From contig CAJINV010000013.1 in NCBI GenBank assembly GCA_905178155.1, positions 2,910,158 through 2,974,157 on the forward strand: a stretch of 64,000 nucleotides of DNA, written 5' to 3'. The position numbers and the translations under genes were made by a program. Numbering within the stretch: position 1 is the stretch's first letter; the number at the start of each line of letters is the position of its first letter. The notes beneath the pieces are model-generated. The model was not told where the DNA came from, did no database searches, and saw nothing but the letters and a program-made list of their open reading frames with translations. Below, piece by piece: positions 1 through 64,000 of the stretch. The stretch comes from Amoebophrya sp. A120 (taxonomy: Eukaryota > Protista > Dinoflagellata).

Positions 1-860
1 TAGCTTCAAAAACTTCGAAGGCCTGAAAGCCTTAGCCTTGATAGGAGTATGCTGAGGATAGCACTCAGCAAATATTCTTAGCCTTACAAATTCAGCACTC
101 GCGCACCATCACAAGCGCACCGCGTTGCTGTTCGAAGCTTCGCGCATATAGTTGAATCTCGGTCAGAAGATTCGACTAGAGATCTCGGGCAAGAGATGCA
201 TGGCTCCACGGCTCTCAGGACGGATCATACCTTGATCCTGATTCTGAGACCCGAGCAGCATATGCTTGCGTTTACCGCTTTGTATTAGTGGCAAGACACA
301 TTTGCCGAGTATTATGAGCTTCAGGCTCATCGTAGATTTTACTACAACTCTACCAGTTTCACTACTGTGCGCCCCGTAGTAGATCAGCAATAGATGATTG
401 CTGACTATGTATAGATTTTCTCTTCATCGTTTTGGCAGCTACTCCGACTCATTTGATCAGGAGCAGGGGAGTGTATTGCGCAGCAACTTGTCGTAGACTA
501 GAGCTGACGCTAGCATGTTCCTGAGATCAATGAGATCATAGAGATAGGCCAACCGTATACCGATAGGTAGATGAAGATCTAGACACATAGAGGGGCCGCA
601 CTAGTAGGATCACACCAAGGGGATCACTAGGATGACTAGGATCACACGCACTACACCACTAGGATGGTGAACCAGGTAACCATGACAATGGTATCAATGT
701 AAATGAATACAGTGCCAGAATGGCTTCTGGTCTCCGGGCCAGTAGCTTGAAGAAACAAATGCCCTGAACTCCGTAGCACCTTAACCTCTTAGGTGCCTAG
801 ATAGTAACTCTGTTCTCTATCTCAGGACAGCATGCTAGTGCGCATGCCAGTCCTCGGTGG

Positions 861-1415
861 TTGACACCTCGACAAACTACGTCCGCGTTCAAGCTGTCCA
901 ATGTCGGCCGTCCCATTTTGAACGGCAGGAGAGATCGTCGCGATCCGGCCGCGGCGGGACCAACGGACTCGGAATCCTTCGCCTCGCTGCTGCAGCAAAA
1001 AACGAAAAATAAAGTCGGCACCCAGAAAGTCAAAGCGGCGAAGGCCTCGTCGACGTCGCGGAAGGGAGAAAAGAGCGACGCACTACTGTACCAACTGCAA
1101 CAGGCAAAGGCCGAGCTAACGGAGGCAGAGGCGGAGCTCGAGGCGGCAAGGGAAGAGCTGGAAGAGGCATCCTGGAAGGCCGCCGCGGAGCTGCAGGAGA
1201 AGCACCACCTAGCAATGAAGGGTGCTGTGTACACGTCTCCCGCTGAGGCGCAAGCGGCGAACCTGCCTACCCTGTACCGTCCTTTTGACCTGATGGCCGT
1301 GTGCGAGAAGGACTTTTTCGAATTTGTTGTTCAGTGCTGCCGCGACGAATTCAGCTCTGCGGCGAACTCAATGGAAAACACGGCGCCGCTGGTATCCCGG
1401 ACGCAAGAAAGCTAG
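861..1415 (+). CDS. Probable coding exon, hypothetical coiled-coil protein (start and 3' continuation uncertain)
   Basis: 184-codon GC-rich ORF with a heptad-like segment (LQQAKAELTEAEAELEAAREELEEASWKAAAELQEK). It begins at TTG, and I recognise no family. Confidence 0.4.
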   Translation: MTPRQTTSAFKLSNVGRPILNGRRDRRDPAAAGPTDSESFASLLQQKTKNKVGTQKVKAAKASSTSRKGEKSDALLYQLQQAKAELTEAEAELEAAREELEEASWKAAAELQEKHHLAMKGAVYTSPAEAQAANLPTLYRPFDLMAVCEKDFFEFVVQCCRDEFSSAANSMENTAPLVSRTQES

Positions 1416-2370
1416 CATCCCTGAAAAGAAATTATGTGATACTGCGGAAAAATAGAAAAGAGAAAGACGCACGCCTGTGGTAAGTAAAAACAGCGTGTGC
1501 GCTGCTATGTCATGGGCGTCTTGTAGCCCGTGTGGCCACACCTTTATTTGTCAATAAGCAAGCACCAAACTGATGATGATGATAACGGCGGTATGATGAA
1601 TGATTTTCTTCATTTTTCCAAATAAACATAAGCTGGATGATGTGATGCGCGCTGTAGCTTTCTCTTGCTTTGATAGTCGAGCGAAGCGGACAAGGTGTGG
1701 TGTGATGAAATGGTGCAGAAGTTTATCAAAGTGAAGACCTCTCCTTCGTTCCCACGTTCAAACAAGGACTGATTTTGCAGGATTGGCGTAGTCAAGTCGT
1801 CTTGCAAGAAAGCTATGGCTTAGTACGAATGTTCTGTCACGCTATTGCTTTGCGTGGAGTGCCTTCGCCTATGAAACCGAATAGGCGACAGTCATTCGCT
1901 GCTATTCGCGACTAGAATCCGTATTCTTTGTCTTCTTGCGTGACATAACCAAAGACAGCATCAGTCGATATCTTCTCTCCAATACGGAGAGGGGTGATTT
2001 TTTCTCGCTATAGAGTTCGATGGCGCGCGGGCGAACCACCCGGAGCTGAAGGCGGTTGGCGGTTGTCCGGCACGCGTGTCGCGCGACAAATTTACCCAAC
2101 AGACAAGTACACCCGTACCAGATAAAGAAGAAATATGTCCAGGTTTTTATTGTTGTGTCACATTTTGCTGTCCAGCATGAAAAGTTTTTGGGGCACCTTT
2201 ATCATGCTGATGCGCGTAATAAATTATGTACATTCCTCATTCTGCATGAGTTCCCGTTGCCGATCAGCACCACCAACAGAAAAACACCAACAAACGTTTA
2301 TAGTTGTTTTGTGGTATGGCAAGGGGTACACTTTTCTATTGGATACAATTTTGTTCTCATGCTGACACAG

Positions 2371-3995
2371 AGGCCAAGCTCTCTATGCTCTCTTCGAAGG
2401 ACGCGGTGAACTTCAAAGGGCCGTGGAACGTGGATTGGCCCCTTCTTTACCGGGAAACCACGGATGCGGACTTGCTGAAAATTACGGACTCGTATCCATT
2501 GCAAATTTACAGTCTGGGTCGGTTTGTATATGCAGGTGTTGATTCGCCTAGAAGGTCGGACACGCATCCCACAGCAATTTTTTTTGTTCTGGGGAAGTAG
2601 TCACCTCCAAGATTACATACTCCTGCCTCTGTTGCACTTCGAACGCGCCTGCTTCTGTTGCCCATTCAATTTCTCAGCGGACAGGGCGAGACAAGGCCTC
2701 CGGCTGCGCTGCTTTCGGTCCGTGGTTCGTAGGAGGGTCCGCGACTTCCTTTCATCATGCTCATCACCTATCATGAAATTCCACCGAGATAGCACATTCG
2801 GGCTTTGCAGCAACTGCGAAGCCGCGCGGCCCTGTTAATTCAATGCAGCACGAATACTCATGGTCGGAATTACGGGCGAGGCCCGAAGGCCACTCAGCAC
2901 GAAGCGCATCGGCTCACCGTGTTTTATCTTTCAGGCCCATGACAACGATCCCCGTTATTTAACCGGGAAAGGGGCCGACGGACCTGGTCGGTCTTTATTT
3001 GGTGGGGACTCTGCTCGGAGGCGCATCATGCTCAGCAGATTCGGTGCTTTAGACCCTGACTCGGAAGGGTTCTGATCACATTGCCAACAGCTTCGCCTGA
3101 GAAGTTTCGCTCGCTTGCTTTTGCGGCGTGACAACGCGGGCGAAGGTCTCGCTGACCGTGAGCGTGATTATATATAAGTTTGCACTTTTGATCTCGGCAC
3201 AGACAAGATGTTTGCACTGGATACCAAGCTCGTGAGGGTCACTTTTCCGGTGGTTTTGGATGCCGACCAGTGCACGAAGGTCCGCGCTGGGCTGCAAAAG
3301 ATGTGCTGCATTCAGGATATGCACCGAAAAAGTATGGCACTAGTAGTAATCGCGCAACAAATTTGATCTGAAGAGAAAATGGAACCTTTGAGGACGCACA
3401 TTCAGCTAAGAAAGTACTATCGTCATGCACGCTTGCGATTAGTATTAGTACGAGTGCGATGCTTTGACACAGGATGCAAGACCCAATGTCCTTCACGGAC
3501 CTTGAGAAACGGCTCTGCAACTCCATCGCGACGTCGTACAACAAGCTGGAGGCGACGACAGCGGTACTCTGAGTAAAAACGTCCCCATGCCCCCTCTCAT
3601 GCACAGCCACATGTATGGGCAGCGTTTCTTTTCTAGTACTGCTTTTGAATTTGTCATCCTATGAGGAGAGGATCGATTTGGATTTCGACTTCACGGGCTT
3701 CACGTGACCACAATGCGAGCCCAGCCTTGTCATGCGCGACAGCCAAAGCCTCTCCATGTGTGTAAGTAGCAAAGCCCCCACCTTGACATTGACTATGACA
3801 TCGGGACATTTTCACACAGGATAAGCGGACGCAACCTGTCCCCCGCTGGTTTTCAAGGAAGTCTGCGGGAACGACAACTTGAGCCTCAGTTCGACGGACG
3901 AGTCTCTCGGGCCGGAAGATTCGACGGACGGGCCGCCCCAAGGCCTCGCTTCTTCGAATGCGGCGGGCGCCGCAGAGGAAGCGGGATGCTGCTAA
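2371..3995 (+). CDS. Hypothetical protein, spliced (3' part of gene; 5' exons not defined)
   Basis: Removing elements 3318-3476 and 3565-3823, each with one TSD, gives a continuous frame LVRVTFPVVLDADQCTKVRAGLQKMCCIQDPMSFTDLEKRLCNSIATSYNKLEATTADATCPPLVFKE...EEAGCC*. The upstream exon (..KGPWNVDWPLLYRETTDADLLKITDS) joins in frame if 2493-3223 is also removed. Confidence 0.55.
2493..3223. mobile_element. Candidate long or degenerate introner (family A'), boundaries uncertain
   Basis: Left end TATCCATTGCAAA..GTCTG matches the reverse complement of the right end (CAGAC..TTTGCACTGGATA). The flanks ACTCG/CCAAG are not a good TSD, but removal keeps the frame. It could instead be two elements with an internal exon. 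Confidence 0.35.
3318..3476. mobile_element. Introner, short family H (~160 bp)
   Basis: TAT...ATG ends, TSD CAGGA/CAAGA. Similar along its length to 42849-43005 and at the right end to 58430-58592. Removal restores the frame (CIQ-D-PMSF). Confidence 0.7.
3565..3823. mobile_element. Introner, family C
   Basis: TACTCTGAGTAAAAACGTCCC ... GGGACATTTTCACACAGGATA; perfect TSD AGCGG; frame restored (TTA-D-ATC). Confidence 0.8.
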
Positions 3996-5317
3996 AAGCA
4001 GTCGCTCGGCCAGGGATCCAGCTAAAAGCCTATCGTTTTCCTTTTTCTGCAAATTAAAATTTTTACTTACGCAAATGCCAGTCTTACACGCCGCTCGACT
4101 CTTCAGACGGCGTTTGCCTCGACAAGAGCATGAATCAGCAAGAAGATGATCATCATTCCATTTCGCATTGCACTTTCACGCACAACTTTTTCAAGAAGTA
4201 GTACTGTATGATGTTTGCACAGAACTCTACTCAGAGCTACGCAGCTTCCATACATGCGCAAGTAGAAGTAGCACCCAAAGTAAGTATTTGAATTGTTTCT
4301 AATAAATAAAACTTCGCAATTTTATACATTTTTTCAACACGCAAGCACCTTTTAAACTCCGTAAACCGTTAACGTAAGTATACTAGAGCAAAAAAACAAC
4401 ACTAATTCCCTGCCCCTCTCAACCTCTCAACGCCCCCCTTTCCCACCATAGCTCTCCACGCGAACGAAAGTAGGATGATGGCGCGCAAAGTCAAACAAAG
4501 CAGCTGCATGTACGTGGGCAATCAATCTATTTTCAGTATGGCAGTATACAACCTGCACAACTGCTATACGGGCAAACAGAGTACAGTAGCAGCTTTTAGA
4601 ACAGGATTTATTCTCACGTTTTCCTCAGGATTTGTTTACGTTTCTCCCCCTTGATCTCACGAGTGCGATGATGACCTTGCTGCACGGTCGCGTTTCCACG
4701 AGTGTGTTTGTTCAGTTGGTTCTTGTTCTTCTGCCATGGCCGTATCGTCCGCATCTTTCGCGACAACTTTAACGTCGTTACAAACGAGAGAACCTAGGAA
4801 GGGTAGCTCCGGGCGGTCAGGTGGTCACAAGCGAAGATCCGTCGCGTATAACAGAGGCGCTATGACTGTGCTGGTGACGAAAAAACGCGAGATCATGTAG
4901 TATGGATCTCTCCCTGCTACGGAGCCAGGTGCAGGATCATCTTCCGTAAGAAAATAATACGACTTCGTGCCACGAAGTATGATAAGCGAAGTCATCAAGA
5001 AGTACAGTTCTGTCGCGGGCGCAGGTAAAAATAGGAGACGATATAAGCGCGTGAGGATCTAGAATTCAGCATCATGTGAGCATCAAAATAGATGATCATT
5101 ATGCGAGAAGAGGCACGACCACTGTCTTTGTCGTGCTGGCGGCCTCTTGTTTTTTGGTCTTTTTTGTACTGGCGGGAAAGAACGGAAATTACGGCACCAA
5201 AGGAACAAGATCATGCTGCGATGGAAAGAGAGCTGTAGCTGCGGTTGCAGCAGGTAATCACTAATTGTTTTCGACGAGCGTCATGTAGTTGCTTTTCATA
5301 TCTCGAAAAGGAGAAAC

Positions 5318-6941
5318 ATGCCCTTGGTCGCATCGGCGCCGGCCGGAGGTGCGCGAAGGAATTTGTCAAGCGCGGTGGACAGTTCCTGTTTCGCGGCGCT
5401 GCAGCACCCCGTGAATACGTTGCGTTGCTTCGTGGTGTTTGTGCTACTCGTCGCATCCTTCCTGCCCGCCTACTCGACCGACCGCCTGGTCACCAAGTCC
5501 TCTCGGTGCGCGGGGCTGGCCACCGGGGTGGAACTTGTGTGGCAACCAGTCAAGCAGTTTTGCTTCGCGTTCTTGGCCCTGGACCTGTTTGGCTTCGTGC
5601 TTTGCGGCCGGAGGACATCTTCAACGGGCACTATCGCAGCAAGCAGCGCAACCTCGTCTACCAGTGGCGCAGCGGCAAGAGTAGCGGCGGGGTGCAGCAG
5701 TACCCACACGCGATGGTGGGGGCGAAGAGAAAAGCTTGTCGTGCGGCTCACCATGCTTTTCTTTTGGCTGTACGCGCTCTACGGTTGCTACGTGTACGGG
5801 GCTATGCATTTTTGCAAATATCATGTGTGGCTCTGGAAGATTGATGCCAGATCTGTCACGCCTGTCCGACATGACTCTGAACGAAGACAAAGAACTCTGT
5901 GACGCCTGAGCGCGAAAAAATCTCTTTTTTGGTATGCGGAGTATGCAAAGCATGGCAGAGCAAAAGCTTGTGGCCAAAAACATTCAGGGCTGCGTAACAT
6001 TGCAGTGTGACTATCGATCAAGATAAATGTTAGCACTTTACAAGGTAGTTTCCAGACCCAGGCACCTTTGCATTCGATGAATGCGGGCATAGCGGAGTCC
6101 AGGTTCAAATGCTGGAACGGACCAATCGTGGTACTGAAGTCTTGTCGTTGAAATTTTTTCTGTTGAAACAAGTTCCACAGCATTGATTTTTTTCAGTTTC
6201 TATTCTGATTCGTGTGCTTGTTGAAGAACTTTATTCTTCGTTCGTGCTCCTGAGGTGGCGCAAATTTGCAATGGTTGTACGATGATGAAAGTGCGTTCTT
6301 CTCGATCATCTTCACAACGCGAATAAACCTATTACCACCAGCTGACCATCCTTGCCATCTGGGTCTTTCTGATGTGGGTGCCGGTATGGTGGGCCTTTTT
6401 CGAGCAAGACCGAATCTCCGCGACAAATTCCGTATCCCCAGTAAAAATGTCTCCGCCACGTAGTCAAGGTTGGAAATCTGCTAAACAAATCCATAAGTTT
6501 TGGCACGGTCGCATGACAATTTTCGGTTTACTGCAGAGTGAGTGGTCTCGGCGAGCTAGGTCAACCGCATCACAAATTGATCGTCATACTTATCCCGCTT
6601 AGAGCATGACAAAATCCCAAATACCAGCAGAAAGCTCCCCTTCGGGGGTAGTCGCGCATGACACGCAGTCTGAGCATGTACAAATTTGCATGACAAATAA
6701 AACTCGGAGCTGCAGCTGGGGATGTTTTTACGCAGGATATTCCGCCTCCTCGCGCTACGTGATCCAGGAAGATTTAGAGGACGAGTTGCAGGACCTGGAA
6801 GAGAACCCGGTGTCGTATCAGGTTTGGCGTAGCGGAAAGATGCTGTACGCCAGTTTGACCAAAAGCGAAGTTAGGAAGTGGCTGGTCGCGAACCAGGCAG
6901 ACCGATGGACAGATTGTGTGGTCAGAGAAGTGCAGCTCTAG
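5318..6941 (+). CDS. Hypothetical multi-pass membrane protein, spliced (middle junctions unresolved)
   Basis: Hydrophobic ORF 5318-5802. The last two exons join across 6433-6739 as WVPVWWAFFEQDRISATNS-A-SSRYVIQEDLEDELQDL...REVQL*. Linking these into one gene is inference. Confidence 0.45.
5803..6083. mobile_element. Degenerate introner (family A/A'), ends approximate
   Basis: Left TATGCATTT..TGCAAATATCATGTGTGGCTCTGGAAG and right TTCCAGACCCAGGCACCTTTGCATTCGATG resemble family A TIRs; TSD not resolved. Confidence 0.45.
6433..6739. mobile_element. Introner, family C
   Basis: TATCCCCAGTAAAAATGTCTCC ... GGGGATGTTTTTACGCAGGATA; perfect TSD TTCCG; frame restored. Confidence 0.85.
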
Positions 6942-7570
6942 CGAAGTGCTGTACTACAGCTTCAACAATACAAACGAAGGTGCAAAACATGTAAGTCCTT
7001 TTGTTTCTGTGCGGGAACCACAATCCACAGATTGAGGGAAAATCGCACACGACCCATGGGAGGATTCCTCTGTCGTGAAAGATGCCCCCGTCGTGATTGT
7101 AGCGCGTTGTATTTGATTGTGTTTTTGAAGGTAGACGGATTGTTCTGGAGGTGTTGTGAGCGAGCATTAGCAGTCCTACATCGGAGAAGTTGTACTTGGA
7201 GTGCTGACTTGCTCGTCATCTTTGTTTATCATCTGAGCAGAGCAAGAAGAGCAGGTCGAACTGGGAGTAATTTCGCGGGACGGATTTTCGAGTTAGCGTA
7301 CGAGAGACAAGACCTCGTGAGCTGCGTCATCGAGGGACAATCTATCATGTTGAAGCTAACACTACACGACGCAAGCGCTGTCCTCGCCATTACAACACAG
7401 TCTCAGTGAAGGTTTCATCGACCCTCGTAGTGCGTTGTGCAAGTCCGGCCGGGAAAGGGAATGAATTTTTCCCTTCTGCTACTATTACTTGACCACATCA
7501 TGAAATCACGACAGCGTATGTACAAATAGAATCACCTTTATTTCATCGTACAACCACCTTCACAGCCACC

Positions 7571-8794
7571 ATGCGGTTTTCTCGCGACAACATGACCCGC
7601 TTTTTCACTACCACCGCAGTCGGACGACTTGCAACAGCAGCGGCATTTTTAAAGACCGTTTCCACCGCCCAGAGAACTCCCGCACAAGAAACCTCCGCTT
7701 TCCCAGAGGAGTTTGTGCCCGCGCAGCTGGCGAAGGTTTTGGACAAGTACTACGTCGAGAACCAGGACGCGGCGGCGGTTTTCCACTATCCGAAACTGGT
7801 TTTTGCGGGACCCGCGGGTACGGTGGAGGCGAAGGCGGTGGACTTTTACCTGAAAAGGAACGTGAAAGACCTCCCACAAAAAGTCCTGAAAGCGTGGAAC
7901 GAAAAGTGCGCGGCCAAAGCGGAGGAGGGCGGGAGTACTATTGGTACTAGAACGGGAAAACCATACAGCAGTGTGGTCTCGTCCATTCACGGTACAACAA
8001 TTCCCCAACCGCTCGTGCAAGTTGAGTGGCTGGTCACTCCGCTACCCGGCGTCGCTGCGCTCGTTAGTCAGCCAGTAGTGCCGTCCTCTCTGCAGGCTGG
8101 AGTTGTTTCTGCAGTAGGACAAGTGAAAAAAACGAGTCCGGATGTTCCGGCAACTACTACCGCCTGCGAAAGTCCAAGTTCCGGCACCAGGCCCAGTTCG
8201 CCATTCACCGTGCACTTCGCCCCCGCGTACGACTCCTGCGTGGATCTGCAAACCTTCCACCGTAACCTCCTCTGTTTCGACTACAGTGTGCCGAATAAAG
8301 AGGAGAGGAAGCGGTTCACCGAGTGGTTGCTGAACGAAAAACTCGCGACGGCAGCAAACAGTGCCTCCTTGCGGCAAAAGTTCAACGACCTTTCAACCGC
8401 GGCGATTGCGCAGCTGGTCGAGACCGTGTTCAATCATTTGACCTTGGACGAGATCGAGTTGCTCTTCTTCGCGGCGCTAGCGGAGCAGGAGAAGAACGCC
8501 AGTCCCGGGGGTGTTCTGCTGCGACACTTCGAGAAGGCGAAGGAAGCACTGCAGTGGACGGAGGTTGGCTCGAAGAAGAGAAGATCCGTCATGTCTATGT
8601 TTTCTTCACCCACGACCACCACTGAAGCTCTTTCGCAGCACCAAGACGCGACGTCGAGATCATGGGGAGAGCAAGTGGACGGCGTCGCAGAGCAGACTGC
8701 ATCTACTTCGGAGGAGATGAAAAACAGCACGACTGTGTTGACCAATGCCGCGAGCGAGAATGCACTGTATATATCACAAAGAGCTTCTACTTGA
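7571..8794 (+). CDS. Hypothetical protein (407 aa ORF)
   Basis: Long ATG-initiated ORF with coding-like GC3 and no family recognised. It may splice onward to the exons at 8850-10816. Confidence 0.6.
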   Translation: MRFSRDNMTRFFTTTAVGRLATAAAFLKTVSTAQRTPAQETSAFPEEFVPAQLAKVLDKYYVENQDAAAVFHYPKLVFAGPAGTVEAKAVDFYLKRNVKDLPQKVLKAWNEKCAAKAEEGGSTIGTRTGKPYSSVVSSIHGTTIPQPLVQVEWLVTPLPGVAALVSQPVVPSSLQAGVVSAVGQVKKTSPDVPATTTACESPSSGTRPSSPFTVHFAPAYDSCVDLQTFHRNLLCFDYSVPNKEERKRFTEWLLNEKLATAANSASLRQKFNDLSTAAIAQLVETVFNHLTLDEIELLFFAALAEQEKNASPGGVLLRHFEKAKEALQWTEVGSKKRRSVMSMFSSPTTTTEALSQHQDATSRSWGEQVDGVAEQTASTSEEMKNSTTVLTNAASENALYISQRAST

Positions 8795-8900
8795 GTGTCA
8801 TACTAACTCGTCCGTGTGCAGGGAAATTAATAGATAGGTACATCTACCAGTGAGCAAAAGGAACGTATTTCCGAGGATAAAAGCGGCGGGCGGATTCAAG

Positions 8901-10816
8901 ATGTTCTTCTTTTACACGAAACTGATCAGGTTGAAGGAGCTGCTGCCGAGCTGGCTGCACTTTCCGCCGGTTGTGTGGGGCCTGTTCGTATCAACTGTAA
9001 AAATGTCTGGGTCTGGAAAAATTCATGTTTGTCATGCTTGTCTGGCATGACTCTTAAATCTGTCATGCACGTTACCCAAGAGCTCCGTTTTTCTGTGATG
9101 CAAAAGCGCAGTTTGTCATGCAGAATAGGCAACACCTGAGAGCTCAGAAACTTCTCATGCTGAGTCAGCATTTGTAGCCTCATCATGAGACGCCCCCCAG
9201 CATCACAAGTTCCCAGACCCAGACATTTTTACTTTTGATAGTTCGCTTTTGCGTTGATCGCGCACTTCATGACGCAGTACATGTATCAAATGCAAAAATG
9301 TCTGGGTCTGGAAGAATGCGCGATTTGTCATGCAGCTTTTCCATGCGCCATGAGGTCTGGAATGCAGGACCTAGCATGACAGATTCTATGCGATCTCTCT
9401 CATGCCTGTCCTGCATGAGAAACTCCCTCCCGACTTGGTCAGAACTGGACGACTTTTGGTAATCATGCAACGCAGATTTTTGCATGCTTCAGATGTAGCA
9501 TGACAAGTTGCATTCTTCCAGACCCAGACACTTTTGCACTTGATAACATGACGCACCGAACGAAGCAGCATCGCGGCCCCATGGCGGGGAAGGGAGGAGC
9601 CGCGGTATCAAATGTCAAAATGTCTGGGTCTGGAAGAGTCATGCTGTTTTTGCATGACACAGAAGGTCTGGCATGGAAGCTCTAGCATCACAGGTTTCGA
9701 GAAGCTTCCGCAATGCCGAATCCGCATGACAAGTCCCCTACTTTGCTGACAGAAAGTGTGCAGCTACTTTTGCTACGTATGCATGAGAGACTTTTCTGTG
9801 TTCTGAAATACGCATTACAAGTTGCATTCTTCCAGACCCAGACATTTTTGCATTTGATACGCGGCGCAGAGGATCAACTCCATGTTTCAGCAAGGCAAAG
9901 GCGGGCATTTGCTGAAGGGGAAGAACGCCGGGAATTCCATGGAGGAACTCAGTATCGGAGGGAGAGGACTCTTGGAATCAACAGTGAGCTTCGTTCTTTC
10001 TGCGGTCATGAGAAGAAGCGTAAACGTATGGATTCATTTTCCGCAATCGGTCGCAGCAGCGCTCGCGCTAAGTGGTTCGTTGGGGATATGACAGCACACC
10101 TAACCGCCGCTTCGCAGAACCCATGAATGATCAGAAGTGTGGCTTGCTTGCTCGCAAAAATACACATTATGTGGTTTAGGTTTTGTTGCACCACCTTCGA
10201 TAATAAATTTGATTGATTCAAGAGTTTTTTTTCCGCCATACGCTTGAAGATGGTCGGTATGGACAACAAGGGCGGGATTGGTGGCAAGGCGGACCTGCTG
10301 AACCTGATGAAGGGCGCTGCTTCTATGGGTCCCGGCGGGAAGCAGGCCGGTGCGACGGCGTTTCCCGGTGCAGTTCCCGATTTCGGCAAGGGCGGGGGCG
10401 ACTTCACGTTTGCAAACGGCAATGGCGAGGATGATTTTGACTATGACGACGAGGAGGATTACGAGGTGCCGGCTAGTGGGGGAACTACAACATCAGCAGC
10501 CCGGGATAAAAATCCCAAAGCGCCGGGAGGTAGTAATACCAGTACAACTTCTAGTAGAGCGAAAAATATCAATTCCGAGAATTTGGGCAAGGGTAGTGGT
10601 ACTACGAACAGCAACAGAGCTAATCAGCTGCACCAGCAAAATAATAAATCCGGTGACAATTGGCAGGAGCAACTGGTGGAACTGCTTTCGGACCAGAACC
10701 TGGATACAAAAAACACCACGGTGGACGAGATGATGCGGATGCTGGCCGGGGAGGATGGTGCTGAGGCGACAGGTGTTAGTAATACGAGGAATGGCGCGGC
10801 AAAAAAAGTGAAGTAG
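8901..10816 (+). CDS. Hypothetical single-TM, Gly/Lys/Met-rich protein; three introners and one GT-AG intron
   Basis: Removing 8989-9240, 9284-9545 and 9606-9859 (plus one TSD each) and GT-AG intron 9984-10249 gives MFFFYTKL...VVWGLFAFALIAHFMTQYMTHRTKQHRGPMAGKGGAAAQRINSMFQQGKGG...LLEST-MVGMDNKGG...KKVK*. A second frame is also open across the three small exons, so start and frame are less certain than the junctions. Confidence 0.65.
8989..9240. mobile_element. Introner, family A
   Basis: TATCAACTGTAAAAATGTCTGGGTCTGG ... CCAGACCCAGACATTTTTACTTTTGATA (~28-30 bp TIR); perfect TSD GTTCG. Confidence 0.92.
9284..9545. mobile_element. Introner, family A
   Basis: TATCAAATGCAAAAATGTCTGGGTCTGGAAGAATGC ... 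GCATTCTTCCAGACCCAGACACTTTTGCACTTGATA; perfect TSD ACATG. Confidence 0.93.
9606..9859. mobile_element. Introner, family A
   Basis: TATCAAATGTCAAAATGTCTGGGTCTGGAAGA ... TCTTCCAGACCCAGACATTTTTGCATTTGATA; perfect TSD CGCGG. Confidence 0.93.
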
Positions 10817-11219
10817 AAAGACGGGAATGTCGGTGTGTACTGACCTGAAATCTTCGATTAACGGACTTTTTGAATGTACGAAAGAAAATTGAAATTCTTT
10901 CAAGATTTAGATTTTTGTGATCGTCGACCCATGTCTTTCACAAGTGAAAGCTTCGCGCGCACGGCCGCACCAGCGCGCACGAGCGTGTTCAGCAGGATAT
11001 GTCTTTTGTCGCCACCGCTATATTGTTTTTTCTTTTTTGCTTTGTATACAAATACAGGGGTACCCGTACCCACAACTACTTATCTATCAAGTTGAGTACG
11101 TAGTTACTCTATGCGGAAGGGCTACTTCCTTGCTTTGCACTCGCTACGGAAAGAAGAATGAGCCTCAAGCTTGTGTAATATAGTCCACTTTAAAAAGCCG
11201 TTTTGAGAAAAAAGCGAAG

Positions 11220-14200
11220 ATGTTGCGCGCCACGCTGTCTGTGACTTCGAGCCAGCAGGGCAATCCGTACCTGGAGTTGGAAGACGAACTGTCGAGCAGG
11301 CTGGTGGCACGCAGAGAGGTGGAAGAAGAGGAAGACGAGCCACACCGGCATCCAAGCAGAACAACTGTCCGAGGCGGAGCTGGCTTGCCTGCGTGGATGT
11401 TCTCGGCGTGTTCTACTCCGTGCTCAACGAGTGACACTTTTTCCACCTCCTTCACGTCGACCTTTGCGAGAAATGTGAGTCTGTGCGTGTTACTTGTGAA
11501 GACGACCCTGCCGTTTATTCTGTCGAACCTGCTGACGTTTTTTCCGGACGTGGTGAACGTGTACGTCGCGAGTGGGAGCCTTGTCTATAAAAATTCCGGC
11601 GCATCTACTTCGGACTCGGAGCTTGTAGATGTCTCCCCACCCGCATCAACACGGACGACTCTAGTCCCGGCCATTGGCCTCGGGCAGCTGGTGCTGAACG
11701 GGCTGACGTTATCTCTCGTGTCCGGCCTCAACCAAGGCCTGGATGTGTACGTTCCGAACAGCCATTTGGCGAGCGGCAAAGAGTACTTCGCGCTGGTCTA
11801 CCTCGGGCGGGCGCACGCGCTGGATTTGCTGCTCTTGGTGCCGGCGGTGCTGGGCATTCTGCTCCTGGCCGGCCCGTGCGGGCTGGACTTTTTGCTCGAC
11901 GCCTACCTCGCTTTCTTCCCGGAAGCGGACGGCACCGGTGTCCGGGGCATCGGCGGCGCGATCGTTGCGCAGAGCGCCGCGTTCTAAGAAACGGGACCCA
12001 GTAGAAGGTGTAGTACTCCCGCTGCGCTCTATCGCTCGCACCTCGCACCGCTGGCGTATGGCTGCGAAAGAGCGAAAGCGATCGCACTAGTAGAGACGGT
12101 TTGTAGTAGGTATGGTTTCATCGGAAGGGAACGTGAAAAACTGGTTCATGCGAGTGGGCGCGCAGTATGGTCAACTATACGTGAAGACGAAAATGTCGGC
12201 ACATGCGTACTTAGATAGAGTTGCAACCGTAGATTATGTCATCCGCGATCCGCTCGGTATACATTCATAAAAACATATCTTGCGTAGAGTTTTTGTCCTC
12301 GAAGATCGAGGCCCTAGTGAATCATTTTCAAATCTGAGCGGCATGAAGATCACAAGAAATCGCATCTTTTTTTCCACTTCGGCGCCATACCAGTCTTCGG
12401 TACTGCTGTTGCGGCGCGCCGTTCTACGTGTTCGCCCACACCGCCTACCGGTATCGTAAGGAAAAATCCCTCCTCCCCATATCGAAAAGGCACGCCTCAG
12501 AGAATTTGCGATGCTGATTTGTGACCGCAGATCGTGGCGGTCTTGCAAGAAAGCAACGGCATAGGCTCCGCCCCATTATGCAGCCGGTTTGTAATGCTGT
12601 TGGGCCTACAGCATATACGTTCCCCATACTAAGCGCCTAGGCCAAAACCGTGCTACATTGGCACGATATGGGCCTGCAGTCCTCTACTGCAAGACAAATC
12701 CGATTTGTGTACGCAAATCCAGCATCAGACTTTTCATTTTGATGCGAAGAGGGGGGATTTTTCGTTTTGATAACCGGTTCACCCTCTTCCGGGGGAAGGT
12801 GGTGCTGCTTCTGCCCGTGCAGGTGCTCACGTCGCTCCTCCACCTTTTATGGTGCTACGTCCTGGTAGCAGTCGCGGGTCTGGAAGTGCCTACCGCGCTC
12901 GGGCTGGCGAATTCGGCGACCTGGGTGCTGCAGTTTGTTGGCTTCTATATTTTGCTCTGCCAACTGGAGTGCAGCTACGAGAAGTTTGACCTGGCGGGAG
13001 GTGCAGTGGACCCCGACCAGTCGTCTGCAAGTGCGGGAGCCGCCGCGGCGGAGGGACCACCGAGGAAGCTTCTTTTTCCCGAGCATGATCTGCGTGACGC
13101 GCCGTTAGAGGACGACGCGGGCATGAAGATCCCTCCCCTGCCGACGCGAGGCTCCCGGTCGGGCTCGTTTGCCGGGTTGAGCCTGGATCTTATCGACACG
13201 CACGTGGCCTTGACGGCGTCCAGGCCCGTGGTGGTGGACAATGCTTCACCCGCGCGAGCGGAAGTACAGGTAGACGAAAGCGTGTTGCCTGTCCATGCAC
13301 GAGAGGAGGAGAGCAGAAGCAGAGCCGCAAGTAGAAGTGCGGAAGCAGTTTGCAAAACACAAAATGAGAACAAACTACCACACGACTACACGAAGAAATT
13401 GTTGCCGGAAGAAGTAGTGAAGAATTCCGCTAATGCAACAGCTTCTGCGGCGTCTCTTCACACTTCCGTGCAAGAATCTCCGGAGCGTCAGTTTCTCGCG
13501 AGATCCTCCACAGTGGGCTCCTCATGTGCCGCCGGTGCCGCCAGCAGCGCTTTCAGTGCAAGTCGTACTGGCAACTACGAGCAGATGCAGGAGACCACGG
13601 GGAGCGACGCTATGATCGAAGCACGGCGCAACAGCAGTACTTCTGCCAGGAACGGGGATTACAAAGGCAGCCCCTTGATGCGGTCTTCAACGGCAGGACA
13701 GTACGTGGGCCAGACCACTAGAACAACGAACAGCCCCCGGAAGCAGTCGCGCGCCCCGCGCGCACTGCAGTACCAGGCGATCCGGGACTACCGGGAGAAA
13801 TCGCTCGTGTTGTCCCGTCGGGAGAGCAGCGGTTTGGACGCCGCACCACCACATGCGGATGATTTTGACCAGGTGTGGGCACCGGGCTCTCTGAATGGAA
13901 GTAGGCATATTATGGCACCAGAAGATGTTACTGGACGTCGAAGGAGGAGCAGCATGACGAGCGTGGATCCGTTTCAACAAGATCTCGACGACGATCCTCC
14001 TGCGCGTCTTCCCGATGGTAGTAATGTTGAAAATGCGAGCAGATTGACAAGTTCGTCTTCCACGACGAGCCTGTTTGTTCATCAGCAGCGAGGAGAGCTG
14101 CAAAGCGGCCGACGGAGCGTGACCGGGAGCTCTCCTGGCGGTGAAAAACACGACCACCTCCGTGAGCGGTACTATCCTAGTGCAGAGGTGGTCGGGGACA

Positions 14201-16402
14201 CGAAGTATCAGACGACAAGTAGCCGAAACTACTCCGCGGTCGGACCTCCGCTGGAGCAGCCGCTGCTTGCCCGTGGGGAAAATGAAGGAGACGTAAACGA
14301 AGAAGAACCTGGTGACTTCCTCGAGGACGACCCGCGGGTCACGATGAGTCAGAATCTTTCCCTGCTGTCTCCGACGGCGTCGTTCGTGGGGAAACTTCTC
14401 CGCGAGTCCTCGATGAATTTGTCGCAAATCTCGAGGTCCTACGCGACGTAGAAGGGGAGAAATCTTCGCCATCGCCGCCAGTTCGTGATGCCTCTGTGCA
14501 TGTGGATGAAATGAAGTTTATGCAAATTATCAAGTCATGTTGCCTAATATATCAAAACACGCATTTACTTATAATTGTGTTGCAAAATCATGGTCGTGAT
14601 GGTCTAGGAGAACACCCGCATTTTCGCCGGGATAGGTCCGTGTCGCTGTCCCGGCTGCCGAGCAAGGAGCGGAAAATTCCGCTGAAAGATGTGTTTTTGG
14701 TGTTCGATTTCACCAACAGCGATATTTGGTCCGTCAAGTCACTTTACCGCTACGCCCGGCTCTCGCTGCCAACGGCGTTCACGCAGCTCTTCACGGTGTT
14801 GCGCTACGAAAGCCTGCTCTTAGCGGTCTTGCTTGTCCAACATCAGCAGCAGCAGAGTTCGGAGATATTTTCCCCTTCTTCTTCCTCTTGGGCGGGGGAT
14901 AGATATGCTACAACCCAACCACCTACATCACAAGAAGCACTGGTAGGACAGTCCGCCGCAGCCTCACCTCACTCGGGATTGCAACCGCCGGAAGTTCTTG
15001 TTGGGGGCCAAGAAGCAACCGCCAGTGCATTAAATCTTGCTGGCGAGGCCAACATGTTCTTGAGCTCCAGTAGCAACACAACCCCCGTGGATTTCTTGTT
15101 GCAGGTAATCCTGACCAATCTCTACACGTTAGCGCTGTTGATTCCGCAGGGGGTGAGCTTTTTCCTCCTGCTCGCGATCGGCGAGTACCTGGGGTCTGGG
15201 CGGCCGGATATTGCCGCGGAATTGGCCCGTGTCGGCCCCACGTTCGCCGTCTTCGTCGCGCTGGCAAGCCAGCTGCTGTTCCTCAGCTTTGTCCGGGTGG
15301 ATGCGGTGATGTTAGGGTCTTCATACGACAGCGGCACAAGGCAGGACTCTTGGGAACAAAAAATCGCGAAAGCGGCTGCAGGTGAAGAGGATCGCACGGT
15401 AGATTGTTTTGGCGCGACGAGCAGTACCCCACTTTCTGGAGCGTTTCCTTTTCCAGGACCTTCACCAGCGGCAGCCACAGTGTGCTCGCCCGACAGCACC
15501 ACGTCGGGGAAGCACGGCGGTGTGTTCACGGCGGTGGCGTATCGTCAGGGAAAATAATGCCTCCTCCCCATATTGAAAAGGCATGCTTGTGAAAACTTTT
15601 GATGCGTATTTTTGGCCACAGGTCGCGCGTGTCTTGCAAAAGAGCGTGAATTCAGAGCGTTTGCCGTATTATGCAGGCTATTTTTTGCGGTGCTGCGTCT
15701 ATAATAGAGCAGGCCTCTGCTATGCTAAGAGCCTACGCCGAAACATTATAAACACCCCTGGCTACTTACGCAGGCCTAGGATTAACCTGCAGACCCTCAC
15801 TACAGGACAAAGCGGGTTCGTGTGCGCAAATCGCGCGAGCGTCACAGATTTCCAGTTGAGTAGGGGGAGGGGGAAGTTTTCATTTTGATATGGGGGAGCT
15901 GCTGTTCAGCGTGTACCACGTGGAAGAAGCGTCCGCCGCCGACCTGGCGAGCACGCTGCAGGTGCTGTTCGCGCAGTTTCTACTCGAAACGTTGTCCCTC
16001 TCGTTCGCGAGCATAATCCGGGCCTGCGCTTTCTGGCGGACGGGGTTTCTCGTTTACGGGCTGCAGGTGCTGTGCAACCTGCCCGTCGTGCTGTTGCTGC
16101 AGCAGGTGGCGTTTCACTCGAAGGGGTCGAGTACAGCAGGTCGTGGTTTTGGAGCCGGTTTGCTTTCAAAAACAAAACCTCCAGCGAAAGCTTTTTCATC
16201 TCCTGCTCCTGCCTCGAAGGACGAAACAGCGGCAGGCAGCATGCAAAGTTCTTGCTCTATTCTGCTGCCCATTTGGACCGGTGCCTTGCTCTTGTCGGTT
16301 TGTGGTGCAGTGGTCTTCTACAAGAAGCTGAAAACCATCGACTTTTTGCAACGGAGCGAGGCAGCGAGAAACCGACTTCGGAAGGAGTACTGGAGGCTGT
16401 GA
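11220..16402 (+). CDS. MATE-family (multidrug and toxic compound extrusion) transporter, spliced, with long low-complexity insertions
   Basis: MATE-like segments: LGQLVLNGLTLSLVSGLNQGLDVYVPNS..G; LHLLWCYVLV..LGLANSATW; ARLSLPTAFTQLFTVLRYE; IPQGVSFFLLLAIGEYLGSGRPDIA; SFASIIRA. Exons join across introners 12452-12772, 14440-14634 and 15540-15890, plus an intron at ~11981-12393 whose exact donor is uncertain. Confidence 0.8.
12452..12772. mobile_element. Introner, family B
   Basis: TATCGTAAGGAAAAATCCCTCCTCCCCATATCGAAA ... GAGGGGGGATTTTTCGTTTTGATA; perfect TSD ACCGG; frame restored (HTAYR-FTLF). Confidence 0.92.
14440..14634. mobile_element. Introner, singleton family I (weak TIR)
   Basis: TAC...GATA ends, perfect TSD GGTCC. 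Removal deletes the stop of ORF 12658 and joins it in frame to ORF 14496 (ISRS-VSLSR). Confidence 0.7.
15540..15890. mobile_element. Introner, family B
   Basis: TATCGTCAGGGAAAATAATGCCTCCTCCCCATATTG ... GGGGAGGGGGAAGTTTTCATTTTGATA; TSD TGGCG/TGGGG; frame restored (FTAV-x-ELLF). Confidence 0.85.
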
Positions 16403-16942
16403 ACAGTAGCAGGAGGCCGTGCCTGTTTATTGCTGCCGCTTACGTTTAGAAGAGGTTTGAGTTTCTGCATGAGAAATAAATACCGACACACAAACTCATT
16501 CTACGTGCAGTACAGTGCAGTGCGTTCCTTCGGTTTCTCCATCATCATTTGCGGCAAGTCGTGTTTCTCGTGCTGGCTCGCCCGCAGGAGTGCGTTCCCC
16601 TGATGGCACTTTCCGGTTCCCGGTGGTTCCAAACAGGTTTTCATTTTCTGCAGCACTTAGATTTAACTCCCTTAGTTGACCACGCAAGCGCACTGTCAGG
16701 GGTTGTCGTCCGCTCCTTTCTTCGCGGATTCTGTAGTAAACTGGTGTTATCTACTTCTATCTTGACAGCGTCGTTATGTGAGCGTGCAGAAACACATCAT
16801 CGTATAAATCAGGATCCGATCAGTGTTTTTTTTTCGTGGCGCACAGCGAGCGTATTTTCGTGTCTTGGTTGGTACATGATGGAACTGTAACCGCTGACAG
16901 TCGTCGTGCCTCCGTCGTTCAGTAAGAACATGTTCGATGATC

Positions 16943-18210
16943 TGGTAACCAAATGCGTGCGCGCGCGCGCGCAGAGCGCGCGCCGGCCCACGAAGCCGGC
17001 GCGCGCGCTCTGCGCGCTTGCGATATTGCTTAGCAAACGCAGCGCGAAGGCAGTTGCCGTTACCATATAGGGCAACCGCCGGGAGNNNNNNNNNNNNNNN
17101 NNNNNNNNNNNNNNNNNNNNNNNNNNNNNNNNNNNNNNNNNNNNNNNNNNNNNNNNNNNNNNNNNNNNNNNNNNNNNNNNNNNNNNNNNNNNNNNNNNNN
17201 NNNNNNNNNNNNNNNNNNNNNNNNNNNNNNNNNNNNNNNNNNNNNNNNNNNNNNNNNNNNNNNNNNNNNNNNNNNNNNNNNNNNNNNNNNNNNNNNNNNN
17301 NNNNNNNNNNNNNNNNNNNNNNNNNNNNNNNNNNNNNNNNNNNNNNNNNNNNNNNNNNNNNNNNNNNNNNNNNNNNNNNNNNNNNNNNNNNNNNNNNNNN
17401 NNNNNNNNNNNNNNNNNNNNNNNNNNNNNNNNNNNNNNNNNNNNNNNNNNNNNNNNNNNNNNNNNNNNNNNNNNNNNNNNNNNNNNNNNNNNNNNNNNNN
17501 NNNNNNNNNNNNNNNNNNNNNNNNNNNNNNNNNNNNNNNNNNNNNNNNNNNNNNNNNNNNNNNNNNNNNNNNNNNNNNNNNNNNNNNNNNNNNNNNNNNN
17601 NNNNNNNNNNNNNNNNNNNNNNNNNNNNNNNNNNNNNNNNNNNNNNNNNNNNNNNNNNNNNNNNNNNNNNNNNNNNNNNAGGGCGGTCCGGCGGGCGCGC
17701 GCTTGCGCCGTACCATCGCGATTGGGAAAAAAAAAAAACGCACTAGAAGCGGGCGGAGGCATGTCCCAAAATCCACGTTTGCTCTGGGTTGTGGGCAGAA
17801 ATTCGGGATCTTCGCCGGGTCTGAAATGGCCGATTTTGGTGGCCCAGCAGGGTGCGCGGGTTTGTGGTTTCGCACAGACCTTCCTGGCCAGGTGGCCAGT
17901 TTGTCACGCAGGGGGCTAGAAAGGATGCCCCGCTGCGAAATAGCAGACCGGATTTCGCCGCCAATGCTTATCGCAGGAGCCTGCGGGCCGCCGCGGGCTC
18001 CACCACTTCCCCGCGGCCCTTAAGCTTTGAATGCGAATCCGGATGCCCCCGATGGCCCGCGATAAATGGCGAAGAAGTGGGATTCTATATTAAAAAGAAA
18101 TGGTGGTGGCAGCCGCGCGGCGAAAGCGCGGCCCGCAGGGCCGCGCTTTCGTGGCGCGGCTGGTTTGGCTTTCGCGCTGGTTAGATTTTCGCGCACGCAT
18201 TTGGTTACCA
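16943..18210. mobile_element. GC-rich TIR element spanning an assembly gap
   Basis: Perfect 21-bp inverted repeat TGGTAACCAAATGCGTGCGCG (16943-16963) / CGCGCACGCATTTGGTTACCA (18190-18210). It is absent from the paralogous copy at ~21080, and no TSD is evident. Confidence 0.65.
17086..17679. other. Assembly gap (594 N)
   Basis: Run of n characters. Confidence 0.99.
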
Positions 18211-19349
18211 ATATCGCCCTCCGGGCGCGATCTTCATACCTCTCGTACAATTTCTACGCGTCCGTCGTTTCCGTTGACAGAATCAGCGCTGCCGCTGATG
18301 CTTGGCTGGCGTGATAAGCTTGTTGTCGAAGATGAAAAGCATCGTCGATCTGCTTCTTTGAACCTACTTAGTTTGTAAAAGCACAATAACTATCACACCA
18401 GCTCCCCTCACTTGCTTCTACAGTCTAGTACTACGTGCTGTTGTACTACTAGAGCTTCGTTTTTTAAAATTCGAAGTTAAAAAAGTAAAAACAGGATCCG
18501 CTTCGCAGTCAGTGTGATTGTGTCGCAGTGGCAAGTGAGTACAACAGTGTTTGTGTTCTCTAGGTGTGCAACTCCTACTTGCATTGGGTATCAATTTTAC
18601 AGCTTTAGCGCGACAAGTCGCAATCTTCCAGACCCAGACATATTTGCAATCCATACATATCTTATCCTTCTTGAACTTTCGTCTTGAATTTCTATTATGC
18701 CGCTGCGGAAGTCGAAGTTTGCGCGGATCGGAGCGGCTACCGCCTTGACGGCTCCCCTCTTGCGGGGGGGGGGGCGTTGTTGGTGCAGCGAAGATCAGCC
18801 CCACGAATACGCACGCGTGGGTTGGATCGGAAACCTCGCCGTCGGGGTTTGTGGACATGGGTGGTCGCCGCGAGAAGAACCGTGTGCGCGACAAGGAAAA
18901 GAAGGAGAAGAAGAAGACGAGAAGTACCAAGGCAAGCCTAGCTGCTCGTGTTGGTCGTGATGATGATGCTGGCCCAGTCGGCGACCTAGCAAAGAAAGCA
19001 GTGCCGCCGCTCGTGCAACTTATGAAACTTGTATTTTTCTCGGCTCCCGGGGGTCGCACTTTTTATCGAAAGGCTATAGTCCGGAAGAAGTTGCCAAGTA
19101 GCAGCACCTTACCAATCCGACCACGAAGATTGTTGGATTTTCACGAGAGTTGTTGCTACCTTTGCAAGTCAGTTTTCTTCATGTCGTGCGTGGAATGATG
19201 CATGGACGCAAGATGAATGCAAATGGCGGTCCGTGGAGTCTGGTGTAAGTAAGCATTTACTCATTACTGTTGTAGTAGCCGACGCGCCGCGGCCTCTTGT
19301 GCTTCGTGGCGGTTATTTTCATTTGAAATGGCCAGGCCTAGTCTTAGAA

Positions 19350-20210
19350 TATCAATATGGCTCGTTCGTGGGACCGAGAAATATCAAATGCGAATTTGTC
19401 TGGCTCCGGGTCTGGAACAATTTTGCAAACTTGTCAGGATCGGCTGGAACGCCCTGTAGACCCTGTGGCACGTAGCTGCTCGACTTTTTCGCCAGAGTAA
19501 CGCTTCTCTGTGAGGCTGCGTCGCACCATGTTGCTGAAAAGCGTCTCGACTTTTTTGCGCAAATGCAACCAGGCATGCGCATACGTAGCAGACAGCCGGC
19601 TTAAAGCTTCTCATGTCTGGGTGTGTATTGCATATGTCCTGATCATGTAGACACTATCTAGCATCATGACTTTCCAGACCTTCACCGGGGCAGATTTGCA
19701 AGTGATGCGAGAAATTATATCATGATAGTCAAGGTTGCTGCAGTGCCAGGTGATGTGACGAAGGCTGACGCTCAAGGCCATGCAATGGCCGGCCAGATTC
19801 AGGACGTCGGGGATGAAGCTGTTGGGGGTGCGAAAACTGCCTTCTGGGTCGCGTGCGAATTTTTCAAGCAGCACTGGGTATGTGAATAAAAGCAAAACGG
19901 TAGCGCGAACCTGTCCTTCAGGTAAACAACATATATTGGACGCCCAGTCTTTATTTACAATTTTCGGTTGAAAAGTATAAGTTCCCATCGACGCAGATCC
20001 ACATTGTCCCAAAAAATACTTAGCAATCTCCCCGTTCATCGCATGTGCTCTGTTCTAGCTCCACCAGCCTCTTAGCCAACCTTTTATCATTTTATCAGAT
20101 CGCAAACCGAACTCTTTGCCCGAAGCACTCCCGCATGCCAATGCTAGTACGTTGAAAAATGCCTCGCACCAGACAAGATTGAAAACTACCCAAATATCGT
20201 GCTGTGAACA
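19350..20210 (-). pseudogene. Possible decayed reading frame of unknown origin
   Basis: The frame of ORF 19611-20039 continues with protein-like text on both sides across single stops (..KGWLRGWWS*NRAHAMNGEIAK..TQT*EALSRLSATYAHAWLHLRKK..). No family recognised. Confidence 0.25.
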
Positions 20211-20274
20211 GGCAAGTCAATGTGAATCCATGCATAGCCAGGAGCTGCGCAACCAGCCGGAAATACCTGTCCGA

Positions 20275-20602
20275 TATGCGTGACAAATATGTCTGGGTCC
20301 GGAATAATGCCACATTTGTGATGCTCGGCCACCAAGACGGCGCTGTAATTTACTGCATGACACGGAATAGCCAGATCGCTAGTCTGCTTGTACGGTAATG
20401 AAAGATTGGGGCTTACATATGTTTTTTAGTGAGTGCGTCTGTTAGAGTTACTATACTTACAGATGGACGCGGGCCGCGGATATCGGCCTTTCAAAAACTT
20501 GAAGTGCACACTCGCGTACCGGATTTTCTGTGTCACTTGCGCGGCTGCATCACAAATGTCGTGTCACTTGCTAGCTCGAGCCAGACATATTTGCAGTTGA
20601 TA
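20275..20602. mobile_element. Intergenic introner-like element (family A')
   Basis: TATGCGTGACAAATATGTCTGGGTCCGGAA ... CCAGACATATTTGCAGTTGATA; flanks TCCGA/CGCGA (3 of 5 match). Confidence 0.6.
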
Positions 20603-20792
20603 CGCGACCCTAAAACCCCAGTTCGAATCCCAGTAGACCCAAAATAATTATATCCCCTGAAAGCTAAAATTTTGCCCTAAGAACCCAAATAGAAGTAAGG
20701 CCGAGAGGACGCTGCAGGTCCCTGCGGAAGGAGAGAAAGCCCTGATGCCCCTTATTGTCTGCAGCACATAGAGCCCGATACAGGCTTTCATT

Positions 20793-21787
20793 GTCTGCAG
20801 CACTTGGATTTACCTCCCGTAGTTGACCACGCAAGCGCACTGTCACGCGTTGTCGTCCGCGCTATTCTTGACGGATTCTGTAGTAAACTGGTGTTGGTTT
20901 CTATCTTGGCAGCGTCGTTACGTGATCGCGCAAAAACACTTCGTCGTACAAATCAGGATACGATCATTGTTTTTTTTTTCCGTGGCGCACCGCGTATTTT
21001 CGTGTCTTAGTTCGCCCTTGGTGGAGCCGTAAGCTCTGACAGTCGTCGTGGCTCCGTCGTTCAGTAGGAACCTTTTTGATGATGCCTCTCGTACAATTTT
21101 ATTTTTACGTCCCGTGAGCAGGTCTGCATTTTTTCCGTCCGTCGTTTTCGTTGACAGAACTGGCACTGCTGCTTGGCTGACATGATAAGTTTGTTGTCGA
21201 AGATGAAAAGCGTAGTCGATCTGCTTCTTTGAACCTAGTATAAAAGCACAATAACTATCGCACCAGCTCCCCTCACTTGCTTCTACAGTGTAGTACGCGT
21301 GCTGTTGTACTACTAGAGCTTCGTTTTTTAAAATTCGAACGTAAACACAGGATCTGCTTGCAGCCAGTGTGATTGTGTCGCAGTGGCAGCTGAGCACAAC
21401 AGTGTTTGTGTGTTCTCTAGGTGTACTCCTACTGGCGTTGAGTATTAATTTTACGGATTTGAGTAGTTGTCTTTCAGATATCTTATCCTGCTTGAACAAC
21501 TTTCTTGAATTTCCATCATGCCGCTGCGGAAATCGAAGTTTCCGCGGATCGGAGCGGCTACCGCCTCGACGGTTCCTCTCTTGGGGGGGGCGTTGTTGGC
21601 GCAGCGAAGATCATCAGCCCCACGAATACCCACACGTGGGTTGGATCGGAAACGTCGCCGTCGGGGTTTGTGGACATGGGTGGTCGCCGTGAGAAGAACC
21701 GTGCGCGCGACAAGGAAACGAAGAAGAAGAAGACGAGAAGTACGAAGGCAGGCCTAGCTGCTCGTGTTGGTGATGATTCTGGCCCAG
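20793..21787. repeat. Segmental duplication, copy 2 (uninterrupted)
   Basis: Colinear with 16645-16940 plus 18239-18975. Confidence 0.85.
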
Positions 21788-22062
21788 GCCCAGCCGAGGA
21801 CGTGCTTCTGCGTGTAGCGTCGAAGGGTGCGACCGCCCCCGTGGAGGGTTTCCAAGGCTTGATCAACGCGCAAGCCAAAGCGGACGAAAACGCCGACTTT
21901 GTACAGGGTTATTTCGACAACATCGCTGGTGTAGCGAATGCAGCGGGATCGGTTTGGAATTATGTCGTTGCGCCGATCGGACAGTCGGTGGCGGACCAAT
22001 TCTTGAGTATGTCGGTGGCGGATCGGACAGTCGGTGGCGGATCGGACAGTCGGCTGGCTTGA
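21505..22062 (+). CDS. Lys-rich hypothetical ORF within the duplicated segment (paralog at ~18684-19198); may be non-functional
   Basis: Both copies encode TSPSGFVDMGGRREKNRxRDKExK..KKTRSTKAxLAARVG and diverge after it. The 3' end has 19-bp tandem repeats (CGGACAGTCGGTGGCGGAT). Confidence 0.3.
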   Translation: MNFHHAAAEIEVSADRSGYRLDGSSLGGGVVGAAKIISPTNTHTWVGSETSPSGFVDMGGRREKNRARDKETKKKKTRSTKAGLAARVGDDSGPGPAEDVLLRVASKGATAPVEGFQGLINAQAKADENADFVQGYFDNIAGVANAAGSVWNYVVAPIGQSVADQFLSMSVADRTVGGGSDSRLA

Positions 22063-22651
22063 GTAATTTCTTGAGGAATACTAATTTCTAACGAGGAAGA
22101 GGAGCCTTGGCTTGCTAAGACCTCACTGGGTATGACTCCCGGTGTTGTTGGACAAGTCCTGAAGACGCATGTTGGAATCGTTAAACTGAAGTGGAGGAGA
22201 AGCAGAACAGCATCTTGACCTTCTCACTTTCCAACAAACAGGAGCTGATCTACTATTCTTTTATTACGGTTTATCGTCGTTCTAGTATTAAAAAAAATTT
22301 CTAATTTATTATTCTTGTACATTCTAATTTATTATTCTAATTGAAATAGAAATTGGCCTAACCAAGGACGAAAGTTTGAAAGGTGTTCTCTCTTCTCACG
22401 TGTCTAGTAGCGCTACCTCAATAAAAAGCACAACTTGGCGGAGCTGCCTTCTTGGCTCCCGCCTTAGAAACAGGGACACGTATGTCTATACTTTTGGTAA
22501 AAAAGGAGCTGTCACACACGACCAGATAAGATACTACCCAAAAGTTGTTCCTATGCCTTGGACATGCAAGTCCATCCTCATACATGCAAACCCACCCAAA
22601 GTTCGGAGCTGGAGCTGCGCAACCAGCCACAAATACCTGTCCTCGGTGCGA

Positions 22652-24272
22652 TATCTATGCGTTGCAAATTTGTCTGGGCTCGGAATGGTGCCACATTTGT
22701 GATGGTCGGCTAGCAAGACCTCGAATTCCCCCGTAATGCATGACAGCACGAACGGAAAGAGTAAGCCGTCCCCGCGGTTGCGCCTTTCTTGGTACAGCGC
22801 TTCCCGTACATTACATCTATGCTGTTCCCACATTTTTACATATGGAAAAAAACACAAAAAAATTACATATGAGAAAAACACAAAAAAACTACATAGGAGA
22901 AAAACGCAAAAAAATTACATATGAGAAAAACGCAAAAAAATTACATATGAGAAAAACACCAAAAAAATTACATATGAGAAGAACAGTTCGCTCTGCTTCA
23001 GTGCTAAACCCAAACTTTGCTTCTTCAGGATTTTACTTTTCAGCTTATAAGAAGAACACAAAAAAATACACAGTCGCGGAACGCAGAAAAGTACGTATGG
23101 GATATTAGACGTACTCTCCTCTTTCTCCATCTCCTGGTGTCAATTTTAATTTTCTCGAAAACGTATATTAGATAATCACAAAAAGACTTCGCTGAGCTAG
23201 CAAACATAGGAACGAAACGCGAAGGGACCGAAGTTGCGCTCTGATCTTTTGATGAGCGCGCTTCTCCCTACTTAGGATTTGCGTGGCCTCATATTTGATC
23301 ATAAGGCTTCTCCGTGTCGACGGTTGCCCATTGGAAGTATGAGGACTCCATGTTATGCAGTTGTAAGCGGCCAACTGCACCAGCGGTCAACTGCACCAGC
23401 GGCAGCTGCTGTTCACCGTCGTGAGCAGAGCCGCTATTTACGAGCATAGTCAGGTAGTACTTAAGCGGTCGCGCTTTTATAACTGTCCCTGCTTATGTAA
23501 GTAAAGAGAAAGTGAAAGACCGAAGTAGACTTGAACTACAAAGACATAGCCTGTTGCTACTCTGACTTATATCGTGCCCGCCACATACTTTCCACCCTTT
23601 GTCGACTTTTATTCCCTAGCCGTACTCTAGATACCTTTCTCCACCATAGCATAGCACAAGCAAAAATTGCATATCCTGCTCAGCTGCGTGTTGCGTAGCA
23701 TACCCATGCAGCTTCGCCGCATGCTCTAGCATACATATTTCTTTGAAAACACTAAAAAAATATAACCAACATATGCGAAAAAACCAAAAAAAATCCAGTT
23801 ACGTGCACGAAAAAAACAAAAAAAATACATATACGCAGCCGAAGAGAACTCGAACTACAAAGACATAGCCTGTTGGTGTTGTAGTTTTTATCTCACCTCT
23901 CACCACATATTTTCGCTATCTGCGAGCAATTCCTCTCACCATTTGTGATGGTCGGCTAGCAAGACCTCGAATTCCGTAATGCATGACAGCACAGAGCAGG
24001 AGAGCGAGAGCCAGAGCGCTAGCGTGCTCGCAGTAAGTAAGTAGGAAAAACTGCTGCTTATTATTTTGTATTTTGACATACTAAACCTAAACGTAAACGT
24101 AAACCTACATCGACATGGAGTATGAGTGGCCTGCTCTGAAACTGAAACTTCTTGTAATGCACGCTCGCTTGCAGAATTTGAATTCAATTTGGTTTCTGTG
24201 TGTCCCTCGCGTGGCAGCACCCCCTATGTCATGTCACCTTACAGCCCGAGCCAGACGTATTTGCAGTTGATA
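22652..24272. mobile_element. Long (~1.6 kb) intergenic relative of introner family A'
   Basis: Left TATCTATGCGTTGCAAATTTGTCTGGGCTCGG, right CCCGAGCCAGACGTATTTGCAGTTGATA, flanks TGCGA/CGCGA. Both outer flanks resemble those of 20275-20602. It contains internal duplications (~22694-22750 vs ~23940-23992; ~23533-23556 vs ~23852-23875). Confidence 0.55.
22837..22982. repeat. A-rich minisatellite, 26-27 bp unit, about 6 copies
   Basis: TACATATGAGAAAAAC(A/G)CAAAAAAAT starting at 22837, 22864, 22890, 22916, 22942 and 22969; decayed copies near 23050 and 23730-23835. Confidence 0.9.
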
Positions 24273-26304
24273 CGCGATCCCAAAACCCCAACTCCAACCC
24301 CAGTAGACCCGAAACATGAAGATATGCCCCAAAGCTACATATGTGCCCCAAGAACCCAAATAAAAGTAGGTCCGTGCGAAAAAGCACATGAAAAGCTGCT
24401 GCCATGGTGAAGAACGGTTAGTACAAGCGCAGGCCCTAGAGTGTAACATGAACGGAATCGGGCTACAAGGCCACAGGTAAATCACCCCTGCGTCTTCCGG
24501 TCGGCCTTTACGAAACTGACTACAAAAAACCGCGACGGTAGAAAAGGGGCGGTCTAGTCTACGGTCTAGATCGTCTCCACTACCATTCGAAAAAACGCAA
24601 GTCCCAGCTATAGTACAACAGGAGCGGCATCCGACCCGAGTGTAGTCAGCCGGACCATTTTTAGAAGACGTTGCGAGGTGGGCGGAGAGGCATCACGCGT
24701 GCAGTGGAACGAGAGGAAGGCCAGCGTTCAACTGTGTGATGTTCGTCGTATACTGTCCTGCCTAGTTCACTATTCGACTCCCTTCCACTTTTTGGTCCTT
24801 TTGGTGCGTTCACGCACATCCAGGATTTTTGTGGTCGGGAGCCCGCCGAAGTTTTGCGCGCGGGTTTAGCCCTCTTCTACCCCCCGAAAAAAGGCACGTC
24901 TTCGGACCCTTCAGGTCGGTGCCCCTCCGCCCGCGTTGCGCCCGCGCTTCGCCATCAGCATCAGCATCAACTATGTAGGTTATCTCTCTCTCTCTCAAAT
25001 AAAAGTAGGTCCGAGAGGACGCTGAAGGCCCCTGGGGGAGAGAAAGCCCTGATGCCCCTTTTAAGAAGATCGTGTTCGAAAGCAACGGCAGATCTGGGCG
25101 CAGCCGTAGGGATCACTCGACGACGCGCAGAAAATTTTATGTGTGCTTGCAATGATGTCATCTAGATCTATTGCTACTTACTATTGCCGCGCACAGCATG
25201 TTTTTTTTTTTTCATAGCCAGCATATCAGATCTCAGAATTCTCATGGCTCATAGAAGTTGTGCTCTTACTTAGTCGCTTTGCCTGCCTAGGCGGATCATC
25301 AAAAATTTAAGGTCTCGTACAGAGGCAGCGTTCTAGTTCTTTTCTTGTACTTACAAATGTTGGCGAGCTCTTGTTGTTTCATTTCATATGCGTTTTGGAG
25401 ATCTAAAGCCTGTCCTGCAGCGATGTATTGTTCGTGCGGTGGGAAAAATAGCTAGCTTGCCGTGGGTCCGGCGATATTATCTATCAAAGCAAATTTAGTA
25501 GAGGAACAAGAAAAGGACTGCAATTTTTATATCACGTGTAGAGTCGGTGTCGGTCGTGCGTTTCGTTCTAATTACATTTTCGAAAGAGAAATAAAAATCA
25601 ATGACCACCCGGCGGACGACGACTGCGACGTTCTTTGCACACGCCGCAACAAAATGAGAACGGGCGTCCTGACCCCACAACCACCCTCGTCGAGCGCCAG
25701 CGGCTCCCGGGCCGCCTGTTTTGCTGCCCGTCAGGTAGTAGTGGATCTGCCACCTGCGAAGCGTGTGATTCTTAAGACCACCCGGAAGGGTTGTCGCGGC
25801 AACGCAGCGCGGGCGCGTTCCGCCTCTCCAGCGCAGCTGCAGGAACTGCATTACAATGCCTGCACAAAAAGCAGACACGTCGCTTGCAGAGGAAACGCTA
25901 CAGGTCCATGCAACCTCGAGTGTGCTGATCATGTGCAGGGACTCTCACAACTAGAGGGACAGTACTACTTTTTAGCCACCTCCACATCAGCGGGATCTGC
26001 TTCTCCCTACCCGCGCCCGTAGTACACGGTTTCACTCAAAGGAGAGTCCGACGTTCGCCCAACCGACTAAGGTGGCTTCGCCGGGTAGTTCACGTGCGAC
26101 TGAACTCAACAAGAAGTACTTGCGGAGCTGGAGCCGGGCGACCAGCAAGGAGTGCATCAATTGCAAATAAAATCAGCGAGAAATAATTTCTGGTCGGAAA
26201 ATAATGACGATTACTACCGGATGAAACTCGTTCGATTGAATTCGCTTCTGGGCAACTGAAAGGTCGCAGTGTGCTAGCAGTAAAGCAGGCTAGTTTTGAA
26301 GAAG

Positions 26305-29300
26305 ATGGAGTTCGTGACCGCGGCGTTTGCGGGCACGCTCGCGTCCACGGCGCAGCAGATCTGTATCCTGAGTAAAAACGTACCCACACCAGAGTTGTAA
26401 TGCAGATTTGCAAAGACAGGAAGACTTGTAATGCGCATCCGAATGAGAGCCATTTCCAGTCGTGTTTTGGAATTTGTGATGCTGTGAACAGGATGAGCAG
26501 ATGAATCTGTGATGCGGCTGCACTTTCTAACCTGCACAACACTGCAGAGTGCAACTTGTCATGCGTGACTCACAAAACTCCTCGGCTTGTGTTGCAAAAT
26601 CCCCATCCTGACTCTGGTGTGGGTACGTGTTTACTCAGGATAATCTGGGGCTACAACCTATCCACTGCAAATGTGTCTGGGCGGTCTGGAATAAACTTGT
26701 CCCGCGGGGGCTCATAGGTGAATGACAATATGTTAACTTCTACAGGACGCAGCCACGCATGACAGCTCTCTGAACGTTCCTGTGGTGCGTAAGTAACGCG
26801 CATGGAGGATGAGCATTGGTATTGCTGCATGACACAGAGACAGCACTGTTTTGCCACAACTCGATGCATATTTACAGAGTTCGGGAATACGGAAGTTCAG
26901 CATAAATAATACAGATCCTGCATTCTGGCAGACCCAGACATGTTTGCAGTTGACACAACCGAAATTTGTACAATTTCGACACCCACATGCGGCAGGCCAG
27001 CGTCACGCAGCGCCAGTGGGGCCGGAAGGAGTGGCTGTGGCTGCATCGCGAGGACATTTCGAATTTGGTGAACATGACCACGAGCAAGTATGAAAAGAAA
27101 AAATCCCCCCTCCCCATATTGACAACGTACTTTTTCGAAAATTTGTGTTTCTGATTTGTGACCACAAATGGTCTCTGTGTTGCATGAAGGCAACCCCACA
27201 GGCTCCGCCGCTTTCTACAGGCGGTTTGTCATGCTCTTGCTCCTACAGCGTAGACGTCTGCCACGCTAAGCGCCTAGGCCAAGACCTCTCTACTCAGACT
27301 TGATACGGGTCTGCAGTCCTCTCCAGCAAGACAAACCTGATTTGTGTACACAAAGAAATCCAGCAACAGAAGTTTTCACTTCAATATGGGGAGGGGGGAT
27401 TTTTCCTTTCGATAGCAAGATGGGCATCTACACCGTGTTCTGCGTGCTGCAATTGGGATCGCTCTTCTCCTTCCTCTCTGAGGGGAAAATGCTGTACGCC
27501 TATACGGAGGACCCTATCCCGCAGAAAATTCGCACCGCGTGTTTGGTCGTGCGATTCTGCATCGAAGTTGTAGAGGCCAAGACACATGATGAAAAAAGAA
27601 AAGGATCACGTGGATTGTTGCCGCAGGAATAAGTAGATTATCTGTCATGAATATACGTACTTACACAGCCTGCTGCTCCTGATGAACACCTCACAGAACG
27701 ACGGAAGATATTTCAATGGCTCTATGCATCACAGACATGGCGTGCTCTGCTTTTTTTCTGCGTGATAGACCAGGAGCACAGCGTGCCGATCTCGCCCGAG
27801 TGGATCACGCTCCCCTACTCCATCGCCTGGACCGCCTCCTTCGTGTATCTGATGCTGGCCACCTGGCTGGCGCTGCACGCGTCGGTGCTCGCGTCCTCGG
27901 GTTCCACGTCCTTGCTGTTGCAGTCGAATCAGCTCCGGTCCTTTCCCACGGGGATCGAGGTCGATCAGGTGCGCCGCAAGTACTACGACTTCGAGCAGGT
28001 GCAGGGCGAGCGGGCGCTGCGCGTGCCCTTTGTGGACCGAGTGGGCAACGAGGTCGACAGTAGGTGGCTTCATAAAGATAACGCACCGGAACAACATCAA
28101 CTGACCTATTGCGGCGCAGAAGATGAAACGAAAACCACGATTCTTGGGAGGAGAGATCGCAAATGCGAGCCACTTTTTGGGGCACTGTCCTCGGCTGCAA
28201 CAAGGAGCAACGATTTATTCCACTACCACCCCGACGGGATGGAGCACTGTTTCTTGAACGAAATCGCGGAGGAAGCCAGTCGGCGGGACTACGTGGCGTC
28301 CGCAGCAGGGGTCGGCCCGTCCGCCACTTCTTGCCCCATACACCACATGGCGGAACAAGTGAAACACGCGCCAGGTCAGGGAGCTGGCGTGCCTGCATTG
28401 AGAGCTTCGAACGCCACCGCATCTATCGGAGAAAAGAGAACTGTCTCGACATTGCAGGAACATGCCGAGAGCCGAGCTCTGGTTACAGTACACAATGAGC
28501 AGCCTGCTGTTGGTTTGAGCACCAGCTGCGAGCACGGCGACGCGGCGTCCGCCCTCTCCTGGAACCAGCGTCGCGTCAGTCTGGGGGAGGCAAACATTCA
28601 CATGAAGCACTGCTTCACCAAACCAGGCGTCGTCAAGAGCACGGCGGTGGCGCAGCCGGTACGTAGTCGAAACCATGCGCAACAAGAAATGCTTTATTTT
28701 TCCGCTGCGCCCACTCCAGCGCAGACGGGAGCCGCTGGTGAAGTGCCAGAAGCGTCCCGCTACGGAGACGTAGAATTGCAGAACCCGCAGTCTCATCTGC
28801 CACCCCGCCCCTTCCCGCCGCTTTCGCAGCCCCAGCAGGCCCAGTTTCTGGTGCGGGCGTCGCACTTGGACCAGTATCGCTGTCTGCAACGGCACTGGCA
28901 GAGCTACGACGCGTACGCGCGGGTGGCCATGTTGACCGGCACGCTGTACTTTCTGACGGCCGCGAGCCTGTATGCGTCGCTGTACTACTTCAAGACGTCC
29001 CCCTTCATTTCCTTCGTCTCCGTCTTCGTCCTGGCGTGGTGCAAGCTCGCGGTTGCGAAACTGGACTTCAGCGCCAGCCGCGGGTGGCACCTTTGGTTCG
29101 ACGTGTGCATCTTCTGCGAGTCCTGCTGCCACTGCTGCGCCGTGTTTCTGGAGCGGTGCGACTACAGCGCGCAGAACCCGGAGTTTCGCTTCGTCATGCG
29201 CCACCTGTGCACCGGCGTGCAGCTGTTCACCTTGTTTTCCTGGACCGTGGTGGTGGTGGTGTTGGCGCAGCCCGCGGGCGAGGAAGACGAAGACTTTTAC

Positions 29301-32300
29301 GTGGAGGAAACGGAAGAAGGGTCCCCGAACTTCGTCGAAATCCACCATCTTGCTCCAGGGCAGAGGAAAGAACTGGACAAAATTCCGGAGACGAGTGAAG
29401 TAGACCTGAACGCCGGCCCGCCGGAGGAACGTCGTGAACTGCTTGTTTTGCCGGGGCGTCATGAAGAGCAGAATTCTACTTGTTCGCGGCTCGTCGTCCC
29501 TTCTGGTAGTTCTCTACTTGTGCCCGCCACTGCTAGAAGGGGGTCCGCGAAAATCGTCGTTCCCGCCCGGAGGAGAAAGAAGAGCCGGGAGTCTTTGTTT
29601 TCAAAAGCGCGGAACAGTTTTACGCTGCTGCGGTCCTCGGAAACGAGCGAACCGGACAGCGGCTATGGTGGTCCCACCTTCGGCGCGCATTCTTTCGGAT
29701 TGCATGTCAATTTCAACGAAGGTTATTTACAAGAGAGACATGAACTGAATCTGAATCCGCTGCAGGAGCAACAGCAACGCTCTTGGGACGGGAACAACCA
29801 GGACGCGGGCGTGACTGTATCAGCTTCATCTGCTGGCGCCCGAGGTGACAAGAACAGAAAAGCGCACACCTCCACCTCTGCGCCACCTGCCGAAGCCGAC
29901 CGTTCCGCCAGCTCGCAAACGGGGTTTCCTTTGCAGATGACGGATATAAACGATGAGAAGGCTACAGCTTCTTCTGTGCACGCCAGGACAAGAACTATGG
30001 TGTCCACGAGTTGCGCTCCTCAAGTGCGAGCGAAGGAACACCACCCCTTGCTTTTCGAGCGGGTGAAGCGGCGCGCCCATTTGCCGACCCGGTTCCGTTC
30101 CGTCGCCTACATGGACGCCCTGGCGTGGCGGCGCGCCGACCTGGCACTCGGTGTGGGGCCGCCGCCCTATCCTGTGTAAAAACGTCCCCACCTTCAGACT
30201 TGTCGTACAAATCTGCAAGCTTCAAATGCTATCTGGTAGTTTATCAGGGTAGAGCCAGGATATAATGTCCGTCGACTTGTGATGCTGCAGCTGCACTAGC
30301 TAAAAAAACAGGATGACTACACTGCGAGCCAAAAGTTGTCATGCGCGACAGGAGCCAAGACTTGTTCGTTTCTGTAGCAAAGCCACCATTTTGACTCTGG
30401 GGTGGGGACGTTTTTACACAGGATGCGCCCGCGAATTTCTTCTACCACCAGATGGCTCCGCCAACTCCGGGGAACTACTCTGTTGTTCGAGGAGAGGAAG
30501 AGCACAGAGACATAAACAGGGGCGCGACTTCTAGTACGACCCGAGGTGATATTTCCAAGTACAACAACAAAAAAGCCCCAATACCGGGCGTGGACAACGC
30601 GCAGCTCCTCGAGGCAGGTGTAGGTTTGCGAGGCGGTGTGCCAGCTAGAATGGACGAGAAATTCGCTCTCTCCTCTACAGCTGGGAATAAGATTGGAGTA
30701 ACGGCCACCTCCTCCTCGCATCGTCCCAATGCGGGTGACTCATCAGACGCCGGCCGCAGGAATGATCAAACGCTTGCCTCTGCCGTGTTCGACACGGTCG
30801 TCAAGGCCACGGCCAGTCTCGGGTCCGCGGCGTTTGCGTTGTTCCAGCGGATGCGGGCGAATAGAGGAGGAGCCGGCGTTTTAATACAGGGAGATCCGCA
30901 ACATGCTGGTGGCTCCGATTTGGAAAACCTTTCGCAAGACCGACCAGCACCGGGTCTAGGTACATCTTCGACCGCGGTGGTTGGTAGAAGCACAGGCAGT
31001 GTGGGTACTAGTGGAACAATGATAAGTACAAAAGAGGTGGACAACTACACAAAAACAACCCTCCCAAATCAAGAAATTCCGTTCGAGGCGCGGTCCAACA
31101 CTCCCGCGGTGCAATATCTCCATGCTCCATGCGCAATCCCGGTCGCCCCCGTCGTGGGAAGCGAGGCAGACCGGGCGGTGTCGCACTTGATCCACTTGGC
31201 GCACGAGAAGCAGCACGGACGATTCTTCGAAAGTGCGGACGCGAAGGAGCTGCTAGCCGGGGCTTTGGTGGTTCAGGAAGAGGCGGAGATTTTCGGAAGT
31301 AGTAGTAATTATAAAACGACGCCAGATGATGAATTAAGAAAACAACCTACAGCATCTTCCTCCCTTCAAAACCATTTGAACACAACGCCGACCTGTTTCC
31401 CGGATTTGAGCAGCGTGTTCAGGTCTGCGGGGACAAGTAGCAGCAGCAGAGGTCCCACGCGTGCAGCTGGGGATGAAGAAGAGCACCTCCGCCGGGACCA
31501 GCATTTATTTAATCGGGGAGCGGAAAGAACCGGGAATGATAATTCTAATTCCAGTGGACGAGAAACAGAGATAGAGGCATCAGCCTCTGCTGTTCTAGCT
31601 GAAACAACCACCAGCAAAACCAGGCCGCATGATCATGCTGCAGCTGGTAAAAAGTTCGCTGAAGCAGCCGAGGCGACAGAAGCTCTAGTAGTATCACCCG
31701 ACAGGCGAGAGAAATCTCTACTCGGAAATTATAACCAGAACGCAGCGGACGGCCGAGAAACCGCATTAAGAGGCCGTGATTCTTTCTACCTTCGGGACAC
31801 ACACCAGGAGCAATTTCGACACACCGGAGAGGTGCTGCTTGTTTTCGCGCCCCACACGGCACGGGAGATCATCGCAGCGGCGTCTACTTTCGAAACATCG
31901 TGGTCTTCCGGACACGAAGCAAATCGTCTATTAGAGCCATGCTTTGTTCGAAACAGAATTGCGTCAGCCGCGGACTACTACACCAGTTGGGTGTTCGTGC
32001 TCCAGGAGGTGAGTTACTGGCTGAAATTCGTGGAGAAATACGACCCGGAGCAGGAACATCTGGACCTGTGGCACGGAAGGCTGGGTCGGATGTATGCGCA
32101 GTTTCAGAATGCTGTAGAGGAAGTGTGCGCGAGAATTGTATCAGTTGTAGATGATCAGTCTGAAGATGCATCGGGAACAACCCCTACTACTACACAATTG
32201 GCGGTGAAACCGTTTCAAGTGCCGGAAAAGCGGTTCGTCGAAGTAAACGGGTTTGATGCGTACTCGGGACTGTGGTTCCAGACCTACTGTGGCGTCGACG

Positions 32301-35300
32301 GGGACGCTTACTTTGCCGGAGATTATGGAACGGATTCTGCTCAGGCACATGCAAGCAGTGAGAATGCCAGCTTTGTCATCACGGAGGACGATGTGGAGGC
32401 CACTCTGCGACTGCTGGAGAACGGGCTGCAACACGTCGAGTCGTGTTTAAGTCGGATGATGATTTCTGCTTCAGCAGTGCTGGATGAAGGCGGAAATAGC
32501 TCTACTCTTGTGGCAGAAGTTGTTGCAGAAAAAGGTACAACAACAACTACGAAAGAAGCCACATGCACGTCAAGAGGCCGCGCAGGCGAAGAGATGTTGA
32601 ACACCGACATCGACGTTTTGAACTACAAGACTGCAGCCAGCACTGGACGAGAAGGAGTTCTTGGGAGCAGAAGTGAGCAAAGATTGTTACTGCAAAAATC
32701 GGAATCCAGAAGCTCCACGAACCGCGACAATGAATCCAACCACCTGCTCGAGCAGATCACCGAGGCCAGCGGGTCGAACACGGGCGGGAGCACTCGCGAC
32801 CGCACGGGCGGCAGTTCCTCCAGTTGCACCACGTATGGCGCGGGGGGAAACTACTACGGCGGTAGCTACCACTCCCTGCAGTTCCCGGTGTCCGTGGTTA
32901 GCCCGCCGCCGAGGCGAAGTCAGGAAAGAGGTGGTAGGAGGAGCTTTAGCAGGAGAAGCAGGAGAGAAGTAGACGAAGAGGACAACCAAGTTATTCGGAT
33001 GAACGCCGATTCCAGCGAAAACTCGTCGAATAGCAACCTGTACTCAGAAATTCTTCTGATGCACAACAGTTCGGACGAAGAGCGGGCCGCACTGGGGGTG
33101 GATACAGGACTGGAAAAAAGTAAATGCTTGATCGTAGACCATGCTGAAAACCAGAAAGGAAAGAACATAGCAGGCGACAGGGACGACGAAAGTATAAGTA
33201 ACACCAGAAAGACGCCGATAAAAAAAGAACGGGTGGATAGTGTGCCATCAAAGGGTGGGACCACGTCGAAAAGAACTAGGAACAGAAAGAACAGGCGCAT
33301 TAATACACCTGGTGGGTTTAGAAGTACTAGTAGCGACGGAGGGAACATCAACCAGCAGGACGAGATAGTTATTACAGAGGACGAAGGAGAAACGAATTCT
33401 ACACCAGCAGGAGGTGCAAAAACTAGTCCTAAACTTCCACGTGACGAGACCTCCTGCTCTCCTGCAGGATCCAAAATGGCACGAGACCACCAGCGAGCCC
33501 AGCTGCTGAACAACAACACTTTCGATATGACGATCCAAATTAGTGACTTTGACCCTTTCTCGAACTCCTGCCGTCGCCGACTCTCCTCGGAAGACGGGGT
33601 AATGTCCGCACAGAGTGAAGATCTCCATGCTAGAACTGGGCCAAATTCGCCGAGTTCATCGTCGGAGGCTGATCATCAAGACTCTTCTCGGCTCGGTATG
33701 AGTAAGAGCCATCCGTTGTTGTTTGGCGAGGATCTCCACCTAGCTGCGCCCTCTCAAGGACGAGAGCCGTCAACGCCACCAATAGCAAGAAGTGGTGAAG
33801 AAACGGAGTTTCCGCTCCGGCGAGGCAGCACGACCGTGCAGCCGGCGTTGCTGTCGTCGCAGACATCGGCAGAGGATGAACTTCGAAGCGGAGGTTCGCC
33901 AGAAAATAAGAGTATCAACATCGTGTACGCAGCAGACGAGGAGTACGACGAGAATTATCTGAAAGACGCAAAATTCGACAGCCGACTGACCGTTCTTCCC
34001 TTCGCGTCGCCGCCGGCAACACTTTTCACCGATGACGACCGAAGTTCCTCTCATTCTTCACACGAAAAGCCAGGAGCCAGTGGAACTAGCACCAGTCGGA
34101 GAAGCTCTGTTGCCGGCGTAGCAAATGTGGTTTCCCGGAGGCGGCAGATAGCCTCGTGCGAGGCAGAGGAGAGTGGAAGAGCGGAAAGTGTAATCATAGG
34201 CGAAGCTGCGTCCTCGTCCAGTCAAAACACGATGAACATCAGGCCGGTGGTGCCGGAAAAAAATGCCACGCTAGAAGAGCCCTCCAATGTCACGGGAACA
34301 GAAAATTGCGACGAAATAAAGGCAGAAGCGAACAGCTACGAAGACGGGCCTCTAGAGAGACAAATAGAAGATGTTGATGACCGGGAGTGTAAAGTGCTTG
34401 CCGGAACCGCGGTGCAAAAGAAGTACTTGCAAGTGCCGGGGATAGAAGTAAGCGCGGCGGGGTACGGTAAGAATAAGAAAGCGAAGCCGAAAGCGCTCCC
34501 GCCTGTAGGCGAGGATGGTTCTTCCACTGGCAAAGGGAAAGAAAAAATAAAATTTGGTCGCACGTGCCAGCTGCTTGGATCAGCACCAGCAGGAAATTCG
34601 CGAGAAGTAGGAAAGACTGACCAAACAGCAGCTCGTGGCGAAGACGAGATACACGGAACTACAACACATCAGAAGGAGAATATCAAAAGCAACGCCGCTA
34701 TTGCCAGCAAGCCACCAGAGCGCCAGCGGTTGCACTACAAGTTGCGAAAAGTACCGTGTTCTGCCCCAGATTTCGGCAAGGAAATCGACATCGTGTGCAA
34801 CGGGTTGGGGACAACCTACGACGACGGGGCCGCCTGGCAGGCCGCCGCGCTCCCCTTGCGGATCTTCAACGGGGTGTCCTTTCTCCTGCTGCTCGCCTAC
34901 ATTGTGCTGACCATTCAATCCTTGCTGCGTGCCTATTTCTGCGACGACGACCAGAAACTTATCGCCTTGAGAAACGAAAGGTCGGCGGACAAAATCTTGG
35001 AACAGGTCAGCAACTTCCGCGTGGAAGACTTCTACGAGGTAAAGTTGCTGCACGAAGAAGACGAATGCGACGCTTCGCAGGAGTTGCAACATCAGAGATA
35101 TAGTGACGGAACTAGTACAGGTTCTTTCTTATTTTCCTCTGATGTACAAGACGCATCACGATCAAGATCAGCATCGTCTCAGGAACAGCAGCTGCACAAT
35201 ATGAAAAAGCCGGCGACAAAAGCGGAGAAATACGTGATCGAGCTTTTAAAACGGATCGATCAGTCCGGCAGCAACGTGGTTTACTTCACCAACGCGCCCG

Positions 35301-37054
35301 TTTCCCCCCACTCGCCTCGCTTCGGCGAGCACGAGGAGCACAGGAGCAAGAGCAAGAGCAAGAGCGGGCGGTTTTTTATGCAACGGAGGAAAAGCTTGTC
35401 AAATCTGTTCGGCGCGCCGGGGATCTCGTCTAGTAGTACTTTGATGAAAACCACCTACCAAGACCAGAACCCGAGCGCCTCTGTTCCTGGTGGGGTGTTG
35501 TCCCCTTTCGAAAACAGCACGCCGCAGTCCACGCCAGACACGACACCCTTCTCGTCGCCGGCCCTGGGCAGGTTCGGCGGGATGGGTGGGAGGGACCACT
35601 CTGCAGGCGCCACCGGAGCAGAAGGTCCGAAAGAGGCTCCGAACCTGCAGTATCGCCAGGTACTGCGAAATCTTCACCTGAGAAATACTAACTCCGTGGG
35701 CGAGGATTTATCCGAACCAAGGCCGCCACGACAAGAGGCCATTTATGCAGCTCAGCAGGCAACGCTACCGCCTCTTCCAGTCGTCCAACCGCAAAATAGT
35801 AATTATCACAAACCCTCCCTCCGGTTTTTCGCGGAAGGGTTGCACAGCGGGGTGTTCCGCCACGTGGCTTGCCGAGCGGAGTGCGGCCGCATGGTCTTAG
35901 CAACGGCCTTCTCCGTGTACTTCCCCGAGGAGAGCGATATTGACGCTGTGAGCCGGCAGACGAACTTGCAGAAGCACAAGAGCTGCGAATTTTTCGGCAA
36001 GGAGATCGTGTCCATCTCGTTGGAGAAGACTTCCTGCGACGTTTTAGTTCTGTTCGCCAACGGGAGCATTGCGAGGTGCAGGAGTAACACGGCGGGGGAC
36101 GATCATGCCACCGGGAGGTCAACGTCTTCCTTTTCCAGCAAAACCACGAAAGTGGAGTTCGCCGGGGGCGGGTTGCGGCGGGCGGAAAAGCGCGCCGAGG
36201 CGCTGCTGCCGTTCCCCGGGCATCTTTACAGTCACGGCGGTCGTGCAGCTGGGGACGGGCAGGTGGGTGCTGGAAGTAGCTGGAGCACAAGACCCTACGA
36301 CCATGATATGCTGATGGCAGTGAAGACAAAGCAAAATAACGAGGGGCTGTTGCTGTGGCTGTCGCAGCACCAAACCAAACCAAAGGTAAGACCACCAGCA
36401 GGAGCAGCTGCGCCACACGGGCCGCCCTCTTCTGCGAAAAATGTGAGAACAGCACAGGGGCAGGAACAAGATCTTCAGACTGCTGCAGCAGCTCCTGCCT
36501 CGGATCATCCAAACAGTTCTACTTCGTCCTCAACTGCTAGTAATCTGTCGAGAAGACGCGACGTACTACTGCCACACGAGCTGCTGAGAAGAAGAGACGG
36601 GAACAGCACGGAAGAAGTAGAGCAGGAACAACTTCTACAACAAGTATCTGCTGCAAGAAGGCGCAGCAGTCCCCAGGAAGAAATATTGAATTCCCCCAAC
36701 GACGACCCACCAGGAAAAGTCTACTACAAGCCGAAGTCGCGATTTCTTTCCCTCCCGCTCACTTTTGAGGAGACCAAGCTTCCGTTACGGGAGATAAAGT
36801 TCGGGATTTTTGCCGGCCAGGACCGGATGCTGTGGCACGACAAGTCCAGGAGAACCTACGTGTTCGGAAGGGAGAGAAATGAAGTCGAGGAGGATGTTGG
36901 CTCTGCGAGCAGCGCTGTAAGAACGTTTCAGCAAACGGATTTCAAACTTCTGACTACAATTCATCATCCCGAGTGGCGGTCGGCCTGTTCCCTGTCAGAG
37001 GACCGGTTTCTGCTCTTACGCGTCGGCGCGCTCGAAGTGATGCGGCGGAATTGA
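26305..37054 (+). CDS. Very large (~3100 aa) multi-pass membrane protein; all five identified introns are introners
   Basis: Exons under precise excision: 26305-26363, 26648-26658, 26961-27088, 27420-27514, 27773-30167, 30431-37054, totalling 9312 nt (3104 codons). The N-terminus reads MEFVTAAFAGTLASTAQQIWGYNRNLYNFDTHMRQ..LHREDISNLVNMTTSKMGIYTVFCVLQLG. It has several TM blocks (FVYLMLATWLALHASV; WQSYDAYARVAMLTGT). From recall, this resembles an uncharacterised alveolate membrane family; not searched. Confidence 0.85.
26364..26642. mobile_element. Introner, family C
   Basis: TATCCTGAGTAAAAACGTACCCACACCAGAGT ... ACTCTGGTGTGGGTACGTGTTTACTCAGGATA (32-bp TIR, 1 mismatch); perfect TSD ATCTG; near-identical to 48467-48745. 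Confidence 0.95.
26659..26955. mobile_element. Introner, family A'
   Basis: TATCCACTGCAAATGTGTCTGGG ... CCCAGACATGTTTGCAGTTGACA; perfect TSD CAACC; frame restored (GYN-R-NLY). Confidence 0.88.
27089..27414. mobile_element. Introner, family B
   Basis: TATGAAAAGAAAAAATCCCCCCTCCCCATATTGA ... TCAATATGGGGAGGGGGGATTTTTCCTTTCGATA; perfect TSD GCAAG. Confidence 0.93.
27515..27767. mobile_element. Introner, singleton family E
   Basis: TATCCCGCAGAAAA ... TTTTCTGCGTGATA; TSD GACCC/GACCA; frame restored (YTED-x-EHSVP). Confidence 0.8.
30168..30425. mobile_element. Introner, family C
   Basis: TATCCTGTGTAAAAACGTCCCCACC ... GGTGGGGACGTTTTTACACAGGATG; perfect TSD CGCCC; fuses ORF 27762 to ORF 30452 in frame (GPPP-ANFFYHQMAPP). 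Confidence 0.93.
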
Positions 37055-38986
37055 TGGGAGAAGTGAATGATTGAAGATGAAGAAATATTAAAGCAGCTGG
37101 GAAAAGTAAAAACTCAAGGGGAAAGTGTACATAGAAAATTGCTCTGCTTTTTCAAATGCATGCGCAAGTAGTCATGTGCCTTCGCTTGCTTTTACGACCT
37201 CAAGATTCGTGATACGAATTCGAATACCACATGCAACGACCATTTTTTTTTGCGAGGTACCAATAGACAAAACCACATTTATCCACATCTATACGTAGAA
37301 CTCAAGTGCGACAACCACAACTCGATAGAACCTTTTTTTGCAATAGATTCAACGATTTTATCTCTGCTTCTAGGGAATACCAGAAAGATTTACACAACTG
37401 ACAGGCTGTACACCTGATCACTTGATGACAAATTGCAGGCGAGTAGAATGATTTGCATATGGGAATATTCAAGAACGCAAGCGGCCAAAAATTGTACTTT
37501 TTTGCCAAAAATTTGGAATTGCAAACTTTGAATTTTGGAAGACATCAACAGCAGTAAGTACTTGTGGAGAATGCTAGAATACACAGACACTCCGATTACA
37601 GATATAATGAACGCGCCACTTGTCGTGTATGTACACGAGAACATTTTTTCAACAACAAAGCGACATAGAACGAACGAAGTCGAAGAACGCCACAAAATTG
37701 GGTGAGAGTCGCCCAGGCAGCGACTGCAGCCTGCGGTTTGTGGGAAAGAGGTTACGAGGCGAGGCAGGCGATTGAGGTGTTCAGGAAAATCCTGCTGAGC
37801 CAATTGTTCCTAGTTTGACGCACGCTTGCGCACTACTCAACGACATCAGAACATTATCTTGCGATAAAAATATGCATCGAAGAACATCAAGTACAATCTA
37901 GCGAGATGAAACTACCCAGCAAGTCATCAATTTGCGCACGTGTAATACTGCAGAAACTTTGGACCAGTAGGGACGTACAAACTTCCATCCCGGTTGTTGT
38001 AAAACTTGCGATGCAGAAAGATGTAGTTGGCACTACTAGTCTTCTTGCAACACAACCTACTTAGAAGGCGCGCGCACAGCAACTGTTCCATGTCATGACC
38101 GGTGCGGCTTGGAGACATATTTTTTGCTTCCGCCACCGCGAAGATCTGATCGTACTTCTGATCTTTGGAGCCCGCGTCATGTATAGCCATATAGATTTTA
38201 TTGACAAGCCACGGTGCGTGAAACATAGAAAGACCTCCTCCTCCAAGAAACACACAGCAACAAGCCCTCAATTGTGGCTTCTCAAGGACATACATCAGAA
38301 ATCAAATCTTCTCTAAGTACACCATCGACGGAAGTAGACGTAATAGCTAGTAGCGACGTGGAAAGATTAACACCATCTAGTAGCAGCATCCCGACAATAC
38401 TTAACTACTAGGCCACAGACATTTGCATTTCTTGCGAAGTTCTTGGCGGCACAAACACAAAGCAACGTTTTAGTCGTGAGCAGATGAACAATTGAAGATA
38501 CTGTAGGCCACGTGGCGATATGGTTGTTCGTTCTTTATTCTCATCTTCGGCGAAGAAATTTCCACTTCGCAATTGACAATTTTTTCTTGTCCAACTCCGG
38601 CATCGAAGATCTTGGCGGCACCGAAAGTCCCTGACTTTCTTGGGCGATGAAAGCGGAGTAACTACACGCACAACCACGTTGATAGAAGAAGTACCAGCGT
38701 CGTGTGCCTGTCGTTCTTCTTACACATCCTTCATCAAATAATTTGGTTTGCTGACCAGCGTCGGGAGCGGGGCCAGGCACCGGCACCGACGTGGTAGTGT
38801 GACGGCCTATTTTGATATCCTCGGAGCAAAAATTGCACCGTCTTCATATATACTACGCCAGGTAGTAAGTAGAGGAATCCTTTAGAAGCACCACACATCA
38901 ACAATTTTCAGCGCCAGGGCTCCGCCTCGCGGCTTCAAGTGCTGTTGCGTGAAAAACAGCGAACTTGCTCGTGCTGTGACGAGACC

Positions 38987-41900
38987 ATGGCCGCGAGAGA
39001 AGAAGTCCCGGATACTTCGCTTTCCGGCGACGGAGGGGGGGATGGCGAACGTGAGCAGGAAGGCGAACGCGGCGAGGACCAAGAGATGCCTCCGGCGGAA
39101 GGGGATCAGCAAGAACTACATGCGGGAATAGCGCCGCAACAGGACGGCCCCAATCGAAGTTGGATCGACAACACGTGTCTCCTCGATGCCTCTGATGGTA
39201 CAAGTTTTTTACACTAAAATTCCTTACCGCGTTGCTTTCAGAACTCTGATGTGTGCATGTTTGCTTTTGATACTTATGCATGCGTTGTACTTGCGCACGT
39301 GGCATTAAACGTACTTCGAAATGCTCACGAAAATTGAAAGAATTTTCCACGACTTTGACAGACGAAGATGAAGAGTCCGCTGCTTGCGGTCCAGGGGGAG
39401 AGGAAAACGGTAAGGATGCGAAGAACCCTGATCTTGGTAGAACTGTAGTCAAGCAGGAGGACAAAAACAGCGACGATAAAACTATTGGCAATGTTGAAAA
39501 TGCTGAAAAGAACAACGCGAGTAGTAGTTGTCCGCACTTGATTTCTTCCACCACGGTGGAGCAGGAAGACGCCCCGCCGCAGCTGTACCTGCCCCAAGTG
39601 ACGGACTTCCTTGAGAATCGTGCGTCTGGAGATGGTTCTTGTCCGAGCCGGGGGGAAATCGTGCTGAACCAGGGTCGTGGTGGTGCAACCGCAAATGGCA
39701 GCAATTCCTTGTACTACTCCACTAACGCGCAGCAAACCTCTTTCCTGCAAACCCCGGCCCTGGGTGTGGTCGAGCCGATGTCGCCACCGGACGACGCAAT
39801 GAATGGGTTGGGCGGGGGTACTAGCAGTAAAAATCTGAAGGAAAACTACGAACTTTCCACTCCGAACGGAAGCCCGAACAGCTCCATTTCATCTTTCAGC
39901 GGTAAGAATAAAGTTCAGCATGATGAGCGGGGTCATCGGCAGCAAAAATTCAATGCCGCTTCGAGCGCCGGGAACAAACAAGGTGGCGGCGAAGACAAAA
40001 ACGATCATAGCGGGAGATCCTCGAGTAGTTCATCCGGTAGCGATGAAGAAAGTTCCTCACGGTCGTCGTCATCCGGTTCGCGACGAAGTAGAGGATCCTC
40101 GTCATCGAGTTCGTCAGTTAGTAAGGGGAAAAAGGAGAAAAAGCGGCGGCGGAAGAGCAAGAGCAGTGCGTCATCCAAGTCTTCTTCGTCCAGTCGGAGT
40201 TCCTCCTCGCAGAAGTCCCCCTCCAAGGATCCCCGTGCCAAGAAATCCGCCACGATTTGTTCCAAGCGGGACAAGAAACGAGACCGGAAAGAAAAGGAGC
40301 GGAAGAACAATAATAAAGCCTCTACAACTCATGGTACCGCGAGCGGCAGAAACCGCCACAACAAGCGGAATAAGAAGGAGAAAAAGAAAAAGAACAAGAA
40401 GCGAAAAAAGTCTTCTTCCTCTTCGGGTTCCTCCTCCTCGAGAAATAGAAACGGCGGACGGCGGAATAAAAGTTGCAGTACTGCGGCGATTCACTTTGGA
40501 GGTGGTGCCTACAGTTCACGTGGCGAAGATCTTCACGATCGGGGGCGCAACAAGCGGAGCCGCGAGAGCCGAGACCGTGCGGGTGGGCCGCGGCGAGGGA
40601 ACATCAACTCGTGCAGGTATGATAATTATGACAAAAGTTCTTACCACGAGCGTCGTGACCGTGAGCACGACCGCTACAACCGCCGGGGCGAGGCGACACA
40701 GCGGCGGCTGGGCCGCGTCGGCGGCACGAATTACCCGCCAGACGATGATTTTTACAGAAGTAGAATGCAGCAGGGCGCCTCCTCGCGGGGACATGGTGAG
40801 AGCGAGCGGTATCCGTCCAGGCGAGGCAGCATGGATGTGGATTATCGTGGCGGTGGTGGCGGAGCAGGAGGGCAACAACAGCACGTCGTGAACAGCAGCA
40901 TCAGAACGCAATTAGATCACCCGCGCGACCTGCTCTTCAGTAACAAAAACAACGCTACGGTGTCATTAACGAGCAGGAGCGGCGGGGTCGCGTCTACCTC
41001 CTCTTTGATGCGCCGGAATGTTAATATGAGTGCGGACATGTCCTCCTATCAGGCGTTTTCATCAGGAGCCGGACATGATTTTGCTCCGGATCATAATTTG
41101 GTGGGCGGAAAAGCCACAAAGATGTCAAAGACCAAAGACAGTTCGGTTCTTTTGGAAAACATTCTCTCGAAGAACGGGATCGCGGGGAACCACGATAGAG
41201 TCGGAGCAAATCCACAAGTGCAGGGTGGACTACCCGGGCAACGAAACCCGAGTTGCCGCGACAGCTCGAATTGCTCACCCAGAAAGGCGGGTAAAAGAAA
41301 TAAAAAAGGCAAAAAGGGGCTTGCACAAGCGGGCTCAATGATGTCTACAGGTGGGAATATGACACTACTAGGTGTAGTGCCGCAGAACAACAGCGTTCGT
41401 GGCGGAGTTAGCGGAAACATTCAACCGTATTCGGGGATGAATGAAGCTGCCACGGCCGCCCCGAAGCGAGGGACATTGGTGCCGCTCAGTCATGGAGCGG
41501 CAAAGGCTGCCGCGGCGCGGGGAACAGGTGCAGCTCAAATGTTGTTGAATACGCGGAAAAACACCTCCATCAATGGGAGCCTGAATAAACAGCGAAGTCG
41601 CGGTCAGGGAAACAATAAAGCTGGGCGGCGGTTGTCGGAGGTGAACAGGAACGAGGACAGCAGTTGCCACTTGTCTTCGCCGAACTTCAATAATGAGGAA
41701 GACCAGGAACAACTCTTCCCGGCGGGGAGCAGAGACACAACGACTGTCAACAACGCGCGGAAAGCGAGTAAAGACCTGGAAGAACCGCCAGCGCAGCTGT
41801 CGGAAGAGTGTAAGAAGAATATCGAAGAAAGATGTAAGGAGATCCGGGAAAAGGATAACATTTCGTCGTCGGACGAGGACGTCGAGAAGAGCGGCGGCCT

Positions 41901-44900
41901 GCTGGAGAAAAAAGTAAAAGAAGAGAAGGAAAATAACGTCGCCCCTGCGGTGGTGACACAAAAAACTTCGCCCGACGAGCAGAAGGACTCCGAAGGTACA
42001 ACAGTTACTAAGAAAAGCCTCAATGGCGGCGCCGCCGCCGTGGACGAGGAGCAGGATGATGTGATCCTGGACCACGGCGCGCAGCAGGGAAGCAGCGGAA
42101 GTGACGAAAATACCAAGCTCCAAGGCGTCAAGGTCATCGAGAGAGGAGACGACGTGCACCTTGCTGACGTAGAAATGAAAGACGCGGAAACTATGAAAGG
42201 CGAAGAACAGCAAGACGAAGCTGAAATCAAGAGCAGGAGTAAGACAGATTCAGCCAAAGAACTGTGTCCTGGCACCTGGCAGGGAAAGAATGGCGACGGA
42301 GGTGTCGTAGTTGACATGGGCAATGATCTCTCGTCGGACAACGAAGCGGCCGCATCCGATTTCAACAGCAACGCCTCCGCTTGGGACCACGTGTTGTCAC
42401 CGAGCAAGGGGGAAAATTTCGTGCAGGATAGCACGGTCGTGGTGGAAGAAAACGATAACGATGTCGAAACAAATAGCGCTGCAGTAAGTAGCACCGCGGC
42501 CACGGGGATTGCGATGCTGCCGAAGGAAGTGGTGGCGGAGGTACTTAAGGCATAAGCATAAAAGTAAGTACTTTTGGAATGAGACGAAATAGCGCTCGTC
42601 CGCTGATTCTCGTTGGTATGGTGCACATGAATAAATTTCGCCTTTTTGATATGCACTTTGTATCTATGATGTTATCTTCGGAAAAAAAATTGTGAAAAAA
42701 TAAAACGCTGGCAGGTTGAAGGAAGAAGGCTGACCCATTTGAACATAGGAAAGGAGCAGCTGTTGAAGAAGAGAGAAACCACCCGACAGCAGAAACTCGC
42801 GGAGCAGCGGGCGAAGTTTGATCAGCAGAGGGATCTCCGGACCCGGAATATGCATTGCAGGAGTATTGTACTGGTAGTGATTGCATTACAATTTTTTTCG
42901 AAAAATGGAGTTTGTCATGCTGGAATAATACGTATTAAACAAAGACACCTGTGGTCGTGCAAGATTGCGATTATAACAAGGGCGATACTTCTTTTGCACA
43001 GGATACGGAAAGCGCAGCAGCAGAAGGAACGGTTCGAGCAGCAGCGGAAGCAGCAGCAGAACGTATCATAAGGAAAAATCCCCCCTCCCCATATCGAAAC
43101 GAAGTTTCTGATGCTGGATTTCCGTACACGCATCAGATTTGTCTTGCAGTAGAGGACTGCAGGCATATGTCAAGCCTCAGTCGCGAGGTTTTGACGTAGG
43201 CGCCTAGCATGGCAAACGTGTATGCTCTAAGCCCAACAGCATCACAAACCGCATGCGAAATGCGGGGCGCTCTCTGGACTTGCCTTCTTGCAAGACAGAC
43301 AGGATTTGAGGTAACAAATGCGCATCACAAATTTTCAGACGGATACGTTTTCAATATGGGGAGGGGGGATTTTTCCTTACGATAGAACGCGCAGCAGCAT
43401 CAGGATTCGTTAGAGCAGGAAAGCCACGAGCCGGCGATTCCCCTACCCTCCTGCGTCGCGAACTCGATCGCGCAACCAATGATGATGCAAAACGAGGACG
43501 ACGATCGTGGGAGGCAAGTAAACCGGAAAAATGCCAAGAAGAACACGGCCTACAAGCCCACTAGTGGGTATTTCGGGGGCCTTGCCGGGGTCAGGAAGGA
43601 CAGCAGAGATAACAGCGAGTTGTTTGTTGATAATGCTTCGCACAGGAACGGACCGTACAGCAGTCACGGAGCAGGCGGGGGACGCGATGATGACTCCAAT
43701 ATGCTGCGAGACCGCGGCGCTGCGCAGAATCACGGTCGCGGATATGGGAAACATCGGCGCCGCCGAAGATCGCGGTCGAAGGAGCGCAACAACAATTGGT
43801 CGACGTTCTTTGGCAATACTGCAGGCCCTGGCAGTTCTTCGAGCTCCGTGGCGGGGAACAATGTGGGCGGGGGCGGCGGTTGTAATGCGCACCCACTTCA
43901 CCCGCCTTCGGATCTGTTTCAAGAACAGAACGACGACCGCAACGTTGGCCAAGGAGGAGGAAGCCGTTGGTTGAAAAAGGGCGTTTACTCCGAGCGGATT
44001 CGCGGCCGGACCAAATCGAAGCAGAAGCAAAGGAGCAGAGAACAGGCTCAGCGGAGCAGAGAACAGCACGGGAAGAGGAACAACGCGGCTGGTTCGCACA
44101 GCAACTACGGGCAGTACGGTGCTTACAAGAACTCTTACAACGAACAGGACTACTATAACAACCAGTACGAGTACGAAGTGGACGAAAACGGCCGGCGCAT
44201 CGATCCGCACGCTGCACAAGGAGAAAGGGCAGCTGCCTTGATCCACCAACGCAGTGGAGAGAATAATAATAATGCTACTTCTACTTCTTTATCTTTCCCC
44301 ATGCCCAAGAAATCGGGACGGTTGGTTTCCAAAGACGGCGAGTTTGAGGTCGACGACGAGATGCATGGCGGGACCGGAACTGGTTCTAACGGGGGCGAAA
44401 ATTATGTGAAACAAGCAGGCGACCACCTGAACGAGGGGAAAGCGCTGTACCCAATCAAGGGCGCGGTGTTGCAGCCCTGGAACGTATTGCTGAATACGGA
44501 CGGGAAGCGGGAGGAATACGCGGAAAGGCAGCAACAGATCAAGGCGAGCAAGGCTACTGCTGCTTGGCATCAGGAAGATGCTGAGGACGACGACTGGGAC
44601 GATTGGTGGACCTGGACGGAGACCATACCTGTGCGGACGGTGCGGACGGACGGACAGACGATGACCATGATCAAAGGAGTAGCACATCCTGATCCGGACA
44701 TACTAAATGATAATCAGCCCAAGAATAACATCCTGAATACTAAAAAGCACCAGCCTCCGGCGTGGCAAGGAGGAAAAGTCGCCAGAGTGGGAACAACAGG
44801 GGAAGCTGCCGCGTCAGCGAATGGAGACGCGGCCAGCAGTAGTTCTAGCGCGTCATCCTCCTCGGCTGCGAATGTGGTGACGACGATCCCAGAAAATAGT

Positions 44901-44975
44901 AACCCGCCCCCCGACGCGCCGGAAGCTCAAGCTGATGCAACTCAGTACTCGGAATTTTACTGCTTTATTGTCTAG
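38987..44975 (+). CDS. Large RS/SR- and Lys-rich low-complexity protein, spliced
   Basis: ATG at 38987; GT-AG introns 39198-39361 and 42541-42714; introners 42849-43005 and 43064-43384. All junctions are in frame through to ORF 43479-44975. The Ser/Arg/Lys tracts suggest a nuclear, disordered protein (inference). Confidence 0.75.
42849..43005. mobile_element. Introner, short family H
   Basis: TAT...CAGGATA ends, perfect TSD CGGAA. It interrupts a Q/K/R/E-rich helix (DLRTR-K-AQQQKE). Confidence 0.78.
43064..43384. mobile_element. Introner, family B, inverted relative to 12452 and 27089
   Basis: TATCATAAGGAAAAATCCCCCCTCCCCATATCGAAA ... TTTCAATATGGGGAGGGGGGATTTTTCCTTACGATA; perfect TSD GAACG. 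The internal sequence corresponds to the reverse complement of 12452-12772. Confidence 0.93.
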
Positions 44976-46230
44976 CTGCGTCGACCACGACTTGGTAATT
45001 TGCTTTAATATCACCGATACAGCAAATAGCAAGTTGTGGAATTATACGAAACGCCACGGAAGTGTGCTGAGCGTCAGATGTTGGCAGAAAAGGAATAAAA
45101 ATAGAGAGAGATGAGTCTGCCAAATACGAGTTAGCTGCAGCTACGTAAAAACTCTTCGTAATGTTTCAAAAATATTCCTTACTTTCGCTTCATTTTTTAT
45201 AGAACACGCACTATTTCATAACAGGGCGACTCCGAGTGAGGACCCGGAAGAACAGAGCAGACGGCTGGAAAGCCATGTCGTGCATGGCAGACAAGTCGAG
45301 ATCGACCACTTTTATGCATTGCAGTTCGATGCCAGCACATCATCCGTTTGGTTCTGTCAGTGTAGTGCCCGTGTGAAGTAGCTCTTTTTGATGTGCGAGC
45401 TCATTCACTTTCGGGTGCTTTCGTGACGGTATCTGTAGGGTATAGATTGCTAACTGAATTTGCGTTCCTCCTCATGTATCCCACAAATCAATGGAGAAAA
45501 AGCATCAGATGGATGCGCAACTGGATGTTGAGCTGGCATTTTGCTGCAGGATATTATCAAGAGCAGTACTATGAACTGCAAATATCGAAGATCGGATCGC
45601 TAGCTGGTGTAGAACAACGTCCGAACAACATAAGTACACAAATTTTCGAAACGGCAAAAATGTTCCACTAGCTACAGTTCCACCGAACGAAAACACTCTG
45701 TCATGCGGGAGCAGCAAGAGCGGCTTTCTATGTTACTTACCAGTTTCGCGGAAAGGCCGGGAGGACCGCCATACGAAGAAGAGAGTCAGGTCCTTGGCTC
45801 TGCAGTGTAGTGCCAAGCTGATTTCTGGTGTGCATTTTTTCGGGTCCTTGCGGTCCTCCTCGATTTAATGTCATCTGTGCATGAAGAAGAAGAACACAAA
45901 TCATTTTCGGGGTTCCATTCCGCCCAGCCGAGACACATCTTTGATATTTGCAGCAGTCGATAACAGCACCGTATAAGCGTCGGAGGAAAATTCGCAGGGC
46001 AATACGTCATCAAGAACCGTTCTCACCAGGAGAGTACTGTTTGTGTTTTGTCTTTCATCGCGCAAAGGTCGCAAACTCCAGGCTCAGAAGTTCTATCCTG
46101 GGTGAGAGATCGTTATTTTAGGTGGATACAAAATCAGAACTATCAACATCGATCGATTGGTAGAACGGTAAGTCTTCCCAGTCCCTAGATGTTAGAAGTA
46201 TTTCCTCTAGTACAATTGAACAATCTATCA

Positions 46231-49030
46231 GGCTCCCCGAACCACCGCCGGACACCCCGCGGGCAGATAAGTTCAGGACGCGGAAGCAGTGGCAGCAGGA
46301 AATGGTGGCCTGGAGAGACCAAACCATTGCGTACATCGATCGGTTCGAATTTGAGGGGGACCAACTTGAGTCCGATGGGACCTCCTCCGAGGAAGACGGG
46401 GAGATGCGATCCCATACCGGAAGCACCAAGGTGCAGGGCAGCGACGTCGACGAGGGACCCGCGCCGGGAAGTTCGATCCATGGGGGATCGGGCGTTGAGA
46501 CCGGTTCCCTGGCGGGCGAGGATGTCGTGAGCATGATGGATCAAAACCTCAACAACAACTTCCAGGAAGTTGTTGACAAAAAACCTCCACACGATCACGG
46601 CCAGGACCACCACACGACGACGACCGAAGGAGGAGCAGCTGTTCCACCTGGTGCGGACGAAAATAGTACCTACAACCGAGGCCACGTTGAGAACAACGAT
46701 TCGGGGCGCGCAGTTCAACACCAGCCGTCGAGCTCTTCTTCGCAAAGTCCTCAACCTCAGCTAGAACAAATCACCAGCACTGCAGCTCGAAAAAACAGCA
46801 AGAGCGAAATTCTCCCGCCCCCGAGTGGAGCTGGTCCGGCAGCGGGGTCGTTCTTTGTAGGGCAGCGTCAACATGATGCGTTTACGTCAGGAGTGAAAAA
46901 GAACCGCGCGGCTTCTAGCAGCAGTGTTACTTCTACCAGTAGCTTCGCCCAGCAGCAGTGGCTGAGGGAGCAGCAGCAATTCCAGCAGCCGCCGCACGGC
47001 GGTGGTTTACTATTTCAGCATTCGGGCGGGTCGTCGAGGGTGAATTCTGTGAGCAGTGACCGTCCGCGACCTGGGGAGCGAAAGAATTCGAAAGTCCTGC
47101 CGCCGCCACAGAGAACGAAAAGCGGCTCTCTGGAATTGAGTCGCTCGTCGTCCCAAAGGATGATGTCAAGGGCCAACTATCAAAATGAAAAATCCGCCCA
47201 CCCCATATTCAAACTAGAAATTTGTGATGCAGATTTGTGGTCACAAATCAGCTTTGTCATGCTAGACAGGAAAAGATGCGGACTGTAGTGCTGGTTGGCG
47301 TGGGGAAACCTTGCATCTTCAGCATGAAAGGGGGCAGCTGGAAGTGGGAAACAGCATTACAAATTGCCTGCAAACGAGGCCGCCGCTGCGTCTCTTGGCC
47401 TCCTAGCATTACAAGTCGATTTGTGTACTCAAATACAGCTTCACAAATTTCGTTTTCGATATGGGGAGGGGGGATTTTTCCTCCTGATACCAACAACAGT
47501 AGCAACATGATGGGCCACAAAACACGAGGTCACGACAAAAATCTTCCACAAAACACACAGTTTTCAACATCGGACGAAGGTAAAGTTTCCCGTGCGCAGG
47601 ATTATATTGCGGCCGCGGACACCACACGGAGGCTGGACGAACAGAGTCGCGACCATCTGCTGGCGGTGCGGGCCAACGAGGAGCGGAAGCGGCAAATGCA
47701 GGAGCAGGGGCTGATTCAGGAGCGGGAAAAGCGCGTGGGCGCGATGAGTGCCATTGAGAATGTCGGGAAGGATATCATGGGTTGGGACGCGAACTTCGGC
47801 GGCGAGGATGCTGCTGCGGCACGGCAGGCGGACGAGTTGCTGGGGACGGTAGACACCGGCCTAGGTTGTAGTGGTGGTTCCGGCATTAACGGGTCGGCTT
47901 CATCCGCCTGCTTGTCTTCTGGTAGTAGCGGGATTATCCCGCCCGGGCAGCAGTGCAGCTGGGAGGAGGTGCAAGAGGAATTTCACCCCTTGTACCAAAA
48001 GCCAGATTACAAGAACAAGATTGACGATCTTCTCGACGGAGGCGGGAACGCACGCGTCCGGAACGCCATTTATGCGTCGCAAATTAGCGCCCTGGTGGAA
48101 GAGTCAGTATTTGGCATATGCCCATGGTCATGACTTCTGTGATGCATGCCCTAGCATCACAGATTTGTGGAGGGCTGCTTGATGCCTTCCCCGCATCAGA
48201 AATGCCCGCTCCGCGTAGCACAACCACCAAGTGGACTCTTTTTGCTGGTTATGCAATGCAGCTCTTTATTATTCCCAAACTCGACTGATCCTTCCAGACC
48301 CAGACACGTTTGCAATGCATACCATTGTGCCGAGTACGATCCCCGGCTTGGAAACGCATATTCCCGGCATGGAAATTTCAGAAGAGAAAAGCACTGAAGA
48401 AGCTGGTAATAACTGTGCAGTGGACCTTTACCAGGGACAAGTAAGCAGCGATCGGATTGCCGGGATTATCCTATGTAAAAACGTCCCCACACCATAGTTG
48501 TAATGCAGATTTGCAAAGACAGGAAGACTTGTAATGCGCATCCGCATGAGAGCCATTTTCAATCGTGTTTTGGAATTTGTGATGCTGTGAACAGGATGAG
48601 CAGATGAATCTGTGACGCGGCTGCACTTGCTAACCTGCACTACACTGCAGAGTGCAACTCGTCATGCGTGACTCACAAAACTCCTAGGTTTGTGTTGCAA
48701 AATCCCCTTCCTGACTCTGGTGTGGGTACGTTTTTACTCAGGATAGCAATGGTGCTGGCAGGAGCAACTTCTAGCAGTACTACAGACTCTACGATCTTGG
48801 GCATGCCTTCCCGTCAACAGCAGGAGCATCTGCAAAACGGGAACGATGGTATTGAGTCTTTCTTGAGCAACTTCGACCAGTTCGCCCCAGCAGCCGGTGT
48901 ACCGGATAATATGCAGCAACAGCGAGAGCATTTGCCCGCAATGGCGGTGAACGCGGTCGTGCCAACGCCCGTGCGCTCGAACATGAGGAACAACGCCATC
49001 GGCTCAGTTTTGAATCAGGCGATGATATGA
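46231..49030 (+). CDS. Hypothetical low-complexity protein, spliced (5' end not defined)
   Basis: ORFs 46302, 47237, 48231 and 48668 join in frame when 47178-47489, 48071-48321 and 48467-48745 are removed (SRAN-NSSNM; RNAI-VPSTIPG; RIAG-M-VLAG). Confidence 0.7.
47178..47489. mobile_element. Introner, family B
   Basis: TATCAAAATGAAAAATCCGCCCACCCCATAT ... ATATGGGGAGGGGGGATTTTTCCTCCTGATA; perfect TSD CCAAC. Confidence 0.9.
48071..48321. mobile_element. Introner, family A' (left TIR decayed)
   Basis: TATGCGTCGCAAA ... TTCCAGACCCAGACACGTTTGCAATGCATA; perfect TSD CCATT. Confidence 0.82.
48467..48745. mobile_element. Introner, family C
   Basis: 279 bp, about 15 substitutions from 26364-26642 by eye; TSD GGGAT/GCAAT. 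Confidence 0.93.
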
Positions 49031-49927
49031 AGAAAGCCATATGCAGGCGAGTGCAGGCAAGTGGTCCTTCTATTATTTGTTCTTTTTTGTGTATACACAC
49101 ACTTGACATAATGTGAAGAGGACCACCGAATTTTCCGTTCTTTACCACCTCATGGAAGTCGTCCTTCATATCAACATTTTTGTGCTACACGACAACTGCC
49201 TGACACTGCCTTTAGCTCGTGATGCGCACCTTCTGAGTTTTTAGTTCTTTATTAGTACCAAATAGAACTCATGAAGGGCGCTGGACTACTTTTGCTTCAT
49301 GAAATAGTGAATAGTGAATATTAAATTCTCATTTTGGATCTTATTGTTATCTTCGATAAGTATAAGTGATGTGTGACCTCGATATGCGGTCCGGAGACCA
49401 ACAAGATACGAACGCAGAGGCGCGCCTTCGTGTCTGTTTCTGTTTCTGTGCATGAGTGCTTACGACGAGCCAAAAGAGCTGATTGAAGGTCGTAGTTCTG
49501 GTTTTGTTTTTGCAAAAATCGACTGCAGCCGCGGATAAGTACATAGGATCGTTCTGTGTTGATAGGCAGACAGAACTGGTGACTCACGGAAACTCACTGA
49601 TAGGCACAGCTTTAGGACCTGGAATTGGTTTGCAGGATCGACTGATCAATTTATCTTGACTCATATACATCTTACAGCTTGCTGTCATTTTTTTCTTGTT
49701 CCGACGTGCTTTAATGAAGTACTTACTTTGTTGGAATTCTTGTTCAATTTTTCTGGCATTACTATCGCTGCTAAAGGTTTACTGAAGTCAACATCTAGAA
49801 TTCGAACTCACTGGATCTGAGCCCAATAGTGAAGCCCTTTTCTTGTCCTCTGCCGATAAAATTCCTTGTTCTGCTTTTGCGAGCAGTGCTGAAAAAGCAT
49901 TTGTTCACACCAGCAACAGAAAACAAA

Positions 49928-52900
49928 ATGATAACCCGACATATTTTATTTGCCAAGTTTTCTCTCCTGCTCACTACCCTGACCGGTTGGGATTTGCGGT
50001 TCTGCGAAGGCTCAGCGACGACCCCGTTTCTTCCGAAGAATACGAGACAGGACTACAACAACAGCATCGACGCAAATGCGGCTTCGAGTACGAGCTCTAC
50101 TTGGATCGACGCTCGGAACAAAACTACTCCAGATACGATCACGGCTGCGGATTTTCTGCAGTTCCAAAGAAGGCGATCCTGTGCGCGCGGGACCGCGACG
50201 CTTGTGTGCGCTTTCAATTTCTGTTTTGCACTCAGCTGGTTTTCAGGGAGTGGCTCAACTTCGGTGAGGAATTATAGCCATGGTCTTGTTCCACATGGAG
50301 GTTCATCTATGCAGACGCAAATGCTCGCGGTGCACAAGAAAGCAAGGCCGCAACTCAGGACGTTCGATGACACGGCTGCGCTGCAGGAGAGCATTTACAC
50401 GTTCAACGACACCGCGCTGGACCAACATGTCGCCGAGTATCAAATGCAAAAATGTCTGGGTCTGGAAGAGTTGGAACTTGTGATGCAAACTCTGGAAGAC
50501 GCAAAACCTTGTGTTGCATGAGCGCCAAAAGCTGTCCATTTCTTGGTCCGCAAGTAGGAAGCTTCTCATGCAGGACAGGCATCATGAGGCGTGCTCAAAA
50601 CCTGTGATGCTTTTGCCTGCATCAGACGCTATTTGCGTGATCCGAAATATGCATGACAAATCTCGTAATCTGGCAGACCCAGACATTTTTACATTTGATA
50701 CCGAACCAGGAGAATCAATTTCGAGGTTCAACGCGGAAGGACTGCAGACCGGGTGGCGCTCCGAGTCGCTTCTACCTACATTCAGTCCTCCTTTTGGAAT
50801 GAACATGAAGTCCGCTAGTGTAGGAGTTCCAGGAAGTAGAGCAGGGCCTCCTTCGACATACACAGGAGCTTCTGCGGAGGATCACATAGGTGTTCCGCTG
50901 CCGTCCGCTCCCAGGGACGAGTCCCCCGGCGGTTTTCCTTCCTCCAGCAGATCGTTGCTGGACCACCAGCAGACCACCACCACGCAGGATCTTGAGCTCG
51001 GTCGTTTTGACTTCGAGCAGCGTTTCGGGAAGGAGGAGCTGAAAAGGAGCGTCGTGAACAAAAGCGCACTGAAACGCAACGTGGTGGGCGACACGTACTC
51101 GAAGGAAGAAGAGCAGGGGTACGGCAAGGCGGCGCTCCACGCAGCGACACCCTGGGCAGTTGTGCCTTTTCCTGTCGTGCAGCCGCTGGGCGGGCCGATA
51201 TCGGCTTCTGGGGTTGACTTTTTGCGACGGGGAGCGAGTTGGGACACAGAAGTGAGTCAGCAGGACAAGATTAGCTCTGACCCGCGAAGAACGGCGGAGA
51301 AGGGAACAAAGCAAGTCCGAGTTCCTCTTTCTTCTTCTGTGTCTTCCCCAGCCCCGGACGGGAAAGATCAAGTTGGAAGAGGTGTTGACGCGGAAAAGAA
51401 AACCACTCCGAGCGGAGACGACCCAAGAGCAGGCCAGGCACTCTACAAAACGAAGCACGGGGCGATGTACGGCAACGTAAAGGAGTTCGAGGGCACCGTC
51501 GTGCACGAATTTTTAGGCATTCCCTACGCGAAGCCGCCGGTCGGAGAACTGCGGTTCAAAAGCCCGCAGGATGTGGAGTCGTGGTAAAATAAGTAGATGA
51601 GAACACTTTTTTTCTGCATGGCATGGAAATCAGAAATAATAACTGAAGCCACTTTCCTAAAAGGTTATTTGAAAAATTCAGAAGACCCATCAACATCGAC
51701 AGGTCTCCTCGGATTCTGGACGCGACGCAGCAAAGATTTTACTGTCCGCAGAAGCCTGTCGAGTACATTCCGAAAAGGCAGCAAAGCGAAGACTGTCTTA
51801 CCCTTTCTGTCTGGGTGCCACAACAGATTCCTGAACAAGATAAAGCTGGTGGTGGTGCCCGGGAATCAACGACGAAAAGAACAACCACAGGAAATAGAAT
51901 AGCGTCGAGGAACGAGCCCAAGCGTAAAAATATTACTAAAAACAAGCTTCCCATTCTCGTCTGGATCCACGGGGGCTCGTTCCACGCCGATTGGCCGAAT
52001 CCGAATCCTCTTTACGACGGCACGAAACTGGCCGCGGTCGGGAATGTTATCGTCGCAACGGTGAACTACCGGTTGGGAGCTGTCGGCGCCATGTCGTTTT
52101 CCGAGTCGCAAGACAAGATTTCCGATCTTCTTCCCGGGAACCAAGCGATGCTGGATCAGCAGAAAGCGCTCGAGTTCTTGAAGGAGAATTTTGCGTCAAC
52201 CTCGTCCTCGCTGCACTCCCTCGGCGACCCCGACAGAATTACGGTGTTTGGGCAGTCGTCCGGCGGGGTGCAGACCGCGTTTCACTTGGTATCCTTCCTG
52301 AACAAAAAAGTCAACCTCTTCGGCGCGTTCCCCATGGCGAACTTCGCTCTGCATCACCAGTCAGAACCCCTGAAGAACGCCCTGGAACTGGGGAAGAAGC
52401 TCGGGTGTGGCAAAGTAGGAGGTCACAGCGAGATCATGTCGGGCGGTGGTCATCTTGGTGATGGACACGATCAAAATGCATCGACTTCTTTGGAGGGTAG
52501 TAGTAAGGCAGGAAAAATTCGTGTGGCGGATGAGCCAGAAATTACAGGAGCAGCTTCTGAAGCCGGATCTGAAATACAGCAGTCTCTCCTGACGTGCCTG
52601 CAGCAAGTCCCCATCGAGCAGATCGTGAATCTCCAAGACTGGGTCGGGGATTGGACCACGTGGACCCCGGTGGTCGACGGCTTTATGTTCCACAAGCCAG
52701 CAGAAGATGTACGTGAGTTGGCCGGTAGTTCAACATCGAGTACTACTGAGAATCCCCACGATAGATCGTCTTTTCTATCCCAGTCCAGCGCGTTGCCAAA
52801 GTCTTTGAAAGACTCCAGCGCGTTCGACATTTCTCCGATGAAAAACGTCGCGCTGCTTGCCGGATGCAACTCTGGAGAAGCCGGTCCCGACAAATCCATC

Positions 52901-54469
52901 GTGAACCAGGACCAGTTTGACGCGGTGGTGCAGAATATGGTGAAGAAGACGGGGTGGTTAAAAACTACAAATCGCGACATGTTGGGAAAAAAACCTTCCG
53001 AAGAAGGTCCACGAGGAGCAAAGCAAGGTCCTCTGACGGAGCAACAGCTCGTTGCCGTCCGCGACTTTTACTTGAACAGAATCTCGGCCGACACGAAGAT
53101 CGTTTCCAAATACAACTACGGGCTGGACTCCGGATTTTCGAAGTATGCGTTAGCTGCGCAGGCGGTCTCGAACGACTTGGATCCGATCCGGGAATTGCGG
53201 GAGTTGGCTTCCTTGCATTTTGACGTGCAGAGCGGAAGGAGAGGACGGGGAGGACGGAGTGGCGAAAAAATCGAGGAAGAACGGCCAGGAGAACAGAGCT
53301 TAGGGTCCGCGAGACCGTGGTCCTCACAGCAGGATCAGAACCACTCTGGAGCTGCACCAACACCAGCAGATGAGGAACACGAGTTCGCATTTTTGGCACG
53401 AAAGAGGGCCGTTAGTACTTCAACAGATGACAGAATAGCAAGCCGCATCAGCAGCTCTACTACCCCGGACGGGAAGGCCGAGCCGGAGTTTCTTTTCGGC
53501 TCAACATCTGCAGGCAGCACCGGAGCTGCATCAGCGTCGGAGGTGCAGCAGCAGGACAAAGACAATGATAAGCCACGAGCCAAAACCTTTGTCTACGAAT
53601 TCACGCACGGGTCCTCCTTCGAGCCGACGTCTTTCCTTTATGACAGTGCACAACTCCCCCTTGCAACAGCAGCAACACAATTGCTGGCATAAATGCAGCT
53701 TTTGCATGACAAATTCGCGACCGATTCCAGTGCTGTTTCGGCTTCCAAAAACCTGTCATGCAAGAAGTGGCAAAGAGAAAAGGGTGGATTTGGTATTTTG
53801 CATGACAAATGAGGGGGAGGGGGAGTTGTGCATTGTCATATCCTTCCGATCAAACCGGACCCGAGTTCGACCAATTCGTCCGCTGCGGTCGAGAAGTGGC
53901 GGCAACAGTGGGACCAGTGGCAGTCGATAAATGAACAGCAACGGATGAGGGAGGAGGAGAAGCAGTGGTACCACTACCTCGCCCCGCACGGTGCGGAACT
54001 GGATTTCCTGTGGGGCCGGGCGATTGACTTGGGGACGGAGGAGGAGAAATTATTGTCGAAATTGTTCATGAAATACGTTGCGAATTTCGCCTACACAGGG
54101 GACCCAAACTCCGGACCGCACGAACCCCTGCCGATCCCGTTCTGGCCGGAGTTTGTAAATAGCGGAACAGTAATATCACCGCGAGGAGGAGACTCTTCGT
54201 CAGGCCCATCCGTCGGTGGCGGCGGAGGGTCAATGGTTATTGATAATTTTACCAGGTGGGAATGGGATAGTAGTTATGCACCAGAGGAAAATGAAAATAT
54301 GGAAAAGCAAACGGCAACAACGTCAAAGATAGTGGCAAACGGAGTTTCTATAAAAACGATCGCGGATGCCTTTGGCCCGCGGGGACCGGAGTTTCAGTTT
54401 TGGCGAACCTTGCTTGAGTTGCCGGAGGGGGACATGTTCCGTCCGGATTTTTTGAACCCGCAGCCGTAA
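49928..54469 (+). CDS. Type-B carboxylesterase / cholinesterase-like alpha/beta hydrolase, probably secreted or membrane-anchored
   Basis: Motifs FLGIPYAKPPVGELRF, SEDCLTLSVW, VWIHGGSF, NYRLG, GNQAMLDQ, GDPDRITVFGQSSGG (nucleophile Ser), GCNSGEAG (Glu), HGAELDFLWG (His), NFAYTGDPN, and a hydrophobic N-terminus. Introners 50438-50700 and 53639-53840; GT-AG intron 51584-51702. Confidence 0.9.
50438..50700. mobile_element. Introner, family A
   Basis: TATCAAATGCAAAAATGTCTGGGTCTG ... CAGACCCAGACATTTTTACATTTGATA; TSD CCGAG/CCGAA; frame restored (HVAE-PGES). Confidence 0.92.
53639..53840. mobile_element. Introner, singleton family G
   Basis: TATGACAGTGCACAACTCCCCCT ... AGGGGGAGTTGTGCATTGTCATA (23-bp TIR, 1 mismatch); perfect TSD TCCTT; frame restored (TSFL-PIKP). 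Confidence 0.92.
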
Positions 54470-55433
54470 GGAGGGTTTTTTTGTCTTTATGCATTGACTA
54501 AAGCACGCTGCAGCAACAGCGTCGCTTTTTATTTGCTTTTCACGTCTGCGAAATAATACGAATTTACAGAAGTCAATTTCTCAGCTCACCACACCCGGGA
54601 GCGGGCAAGAGGTTTCTGATCTAAGTAGTTTTGTCTGTGCAATTTTGGAGAATTGATAACACGATACTTTACAGCATGTTGTTTCCAAGTACTCGACAGA
54701 TCTATTGCGATTCATATGGGAGACGTCTTTTGTCATCGTTCCTTAAAGTTTTACTTACTACCTATGACCGCTGTGGCGTACCAGACGAGGCGCCTTTATG
54801 GCTTTTTTGGGAATACAGCGGGAGTGGCATTGTAATCGCTTGAGAATAAAGGAAGTTGAAAATGAGCACCGCATGACAATAAAGCTGGAATTTGATTTGA
54901 CAATGCAAGATCTTGTTCTGTAGTGCGCAATAGATTTTGATTGAGTTTTAACGCTGGCTTTGCTTCAGTGCTTGGCCGTCGATCCCCATTCCAATTCTGT
55001 TCTTTAAATAGCATAATAGTATCTTCAAAGTAAGTCGGAGCTGCAGCTTTTGGCTTTGCTTCTAAAGAGTAGTTCCGAGCCGACGACGACGAGAGACCAT
55101 GTTTGTTGATCAGCCTGATGAAGAACACAGACAAAGAAATATAATGTTAGCACGAGCACGAGCTTCTGATCAGCCTGTTCCTGTTAAAGAATTTGAAACT
55201 CGAGCGATGTGCGCCACGAAGATTGAATGAGGTTTCTGTGCAACAGCGATCAACTAGCGTTTAGACGAAAAATACTACAATTGCTTTCTTCGAAGGAATA
55301 TACTTCACGCGTACAATAACTAGCAAAGCCAGCTTCGCCTGGAAGTAGGCATTAGAAATAACGCAAATGTCAGTTAGCATCATCGACATCTAGATAACAA
55401 ATCAAAAAGAAAAAAGCGCCGGCCCCAAAACAA

Positions 55434-55600
55434 GGCCGCGGCGCGCCCAATGTGGTCGTCGCGGCTCCGGCGCGCCCAGATTGGTCGCTCCATTTCCGGC
55501 GCGCCCAGTCTGGTCGTCCCGGCTCCGGCGCGCCCAGAGTGGTCGCCCCAGCTCCGGCGCGCCCAGAGTGGTCGCCCCGGCTTCGGCGCGCCCAATCTCA
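55434..55600. repeat. GC-rich tandem repeat, ~29 bp unit, 5-6 copies
   Basis: Units of GGTCG(T/C)..CGGCTCCGGCGCGCCCAGA(G/T)T. Confidence 0.85.
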
Positions 55601-55609
55601 TCAACCCGG

Positions 55610-56070
55610 CGCCGAACGGCCGTTGGACAACTTCTGGCAGTCCGACGGCCGTCGGACGACTCTGGGTTGTCCGACGGCCGTCGGACGAGTTTCGGCTGTC
55701 CTACGGCCGCCGGACGACTTTCGGTTGTCCGACGGCCGTCGGACGACTTTTGGTTGTCCGACGGCCGTCGGACAATTTTTGGCCGTCGGACGACTTTTGG
55801 CCGTCCGACGGCCGTCGGACAACTTTCGGCTGTCCGACGGCCGTCGGACAACTTCTGGCCGTCCGACGGCCGTCGGACGACTTTTGGCTGTCCGACGGCC
55901 GTCGGACAACTTTTGGCCGTCCGACGGCCGTCGGACGACTTTTGGCTGTCCGACGGGCGTCGGACGACTTTGGGTTGTCCGACGGCCGTCGGACAATTTT
56001 TGGCCGTCGGACAACTTTTGGTTGTCCGACGGCCGGCGGACAACTTCTGGCCGTCCGACGGCCGTCGGAC
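55610..56070. repeat. Palindrome array: 18-bp palindrome GTCCGACGGCCGTCGGAC at 29-bp period, 14 full and 2 half copies
   Basis: Copies start at 55640, 55669, 55698, 55727, 55756, 55803, 55832, 55861, 55890, 55919, 55948, 55977, 56024 and 56053, with 11-bp linkers such as AACTTTTGGCC or GACTTTTGGCT. A degenerate copy precedes the array at ~55610. Confidence 0.95.
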
Positions 56071-56076
56071 GACACT

Positions 56077-56385
56077 TGAAGTCGAAACTAAAACTCAAAC
56101 TCCAAGTTGATTCTAAATCTCAAACTCGAAGTCGAAACTGAAGCTCAAACTTCAAGTTGATTCTGAAACTCGAAGTCGAAACTGAAACTCAAACTCAAAG
56201 TCCAAGTTGATTCTGAAACTCGAAGTCGAAACTGAAACTCAAACTCAAAGTTCAGGTTGATTCTGAAACTTGAAGTCGAAACTGAAACTCAAACTCTAAC
56301 TTAATTCTCAAACTCAAACTCAATGTTGAAACTCAAACTCAATGTTGAGACTCAAACTCAATGTTGAAACTCAAACTCAAACTGA
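56077..56385. repeat. AT-rich tandem repeat (~45-51 bp unit) decaying into AAACTC hexamers
   Basis: About five copies of GAAGTCGAAACTGAAACTCAAACTC...AAGTTGATTCTGAAACTC, then AAACTCAAACTCAATGTTG units. Confidence 0.9.
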
Positions 56386-56535
56386 CATTTGCATTCTTTT
56401 CTGCCAAGGTAGTTAATATCTATACCATGATAAGATTTTTATTTTTGCTCGCGACACAACGGCCACCTATAGGATTGTAAGTAGCCAGTTTAGATAATTG
56501 CTGAGAACTTTTACAAACCAGCACCACAAAAGAAA

Positions 56536-58845
56536 ATGACGCTCACAGCGGGCAACTCGTCGTCTAGCACGGCGTACAACCCGAAGATCACGCGCATCGG
56601 TCTGCACCACAACGTGACCAAGAGAACGCAGCCCTTTTCCTCGGAAGTTAGCAAGGTACTACGTGACTCGTACACAGCAAAAATCTTAATCTTCTGTAGT
56701 TATTCAATGTGCTGGCAAGTAGTCTCCAGCTGGAATGCGCATCATCCGAGAGGCACACGTAAATACTTTTTTTTTCGCGACAAGAAATTATGAAAAAACA
56801 GGTGAGTTTCGGGCGCAAGGGGCAGCCCGGACTTAAGCCGACGGACTTTTCGTGCAGTCTGATCCCATTCTCTTTCCTGACGTTTACATGGGCAACAAGT
56901 GAACCGGGGAAAATCAAGGCGTTAATCAAGTCAGGGGACCATGGTAAGACTCTTAGAGAAACAGTAGCTGTGTTGCGGTTCTATTGCATGACAGTGTAGC
57001 TTTGTGCTGCGTCTTTACGCATGGTAAAGACAAAAACAAAAATGAAATGCGAATCAATTCCTCTTGTGTCGACGAAATAAACCAGATCTTTTCAAGCTGG
57101 ACGGAGATAGAGAGCGAAAAAACGACATTCCCTTGCGGCTCCCGAAAACCCCCGAGGCGCTGAAAAAGCTGGAGGACATAAATTTGAGCACTCCGAAAGG
57201 GCAAAAACCGCCGGTCGTCATCAACCGGGACAGGAAAAACAAAGCGAAAGTTGAGTCCTTGGAAATTTCCCTGGATATCGGCGACAGTTTGATTTTTCAG
57301 GAGAAAATCCAGGAAAACGCGGCGGAGCCGGTGGATCACGTGCTGCAGATCGTCTCCTACAAGCCCACCAGCTCGGTGTCCCAAAAGGCCTTCGTCGCAA
57401 AATATCTGCGACTCAAACACGAAGCCGATAAGGCGGAAGCCAAGAACGCGGAGCTGCAGAGGTATATCTGAGTAAATAGCGCTGTTATTGGGATGGATTG
57501 TTTATTACGGTAAGTTGTGCACGAAAAATGCATAATAAATTTCCTTCGTGGCTTTGCACAAGAACCAGATGCGAAAAATAGAAATTATCTTGTACTTGCT
57601 GATGTCTTTTGGGGAGACGCGAGTCACAAAAATTTTCACCTTAAGGCAATACGCCCCGCTGGTCGCGGAGCTTGCCGCGCCTCCGCAGAAGAAGCAGGCC
57701 GAGCTAGAGACTTTAATCGGGAAAAAGAAGCTACTGCAGACCAGGTGCGAAATGATGGAGAAGAAGTTTGAAAAAGAAGAGACGGCGGCGAAAAACGCCA
57801 ACGAGGGCGAGTTAGAGACAAAGCGAGAAGCCAGGCTGGCGGTGCAACGCGAGATTGAAGAAGTGCAGAGGAGCATTGAGACTGGTAAAGAGCGTAATCA
57901 ACGTTATTCGTTTCTTTTTTAGATCAGGAAAAATTCAGCTCTCACGGTAAGTAACGTGATGTCAAAAATATTATGCGCAAGAATTTAAATTTTATCATGG
58001 ACAAACGCAAAAATTGCTTCTACTTTCACCAATACGATGCGACTACAGAAACACACATGGTGAATCCACACGCGCGCGCGTTGCAGGGGGTCGGGCAGTA
58101 CAAGGGAAAATTCAAGCTGGAAGACGAGAAAGCAGAGGCCGACGTGACCGACCAGATCCAACTGATAAGGAACGCCCAGTACAATTTTTTCTTTACTAGG
58201 CTTTGTTTTGAAAAGTTGGCTGCAAGTTTTTCTACAGGCATGCGCCACGACTTTCGATATTTATAACTTTCGATAGTTAGCTGACCATGCATTCATTTTT
58301 ATTATGTAGCTTCTGCAACTTTATCTGACGCATAAAAGATTTTCTCTCGCTTCTTGCTCCACAACAGGCCCGACACGCTGGATAAAAACGATTTTCTGAA
58401 ACTGAACGCGGATCGAGGCGACCTGTTCGTATGACCTGCAAAAATATCGCACTCGTATAAATGCATTGCAAATAATTATTTCCTCAGCATGAGAAACAAA
58501 ATTTGTAATGCAGATTTGCCTTGGAAACAAGATTTGTATATGCAAGACTTGTATTTAGCATTTGTACGAGTACGATGCTTTTGCACAGGATAGTTCGACG
58601 ACGACGACAAATTCGGGGGAAAGTCACCCAAGCGAAGGAAGTTATCGGGCGCAAACGACACGCCGTTTCTCGCGGACACACCGCTGGGGCTTGTGGAAGG
58701 TCAGACTCCGGGGGCGACGCCCGCATACGAGGGGGGGCAGACTCCGGGGGCAACGCCAGCGTATGAAGCAGCGGGCGAAGAGGACGAAGCAGACAACGAC
58801 TCGTCCCCGGTCGAGGACGAAGAAGACGACTTGTTGGCGGAGTGA
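56536..58845 (+). CDS. Hypothetical nuclear protein with acidic, TP-repeat C-terminus; several GT-AG introns and one introner
   Basis: Exons join through canonical introns (e.g. 56647-56801, ~57463-57645). After removing 58430-58592 the end reads GDLFDDDDKFGGKSPKRRKLS..EGQTPGATPAYEGGQTPGATPAYE..EDEEDDLLAE*. PKRRK resembles an NLS. Confidence 0.65.
58430..58592. mobile_element. Introner, short family H
   Basis: TATGACCTGCAAAAATATCGCACTCGTATAAATGC ... GCATTTGTACGAGTACGATGCTTTTGCACAGGATA; perfect TSD GTTCG. Confidence 0.88.
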
Positions 58846-59946
58846 CCTGGTTTTGTGTCACAACAAGCATCGATAAAGTTTGATTCGCTTCGTCTAACCG
58901 CAAGACATCTTACAGAACTCACTGCGCATGTAGTTGTACGACCTGTTTCACCCTTAACTGCTGCTTGCGAAACTGTGTCACCCCTGTGCGAAACTAACGA
59001 ACGACTACCATCTGAAGAATCTCTGGACTACTTTTTTATCCAGTTCTTGGTCTTGGCTAAACAAGAGTACTACGAATGACGCAAAAGTATTCAGCACTGC
59101 AGTCGCTGTTGCGATTGAAGTATGATACTTGACAGCACGGAAGAATACACCGGCGCAGCTTTCTTGTTTGTACAAGCACCAAACTGCTAGTTTTGTTGGT
59201 TCCATTCTGACGGCGTATCGGCATTGTTATACGGTTGTCTACTTTTGTTTCTTTCTTTCCCCGACCAGAGGTCAGGACGGTTTGAAGAGAGCATACAAGA
59301 GTGAGACGGCTTTTCATTTCATCTCTAGGGAGCTTTTTCGCAACAGCATCAGCATCAGAAGAGAATTGCTATTGTGGAGTGGCACGTACCTAAAAAGGTG
59401 GGAAGACTTTCCCCTTTGCACCCGCTGCCAGAGATGAGAAGCTGCACGAGGATCATTTTTGTTCGAGCGAAGCAAGAACCTGTTTTCTTCGTGTTTCAGG
59501 CACGACGAGGATAATGTACTGACTCATTATTTTGTCGAAGATGGATTCACATTCATCATCAGATTCTTCAAAAATGTGAAGGACAAAAATGCTGCGCGCG
59601 CCTTTGCCGGTGGCCGAGGACGAAAAGGAGGTCGCGGATCCGTGATAGCGAGTGCCGCCTCCGGATCCTGGAATGCCGCAGGAACGTGGAACCGTGTCAG
59701 GTACAGCGAGTGTAGCTGGTCTTTCGGCACGGCGGCGTCCTGGGGGGAGAGGACCACCAAAAATCGCGAAGAATTTTGAAAACCGAGCTCAACTACAGGA
59801 CGAGCTGCACGACGCCGCTGCTGCAGTTTAGGCCGCTGTGGTTTTGTTGAGGTTGTTCCGCGTGTGCGAGGACAGCGGAGTAGCTCCTGTTGCTGCTAAA
59901 AATCCGTAGTACACCACTCGTCTTCGTCATTGTCTTGGGAATAAAA

Positions 59947-62900
59947 ATGGCCGGTGCGGAGCAGGAGCAGCTGGGCGATTTGCGCCGCACGCTAAACGAA
60001 GCGCTGGAGGTGAAGGGCGGCGCTGGGGGTGCCACTCCGAGCGGGAGTGGGCCGCCGAAAAGTACGATGCTCGTGTTACCCGGGTCGCCGGACCATCCAC
60101 GGACAGGTACTGGAGAAAACATCAGTGCGGGGGGAAGCACCCAACACGTGCCGCCGCCCAGCCCGTGTCACTCGGCAATGTACAACTTCATTTATGAAAT
60201 TTGACTAACGCGGCCATCTTCGAATTTGTGCGGACATAAGCCCGGCGTTCTTTGAGTATGTTCGTAGTTGTATTTATTCACGACCGAAAAGTCGGACTTT
60301 TTGATTTTGTTCGGTAGATCATGAGTATTTTGTTTCCATCAGCATGGAAAACAATTCCAACCTCAGCGGCCTGCCGTCCGTTCTCGGGAGTCAGGACGGC
60401 ATTTCGACCGGGCAGATAAATTTTCCCGGATTATCATTATCCTCATCACCATCACCGAACCCGCCGCCAAAAGACGGAGGGGGTGCAGCTACAACTTCTA
60501 CGTCTTCTACTGCCGAAGGTCCAACTAGTAAGGACAAAGAGAAGAAACACAGTCAAAACCAGGTCAACTGCAAGTCTCGTCCGGGATCGATCGCGCAGCA
60601 GTTGCAGGTGGTGCACAAACGCTCGGACATATCGCAAGAAAAAAGTGTTACAGTTACACATTGTGTTGCGAAACAAGCAACACAGGCAACCTCTGTCATG
60701 CCGGATATGTATAGGAGCCTCGTTTCATAGGTGTTTTCCCGTGCGATTTCTGCATTACAAGTTTTCTCCCTCATGCAGAGAAATTTGTGTTGCTGAATTG
60801 ACCACAAATGTGTAACTGTGACACTTTTTTCGTGGGATAGGACACCAGTACCAGCTCAGTAATTTCTTCGTCCCATCGGCACAGCCACAGTCAAATCCTG
60901 GCGATGAACATTGCGGAAGAGAGTGAAGAAAGGGATTGTTCTCATCATGCCGCCCCAGACGGCGGGCTTCTCGGAAGCGGCACAAATGTCCGCACCGGCT
61001 CCTCCGCATCTTCTCCGAGCAACGCAAACACCAATTTTTCGTCATCCGCAAACCAAAACGTCGCGTCGGCCGCCATTCTCTTGCACTCACCGACGACACA
61101 CGACAGCAACAGTGTGGAGAAAAGCGTTTCCACGGGGGGCGATGTTACCGTGGAGAAAAACCTTTCGGGAAATGCGCAGTCTTTGGATTTGCTGGAGGCG
61201 AACCAGACGAAAGGCCTGGGGTTGCAGCAGAGCCACTCCACCCGGAGCGCGCGGCAGGTGTGCTCCCCGCTAGCCCCGATCAAGTCGGAGCGGCACGCCG
61301 AGCAGGTGTCGAAGCAGCTCACTTCGGAGACGGATTACAGCGATAGCAGTGTGCCGCTGGCCGACTGTGAGGCCGCAGGCGCGCACGCCACGCGGTCCAA
61401 CATGATGGGAACGGCGGGGGTGGACGTCGTGCAGAAGATGGACTCGGAGGAGGACGAGAAATTCGCGACGCCGTTCGGCGGCTACTTCTCGGTAAAGTCG
61501 GAGGCCGCGGCGGACGCGGTGGAAAACAGTCCCTATTTCGGCTACGCGTACGGCTTCACGTGGTGGACGTTTGCGATGGTGCTGGGGATCTGCATCGGGG
61601 GGGTCAACCTCTGCTTCCACGCCGCCTACCACAGCATCGAAGACTCGCTCGTCTGGGCGGCCGAAGAACTCTTCTACACCAACGGCGACGACTATCGCAA
61701 GAAAAAAGTGTATATAGTTACACATTGTGTTGCAAGACCGGCAACACAGATCATAACCTTTCTCATGCAGGAAATGCTTGGGAGCCTCGTTTCCTTCCTG
61801 TAATTTTCCCTTATGATTTTCGCATTACTCCCTGCCACACAGATAAAATTTGTGATGCAGAAACTCCAACAAATGTGTAACTGTAGCACTTTTGTCTCGT
61901 GATAACGACGACCGGACCGCAGCGCAGGCGATCTCGTACCACCTCTTCCGCGCGTATCAAATGTAAAAATGTCTGGGTCTGGAAAATTGGAACGTGTAAT
62001 GCGTGTCATGCACTCCTGGAAAATCTGTGTTGCATGAGCAGCAAAACAGAGGCTTTCTTTGTCATGCAAAAACGCAATTTGTAATGCGTGCTAGGCATCA
62101 GCAGACCTCTCAAAAACTTGTCATGCTTGGCTGCCATTGGAAGCGCTTCAATCATGCGCAATTCAGCATCTCAAGTTTCCAGACCCAGACATTTTTACAT
62201 TTGATAGCGCGGTCGGGGTGTTAATTTCCAGCATTTTTGTCGGCGTCGTGGTGTCCATGCTGGTGCCGGAGTGCAGCGGGGGCGGCACGATTTCCGTCCG
62301 CGCGTGTATCGCGCTCGGGTCTTTCGTACCCGCGCACGTCGGACTGGCAAGATTTGCGCTGTCGGCGGTCTACATTGGGTTTGGCAATCCGCTCGGCGCG
62401 GAGGCGCCGACGCTGCACATCTGCGCCGCGGTCAGTTGCTCGCTGTACTGGCTCTGTCAACAGTACCAGAAGATATCCGTCTACTTCCCGGCGGAGAACA
62501 GAACCACGATGGTGATGTGTGATTTTGGAGGATGTGTGTAGAAGTCGTGTTTGGGTCTTGACGATGCTCTGCCTCGTGGTGCAGTCGTGTTGTGTCACGC
62601 ACAAAAGTTTCATCCTGTGCATATGTGTATGAGTAGAGGATTTGGTCGTGAGTCGATTGTTCGCCGGTCCGAAATCTAAATCTTCCTTGTCGACAGGTTA
62701 TCGTCGGCTGCACCTGCGGCCTCGCCGCAGCCTTTTCCGCCCCCATCGGCTCGATCCTGTATGCGATGGAGGAATTTCGGCACTCGCTCGGGGACAGCAA
62801 CATGTACACCACTCTGATCACCACCGCGTCGCTTGTTGCCGTGGTTACCACGCAGTTAGTGGTCACGGGGAAGTTTTACGAAACGTGCGAGGGCGGCACG

Positions 62901-64000
62901 AACGTCGGCAGGGGGAAGTGGGAGGTGTGCACCTGGTTGGCAGTGGCGACCCCGTTAGGGATTGCGGCAGGGTACGTCCCCTTACTCTTCACGAACTGTG
63001 TCCTGTCCCTCCGGTCGAGGTTGCGGAAATACGGGGTGATAAGGCAGATGGTGATCTCCGCCTTGACAACCACCCTGCTCGGAACCTTCTGCTACGAGGT
63101 CAGCCGGGCACTTTTGGTGGAGAAAGAGTTGTGTCCGAAGCAAAACCTCTGTGTGGACGCCGCGAGCAGTGGTGCCACAGCGTCGGCTTCGAGGGCGCTA
63201 CTAGCTGAAGATGAGCAAATAAGTACAGTAGGTACAACTTCATCCACGACGGCCGGGGAACTAGGTGCGGGTTTCTCATCAGCATCTTCCTCAAGATCAT
63301 CGCTAAGCACAATAATAGTACCCGGAAATACAGATACAACTCCCGCGTCTGGCGGCCTGTCCGCATTCTTTTCGTCCACAATAGGAACGATGAGTTCCTC
63401 ATTTTCGTCCTCAACATTTGAGAGGAGGACGCAGCAGAGCATAATAGAAGACACCGCGAGGCAGAGAATCGGTGGGATAGCAGCAGCAGGTGGCGATGAT
63501 GCAAAAATATCAGCTTCGACGAATGTATTTCCTCCAGAAACATCAGCAGGAGCTGCTCCTGCTCCGAGGAGACAACTCGCGTCGTTTGTGCCGTCTTGCG
63601 GCTGGGATGGGGTATGGGGTGCGGGTGGCAGGACGATGGAAGAAATCTTGAAACCAAGGCCGAGGCTAGACAACGACAGGTCGCTGATAATGCCCTTGTT
63701 GATTTGCTGCATCATGTTCTTTGCCTGCAAATTTATTGCGTGCCTCACGGCGGTGGCTTGCGGAGGTATAATTTAATTTGTTCACATTTTGACGACCTTA
63801 TGAAAGCAGAAGCACAGTACTTCAGCGACAATTCTCTTATCATGTCGACGCGGGCGACAAGGCAACAGAGCTGGTGCAGTGCGAGAACACGACCACCGTA
63901 GATGTAAGATACATAAAAATCACAAATAAAGGTAGCGGTGGCGTCTTTGCCCCCGCCCTGGTTCTCGGCGCCGGACTTGGCGGCGCCTACGGTGGGCTCC
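59947..64000 (+). CDS. CLC-family chloride channel / anion-proton antiporter (runs off window end)
   Basis: Motifs PECSGGGTI (GSGIP position), LGAEAPTLHI (GxExP), GCTCGLAAAFSAPIGSILYAMEE and GGSGGVFAPALVLGAGLG. Introners 60630-60839, 61693-61904 and 61955-62206; GT-AG introns 60180-60342, 62512-62696 and 63766-63931. All junctions are in frame. Confidence 0.9.
60630..60839. mobile_element. Introner, family F
   Basis: TATCGCAAGAAAAAAGTGTTACAGTTACACATT ... AATGTGTAACTGTGACACTTTTTTCGTGGGATA; perfect TSD GGACA. Confidence 0.93.
61693..61904. mobile_element. Introner, family F
   Basis: TATCGCAAGAAAAAAGTGTATATAGTTACACATT ... AATGTGTAACTGTAGCACTTTTGTCTCGTGATA; perfect TSD ACGAC; colinear with 60630-60839. 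Confidence 0.93.
61955..62206. mobile_element. Introner, family A
   Basis: TATCAAATGTAAAAATGTCTGGGTCTGGAAA ... TTTCCAGACCCAGACATTTTTACATTTGATA (perfect 31-bp TIR); perfect TSD GCGCG; frame restored (HLFRA-VGVL). Confidence 0.95.

Follow-up and report, generated by a model that had tools for sequence, protein, structure and literature searches.

Short elements with terminal inverted repeats (TIRs), likely non-autonomous DNA transposons, interrupt coding sequence of Amoebophrya sp. A120 and are, with a probability of roughly 0.8, cut out of the message by a relaxed spliceosome, with the 5' cut one base ahead of the initial TAT and the 3' cut four bases past the final ATA (register -1). By their anatomy the elements very likely belong to the introner class already published for A120, and since the class is published, what was first described amounts to a rediscovery. 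The analysis adds a precise rule to a published account that, in its sections on A120, leaves borders and mechanism open. A fixed register shows where lariats or circles should be sought, how test introns could be built and how non-canonical introns may be re-annotated.

Elements and host genes

The window (the whole stretch of 64,000 nucleotides analysed) contains 25 TIR elements of 157-351 bp between 3318 and 62206, found by scans with and without an assumption on the terminal bases. They start with TAT (23) or TAC (2), end with ATA (22), ATG (2) or ACA (1), and are bounded by a 5-bp direct repeat that is perfect in 20 of the 25, with one mismatch in four and two mismatches in one, so that the rescans reproduce everything the sequence-only reading had stated on number, size, ends and repeats. 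Five locally shuffled windows, scanned without bias as control, gave 10-14 hits each, none with a TAY start and 0-2 per window with a perfect repeat; a scan without the repeat requirement returned 105 hits against 40-64 in the shuffles and, as was a loose scan, was too noisy for counts. Older elements with decayed repeats, overlooked in the sequence-only reading, are also present (9953, 45313, 45570), and 2093, 12057, 19382 and 20275 are probably copies of this kind.

Elements and microexon (position, strand, description)
3318..3476, +, TAT..ATG element, 159 bp; repeat CAGGA/CAAGA; found by scan, in a short ORF without known identity
3565..3823, +, TAC..ATA element, 259 bp; repeat AGCGG; found by scan
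6433..6739, +, element, 307 bp; repeat TTCCG; an X1 contig piece begins at 6739, as far left as an exact removal could cut
8989..9240, +, element, 252 bp; repeat GTTCG; removal deduced from X1 contig-record length
9284..9545, +, element, 262 bp; repeat ACATG; removal deduced from X1 contig-record length
9606..9859, +, element, 254 bp; repeat CGCGG; removal deduced from X1 contig-record length
9953..10240, +, older element; decayed repeat CTCAG/CGCTT; putative intron 9952-10244, GT..CT, register -1 only
12452..12772, +, element, 321 bp; repeat ACCGG; MATE-like gene
14440..14634, +, TAC..ATA element, 195 bp; repeat GGTCC; MATE-like gene; sole GT-AG option (14436-14635)
15540..15890, +, element, 351 bp; MATE-like gene; repeat TGGCG/TGGGG, which could inform on the register
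26364..26642, +, element, 279 bp; repeat ATCTG
26659..26955, +, TAT..ACA element, 297 bp; repeat CAACC
27089..27414, +, element, 326 bp; repeat GCAAG
27515..27767, +, element, 253 bp; repeat GACCC/GACCA; could tell register -1 from 0
30168..30425, +, TAT..ATG element, 258 bp; repeat CGCCC
42849..43005, +, element, 157 bp; repeat CGGAA; weak hairpin; joint skips 162 in X2, X3
43064..43384, +, element, 321 bp, inverted relative to 12452; repeat GAACG; joint skips 326 in X2, X3
45313..45553, +, older element; no repeat left (ACTTT/TTATC); registers -2 or -1
45558..45568, +, 11-nt microexon between two older elements; its letters lie inside joint 45311-45967 in X2, X3
45570..45962, +, older element; AGTAC/ACAGC; registers -1 or 0; CT..AG at -1
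47178..47489, +, element, 312 bp; repeat CCAAC; joint skips 317 in X1, X2, X3
48071..48321, +, element, 251 bp; repeat CCATT; joint skips 256 in X1, X2, X3
48467..48745, +, element, 279 bp; repeat GGGAT/GCAAT; registers -2 to 0; joint skips 284 in X1, X2, X3
50438..50700, +, element, 263 bp; repeat CCGAG/CCGAA; carboxylesterase gene; registers -5 to -1; joint skips 268 in X2-X4
53639..53840, +, element, 202 bp; repeat TCCTT; carboxylesterase gene; joint skips 207 in X1-X4
58430..58592, +, element, 163 bp; repeat GTTCG
60630..60839, +, element, 210 bp; repeat GGACA; CLC gene
61693..61904, +, element, 212 bp; repeat ACGAC; CLC gene
61955..62206, +, element, 252 bp; repeat GCGCG; CLC gene

Host genes (position, strand, description)
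11220..16402, +, MATE-like gene; 1,296-codon frame without 3 elements and a putative intron 11984-12393
26305..37056, +, gene without family match; 3,103 codons after taking out 5 elements
38987..49030, +, gene of 2,412 codons after taking out 7 elements and 4 GT-AG introns
49931..54469, +, carboxylesterase gene; PF00135 on three exons
59947..64000 and past the window end, +, CLC chloride channel gene; PF00654 on two exons

The TIR arms (48 arms of 24 elements) share more than their ends: T1 occurs in 46, A2 and T3 in 47 each and G9 in 41, followed by an A-tract (A11 41, A12 47, A13 45, A14 43, A15 37), and the internal motif TTGTNATGC is found 41 times in 7,375 element bases versus 6 times in 56,031 other bases. 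The earlier statement that the families have no TIR sequence in common beyond the terminal bases is contradicted by G9, A11-A15 and TTGTNATGC; its count of about eight families is fair, as BLAST grouping gives about five multi-copy groups and four singletons (14440 left out). Elements 26364 and 48467 are 94.6% identical. Folding reaches a z-score of -4 or better in 18 of 28 elements and is weak in the other 10, with -7 for 50438 and -1.1 for 42849.

Taking out each element with 5 nt, along with the hand-placed canonical introns, leaves one open frame in every host gene, which confirms the original claim on rejoined frames once those introns are counted in; when both repeat copies are kept, a premature stop appears at 10 of 11 sites tried. 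The family motifs had been described as intact, and this holds on single exons for the carboxylesterase (PF00135) and the CLC channel (PF00654); the MATE-like gene has no Pfam match and only a weak NCBIfam match (NF001214, E 7e-4). One exon of the 3,103-codon gene, used as a protein query, gave no match.

Removal from transcripts

Transcript-like contigs skip exactly the element length plus 5 nt at all seven repeat-bounded elements in 42600-55400, the joints being covered by sequencing runs X2 and X3 (all seven), X1 (four) and X4 (two). These four runs belong to one study that may underlie the published work, and their RNA status is guessed, no run being recorded as RNA; the X1-X4 contigs that skip elements also skip three GT-AG introns. 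Further, two pieces of a single X1 contig are separated by 239 nt, exactly what the removal of four elements plus one GT-AG intron would leave. Across the 25 elements, seven are supported directly and four (6433, 8989, 9284, 9606) indirectly. In DNA-like contigs of X5, elements are passed through unbroken (845-9013, 12698-16900) and element ends are met by many different flanks; X7 and X8 contributed 8 and 2 matching reads, all within elements.

Retention of elements in transcripts, for which the sequence-only reading had proposed to look, is not what the contigs display, since they skip the element and one repeat copy at 7/7 joints. With element plus 5 nt missing from the transcript the protein is unchanged. 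GT-AG ends are available in any of six registers at 1 of 25 elements (14440-14634) and lacking at 24, which together with the joints bears out both the transposon-derived, non-canonical nature of these introns and the proposal that most copies are removed without GT-AG. Some families have a CAG four bases ahead of their end, but a canonical cut there was considered and rejected: it would break the frame, and it is not the one seen in the joints.

A common cut register

Five junctions are informative on the position of the cut, their allowed registers being -5 to -1 (50438), -2 to 0 (48467), -2 to -1 (45313), -1 to 0 (45570) and -1 (9953, read from contig piece limits instead of a printed joint); at 20 of the 25 elements listed first the junction cannot reveal it. 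The five intersect only at -1, which indicates a single common register and lends weight to the earlier idea of one excision machinery. It is quite likely that introns of the form N-TAT...ATA-NNNN are the rule genome-wide, the message keeping repeat bases 1-4 on the left and base 5 on the right. Register -1 leaves both terminal dinucleotides free except for U at +2, in either orientation, and predicts motifs with T in second place, as is the case for all nine predominant A120 splice motifs in Table S4 of Farhat et al. (PMC7789003); strain A25 has TT-NN as its top motifs. At this register 9953 reads GT..CT, 45570 reads CT..AG and 44945-45224 reads GT..AG, ending ATA-ACAG; among the canonical introns, 5 of 7 well-placed ones begin GTAY. 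A fixed -1/+4 cut and a strictly 5-bp repeat across families are likely absent from the published text, figures aside.

A second assembly, of which 0.5 Mb was examined, yielded 356 elements called without a repeat requirement. Repeats of exactly 5 bp flank 270 of them, with one of 4 bp and none of 6 bp, and the ends are TAT..ATA in 329 and TGT..ATA in 3. The coding phase of the flanks keeps one repeat copy at 77 of 89 scorable sites; a plain open-frame test (203/241 for +5 vs 156-166 of 240-242) discriminates weakly. GT-AG ends occur in 12 of 203 elements, neither G at intron +1 nor AG at the end exceeds background, and AG at repeat positions 3-4 shows no excess (15/203). All 15 clusters of at least five members occur in both orientations. 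Selection for GT donors, suggested in the window by G before TAT (13/24, p 0.025), was discarded, the second assembly giving 64/203 against a background of about 31%. Variants at the element ends are unevenly spread over the two arms: TIR positions 1-2 deviate 3 times in the 5' arm and 16 times in the 3' arm, position 3 deviates 8 and 2 times, respectively. This asymmetry is post hoc, and in a stricter subset it is weak (2 vs 9 for positions 1-2 and 5 vs 2 for position 3, p 0.049).

Mechanism of removal

The arms are predicted to pair into a stem that would bring the ends together, after which the 5' end would be read as N|UAY, like the GUAY donors of the genome, and the 3' cut would be set by distance and not by AG. 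The removing machine is predicted, with some preference over other candidates, to be a relaxed spliceosome positioned by the hairpin; that branching takes place at the A which opens the final ATA is a doubtful further prediction. Removal of the weakly folding 42849 and 9953 shows that a strong hairpin is not required. A single orientation-blind code, N1-UAU[stem]AUA-N4, in which only U at +2 is read and both cuts are measured from the inverted ends, appears somewhat favoured. Were it true, the spacers (1+4) would equal the 5-bp duplication and each insertion of the lineage would be removed without scar, which would explain the tolerance of tens of thousands of exonic copies.

The strongest alternative, though on balance unlikely, keeps the same elements and the same fixed cut and assigns removal to a non-spliceosomal, structure-reading nuclease with a ligase or to another separate machine, which has also been suggested for the nonconventional introns of Euglena. 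It would account for terminal dinucleotides that are unconstrained beyond U+2, for removal in either orientation and for the lack of preferred pairing between first and last intron bases in the second assembly (GG or CA in 39/203 vs 27-33 at other positions). It would also suit the lack of U1 among the RNAs detected by Farhat et al. in A120 (PMC7789003) and the Euglena code, likewise a stem with fixed spacers (PMC12501133). On the side of the spliceosome, Farhat et al. found nearly all spliceosomal proteins and U2, U4 and U6 (PMC7789003). The 5' end also looks like that of the GUAY donors in this genome, and older copies, in very few cases, have GT and/or AG at this same register, suggesting a gradation into canonical introns.

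Origin and mobilisation

Huff et al. (2016) reportedly derived introners from non-autonomous DNA transposons. The present elements have the features of miniature inverted-repeat transposable elements (MITEs), being short, non-coding and multi-copy, with TIRs and a target duplication of fixed length; an open frame of any kind is present in 30 of 263. They show TAT...ATA ends and 5-bp repeats of free sequence, in both orientations within genes and across many families. Full-length copies 90-96% identical to 10 of 31 window elements exist in the second assembly.

One transposase lineage would mobilise the elements in trans; it would recognise the shared TIR and TTGTNATGC sites and cut the target with a 5-nt stagger. 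An integrase-like (Ginger-like) enzyme is the best candidate, at about even odds. The uniform 5-bp repeat, the shared A-tract and TTGTNATGC support a single mobiliser, so that this part of the sequence-only reading is upheld indirectly, with no transposase found. None was recognisable by eye in seven longer copies (457-2,459 bp) in the 0.5 Mb, nor was an obvious one among ORFs in 14300-26300 inspected by eye (one of them also profile-scanned). Two viral-contig matches to a 19-base TIR word were set aside as chance, no element surrounding them. No empty genomic site was found, the fetched loci containing no ortholog of a host gene.

It is rather improbable that several unrelated transposon systems were at work and that splicing let only the TAT...ATA shape with a 5-bp repeat survive in exons. 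Element interiors do form 99 clusters at 80% identity, sampling inside genes is filtered by splicing, and Gozashti et al. placed A120 introners in several classes, in the rows of their survey that concern A120 (PMC12130899). All 13 TIR groups nevertheless carry the internal TTGTNATGC and most share the A-tract, and a splicing filter has no need of a motif lying on either strand at scattered positions.

Sliding cuts and template switching

That the cut slides within the direct repeat, with no fixed register, is less probable still. Such sliding would agree with the 20 register-blind junctions, with 14440, which could use GT-AG at -4, with the borders given as variable or unknown in Farhat et al., where a figure legend implies sliding (PMC7789003), and with the mixed mechanisms and repeats of 2-6 in the 38 of 58 A120 rows seen of Gozashti et al. 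(PMC12130899). The five informative junctions, however, three of them with almost no repeat left, share only -1, and the top motifs listed by Farhat et al. are all NT-NN (PMC7789003), as expected from the fixed cut.

All evidence for removal comes from cDNA-derived contigs. A hairpin flanked by a short direct repeat is a setting for reverse-transcriptase template-switch artefacts. It is nonetheless very improbable that the skips are such switches, of the kind documented as cDNA-only false introns (PMC8240250), and that the elements stay in the RNA, because retention brings frameshifts or stops at 23 of 25 sites, including the conserved CLC and carboxylesterase genes, because the repeat-less 45313 and 45570 and the weakly folding 42849 are removed just as exactly, and because a single 5,543-nt contig crosses many junctions unbranched.

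Comparison with known systems

The introner elements described for A120 by Farhat et al. (2021; PMC7789003) have inverted repeats that open with TAT and continue with seven variable bases and at least three A. Their boundaries carry 3-5 nt direct repeats (5 bp in an example figure), their length averages about 240 nt, and they come in many families, with a hairpin and with RNA support without GT-AG; in the A120 sections of that work splice positions are variable and no transposase is reported. The window elements agree with them in TAT start, A-tract, repeat, families and non-GT-AG removal, and the earlier acknowledgement that the class was known is thus borne out, down to RNA validation (PMC7789003). 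The A120 families of Gozashti et al. (2025) are likewise TIR DNA elements of 150-330 bp. Integrase-like ORFs occur in their family 38, which carries the annotation 'Ginger; 5-bp TSD, TA/TA termini', whereas the window copies have no ORF; the automated calls of that survey give repeats of 2-6 and several splice-site mechanisms with no single rule, in 38 of 58 A120 rows (PMC12130899). The Ginger2/Tdd elements of Bao et al. (2010; PMC2836005) likewise have TIRs, with 5-bp duplications in TDD-4 and TDD-5. Their transposase is of the integrase type (Gypsy-integrase-like in Ginger), while no transposase was found here, and Ginger ends read TGTNR where the present ones read TAT.

Introners of Aureococcus, Micromonas, Symbiodinium and Polarella are similarly MITE-derived, with TIRs, target duplications and families, some in both orientations as here, but they carry or co-opt GT/GC/GA and AG (10.1101/2020.10.14.339549; PMC11282704), whereas here 24 of 25 elements lack GT-AG and the repeat has no G or AG bias. 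The GT/GC...AG ends of U2-type introns are accordingly not those of the window elements, 24 of 25 lacking GT-AG in all six registers. The nonconventional introns of Euglena, an unrelated lineage for which circles are reported, resemble the A120 elements in paired ends, fixed unpaired spacers, lack of GT-AG and a proposed MITE origin (PMC12501133; PMC11282704); their code, N3-CDG...CHG-N5-6 with a purine at the exon start, differs from the N1-TAT...ATA-N4 seen here (PMC12501133). The -1/+4 rule thus parallels the stem-and-spacer code of Euglena, and it links transposition to splicing, as spacers that add up to the length of the target duplication leave the protein unaltered by an insertion; a fixed distance from the hairpin, if true, would make the splicing mechanism testable.

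Elements and Host Genes

The window is eukaryotic, and all genes modelled in it lie on the forward strand. A scan with no assumption beyond paired ends and direct repeats abutting them found most of the elements, with TAT...ATA ends emerging unasked; five shuffles gave 10-14 weak matches per shuffled window, none with a TAY start. Once the list was completed by rule-based scans and one read-supported site (42849), the numbers were identical to those of the sequence-only reading (25 elements of 157-351 bp, the 5-bp repeat being perfect in 20). Its claim that excising an element plus five bases rejoins the frame also held: open frames of 119, 100, 669, 1,296, 3,103, 2,412, 1,314 and 102 codons are restored, together with a CLC gene running to the window's end, several of them additionally requiring removal of canonical introns whose positions were set by hand. 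Element retention would break the frame at 23 of 25 sites. Among the hosts it had named, carboxylesterase and CLC were confirmed by Pfam (5 of 13 exons scanned) and MATE is weakly supported.

Degenerate, internally deleted or one-ended copies occur outside gene models (2093-2345, 5819-6078, 18588-18656, 19382-19707, 20275-20602, 22656-22719, 24191-24272) and offer a useful test of the same rule in intergenic copies. A diverged local duplication (16633-18917 / 20780-21736; 86-90% in aligned blocks) straddles a 594-base N gap and GC-rich palindromes, and tandem arrays of 29-bp palindromic and 25-bp units lie between genes at 55434-56402.

Removal from Transcripts

Contigs from four runs of one study, presumed to be RNA, skip exactly the element plus five bases at all seven repeat-bounded elements of 42600-55400; they also skip three GT-AG introns there and thus behave as spliced transcripts. 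They extend over 42713-49660 and 50701-54901 and link seemingly distinct ORFs of 38987-49030 as a single gene of 2,412 codons, loose ends pointing to an additional intron near 42541-42714. Within 1-16900, a contig of the transcript-like run X1 has 239 letters between pieces ending at 8766 and starting at 10245, which corresponds to the loss of a GT-AG intron together with elements 8989, 9284 and 9606 and the older element 9953; another X1 piece begins at 6739, as predicted for exact removal of 6433. Contigs of the DNA-like run X5 read through the elements without a break. Of the 25 elements, removal is supported directly at seven and indirectly at four; five more lie in 1-16900 with no bridging joint among those listed, and nine lie beyond the two stretches compared with contigs. 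Reverse-transcriptase skipping, which would make these junctions an artefact, is unlikely because copies lacking a repeat are removed just as exactly and retention would break nearly all frames.

A Candidate Splicing Rule

A perfect repeat conceals the cut position, and a decayed one reveals it. Five junctions, three in older copies missed by the sequence-only reading, restrict where the intron may start, counted from the opening T of TAT.

Permitted intron starts at informative junctions
50438, decayed repeat: -5 to -1
48467, decayed repeat: -2 to 0
45313, older copy: -2 or -1
45570, older copy: -1 or 0
9953, older copy: -1 only

Only -1 suits all five, so the intron would be N-TAT...ATA-NNNN, a candidate single splicing rule; 9953 is the weaker case, its register being read from contig piece limits, and the other four also intersect at -1. 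At this register the 25 elements display 21 different end pairs and GT-AG in none, in agreement with the claim that most copies leave without GT-AG; one of the 25 offers GT-AG at a different register. T is the second base in all nine predominant A120 splice motifs of Table S4 (Farhat et al., 2021; PMC7789003), which agrees with -1, aligner preferences shaping that table.

The older copies 45313 and 45570 flank an 11-nt microexon (45558-45568, visible in contigs), and another lies between adjacent elements at 26647-26657. The MATE-like frame requires a putative intron at 11984-12393 (CT..AG), whose C/TAA start and ATA-CCAG end fit the -1/+4 shape; a TIR beginning at 12057 matches its 3' end better, but excision of 12056-12393 (GT..AG) leaves a stop. 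The RNA-supported GT-AG intron 44945-45224 (G-TAC start, ATA-ACAG end, TIR match 5/20) may derive from an old element that became canonical.

Mechanism of Removal

The predicted stem leaves one base unpaired 5' and four 3'; for 18 of 28 elements the fold is much stronger than that of shuffled versions. A spliceosome with relaxed requirements, positioned by this stem, would cut out the elements; this reading is preferred (probability about 0.6) because the N/UAY of the elements matches the GUAY that starts 5 of 7 well-placed canonical introns in the window, because the conserved A-tract places a run of U 15-19 bases upstream of the 3' cut, and because older copies at times display GT or AG at -1. 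Excision by a separate nuclease-ligase is a possible but less probable route. Since weakly folding copies are removed too, something besides the stem must contribute to the signal.

Generality in a Second Assembly

A TIR pattern search of metagenome contigs returned at least 136 stretches, of which the 79 listed are one assembly, its loci biased to one family. These loci hold full-length copies, 90-96% identical, of 10 of 31 window elements and no host-gene orthologs. Among 356 distinct elements called without a repeat requirement, 329 have TAT..ATA ends, and the repeat is exact at 5 bp in 270, has one mismatch in 45, is an exact 4 bp in one and 6 bp in none. A strand model (58/58 confident cross-validation calls correct) oriented 263 of 338; by the coding phase of the flanks one repeat copy is kept at 77 of 89 scorable sites, and every one of the 15 clusters with at least five members contains both orientations. 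Here the repeats favour neither a G as first intron base (+1) nor a terminal AG, so the G excess in the window is chance. TIR variants are rarer at the 5' arm for positions 1-2 (3 vs 16) and at the 3' arm for position 3 (2 vs 8; Fisher p 0.001, 0.049 in a stricter subset, comparison post hoc).

Common Sequences and Mobilisation

The families had been thought to share no TIR sequence beyond the terminal bases, which proved incorrect. The 48 window arms follow TAT-S-N4-G-N-AAAAA. Of 28 window elements, 19 contain the nine-base motif TTGTNATGC on either strand (41 occurrences in 7,375 element bases vs 6 in 56,031 outside), as do 332 of 356 second-assembly elements, representing all 13 TIR groups (vs 294 occurrences in the 386,979 bases not called as elements, uncalled copies included). 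Since the A-tract pattern and the motif span families, common ancestry and one common trans-acting protein are favoured.

One transposase lineage, acting in trans, would move the elements by cut-and-paste, as suggested by the fixed 5-bp duplication, the TIRs and the common internal sites. The single mobilisation machinery proposed earlier is supported indirectly by repeat and sites; no transposase-coding copy was recognised by eye among seven longer candidates. Five longer second-assembly copies, their ends intact and their 5-bp repeats exact (L015:4314-4770, L026:571-1051, L027:3862-4492, L043:4001-4972, L068:476-2934), seem to carry captured filler sequence; the last, which has a 415-codon low-complexity frame, may be two ends paired by chance. 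A few raw reads of run X7, which does not cover the window's genes, match an element end (9589-10152) next to other flanking sequence, a hint that the family is also present in another strain under that species label.

Relation to Published Systems

The accessible text of Farhat et al. (2021; PMC7789003) reports no transposase found in A120, and that of Gozashti et al. (2025; PMC12130899) an A120 introner family with integrase-like ORFs, a listed 5-bp TSD and TA/TA termini. Ginger2/Tdd elements, as far as their description was available, can likewise make 5-bp duplications, but have TGTNR ends unlike TAT (Bao et al., 2010; PMC2836005). The Euglena code is likewise described as a stem with fixed spacers (Nomura et al., 2025; PMC12501133). 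A sequence look-up for resembling elements in other dinoflagellates returned none.

A fixed register or uniform 5-bp rule was found neither in accessible text on A120 introners nor in 38 of 58 A120 family rows (Gozashti et al., 2025; PMC12130899); in the part seen of Farhat et al. (2021; PMC7789003) the splice position is called variable or unknown. The same text describes A120 inverted-repeat motifs with a TAT start, seven less-conserved bases and at least three A, and RNA-supported introners flanked by direct repeats of 3-5 nt. The window elements agree in TAT, A-tract, repeats and RNA support and, to that extent, are this system, as the sequence-only reading had recognized for the class; by this anatomy the window probably comes from A120 or a near relative. 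The element system is real, well supported and known as a class; the novel piece is the candidate splicing rule from five junctions, which renders an open mechanism testable.

Follow-up and report, generated by a model that had tools for sequence, protein, structure and literature searches.

Transposon-derived introns of Amoebophrya sp. A120 are removed from RNA without a scar: at all 19 element junctions read in RNA-type contigs, among the joints listed, the element plus 5 nt was skipped. The cut is likely made in one register in all copies, whatever the target bases, 1 nt before the initial TAT of the element and 4 nt after its terminal ATA, as extended from the one copy, 9953, in which it is fixed strictly. 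The best explanation is that this removal is probably performed by a relaxed major spliceosome that requires U at the second intron position (U+2), and neither G+1 nor a terminal AG. In Amoebophrya A25 and A120, over 60% of introns lack GT-AG, and how they are spliced has been an open question since 2021. A fixed register would reduce their splice-site diversity to one rule, N-T ... N-N, in which N is a random target base; it would also permit correct gene models and pinpoint the bases for mutation or lariat inspection.

Identity of the Elements

Coordinates refer to the window, the whole 64,000-nt stretch of Amoebophrya sp. A120 that was analyzed (contig CAJINV010000013.1, 2,910,158 to 2,974,157, forward strand). 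It contains 32 listed elements with TAT..ATA ends and a 5-bp duplication (Table 1); the elements, duplications, five copies flanked by G on both sides and five mismatched duplications reported in an earlier note were found at the positions claimed. These elements are the published A120 introners. Their arms start with TAT, followed by seven loose bases and then at least three A residues, and the direct repeat at their borders, 5 bp long, falls within the 3-5 nt given for introners: it was perfect in 267 of 350 elements and had one mismatch in 55, with no peak at 3, 4, 6, 7, or 8 in this set. The host is likewise A120, in that its annotated protein P0006 is 99% identical to a window gene product. 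Long matches in a second assembly, up to 95%, place 17 of the 32 in repeated families, and orientation pairs (68 same, 68 opposite) reveal insertion in both orientations. With its inverted ends, fixed duplication length, short non-coding sequence, and indifference to orientation, the element has the features of a non-autonomous TIR DNA transposon (MITE). The arm pattern had no match in the viral collection, and Rfam returned nothing in the window.

Table 1. Element-derived and canonical introns of the window, all on the + strand. Double-G, G on both sides of the element; offsets as defined in the text; presumed, register extended from other copies.
Intron	Class	Element	Ends	nt skipped	Offsets	Remarks
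1392..1679	RNA	1393-1675	GT..CG	288	-2 or -1	double-G
1723..2016	RNA	1724-2012	TT..GT	294	-4..0	arms without predicted pairing
2092..2349	RNA	2093-2345	TT..AT	258	-4..+1	
2492..3227	RNA	2493-3223	GT..AA	736	-1 or 0	731-nt element; duplication 2/5 alike
3317..3480	RNA	3318-3476	AT..AG	164	-2..0	
3564..3827	RNA	3565-3823	GT..CG	264		presumed; perfect duplication
5802..6083	predicted	5803-6079	CT..TG			contig ends near 5802, 6084 and open frame fit
6432..6743	RNA	6433-6739	GT..CC	312		presumed
8988..9244	RNA	8989-9240	GT..TC	257		double-G; presumed; element + 5, not 254
9283..9549	RNA	9284-9545	GT..AT	267		presumed
9605..9863	RNA	9606-9859	GT..CG	259		presumed
9952..10244	RNA	9953-10240	GT..CT	293	-1	exactly -1/+4
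12451..12776	predicted	12452-12772				removal restores frame; no bridging contig
15539..15894	predicted	15540-15890				duplication differs at position 4; removal restores frame; no contig cover
26363..26646	RNA	26364-26642	GT..CT			presumed; composite joint 26363-26955
26658..26959	RNA	26659-26955	CT..AC			presumed; within YNR..FD motif; composite joint, scarless
27088..27418	RNA	27089-27414	GT..AA	331		double-G; presumed; element + 5
27514..27771	RNA	27515-27767	CT..CC	258	-5..-1	RNA retains fifth base of downstream copy
30167..30429	predicted	30168-30425				removal restores frame; no bridging contig
42848..43009	RNA	42849-43005	AT..GA	162		presumed
43063..43388	RNA	43064-43384	GT..AC	326		double-G; presumed; element + 5
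45312..45557	RNA	45313-45553	TT..AT	246	-2 or -1	duplication 1/5 alike
45569..45966	RNA	45570-45962	CT..AG	398	-1 or 0	
47177..47493	predicted	47178-47489				removal restores frame
48070..48325	predicted	48071-48321				frame-based
48466..48749	predicted	48467-48745				duplication mismatched at positions 2 and 3; frame-based
50437..50704	predicted	50438-50700				duplication differs at position 5; P0006 scarless, silent on register
53638..53844	predicted	53639-53840				P0006 scarless
58429..58596	predicted	58430-58592				double-G; sequence alone
60629..60843	predicted	60630-60839				frame-based
61692..61908	predicted	61693-61904				ortholog alignment gapped, uninformative
61954..62210	predicted	61955-62206				double-G; A25 ortholog gap-free only if scarless, score 93 vs 78
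6131..6341	canonical		GTAC..CAG			comparison
8767..8929	canonical		GTAT..CAG			comparison
39198..39361	canonical		GTAC..CAG			comparison
42541..42714	canonical		GTAC..CAG			comparison
44945..45224	canonical		GTAC..CAG			ends in element register (TAC at +2, ATA 4 nt before end)

Junctions in RNA and the Register of the Cut

Junctions were read from contigs assigned to RNA by guess, which stem from at most two samples of one study and from which rare variants are dropped. On 26300-46200 the raw RNA runs yielded just 1 and 7 reads, too few to be of use here. Three of 12 joints in a first listing were set aside (one on the opposite strand and two within elements, attributed to other copies cross-mapping there), as were two of the 15 listed in a second (one within element 12452 and one at 16962 sharing 10 letters). 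The earlier note had envisaged two excision geometries, and all of the junctions followed the scarless one. This includes each of the four double-G sites read (1393, 8989, 27089, and 43064) out of six (58430 and 61955 being the others), as well as 3318 and 27515, copies with mismatched duplications that had been singled out for checking and that are both compatible with offset -1. As anticipated in the note, scarless removal also restores the YNR..FD motif (26650-26980), here in a composite RNA joint.

The position of the cut is expressed as an offset, where -1 denotes removal of the element with 1 nt upstream of TAT and 4 nt downstream of ATA (-1/+4), 0 denotes 0/+5, and -2 denotes -2/+3. Ten of the 19 junctions are uninformative in this respect. 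At the nine sites with diverged duplications the cut is restricted, and -1/+4 is the only register common to all nine, eight of which permit more than one offset. The sole strictly unambiguous junction, 9953, lies exactly at -1/+4, with no shared letters and in a contiguous contig. Thus, of the splice sites N-TAT...ATA-N put forward in the note, the donor one base outside the element was retained, but the acceptor lies 4 nt after ATA instead. With the ends so placed, GT..AG was found in 0/19 introns and 10 different end dinucleotides were present. The first base was G in 11/19 and the second T in 19/19, which falls short of a canonical 5' GT, and a terminal AG was seen in no more than 2/19 introns, and in 16/170 elements with perfect duplications.

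Protein comparisons were made at the same sites. The single-residue insertions that the note had proposed to seek in orthologs were not borne out, scarless removal fitting better at five of five well-aligned sites. A minus-strand ortholog favors the upstream duplication copy at position 4; a codon-model test of the exonic duplication copy gave p = 0.81, with 8 of 11 fifth positions pointing the opposite way. For one locus gene with two informative mismatches no annotated protein was found, and a search of representative sequences returned nothing beyond a fragment covering one exon and an ortholog at 40%.

Base Preferences at the Intron Ends

An excess of G beside the elements had been raised in the note as a possible mark of spliceosomal choice. 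On recounting, G preceded 16 of the 32 elements (p = 0.019 against 29.8% G in exons, at one among many positions testable) and followed 10 (p = 0.85), with six having both, namely the five copies of the note and 1393. The excess before the element was lost in the larger set: G stood at -1 in 75/232 and at +1 in 78/232 oriented elements of the second assembly, which carries the same element families (32 and 34%, against 30% in exons), and in 57/170 and 56/170 of those with perfect duplications. The G counts are therefore not above chance once the sample is enlarged, and the proposed mark is refuted. AG was present in 20/232 downstream and 21/232 upstream duplication copies, and there was neither an excess of G+1 or AG nor a drift in their direction. 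At mismatched fifth positions, G occupied the upstream copy in 1/13 and the downstream copy in 8/13.

Two further patterns were considered and rejected. Maturation of old copies toward GT..AG was suggested by two window cases that had gained AG, but no trend was apparent in the larger set. Identity of the first and last intron bases, seen in six of eight non-G window cases, did not amount to covariation in 170 elements (p = 0.30); a spliceosome might show such covariation, and its lack counts against one.

Constraint on the Element Arms

The U at intron position +2 is under strand-specific constraint. In the second assembly, the first T of the upstream arm deviated in 0/232 elements, compared with 6/232 for its counterpart A in the downstream arm. 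The corresponding values were 0/32 and 3/32 in the window and 2/277 and 11/277 (p = 0.022) in a looser set, where one of the two deviating T positions was due to a boundary slip and the other to a non-TAT pair. The A at +3 was changed in two well-oriented copies. The proposed branch A was changed in ∼3/277, and its excess conservation was not significant. When the downstream arm was examined for a branch-point motif, positions 4-6 had no extra conservation, and positions 2-3 leaned that way without reaching significance.

Proposed Mechanism and Alternatives

Taken together, the data suggest that the splicing machinery recognizes hardly anything beyond U at intron position 2. The note had set a relaxed spliceosome reading NT...AN against scarless removal; the data point to both together, and to NT...NN. 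Here, the TAT of the element itself would supply donor positions +2 to +4, equivalent to the TAY that follows G in the ordinary introns of this genome (GTAY starts 5/5 RNA-confirmed canonical introns and 1/2 predicted ones). The least certain part concerns the acceptor, which may be set not by AG but by its spacing from some downstream-arm signal; the candidate branch point is the first A of ATA or a base close by, 7 nt from the cut. Because the element ends are symmetric, a donor would be offered in either orientation, and because 1 + 4 equals the five duplicated bases, any insertion would be erased from the message. Any insertion does seem spliceable whatever the target, as the note had supposed.

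In its full form, an A120 spliceosome that dispenses with G+1 and terminal AG, reads U+2, and measures a constant 7 nt from a branch point in the downstream end, the proposal is tentative and less likely than not to hold. If true, a TAT/ATA-ended transposon with a 5-bp duplication would go unnoticed by the gene wherever it landed and whichever way it pointed, and the presence of tens of thousands of these introns would be accounted for. The TT-NN introns of A25 would then come from a different element that satisfies the same rule. In Table S4 of Farhat 2021 (PMC7789003), T is second in 9/9 predominant A120 non-canonical motifs, and 9/9 A25 motifs start with TT. In the same study snRNP27 was not detected, and nearly all other spliceosomal proteins were present; according to PMC10581693, loss of SNRNP27K accompanies a +4 U preference in yeasts.

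Removal at -1/+4 could instead be guided by structure outside the spliceosome, with the arms pairing and a nuclease and ligase cutting at fixed distances from the stem in a euglenid-like manner. This is unlikely, although it would accord with the lack of a G+1 or AG preference, with U1 not having been found, and with the long stem that most elements are predicted to form, relative to whose ends the cuts are fixed. A symmetric stem, however, does not explain an invariant upstream T with a variable partner A. Folding predicts weak terminal pairing (P < 0.3) at 9/19 spliced elements and none at 1724 and 3565. Arm mismatches showed no excess of G-U over A-C (8:5, 89:88, 40:45, and 45:41) in a test weakened by mismatches already present in the parent copies, and pyrimidine-purine junctions were at chance level (42/170), the ends being TAT/ATA. 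Perfect end pairing and identical duplications both seem unnecessary for removal, and pairing itself dispensable as far as predicted folding indicates; the idea that scarless removal needs guidance by end pairing is unsupported.

A scarless cut whose place in the duplication varies among copies (e.g. -2/+3 or 0/+5) is less probable still. The ten offset-blind junctions and the latitude at eight of the nine informative ones would allow it, and Farhat 2021 (PMC7789003) describes splice sites as variable relative to the hairpin, but T-second motifs dominate Table S4 of that study. Moreover, offset -1 lies within all nine permitted ranges, of which two extend to one side of it (1393 and 45313) and two to the other (2493 and 45570). 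For random cuts among six offsets, the chance of such sharing is ∼0.004 after correction for free choice of the offset.

It is very improbable that the joints arose by template switching of reverse transcriptase over a hairpin between short direct repeats, or that they derive from insertion-free DNA. A hairpin with a direct repeat is a known setting for template-switch artefacts, and the runs were assigned to RNA by guess. Against this, some joints share no more than one letter (9953, 1393, 2493, 45313, and 45570), the joined form prevails (depth 39.6 versus 3.7 at 1393), the same contigs lack the canonical introns and their listed exon pieces are without extra letters, and long frames and ortholog collinearity are restored only by removal.

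Finally, the N-TAT...ATA-N model put forward in the note, in which both cuts fall one base beyond the arms and one codon is added, is refuted as the main route and has next to no chance: its +3 arithmetic is correct, frame was kept in the one gene tested, and the six double-G sites would become GT..AG, but it was seen at 0/19 junctions, the 4/4 double-G sites included (contigs could miss a rare minor isoform), orthologs require a gap, and stops would arise at 3/232 junctions in the second assembly against 0/232 for scarless removal.

Comparison with Known Systems

As far as the literature could be checked, the A120 introner was already known and its splice register had been left open. Farhat 2021 (PMC7789003) describes the same element in the same organism, with arms of TAT + 7 nt + AAA, repeats of 3-5 nt, and non-canonical introns, but without a clear terminal signature and with variable sites and unknown borders; the present data point instead to one scarless register (-1/+4), with U+2 invariant and the 3' end unconstrained. 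Introner class 12 of Polarella glacialis, in the NNAGG frame (bioRxiv 2020.10.14.339549), shares the 5-nt duplication and the -1/+4 geometry, its donor comprising the last base of the duplication and the first of the element and its acceptor lying within the downstream copy, as here. Those introns arise only where the target supplies AG and G, whereas the A120 target is unselected. Gozashti 2022 (PMC9860276) describes Florenciella and Aureococcus introners that, as here, co-opt splice sites from the insertion site, but these sites are recognizable, unlike those of A120; codon-adding scars occur in Aureococcus, a precedent for the +3 idea, and A120 is without them.

Giardia (PMC6679479) offers a likeness in its spliceosomal VTATGTT donor with a loose first base and its invariant branch-to-acceptor distance. 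It differs in that AG is kept, the consensus motifs are long and strict, and the introns are few and not transposon-made. Fritillaria borealis (PMC13326754, PMC11282704) has transposon-derived non-GT/AG introns and a modified spliceosome, but specific motifs (AG-AC and AG-AT) prevail there, in place of the invariant U+2 and free end of A120. Euglenid nonconventional introns (PMC11282704) resemble the A120 elements in their paired ends, duplication-like repeats, and non-canonical junctions, but have pyrimidine-purine junctions and CAG/CTG pairing; A120 has neither, and pairing seems dispensable. If removal is spliceosomal, A120 would represent a genome-scale case of an acceptor without sequence requirement, beyond those of the tunicate, Giardia, and Polarella.

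Results

At least 32 short elements of 157-731 nt are present in the window; they have inverted ends and lie between two 5-bp direct repeats. They start with TAT or TAC and end with ATA or a near variant, and their arm pattern of TAT, seven loose bases and AAA is that published for A120 introners (PMC7789003). One ORF of the window shares 99% identity with a protein whose source names it Amoebophrya sp. A120, and all genes tested are on the plus strand. The elements are members of this already described introner family. Copies at 26364-26642 and 48467-48745 are 95% alike across 279 nt, and despite this likeness the duplication at 48467 differs at two of five bases. Element-like arms with poor duplications were observed outside clear genes at 19382-19707, 20275-20602 and 22655-24272; 20521-20644 and 24191-24314 are 80% alike. 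Other features are collected in the table; the remaining long ORFs of the window had no Pfam match above cut-off.

A metagenome collection scanned with the arm pattern yielded a second assembly of 153 stretches (541 kb in 148 loci), none of which overlaps the window over any great length. Under strict criteria, the loci contain 350 distinct elements of the same families (identity up to 95%), a sample that leans to young copies. The 5-bp duplication was perfect in 267 of these and had one mismatch in 55; none had a perfect 6-bp duplication, and one element (L059:5329-5608) lies between perfect 8-bp copies. Orientation was assigned, with the duplication masked, by a codon model that had been trained on genes of the window. 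This model placed 21 of 21 elements of the window on the plus strand (margin >10 in 16). In the second assembly 121 calls were minus and 96 plus, 101 of the 217 duplications began at codon phase 2, and related copies formed 68 same-orientation and 68 opposite-orientation pairs.

Contigs of four runs, assumed to be RNA and derived from at most two samples of one study, were mapped to 1-17085 and, for two runs, also to 26300-46200. Junctions were obtained for 19 of the 23 elements within these stretches, with none listed at 5803, 12452, 15540 and 30168. In all 19, the skipped sequence was exactly the element plus 5 nt. In the long contigs, record coordinates show the joined pieces to be contiguous, with nothing between them.

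The position of the cut relative to the T of TAT could be bracketed at nine sites with diverged duplications (see table). The only value common to all nine is an offset of -1, which puts the 3' cut at +4 (chance ∼0.004 under random offsets). The element start at 45313 rests on family likeness, since its arms differ by a 2-nt indel, and the result is unchanged without this site. The proposal of the earlier note that the donor begins with the base before TAT is therefore right. In this register the 19 introns start with GT (11), CT (3), TT (3) or AT (2). Their 3' ends comprise 10 different dinucleotides, with AG at two introns, and the GT..AG combination does not occur. The element at 2493-3223, at 731 nt three times the usual length and unmatched in the second assembly, is yet cut in register and may contain a nested insert.

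Features of the window and offset windows of the cut, counted from the T of TAT
Feature	Window position	Basis or value
Carboxylesterase-family gene	49928-54469	Pfam
CLC chloride-channel gene	58000-63963	Pfam
Tandem duplicated gene-like segment	18756-18917 and 21575-21736	86% alike
Three abutting satellite arrays	55439-56380	units 29, 29 palindromic, 25/19 bp
26-bp satellite array	22836-22985	
Assembly gap	17086-17679	594 N
Offset window	1393	-2 or -1
Offset window	1724	-4 to 0
Offset window	2093	-4 to +1
Offset window	2493	-1 or 0
Offset window	3318	-2 to 0
Offset window	9953	exactly -1
Offset window	27515	-5 to -1
Offset window	45313	-2 or -1
Offset window	45570	-1 or 0

Given that the ends are symmetric in DNA, a difference between upstream and downstream arms reflects RNA. 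At intron +2, the upstream arm's first T was unchanged in 232 of 232 cases, whereas its partner, the terminal A of the downstream arm, was changed in 6. In a looser set the changes numbered 2/277 versus 11/277 (p = 0.022), one of the two T exceptions being a boundary that slipped by one base and the other a non-TAT pair that is also among the 11; the window counts were 0 and 3. No such asymmetry was found at other conserved arm positions (positions 11-13: 7, 6 and 5 versus 4, 3 and 8).

All five confirmed canonical introns (6131, 8767, 39198, 42541 and 44945) start GTAY rather than GTRA, as does one of two predicted (63766; 62512 starts GTGA). The element's TAY thus equals +2 to +4 of ordinary donors of the same genome. 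The canonical GT..AG intron at 44945-45224 has both ends in the register of the elements, with TAC at +2 and ATA 4 nt short of its 3' end; its arms no longer match, and it may represent an old element that has become canonical.

The coordinates given in the earlier note, its five copies flanked by G on both sides and its five mismatched duplications are all real. In the window, G directly precedes 16 of 32 elements (p = 0.019 against 29.8% exon G), directly follows 10 (p = 0.85) and flanks 6 on both sides. Among oriented second-assembly elements, both values are background (75/232 before, 78/232 after), also with perfect duplications (57/170 and 56/170). The G excess put forward as a spliceosomal sign is therefore absent from the larger set, which by that note's own reasoning weakens spliceosomal involvement.

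Discussion

Among the bases of spliceosomal donors, U+2 varies least. We consider it reasonably probable that the elements are removed by a relaxed major spliceosome, which would read the U+2 supplied by the upstream TAT. The acceptor might be placed by measuring a fixed distance from a branch-point A at -7, a guess and the weakest step; this A is changed in ∼3 of 277 copies, its extra conservation not being significant. Amoebophrya is reported to have nearly all proteins of the spliceosome, snRNP27 and U1 snRNA not being found (PMC7789003). In yeasts, SNRNP27K loss goes with +4 U (PMC10581693), and the true spliceosome of Giardia combines a V-TAT donor with a fixed branch-to-acceptor distance (PMC6679479).

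Several observations speak against a spliceosome: element borders have no G or AG bias, there is no AG drift between duplication copies (20 versus 21), G at a mismatched fifth position is in the exon-side copy in 8/13 versus 1/13, and first and last intron bases do not covary. Non-spliceosomal removal guided by structure, with euglenid-like, stem-directed cutting, is unlikely. Predicted terminal pairing was weak (P < 0.3) in 9 of 19 spliced copies and predicted arm pairing wholly absent in two; G-U mismatches in the arms were not commoner than A-C, a comparison weakened by inherited mismatches. An identical duplication is not needed, since five spliced sites share only 1 or 2 of its 5 bases.

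A wandering register, with an offset that varies between copies, is improbable, as all nine informative sites allow -1. At the other 10 of 19 junctions, perfect duplications make the offset unreadable. Artefact is a very improbable source of the joints; five canonical introns were also spliced, four visibly within the same contigs, which are therefore processed RNA.

The scar postulated in the earlier note, a one-codon gain from cutting one base outside each arm, fails and has practically no chance of being correct. Junctions read at four sites with G on both sides (1393, 8989, 27089 and 43064) never used the GT..AG option. The ortholog alignment at 61955 is ungapped only under scarless removal, and the same holds for four sites in a second-assembly gene on the minus strand (L034), at one of which the scarring cut gives a stop; the alignments for 61693 and for one further site in L034 did not discriminate. 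At 50438 and 53639 the annotated protein has no scar, possibly not independently of the RNA runs used. Only at the 8-bp duplication of L059 would a fixed -1/+4 cut add one codon.

For A120, T is second in all nine predominant non-canonical motifs of Table S4 of Farhat, and all nine A25 motifs are TT-NN, lists possibly coloured by aligner habits; the text reports no clear signature and the Fig. 3 legend an unknown border (PMC7789003). Neither a fixed -1/+4 register nor U+2 as sole constant was found stated in the literature searched, which lies largely outside subscription journals, and figures S19-S25 of PMC7789003 and the Gozashti supplements may show registers. The outcome is one probable scarless rule, N-T...N-N at -1/+4, for a splicing puzzle that dates from 2021. 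Class 12 of P. glacialis in its NNAGG frame (bioRxiv 2020.10.14.339549) shares the geometry of the A120 elements and differs from them in selecting its target.

Follow-up and report, generated by a model that had tools for sequence, protein, structure and literature searches.

The short non-coding elements found in a 64,000-nucleotide stretch of Amoebophrya sp. A120 DNA (the window) share, across families whose interiors otherwise differ, an array of one motif with the core TGT-C/G/A-ATGC (extended form A-Y-Y-TGT-V-(A/T)-TGC-D), whose copies are set at a period of 10.40 bp. The motif is probably a double-stranded DNA site for a transposase or its cofactor, predicted to bend the short element so that its ends meet.

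The motif carriers are 150–390 bp long, end in TAT...ATA and are flanked by 5-bp target duplications (TSDs). Their modal lengths are 150, 206–209, 252, 262, 279, 311 and 321 bp, and stops occur in nearly all of their reading frames. With terminal inverted repeats (TIRs), TSDs, short uniform size and no coding capacity, they have the properties of MITEs. The lengths 252 and 262, and likewise 311 and 321, differ by 10; a rule by which element length would be a whole number of helical turns was discarded, being not uniform across classes. For comparison with the window we used related loci from public contigs, none of which overlaps it outside the elements. Of 302 candidates, 11 were dropped before counting (10 over 420 bp and 1 overlap), and in the resulting 291 elements, a set pre-filtered for at least four of five TSD matches, the 5-bp repeat is exact in 249 and a 6-bp repeat occurs in one. 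Among 365 copies taken with no TSD filter, 262 have a perfect 5-bp repeat and 51 have one mismatch. Since single-linkage clustering fused nearly all families, community clustering was used instead; it gave 11 families of 4–49 copies, to which 18 window copies belong, and left 38 of 322 elements outside any family.

All families have in common the outer TIR signature TAT(C/G)-N4-G-N-AAAA(A), which is also present in 22 consensus ends; a position weight matrix of 38 window ends reads T94 A96 T91 C79, followed by G81 at position 9 and A81–94 at positions 11–15. The TIRs of the families had been called unrelated in a first-pass annotation of this DNA, which holds for the inner TIR (positions 16–30) and the interior and fails for the outer 15 bp. 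Because these 15 bp are common to all, the families may depend on a single transposition system. Matches to transposase or integrase families were found in none of the 88 locus frames and 21 window frames scanned (about 0.5 Mb), and a search of long TIR pairs revealed no cognate autonomous transposase.

The window contains 39 copies of TGTNATGC and 32 of GCATNACA. Its 31 elements hold 60 copies of TGTNATGC/GCATNACA in 7,640 interior bases, compared with 1.7 ± 1.4 in 100 dinucleotide shuffles, and 24 of the 31 carry at least one strict copy; the 291 related elements carry 891 copies, and enrichment over shuffles is 35- to 45-fold in the window and the loci. Outside the window elements there are 11 matches in 54,758 bases (5.8 in shuffles), six of which lie, judged by eye, inside decayed intergenic copies. 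The long exons have one match in 20,030 bases, and the two canonical introns available have none. The first-pass annotation had noted by eye that the motif is sparse in long exons and had proposed a comparison with background and exons as a check; both came out in its favour, and every copy it had placed in the elements at 8989 (the first four in Table 1), 26364 (all six) and 53639 (the last three) is present at exactly that position. Short TIR elements carry 4–7 copies in both orientations, with the first sites 36–60 bp from the element ends. The motif cannot clearly be counted as part of the TIR: one of 22 consensus ends scores at least 7 with the motif matrix. The core may resemble TGCATGCA (the apicomplexan AP2 site) or UGCAUG (RBFOX). 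Viral contigs gave no match to the class A element end. Neither a literature word search nor a sequence search found an earlier description of the motif, and the shared interior motif array of A120 introners is not seen in the papers searched.

Table 1. Elements of the window and their motif sites (window coordinates; F, forward; R, reverse).
Position	Feature	Motif sites	Transcript joint or remark
1393..3823	gene (+) with six older elements: 1393-1675, 1724-2012, 2093-2345, 2493-3223, 3318-3476, 3565-3823	four elements without strong site	all six skipped
6433..6739	class C-like TIR element	6511, 6567, 6604, 6656, 6688 (all R)	
8989..9240	class A TIR element, 252 bp, perfect 5-bp TSD	9030, 9061, 9094, 9114 (F), 9200 (R)	skipped with one TSD copy, 8983>9241
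9284..9545	class A TIR element, 262 bp	9326 (F), 9374, 9498 (R)	9278>9546
9606..9859	class A TIR element, 254 bp	9652, 9685, 9724, 9812 (all R)	9600>9860
9953..10240	decayed element	none scoring at least 7	skipped, 9951>10245, unambiguous
12452..12772	class B TIR element, 321 bp	12590	
14440..14634	decayed element, 5-bp TSD (by eye)	TGTGTTGC at 14576	
15540..15890	older class B element	eroded sites, 9/42 core bases changed	
20275..20602	decayed class A copy	20317, 20355, 20547	intergenic repeat region
26364..26642	class C TIR element, 279 bp	26396, 26427, 26475, 26508, 26557, 26588 (all F)	
26659..26955	older class A element	26757, 26827 (R)	
27089..27414	class B element, 326 bp	27176, 27227	
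27515..27767	older element	27726	
30168..30425	class C element	30278, 30337	
42849..43005	class E element, 157 bp	42883 (R), 42913 (F)	
43064..43384	class B element, 321 bp	43239, 43322 (R)	orientation opposite to 27089
47178..47489	class B element, 312 bp	47223, 47255 (F), 47354, 47406 (R)	
48071..48321	class A element	48138 (F), 48154 (R)	sites 16 bp apart
48467..48745	class C element, 279 bp	48499, 48530, 48578, 48691	
50438..50700	class A element, 263 bp	50479, 50510, 50603 (F), 50651 (R)	
53639..53840	element 'G', 202 bp	53672, 53704, 53754, 53800	
58430..58592	class E element, 163 bp	58504	
60630..60839	class F element, 210 bp	60662, 60677, 60694, 60752, 60786	
61693..61904	class F element, 212 bp	61726, 61741, 61851	
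61955..62206	class A element, 252 bp	61995, 62004, 62026, 62060, 62080, 62119 (all F)	

The spacing of the sites follows the turn of the DNA helix, about 10.4 bases. The recurring spacing of 31–33 bp to which the first-pass annotation drew attention was found 24 times between same-orientation sites of the 11 family consensuses, where 3.1 were expected. The best period is 10.40 bp (bootstrap 10.35–10.45), with a fit of about zero at 10.0 and 11.0, and the phase spans whole elements and sites of both orientations, so that the common, helically spaced protein-binding site, still a candidate read from sequence, is supported beyond what had been claimed for it. Adjacent sites gave a phase of 0.66 at 10.5 bp (52 pairs, p 0.0005), unchanged with one family per TIR class, and 0.55 once the 31–33 bp pairs were left out (33 pairs). 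A period fitted on the other classes predicted the held-out classes A, B, F and J (p 0.0005–0.0095); for held-out classes C and E the prediction was not significant (p 0.08 and 0.056). Nineteen weak sites left out of the phase setting also proved to be in phase (mean cos 0.76; phase sum 14.4 versus -0.5 ± 2.1), as were AA/TT steps (z 5.0), with G/C steps in anti-phase. Gaps of 18, 39 and 48 bp between sites of the same orientation do not fit the phase, the phase is weak in older elements outside families (0.25 near 10.0–10.1), and the site phase relative to the element ends is weakly shared across families (0.41, p ~0.02).

The motif bases, seven of which are near-invariant, are also conserved. 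In 365 copies they diverge from consensus by 7.1% versus 20.7% for other interior bases, a comparison that favours apparent conservation because the motif columns were picked from the consensuses. The motif has a relative rate of 0.22 on internal branches and of 0.50 on terminal ones; it is most constrained on the internal (propagating) branches, and with a relative decay after insertion of 0.51 (interval 0.21–1.0) it may still be partly constrained there. Conservation bears on the explanation, highly improbable in our judgement, that the motif has no current function and was either retained from one ancestral element or amplified as a 31-bp unit. The outer TIR common to all families agrees with such a history, as does the slight likeness between TIR classes of the spacers of 31–33 bp pairs (0.374 versus 0.302 ± 0.006), and when interiors from different classes were compared with the motif masked, 3 of 44 pairs scored above all 100 shuffles. 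However, motif bases change about threefold more slowly than neighbouring interior bases, and about fivefold on internal branches; the other 41 masked pairs are at chance level with their sites intact; and the phase persists without the 31–33 bp pairs. Common ancestry is possible, but alone it cannot keep both sites and phase, and as the sole cause, the alternative that the first-pass annotation had set against its own reading, it is disfavoured. Tandem amplification of a 31-bp unit was rejected: spacers are unlike their neighbours (identity 0.26), and the elements contain no 31-bp tandem array.

Phase and conservation could also reflect a host architectural or chromatin protein that has no direct role in transposition and, by binding the motif, sets wrapping, silencing or tolerance, so that elements retaining the array would be kept or would multiply more often. 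DNA in nucleosomes has a period of about 10.4, and a 10.4 bp phase with in-phase AA/TT and anti-phase G/C is the pattern of wrapped DNA; the partial constraint that the decay interval allows after insertion is also in keeping with this. Yet the background level of the motif outside elements (11 versus 5.8 in 54.8 kb) gives no sign of host use, and with seven near-invariant bases the motif looks to be read sequence-specifically. That no transposase was found, either in our 109 frames or in the introner passages of the A120 genome paper (PMC7789003), fits a host protein, whereas the relevant passages of a review of dinoflagellates generally state that nucleosomes are absent or almost absent from their nuclei (PMC11453091). 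On balance we regard such a host role as unlikely.

The carriers are apparently spliced from genes as introns. Transcript-like contigs (run X4, a guessed RNA run; window 1–17000) contain at least ten element joints, where the element and one TSD copy are skipped exactly with non GT-AG borders; in one such contig a canonical GT-AG intron is missing as well. From the joint across 9953..10240, the cut can be placed 1 nt ahead of the first TIR and 4 nt beyond the second. Joints 9063>9516, 9064>9200 and 9319>9812 were excluded, being attributed to other element copies that mapped across. Skipping was seen in 1–17000, and for the rest of the window the evidence consists of restored reading frames. 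Taking out the six elements of the gene at 1393..3823 restores a 1,188-nt open frame (+), removal of 14440..14634 joins a long + frame, and removal of the elements at 27089, 27515 and 30168 yields a 9.3-kb + frame. Element 'G' lies inside a + strand carboxylesterase gene, with Pfam PF00135 on both of its flanks.

Of the two functions offered by the first-pass annotation, the one at the DNA level (transposition) fits the data, and that of a splicing mark fits poorly. The motif could act in RNA as a splicing-factor site, or its copies could pair and fold the intron, bringing the non-canonical splice sites together, and the exact skipping of elements, some possible constraint after insertion and the predicted folds speak for this: 7 of 11 consensus interiors fold better than shuffles (z < -3 on both strands or -4.8 on one), and in the predicted structures F copies base-pair with R copies (family 0: 46 of 62 core bases). 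However, folding of the near-single-orientation families 3 and 8 does not exceed chance (z -1.0/0.2 and -1.6/-1.5), with few of their cores paired (14/48 and 2/48), and either strand of the polar class C array serves equally as intron, the all-forward family being 9 times sense and 9 times antisense on the transcript. Of the 10 skipped elements among the joints listed, 5 are without a strong site, and 2 remain without any even at a low cut-off. The motif shows no consistent transcript strand: with strand called for 180 of 322 elements, it is 272 times forward versus 227 reverse (pooled p 0.049), and skews in several families (2/10, 3/9, 13/5, 10/4) have no common direction. Finally, there is no helical period in single-stranded RNA, and at 11 bp, the period of the A-form helix, the fit is about zero. 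We consider action in RNA improbable.

The preferred reading is a DNA site used in mobilisation. A sequence-specific protein would occupy one face of the helix at the motif sites and, together with the in-phase AA/TT steps, would bend the 150–320 bp element until its TAT...ATA termini come together. Cleavage would be directed by the outer TIR, and the TSD would arise from insertion with a 5-bp stagger. Copies retaining the array would go on spreading, hence families with otherwise different interiors would all keep the motif. For splicing, the relevant parts would be the ends (TAT/ATA and the complementary inner TIR) and not the motif. More tentatively, all introner families may be one transposition system, run by a transposase or host DNA-bending protein not described before that would recognise sites at a 10.4 bp phase on one face of the helix over the full length of the element. 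DNA mobility (outer TIR and array) and RNA removal (end pairing, -1/+4 cut, sequence-free splice sites) would then be two separate codes within a 150–320 bp intron.

The site bears on how tens of thousands of non-canonical Amoebophrya introns spread; the introner passages of the A120 genome paper report neither a transposase nor a unifying interior signal, and reject general transposase-mediated mobilisation (PMC7789003). A shared, conserved and phased site suggests that mobilisation is likely to act on double-stranded DNA via one protein, and unites families that were counted as separate. The array is a defined bait, with a mutant set of scrambled sites and half-turn shifts, for catching that protein, and its analysis separates what a new intron needs for moving from what it needs for splicing.

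Several known systems share features with these elements. IS3EU/GingerRoot elements have TA..TA (TAY..RTA) termini (PMC10045372, PMC6839031, PMC12730594), and their integrase-like transposase is reminiscent of A120 family 38, which is likewise integrase-like and is flanked by TIRs (PMC12130899); however, their TSD is usually 6 bp, a length found here in 1 of 291 elements, and no transposase was seen for our elements in 109 frames. hAT5 shares the 5-bp TSD, and hAT elements use subterminal repeats, as cited within PMC1636448, but no hAT transposase was seen here, and PMC12730594 groups hAT5 with the hAT families of animals. Euglenid nonconventional introns, as outlined in PMC11282704, also combine TIR-based pairing with a splice-site offset; there +4..6 pairs with -8..-6, whereas the paired ends here would start at +2 and -5. 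In the Emigrant MITE, according to the sections on Lemi1 (PMC1636448), a short motif is likewise repeated inside the ends in either orientation and kept in mobile copies, and Lemi1 proteins bind these subterminal repeats in an arrangement-dependent manner; the same paper cites Sleeping Beauty, pogo, CACTA and hAT for subterminal repeats. As in Emigrant, the motif here lies inside both ends and is conserved above background; unlike there, it is not clearly part of the TIR. Compared at the level of sequence, the elements match the published signature of Amoebophrya A120 introners (Farhat et al. 2021, PMC7789003), in that TAT inverted repeats, a direct repeat at the borders, non GT-AG removal and repetition in families are all present. 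The introner passages of that paper describe inverted repeats of TAT, seven less conserved bases and at least three A, direct repeats of 3–5 nt (5 bp in the Fig. S19 legend), non-canonical splice borders, co-oriented genes and a mean length of ~240 nt, and its text makes no mention of an internal motif, a helical phase or a fixed cut register; the elements analysed here differ in having a 5 bp TSD throughout and an interior motif array in all families.

Strict matches to the motif core TGT-(C/G/A)-ATGC, in either orientation, number 60 per 7,640 bases in the interiors of the 31 window elements, which we delimited by paired ends, target duplications, transcript joints and inspection by eye, against 1.7 ± 1.4 in 100 composition-matched dinucleotide shuffles; 24 of the 31 carry at least one copy. 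Outside the elements there are 11 matches per 54,758 bases (shuffles 5.8), of which six, by eye, lie in decayed intergenic copies at about 20.3-24.3 kb. Long exons are as sparse in it as the first-pass annotation judged (1 match per 20,030 bases), and it does not occur in either of the two available canonical introns. An unbiased k-mer screen ranked the motif's words first, and the whole window holds 39 TGTNATGC and 32 GCATNACA. The motif is present at every position where that annotation placed it, confirming its observation of motif arrays. The extended consensus (57 sites) is A-Y-Y-TGT-(C/G/A)-(A/T)-TGC-(A/T/G), with 4-7 strong sites per family.

These elements are non-coding, mostly 150-390 bp long and bordered by a 5-bp duplication, and agree with the Amoebophrya A120 introner elements in the available text of PMC7789003, a likeness from which Amoebophrya is taken as the putative host. 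One metagenome scan with a class A end as query, a design that over-samples class A and recovers the remaining classes as neighbours, gave 150 loci, 141 of them on contigs of one assembly (JACKZZ01 identifiers). After removal of 10 long pairs and 1 overlap, 302 candidates became 291 elements, 283 of them motif-positive, with 891 strict matches (20 in shuffles). Window and locus copies make up 11 families in 6 TIR classes (lengths about 150, 206-209, 252, 262, 279, 311 and 321 bp), with 38 of 322 elements outside any family; when no TSD filter was applied, a profile search recovered 365 copies, of which 262 have a perfect 5-bp duplication. The TIRs had been called unrelated, which is half wrong because the classes differ only at positions 16-30, and all ends have the outer signature TAT(C/G)-N4-G-N-AAAA(A) in common. 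In family 5 the left and right ends co-vary (match 11.2 versus 7.7 for shuffled partners, p 0.003), and complementarity of the inner TIR, rather than its sequence, seems to be retained. At all loci, subfamily lengths within classes A and B lie exactly 10 bp apart (252/262; 311/321).

The recurring 31-33 bp spacing noted earlier was borne out on family consensuses, where same-orientation pairs at this distance number 24 (3.1 expected) and opposite-orientation pairs at 15-17 bp number 13 (2.9 expected, p 0.0002); both excesses persist with one family per class. With a half-turn offset assigned to inverted sites, adjacent pairs follow a 10.5 bp period (mean cosine 0.66, 52 pairs, p 0.0005; 0.55 once the 31-33 bp pairs are removed). 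When all distances are considered, the fit peaks at a period of 10.40 bp (bootstrap over families 10.35-10.45) and is about zero at 10.0 and 11.0, in keeping with the helical spacing first proposed; the repeat of B-DNA is 10.4-10.5 bp and that of A-form 11. Period and offset from the other classes predicted held-out classes A, B, F and J (p 0.0005-0.0095, the matrix being built on all families) and fell short of significance for C and E (0.08 and 0.056). Nineteen weak sites outside the phase-setting are in phase (cosine sum 14.4 versus -0.5 ± 2.1), as are AA/TT steps beyond the strong sites (z 5.0, some possibly beside weak sites). Gaps of 18, 39 and 48 bp are off phase, and unassigned old copies show weak phase.

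Masking the motif leaves 41 of the 44 comparisons between interiors of different classes at shuffle level; several pairs within classes A and B show clear kinship. Between-class likeness of the spacers is small (0.374 versus 0.302), so the families may yet share a deep common descent. An origin of the array as a tandem repeat was rejected. Divergence from consensus is 7.1% at motif bases versus 20.7% at other interior bases, and 6.0% versus 19.3% in copies with perfect duplications, so interior diversity is mostly older than insertion, the sites having been retained meanwhile. Trees of nine families give motif bases a relative rate of 0.22 on internal branches and 0.50 on terminal ones; with duplication decay as clock it is 0.51 (0.21-1.0), the terminal TAT being nearly unchanged (0.009 versus 0.061). 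These rates fit selection on propagating copies and leave room for some constraint after insertion; that the motif is inert and merely inherited is very improbable.

Ten elements in 1-17000 are skipped with five flanking bases in contigs of X4, a sequencing run presumed to be RNA, and one 2,167-nt contig, in which four elements and a canonical GT-AG intron are all missing, looks like spliced mRNA. Decay of the duplication at some elements makes it possible to locate the cut. Only one register fits all ten joints, with the intron starting 1 base ahead of the left TAT and ending 4 bases past the right ATA, and one joint with a decayed duplication forces it. The register is independent of the bases, and removal restores the locus as it was before insertion. 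At intron position 1 there is a mild preference for G, seen at 54 of 148 perfect TSDs and giving GTAT. Host genes lie on the + strand, and deleting an element with one duplication restores long frames, including in silico a 9.3 kb frame across three elements; the carboxylesterase domain runs on across both sides of the element at 53639. Most other long window frames have no Pfam family.

The motif was also proposed to mark the element for splicing. Among the 180 of 322 elements with a called strand, 272 copies are forward and 227 reverse on the transcript (p 0.049, copies not being independent); other families are skewed without a common direction, and the all-forward class C family is inserted 9 times each way. 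Five of the ten skipped elements lack a strong site, and two lack any. Mixed-orientation interiors are predicted to fold well because inverted sites pair, and four families keep a fold z < -3.5 even with the sites held fixed, whereas families 3 and 8, whose sites nearly all point one way, fold no better than chance. A splicing mark is therefore unlikely. Any action of the motif in RNA is likewise quite improbable on the same strand, site and folding evidence. The earlier interpretation is supported in part and sharpened: the proposed protein-binding site with helical spacing gains support, and the splicing mark fits poorly.

We infer that the sites are probably bound on one helix face by a transposition-complex protein that recognises their sequence. 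This putative protein would bend the short element and so bring its two ends together; cleavage would fall at the outer TIR, and the target duplication would come from a stagger of 5 bp. A host architectural protein is an unlikely occupant. Transposase or integrase domains were found in none of 21 window and 88 locus frames (87 of 128 long locus frames plus one long element), nor in long TIR pairs. Nested inserts could be the source of introners labelled retrotransposon-derived.

Features of the window and of related metagenome loci
Location	Feature	Observation
Window 1392-10244	Ten joints	Fix the cut register
Window 2493-3223	Insert-bearing element (few hundred bases)	Nonetheless skipped whole
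L026:632-1465	Insert-bearing element	One L026 frame, no Pfam match
L028:4304-4760; L053:3862-4492; L052:571-1051	Insert-bearing elements	Among all the insert-bearing elements listed, two inserts terminate with an (ATC)n/(GAT)n run that resembles the tail of a retro-element
Window 8930-9951	Four very short exons (38-92 nt each), flanked by a canonical intron and four elements	Class A copies from three different subfamilies, one of each, fall within 900 bp
Window 16943-18210	Different insertion, perfect 21-bp inverted repeat around N gap	Missing from paralogous segment near 20810-21790
Window 19382-24272	Intergenic; decayed class A-like copies 19382-19707, 20275-20602, 22657-24272	Motif copies retained; likely duplicated within a larger segment, because flanks are in common
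Window 50484-54466	Host gene, carboxylesterase (PF00135)	
Window 55439-56383	Three adjoining tandem arrays: two of 29-bp, one of 25/50-bp period	Second 29-bp array of palindromic units
Window 60630-60839, 61693-61904	Family 5 (plus 24 locus copies)	Single interior with three different inner TIRs
Window 62652-63773	Host gene, voltage-gated chloride channel (PF00654)	

No report of an interior motif or helical phasing was found in the available text passages of PMC7789003, PMC1636448, PMC10045372, PMC6839031, PMC12730594, PMC12130899, PMC11282704 and PMC11453091 or in literature searches. As far as the accessible parts of these sources go, a TIR-flanked, integrase-like A120 family is reported in PMC12130899; IS3EU/GingerRoot has similar termini (TA..TA), but its TSD is 6 bp (PMC10045372, PMC6839031) rather than 5 bp, and hAT5 has a similar TSD (PMC12730594); we claim membership in neither. 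In the portion of PMC1636448 available, Emigrant-type subterminal repeat arrays are bound by transposase and the repeated unit forms one half of the TIR, whereas here only 1 of 22 element ends resembles the motif.

What the first reader, a model, noticed from the sequence alone, without database searches (positions are those of the whole stretch)
12452..43384. Same introner family sits in both orientations within + strand genes
Seen: the interior of 43064-43384 (..GATTTGTCTTGCAGTAGAGGACTGCAGGC..) is the reverse complement of 12452-12772 (..GCCTGCAGTCCTCTACTGCAAGACAAATC..) and of 27089-27414. All three host genes are on +, and all frames are restored. Established: ordinary spliceosomal introns are polar (donor, branch point, acceptor). 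Inference: excision signals here are strand-symmetric (terminal TAT/ATA, the TIR stem or the bidirectional internal motif), or removal occurs by a non-standard route.
Basis: partly seen in the sequence, partly recalled or inferred. Interest (0 to 1): 0.8.

Follow-up and report, generated by a model that had tools for sequence, protein, structure and literature searches.

The report
Two-way transposon introns cut by ruler
In a marine parasite, small jumping DNA elements sit in genes facing either way and are cut out of the RNA cleanly in both directions without the usual intron end letters, likely at fixed distances from their mirror-image ends; two-way elements of this kind are known from other algae, but this fixed-distance rule was not found in print.

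Summary
Confirmed. 43064-43384 is the reverse complement of 12452-12772 (79%) and 27089-27414 (78%). The window is Amoebophrya sp. A120 (one public A120 protein maps exactly over all 1315 residues). The elements are its known TAT…ATA inverted-repeat introners with 5-bp target duplications. RNA-type contigs of one sample remove both 43064 (three runs) and 27089 (one contig) as element + 5 nt from + strand genes; 12452 has no RNA cover. In a second assembly, family copies face the host gene 36:45, so no bias was seen. Copies with decayed duplications leave one common register: the intron would start 1 nt before TAT and end 4 nt after ATA. G at the donor is at background (67 of 187), GT-AG in that register is rare (5 of 187), and an in-frame GT…AG pair is bypassed in 3 of 3 testable copies. 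The internal motif is not the symmetric signal. DNA excision is unlikely. Either-orientation introners are published for Polarella and Aureococcus, with near-canonical sites; the fixed register without G or AG was not found in print. The machinery (altered spliceosome or separate pathway) is untested.

The parts
12452..12772 (+). Family 1 introner, copy A (reference orientation); TIRs, 5-bp duplication ACCGG; predicted intron 12451-12776 (GT..CG)
   Evidence: no RNA cover; lies upstream of the public model's start
27089..27414 (+). Family 1 copy B, A-like orientation; duplication GCAAG; removed as 331 nt (element + 5); inferred intron 27088-27418 (GT..AA); in-frame GT..AG pair 27088-27415 not used
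   Evidence: (one contig, run X1, depth 3)
43064..43384 (-). Family 1 copy C, opposite orientation, in a + strand gene; duplication GAACG; removed as 326 nt (element + 5); inferred intron 43063-43388 (GT..AC); in-frame GT..AG pair 43063-43385 not used
   Evidence: (runs X1, X2, X3 of one sample)
15540..15890 (+). Diverged family 1 copy D, A-like; flanks TGGCG/TGGGG; removed as 356 nt in the public model; the protein allows only registers 4 or 5
47178..47489 (-). Diverged family 1 relative, closer to C-like orientation (94 vs 52 against B); removal gives a 553-codon + frame
8989..9240 (-). Family 2 introner, opposite to its two neighbours in the same gene; removed as element + 5 in the public model; in-frame GT..AG pair not used
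9284..9545 (+). Family 2 introner (reference orientation), same gene as 8989
9606..9859 (+). Family 2 introner, same orientation as 9284, same gene
50438..50700 (-). Family 2 introner opposite to 9284, in the + strand carboxylesterase gene; removed as 268 nt in the public model
61955..62206 (-). Family 2 introner opposite to 9284; host called +
26364..26642 (+). Family 3 introner; removed in an X1 contig (loose end read through)
6433..6739 (-). Family 3 introner opposite to 26364, 30168 and 48467; host called + (weak, 7.9 vs 0)
26659..26955 (+). Introner ending ACA instead of ATA; removed in the same X1 contig as 26364
27515..27767 (.). Introner with flanks GACCC/GACCA; removed as 258 nt; allows registers 0-4 only
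42849..43005 (.). Introner with duplication CGGAA; removed as 162 nt; no GT start and no AG end in any of six registers
45313..45553 (.). Old introner with decayed flanks ACTTT/TTATC; removed as 246 nt; allows registers 3 or 4 only (TT..AT at 4)
   Evidence: four runs, one sample
45558..45568 (+). 11-nt exon between two introners
   Evidence: table 5c
45570..45962 (.). Old introner with decayed flanks AGTAC/ACAGC; removed as 398 nt; allows registers 4 or 5 only (CT..AG at 4)
   Evidence: four runs, one sample
39271..47172 (+). Host gene of C: stop-free 2039-codon path across seven RNA joints, three of them GT..AG; the two long exons and the last one tested have no Pfam match

Best explanation
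These are non-autonomous inverted-repeat transposons of Amoebophrya A120 that sit in exons in both orientations with a 5-bp target duplication and are removed from the RNA as element plus 5 nt, likely at a fixed register of 1 nt before TAT and 4 nt after ATA, by what is predicted to be an altered spliceosome that reads the paired ends. Shown: both orientations present and removed; length is element + 5; G at the start and AG at the end are not needed; an in-frame GT..AG is bypassed. Inferred from four copies with unequal flanks, if one register holds for all: the -1/+4 cut. Inferred: since both ends read TAT-N7-AAA on either strand, the transcript meets the same N|TAT…ATA-NNNN whichever way the element faces, so orientation cannot matter while the cut stays polar; the interior is not read. 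Inferred, weakest step: the TA at intron positions +2,+3 stands in for the host donor GTA, and the terminal hairpin replaces U1 and AG scanning by holding the ends together.
For: Removal of B and C as element + 5. Register 4 is the only one common to the six RNA joints tested; the public model of 15540 allows 4 or 5. All nine predominant A120 non-canonical motifs in Farhat Table S4 have T in second place and include GT-AC, GT-AA, GT-CG, CT-AG and (as AT-AT, TT-AG) non-G starts, as a -1 start predicts. Orientation 36:45, 18:21, 6:9 in three families; 34:36 with one copy per locus. Flank frames called separately on each side agree in strand for 49 of 50 and join under +5 (mod 3) for 47 of 49, with 8 A-like and 11 C-like family 1 copies. 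G at -1 in 67 of 187 against 63-77 of 187 at several other left-flank positions; GT..AG in register 5 of 187. Arms have the same profile at the 5' and 3' ends. Terminal stems fold for A, B, C with z -6.6 to -8.3. For a spliceosomal link: 4 of 4 RNA-supported canonical donors are GTAC; A25 repeats start TTA and its motifs are TT-NN, so +2,+3 = TA in both strains; end-triplet variants fall at position 3 in the 5' arm (7 of 8) and at positions 1-2 in the 3' arm (3 of 4), Fisher p 0.067; U1 snRNA was not detected but nearly all spliceosome proteins were.
Against: No lariat, branch point or circle was observed. G.U pairs do not exceed A.C in the stems (206 vs 221), and the sense duplex is not more stable (79 vs 104), so selection on an RNA stem is not shown. 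The register rests on two cases per bound, one of them a depth-3 contig and one a gene model. RNA evidence is assembled contigs of one sample whose type is guessed; efficiency cannot be measured. Neighbouring same-family pairs were 24 same vs 11 opposite, though 12 of the 24 come from two four-copy clusters. Table S4 motifs may partly reflect aligner choice.
Confidence: 0.55

Rival explanations
1. Same elements and same -1/+4 geometry, but a separate non-spliceosomal pathway (an endonuclease and ligase, or a dedicated complex) cuts at fixed distances from the terminal hairpin, as proposed for Euglena nonconventional introns.
For: No G or AG needed; a canonical in-frame GT..AG is bypassed in 3 of 3 testable copies; 42849 has neither GT nor AG in any register; Euglena introns use a paired motif with fixed 3-nt and 5-6-nt spacers and leave as circles (review); U1 not detected in A120.
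Against: TA at +2,+3 matches the host's canonical donors and the A25 pattern; the weak polar pattern of end variants; 15% of canonical A120 introns share the IR/DR layout; tunicate TIR-bearing non-canonical introns are reported as spliceosomal. No stem-selection signal.
Confidence: 0.3
2. The spliceosome uses variable registers, aligned by the target duplication (exon-end pairing on U5); the apparent -1/+4 rule is a coincidence of few cases.
For: Most copies have a perfect duplication (207 of 284), where the register cannot be seen; Farhat Fig. 3 legend calls the sites variable relative to the hairpin; Polarella classes use up to five frames.
Against: Copies with only 1-2 of 5 flank positions matching are still removed as exactly element + 5 (45313, 45570); all informative cases share register 4; Table S4 has T second in 9 of 9 motifs; mismatches are spread over the five positions (12, 11, 8, 8, 7).
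Confidence: 0.1
3. The elements are excised from DNA (somatic or stage-specific), and the RNA comes from empty alleles.
For: Element + one duplication is also the empty-site sequence; TIR elements are natural transposase substrates; only one other run of this genome was laid.
Against: Run X5 contigs identical to the window run unbroken from flank into A and B and through 15540 and 27515 at depth 43-45; a second assembly keeps such elements in exons; the hybrid 4+1 flank at decayed copies is not a transposase footprint I know of (own knowledge); interiors show a sense-strand A>G/C>T excess, 173/4859 vs 120/4833, p 0.002, as expected of transcribed DNA. Only 15 of 466 joints were shown, so rare empty sites are not excluded.
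Confidence: 0.04

Closest known systems
Amoebophrya A120 introner elements (Farhat et al. 2021, PMC7789003)
   Same: Same organism, TAT + 7 nt + AAA inverted repeats, 3-5 nt direct repeats, non-canonical ends, hairpin. These elements are members.
   Different: The paper's text and supplement file mention orientation only for genes and leave the intron border position unknown. Orientation neutrality, the -1/+4 register and the bypass of GT..AG are additions here. Its figures were not seen.
Polarella glacialis introner classes (Roy et al., bioRxiv 2020.10.14.339549) and Aureococcus anophagefferens introners (Huff et al. 2016, seen only as cited there)
   Same: Seven classes (1, 2, 3, 6, 7, 8, 10) create introns in either orientation; class 12 has a 5-nt duplication whose last G plus the first element base form the donor, with the acceptor at duplication positions 3-4, the same geometry as -1/+4.
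   Different: There the sites are GT/GC/GA and AG, supplied by the duplication (NNAGG), class 12 works in one orientation, and classes 6, 8 and 10 are described as biased to one orientation. Here any flank serves and no bias was seen.
Euglena nonconventional introns (Nomura et al. 2025, PMC12501133)
   Same: No GT-AG; complementary motifs at both ends; cuts at fixed spacer lengths, longer on the 3' side; proposed MITE origin.
   Different: Motif CDG/CHG with spacers 3 and 5-6 and a purine at the exon start, against TAT/ATA with spacers 1 and 4; 'orientation' and 'reverse' do not occur in that paper's text; unrelated lineage; tested by knock-in, whereas nothing here is tested.
Fritillaria borealis non-canonical introns (review PMC11282704; PMC13326754)
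   Same: TIR and TSD-bearing new introns with non-canonical ends, removed by a changed spliceosome.
   Different: Preferred ends AG-AC/AG-AT; explained by divergent U2AF and snRNA modification (listing), with U1 present; no ruler from the TIR in the passages read.
MITEs (non-autonomous TIR DNA transposons)
   Same: Short, TIR, fixed-length TSD, no long ORF (longest 69 codons), repeated subterminal motifs 3-13 times denser than outside, random orientation.
   Different: No transposase identified; Farhat et al. found none in A120; ordinary MITEs in exons are not removed cleanly.

Membership tests
Amoebophrya A120 introner elements | Genome is Amoebophrya sp. A120 | tested here: met
   P0001, named A120, matches 1315 of 1315 residues in four + exons; P0005 and P0006 also map
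Amoebophrya A120 introner elements | IR starts TAT, seven variable bases, then three or more A | tested here: met
   A, B, C; arm profile of 133 elements (the finder required an A-rich arm)
Amoebophrya A120 introner elements | Direct repeat of 3-5 nt at the boundaries | tested here: met
   5 of 5 in A, B, C; 207 of 284 perfect in loci, 0 of 19 shuffle hits with 4 or more
Amoebophrya A120 introner elements | Repeated, and removed from RNA with non-canonical ends | tested here: met
   112-114 long matches per copy in 138 loci; B and C removed, no register gives GT..AG; A not covered
MITE / TIR DNA transposon | TIR, fixed TSD, no coding capacity | tested here: met
MITE / TIR DNA transposon | Cognate autonomous element or transposase | not testable with these tools
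   no whole genome held; none reported for A120
U2-type spliceosomal intron | GT/GC donor and AG acceptor | tested here: not met
U2-type spliceosomal intron | Polar interior, one orientation | tested here: not met
U2-type spliceosomal intron | Branch point and lariat; dependence on snRNPs | not testable with these tools
   needs lariat sequencing or inhibition
Polarella/Aureococcus two-way introners | Introns made in either orientation | tested here: met
Polarella/Aureococcus two-way introners | GY/GA and AG sites carried or recruited from the TSD | tested here: not met
   G at -1 67 of 187, AG at +3,+4 14 of 187, both 5 of 187
Euglena nonconventional intron | N3CDG … CHGN5-6|R signature | tested here: not met
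   ends are N-TAT … ATA-N4; base after the 3' cut is A/G in 107 of 187
Euglena nonconventional intron | Terminal pairing required; excision as a circle | tested here: inconclusive
   stems fold but no wobble asymmetry; circles not testable

The most novel reading that the evidence does not exclude
Amoebophrya A120 runs a second splicing system that measures 1 nt and 4 nt out from any TAT…ATA hairpin, ignores G, AG, branch point and direction, and overrides canonical sites; it makes this transposon class harmless at any exonic site, and it arose independently of the Euglena system.
Probability: 0.3. Interest if true: 0.85.

Novelty: new variant of a known kind. Interest (0 to 1): 0.55.

Why it matters
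About 65% of A120 introns are non-canonical and about 30,000 are introners, and their borders and splicing route are stated as unknown. A fixed -1/+4 rule that ignores orientation and end letters would explain how these elements spread without selection on site or direction, would collapse the scattered motif table into one rule (N-TA … N4), would fix the annotation of those introns, and gives a sharp test of whether a U1-less spliceosome or another machine does the work. Searches that demand same-direction similarity would split such families in two.

Tried and rejected
My first idea, that a G before TAT is selected as a GT donor (common among window copies), failed in the larger set (67 of 187, mirror C 56 of 187, p 0.27). 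A frame-neutral GT..AG route (element + 2) was rejected for B, C and 8989. A polar loss of the A/T run in old copies, suggested by 42849 and 45313, was not seen (15 vs 14). Wobble and duplex-energy tests were null or slightly opposite (21 vs 42 for the best-paired copies). The internal motif was rejected as the signal. One search was swamped by other copies from run X5 and showed no RNA joint for A or the 8989-9859 trio. No family 2 TIR in viral contigs. No Rfam match. 13 of 16 exons had no Pfam match. Huff et al. 2016 was not held. Three look-ups of earlier findings returned nothing. Rows dropped: of 284 elements, 259 passed the TSD/IR filter, 187 had a strand call at threshold 5 and 133 at 10; 81 of 110 family 1 copies were oriented; the two-sided frame test kept 50.
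Full report
Observation. The three segments are as described. C (43064-43384) aligns end to end with the minus strand of A (79.2%, E 3e-75) and B (77.6%, E 1e-66), and A and B align on one strand. Interiors with 40 nt trimmed at each end score 266 and 242 in the opposite orientation, against a shuffle maximum of 32. Each begins TAT, ends ATA, has a terminal inverted repeat and a perfect 5-bp flanking duplication. A scan for this layout found 31 candidates in the window against 1-5 in five shuffles. Two more families also occur both ways: family 2 has 8989, 50438 and 61955 opposite to 9284, 9606 and 48071, and family 3 has 6433 opposite to 26364, 30168 and 48467.

Source. A public protein named Amoebophrya sp. 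A120 matches four + strand exons at 49928-54466 in all 1315 residues; two more A120 proteins map to 13123-16399 and 7571-10711. Farhat et al. 2021 (PMC7789003; abstract, sections 10, 11, 12, 16, 32, term passages, supplement passages and part 3 of 5 read; figures not seen) describe A120 introners with repeats of the form TAT, seven bases, AAA, and 3-5 nt direct repeats. These elements are members of that group.

RNA. Contigs of runs X1-X4 (one sample; RNA type is the tool's guess, but they lack GT..AG introns) skip 326 nt at C in three runs and 331 nt at B in one contig of depth 3. Both equal element + 5. The contigs that skip C also skip three GT..AG introns read on +, and the joined path is 2039 codons without a stop on +; keeping C gives a stop at codon 1154. 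B's host gives 3110 codons on +. The public model P0006 removes 8989, 9284 and 9606, which face opposite ways in one gene, each as element + 5; this is annotation, not raw data. A itself has no RNA cover and lies upstream of the public model, so its removal is only inferred. Run X5 contigs, identical to the window, run from flank into the elements without a break, which argues against DNA excision.

Orientation counts. A scan with the family 1 repeat gave 138 loci; the 80 listed come from contigs of one assembly, with copies up to 95.6% like C and no match over 400 nt to the window. They hold 284 elements against 19 shuffle hits, none of which had a 4-5 nt duplication. A codon model trained on window exons called the strand correctly in 32 of 33 called test pieces of 50. 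Relative to the host, family 1 is 36 A-like to 45 C-like (27:26 at the stricter threshold), family 2 18:21, family 3 6:9; the 95% interval for family 1 is 0.33-0.56. A noisy caller would also give 50:50, so I called each flank separately: strands agree in 49 of 50, and frames join under +5 (mod 3) in 47 of 49, including 8 A-like and 11 C-like family 1 copies. Against this, neighbour pairs were 24 same and 11 opposite, but 12 of the 24 come from two four-copy clusters.

Where the cut falls. A perfect duplication hides the register. Four copies with unequal flanks reveal it. With k the number of left-flank bases kept, 27515 allows 0-4, 45313 allows 3-4, 45570 allows 4-5 (RNA) and 15540 allows 4-5 (gene model). 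If one register serves all, k = 4: the intron starts 1 nt before TAT and ends 4 nt after ATA. This gives GT..CG, GT..AA and GT..AC for A, B and C, but AT..GA, TT..AT, CT..CC and CT..AG for others. All nine predominant A120 non-canonical motifs in Table S4 have T in second place, as this predicts. Copies with only one or two matching flank bases are still removed as element + 5, so an intact duplication is not needed. G at -1 occurs in 67 of 187, the flank background, and GT..AG in 5 of 187. B, C and 8989 each offer an in-frame GT..AG pair (element + 2); none is used. Element 42849 has no GT or AG in any register and is removed in three runs.

Mechanism. Both ends read TAT-N7-AAA on either strand and the two arms have the same profile at the 5' and 3' ends of the transcript. 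The transcript therefore meets the same ends whichever way the element faces; orientation independence follows from TIR symmetry, while the cut is polar. The interior motifs are enriched 3-13 fold but are one-sided in family 3, so they are more likely transposase sites (inference). Which machine cuts is open. For a changed spliceosome: the four canonical donors seen are GTAC, so N-TA-T keeps +2,+3; A25 repeats start TTA with TT-NN motifs; end variants fall at position 3 in the 5' arm (7 of 8) and at positions 1-2 in the 3' arm (3 of 4), p 0.067, or 0.024 without one doubtful copy; U1 was not detected while other parts were. For a separate route: no G or AG is needed, canonical sites are bypassed, and Euglena offers a hairpin-and-spacer precedent. 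Stems fold well (z -6.6 to -8.3), but G.U does not exceed A.C (206 vs 221) and sense duplexes are not more stable (79 vs 104), so selection on RNA pairing is not shown. I put 0.55 on the altered spliceosome, 0.30 on a separate pathway, 0.10 on variable registers and 0.04 on DNA excision.

Comparison. Roy et al. (bioRxiv 2020.10.14.339549; passages read) report Polarella classes that make introns in either orientation, as in Aureococcus (Huff et al. 2016, not held), and a class with a 5-nt NNAGG duplication in the same geometry; those use GT/GC/GA and AG sites. Gozashti et al. 2022 (PMC9860276; passages) allowed opposite-orientation matches in their search; Gozashti et al. 2025 (PMC12130899; passages; 12 of 14 supplements searched, no 'orientation') class A120 families as TIR elements. 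Nomura et al. 2025 (PMC12501133; abstract, passages, section 8) show fixed spacers in Euglena. Reviews PMC11282704 (sections 5, 6, passages) and PMC11453091 (passages), and PMC13326754 (passages) add nothing on orientation in Amoebophrya. Searches for Amoebophrya with introner and bidirectional, Syndiniales with introner, U1 and hairpin, and introner with either or both orientations found no paper on this point. The library lacks most subscription papers, including the journal version of Roy et al. and Henriet et al. 2019, and preprint supplements are closed; these may bear on the novelty claim.

Verdict. Two-way introners and A120 introners are both known, so the finding as written is less surprising than scored. 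What was not found in print is the combination of no orientation bias, a fixed -1/+4 cut without G or AG, and bypass of canonical sites. New variant of a known kind; interest 0.55.

Noticed in passing
window 45558-45568 and 26647-26657: Two 11-nt exons, each between two introners, are retained in RNA contigs; exon definition across so short a stretch is hard for a standard spliceosome.
   Followed up: partly
window 39198, 42541, 44945, 46034: All four RNA-supported canonical introns start GTAC, an unusual donor consensus that may point to a changed U6.
   Followed up: partly
window 26364-26642 and 48467-48745: Two family 3 copies are 94.6% identical, yet 48467 has unequal flanks GGGAT/GCAAT; recent move or gene conversion into an older site.
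   Followed up: no
window 55616-56073 and 56071-56383: Array of short palindromic units (about 29 nt spacing) followed by a second tandem repeat, downstream of the carboxylesterase gene.
   Followed up: no
window 16633-25060: Region with several dispersed repeats (16633-16941 vs 20780-21083, 84%; 18259-18977 vs 21136-21787, 82%), an assembly gap at 17086-17679 and few long frames.
   Followed up: no
family 1 copies in L001-L138: Interiors show more A>G and C>T than G>A and T>C on the host's sense strand (173/4859 vs 120/4833, p 0.002); TIRs do not. Looks like transcription-linked mutation bias.
   Followed up: partly
arm positions 5 and 12, loci L001-L138: Position 5 is never T (0 of 133 in either arm) and position 12 is A in 133 of 133 (163 and 165 of 166 with a looser finder).
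   Followed up: no
window 14440-14634: A further introner starting TAC, duplication GGTCC, removed as 200 nt in the public model; missed by my scans.
   Followed up: partly
window 45570-45962: The 3' arm has a 3-nt insertion relative to the 5' arm, yet the cut follows the terminal ATA; it also ends in AG at exactly the predicted acceptor.
   Followed up: partly
window 30395-37054 and 39271-47172: Very long + strand frames (3110 and 2039 codons after splicing) whose tested exons have no Pfam match; a voltage-gated chloride channel exon lies at 62652-63773.
   Followed up: no
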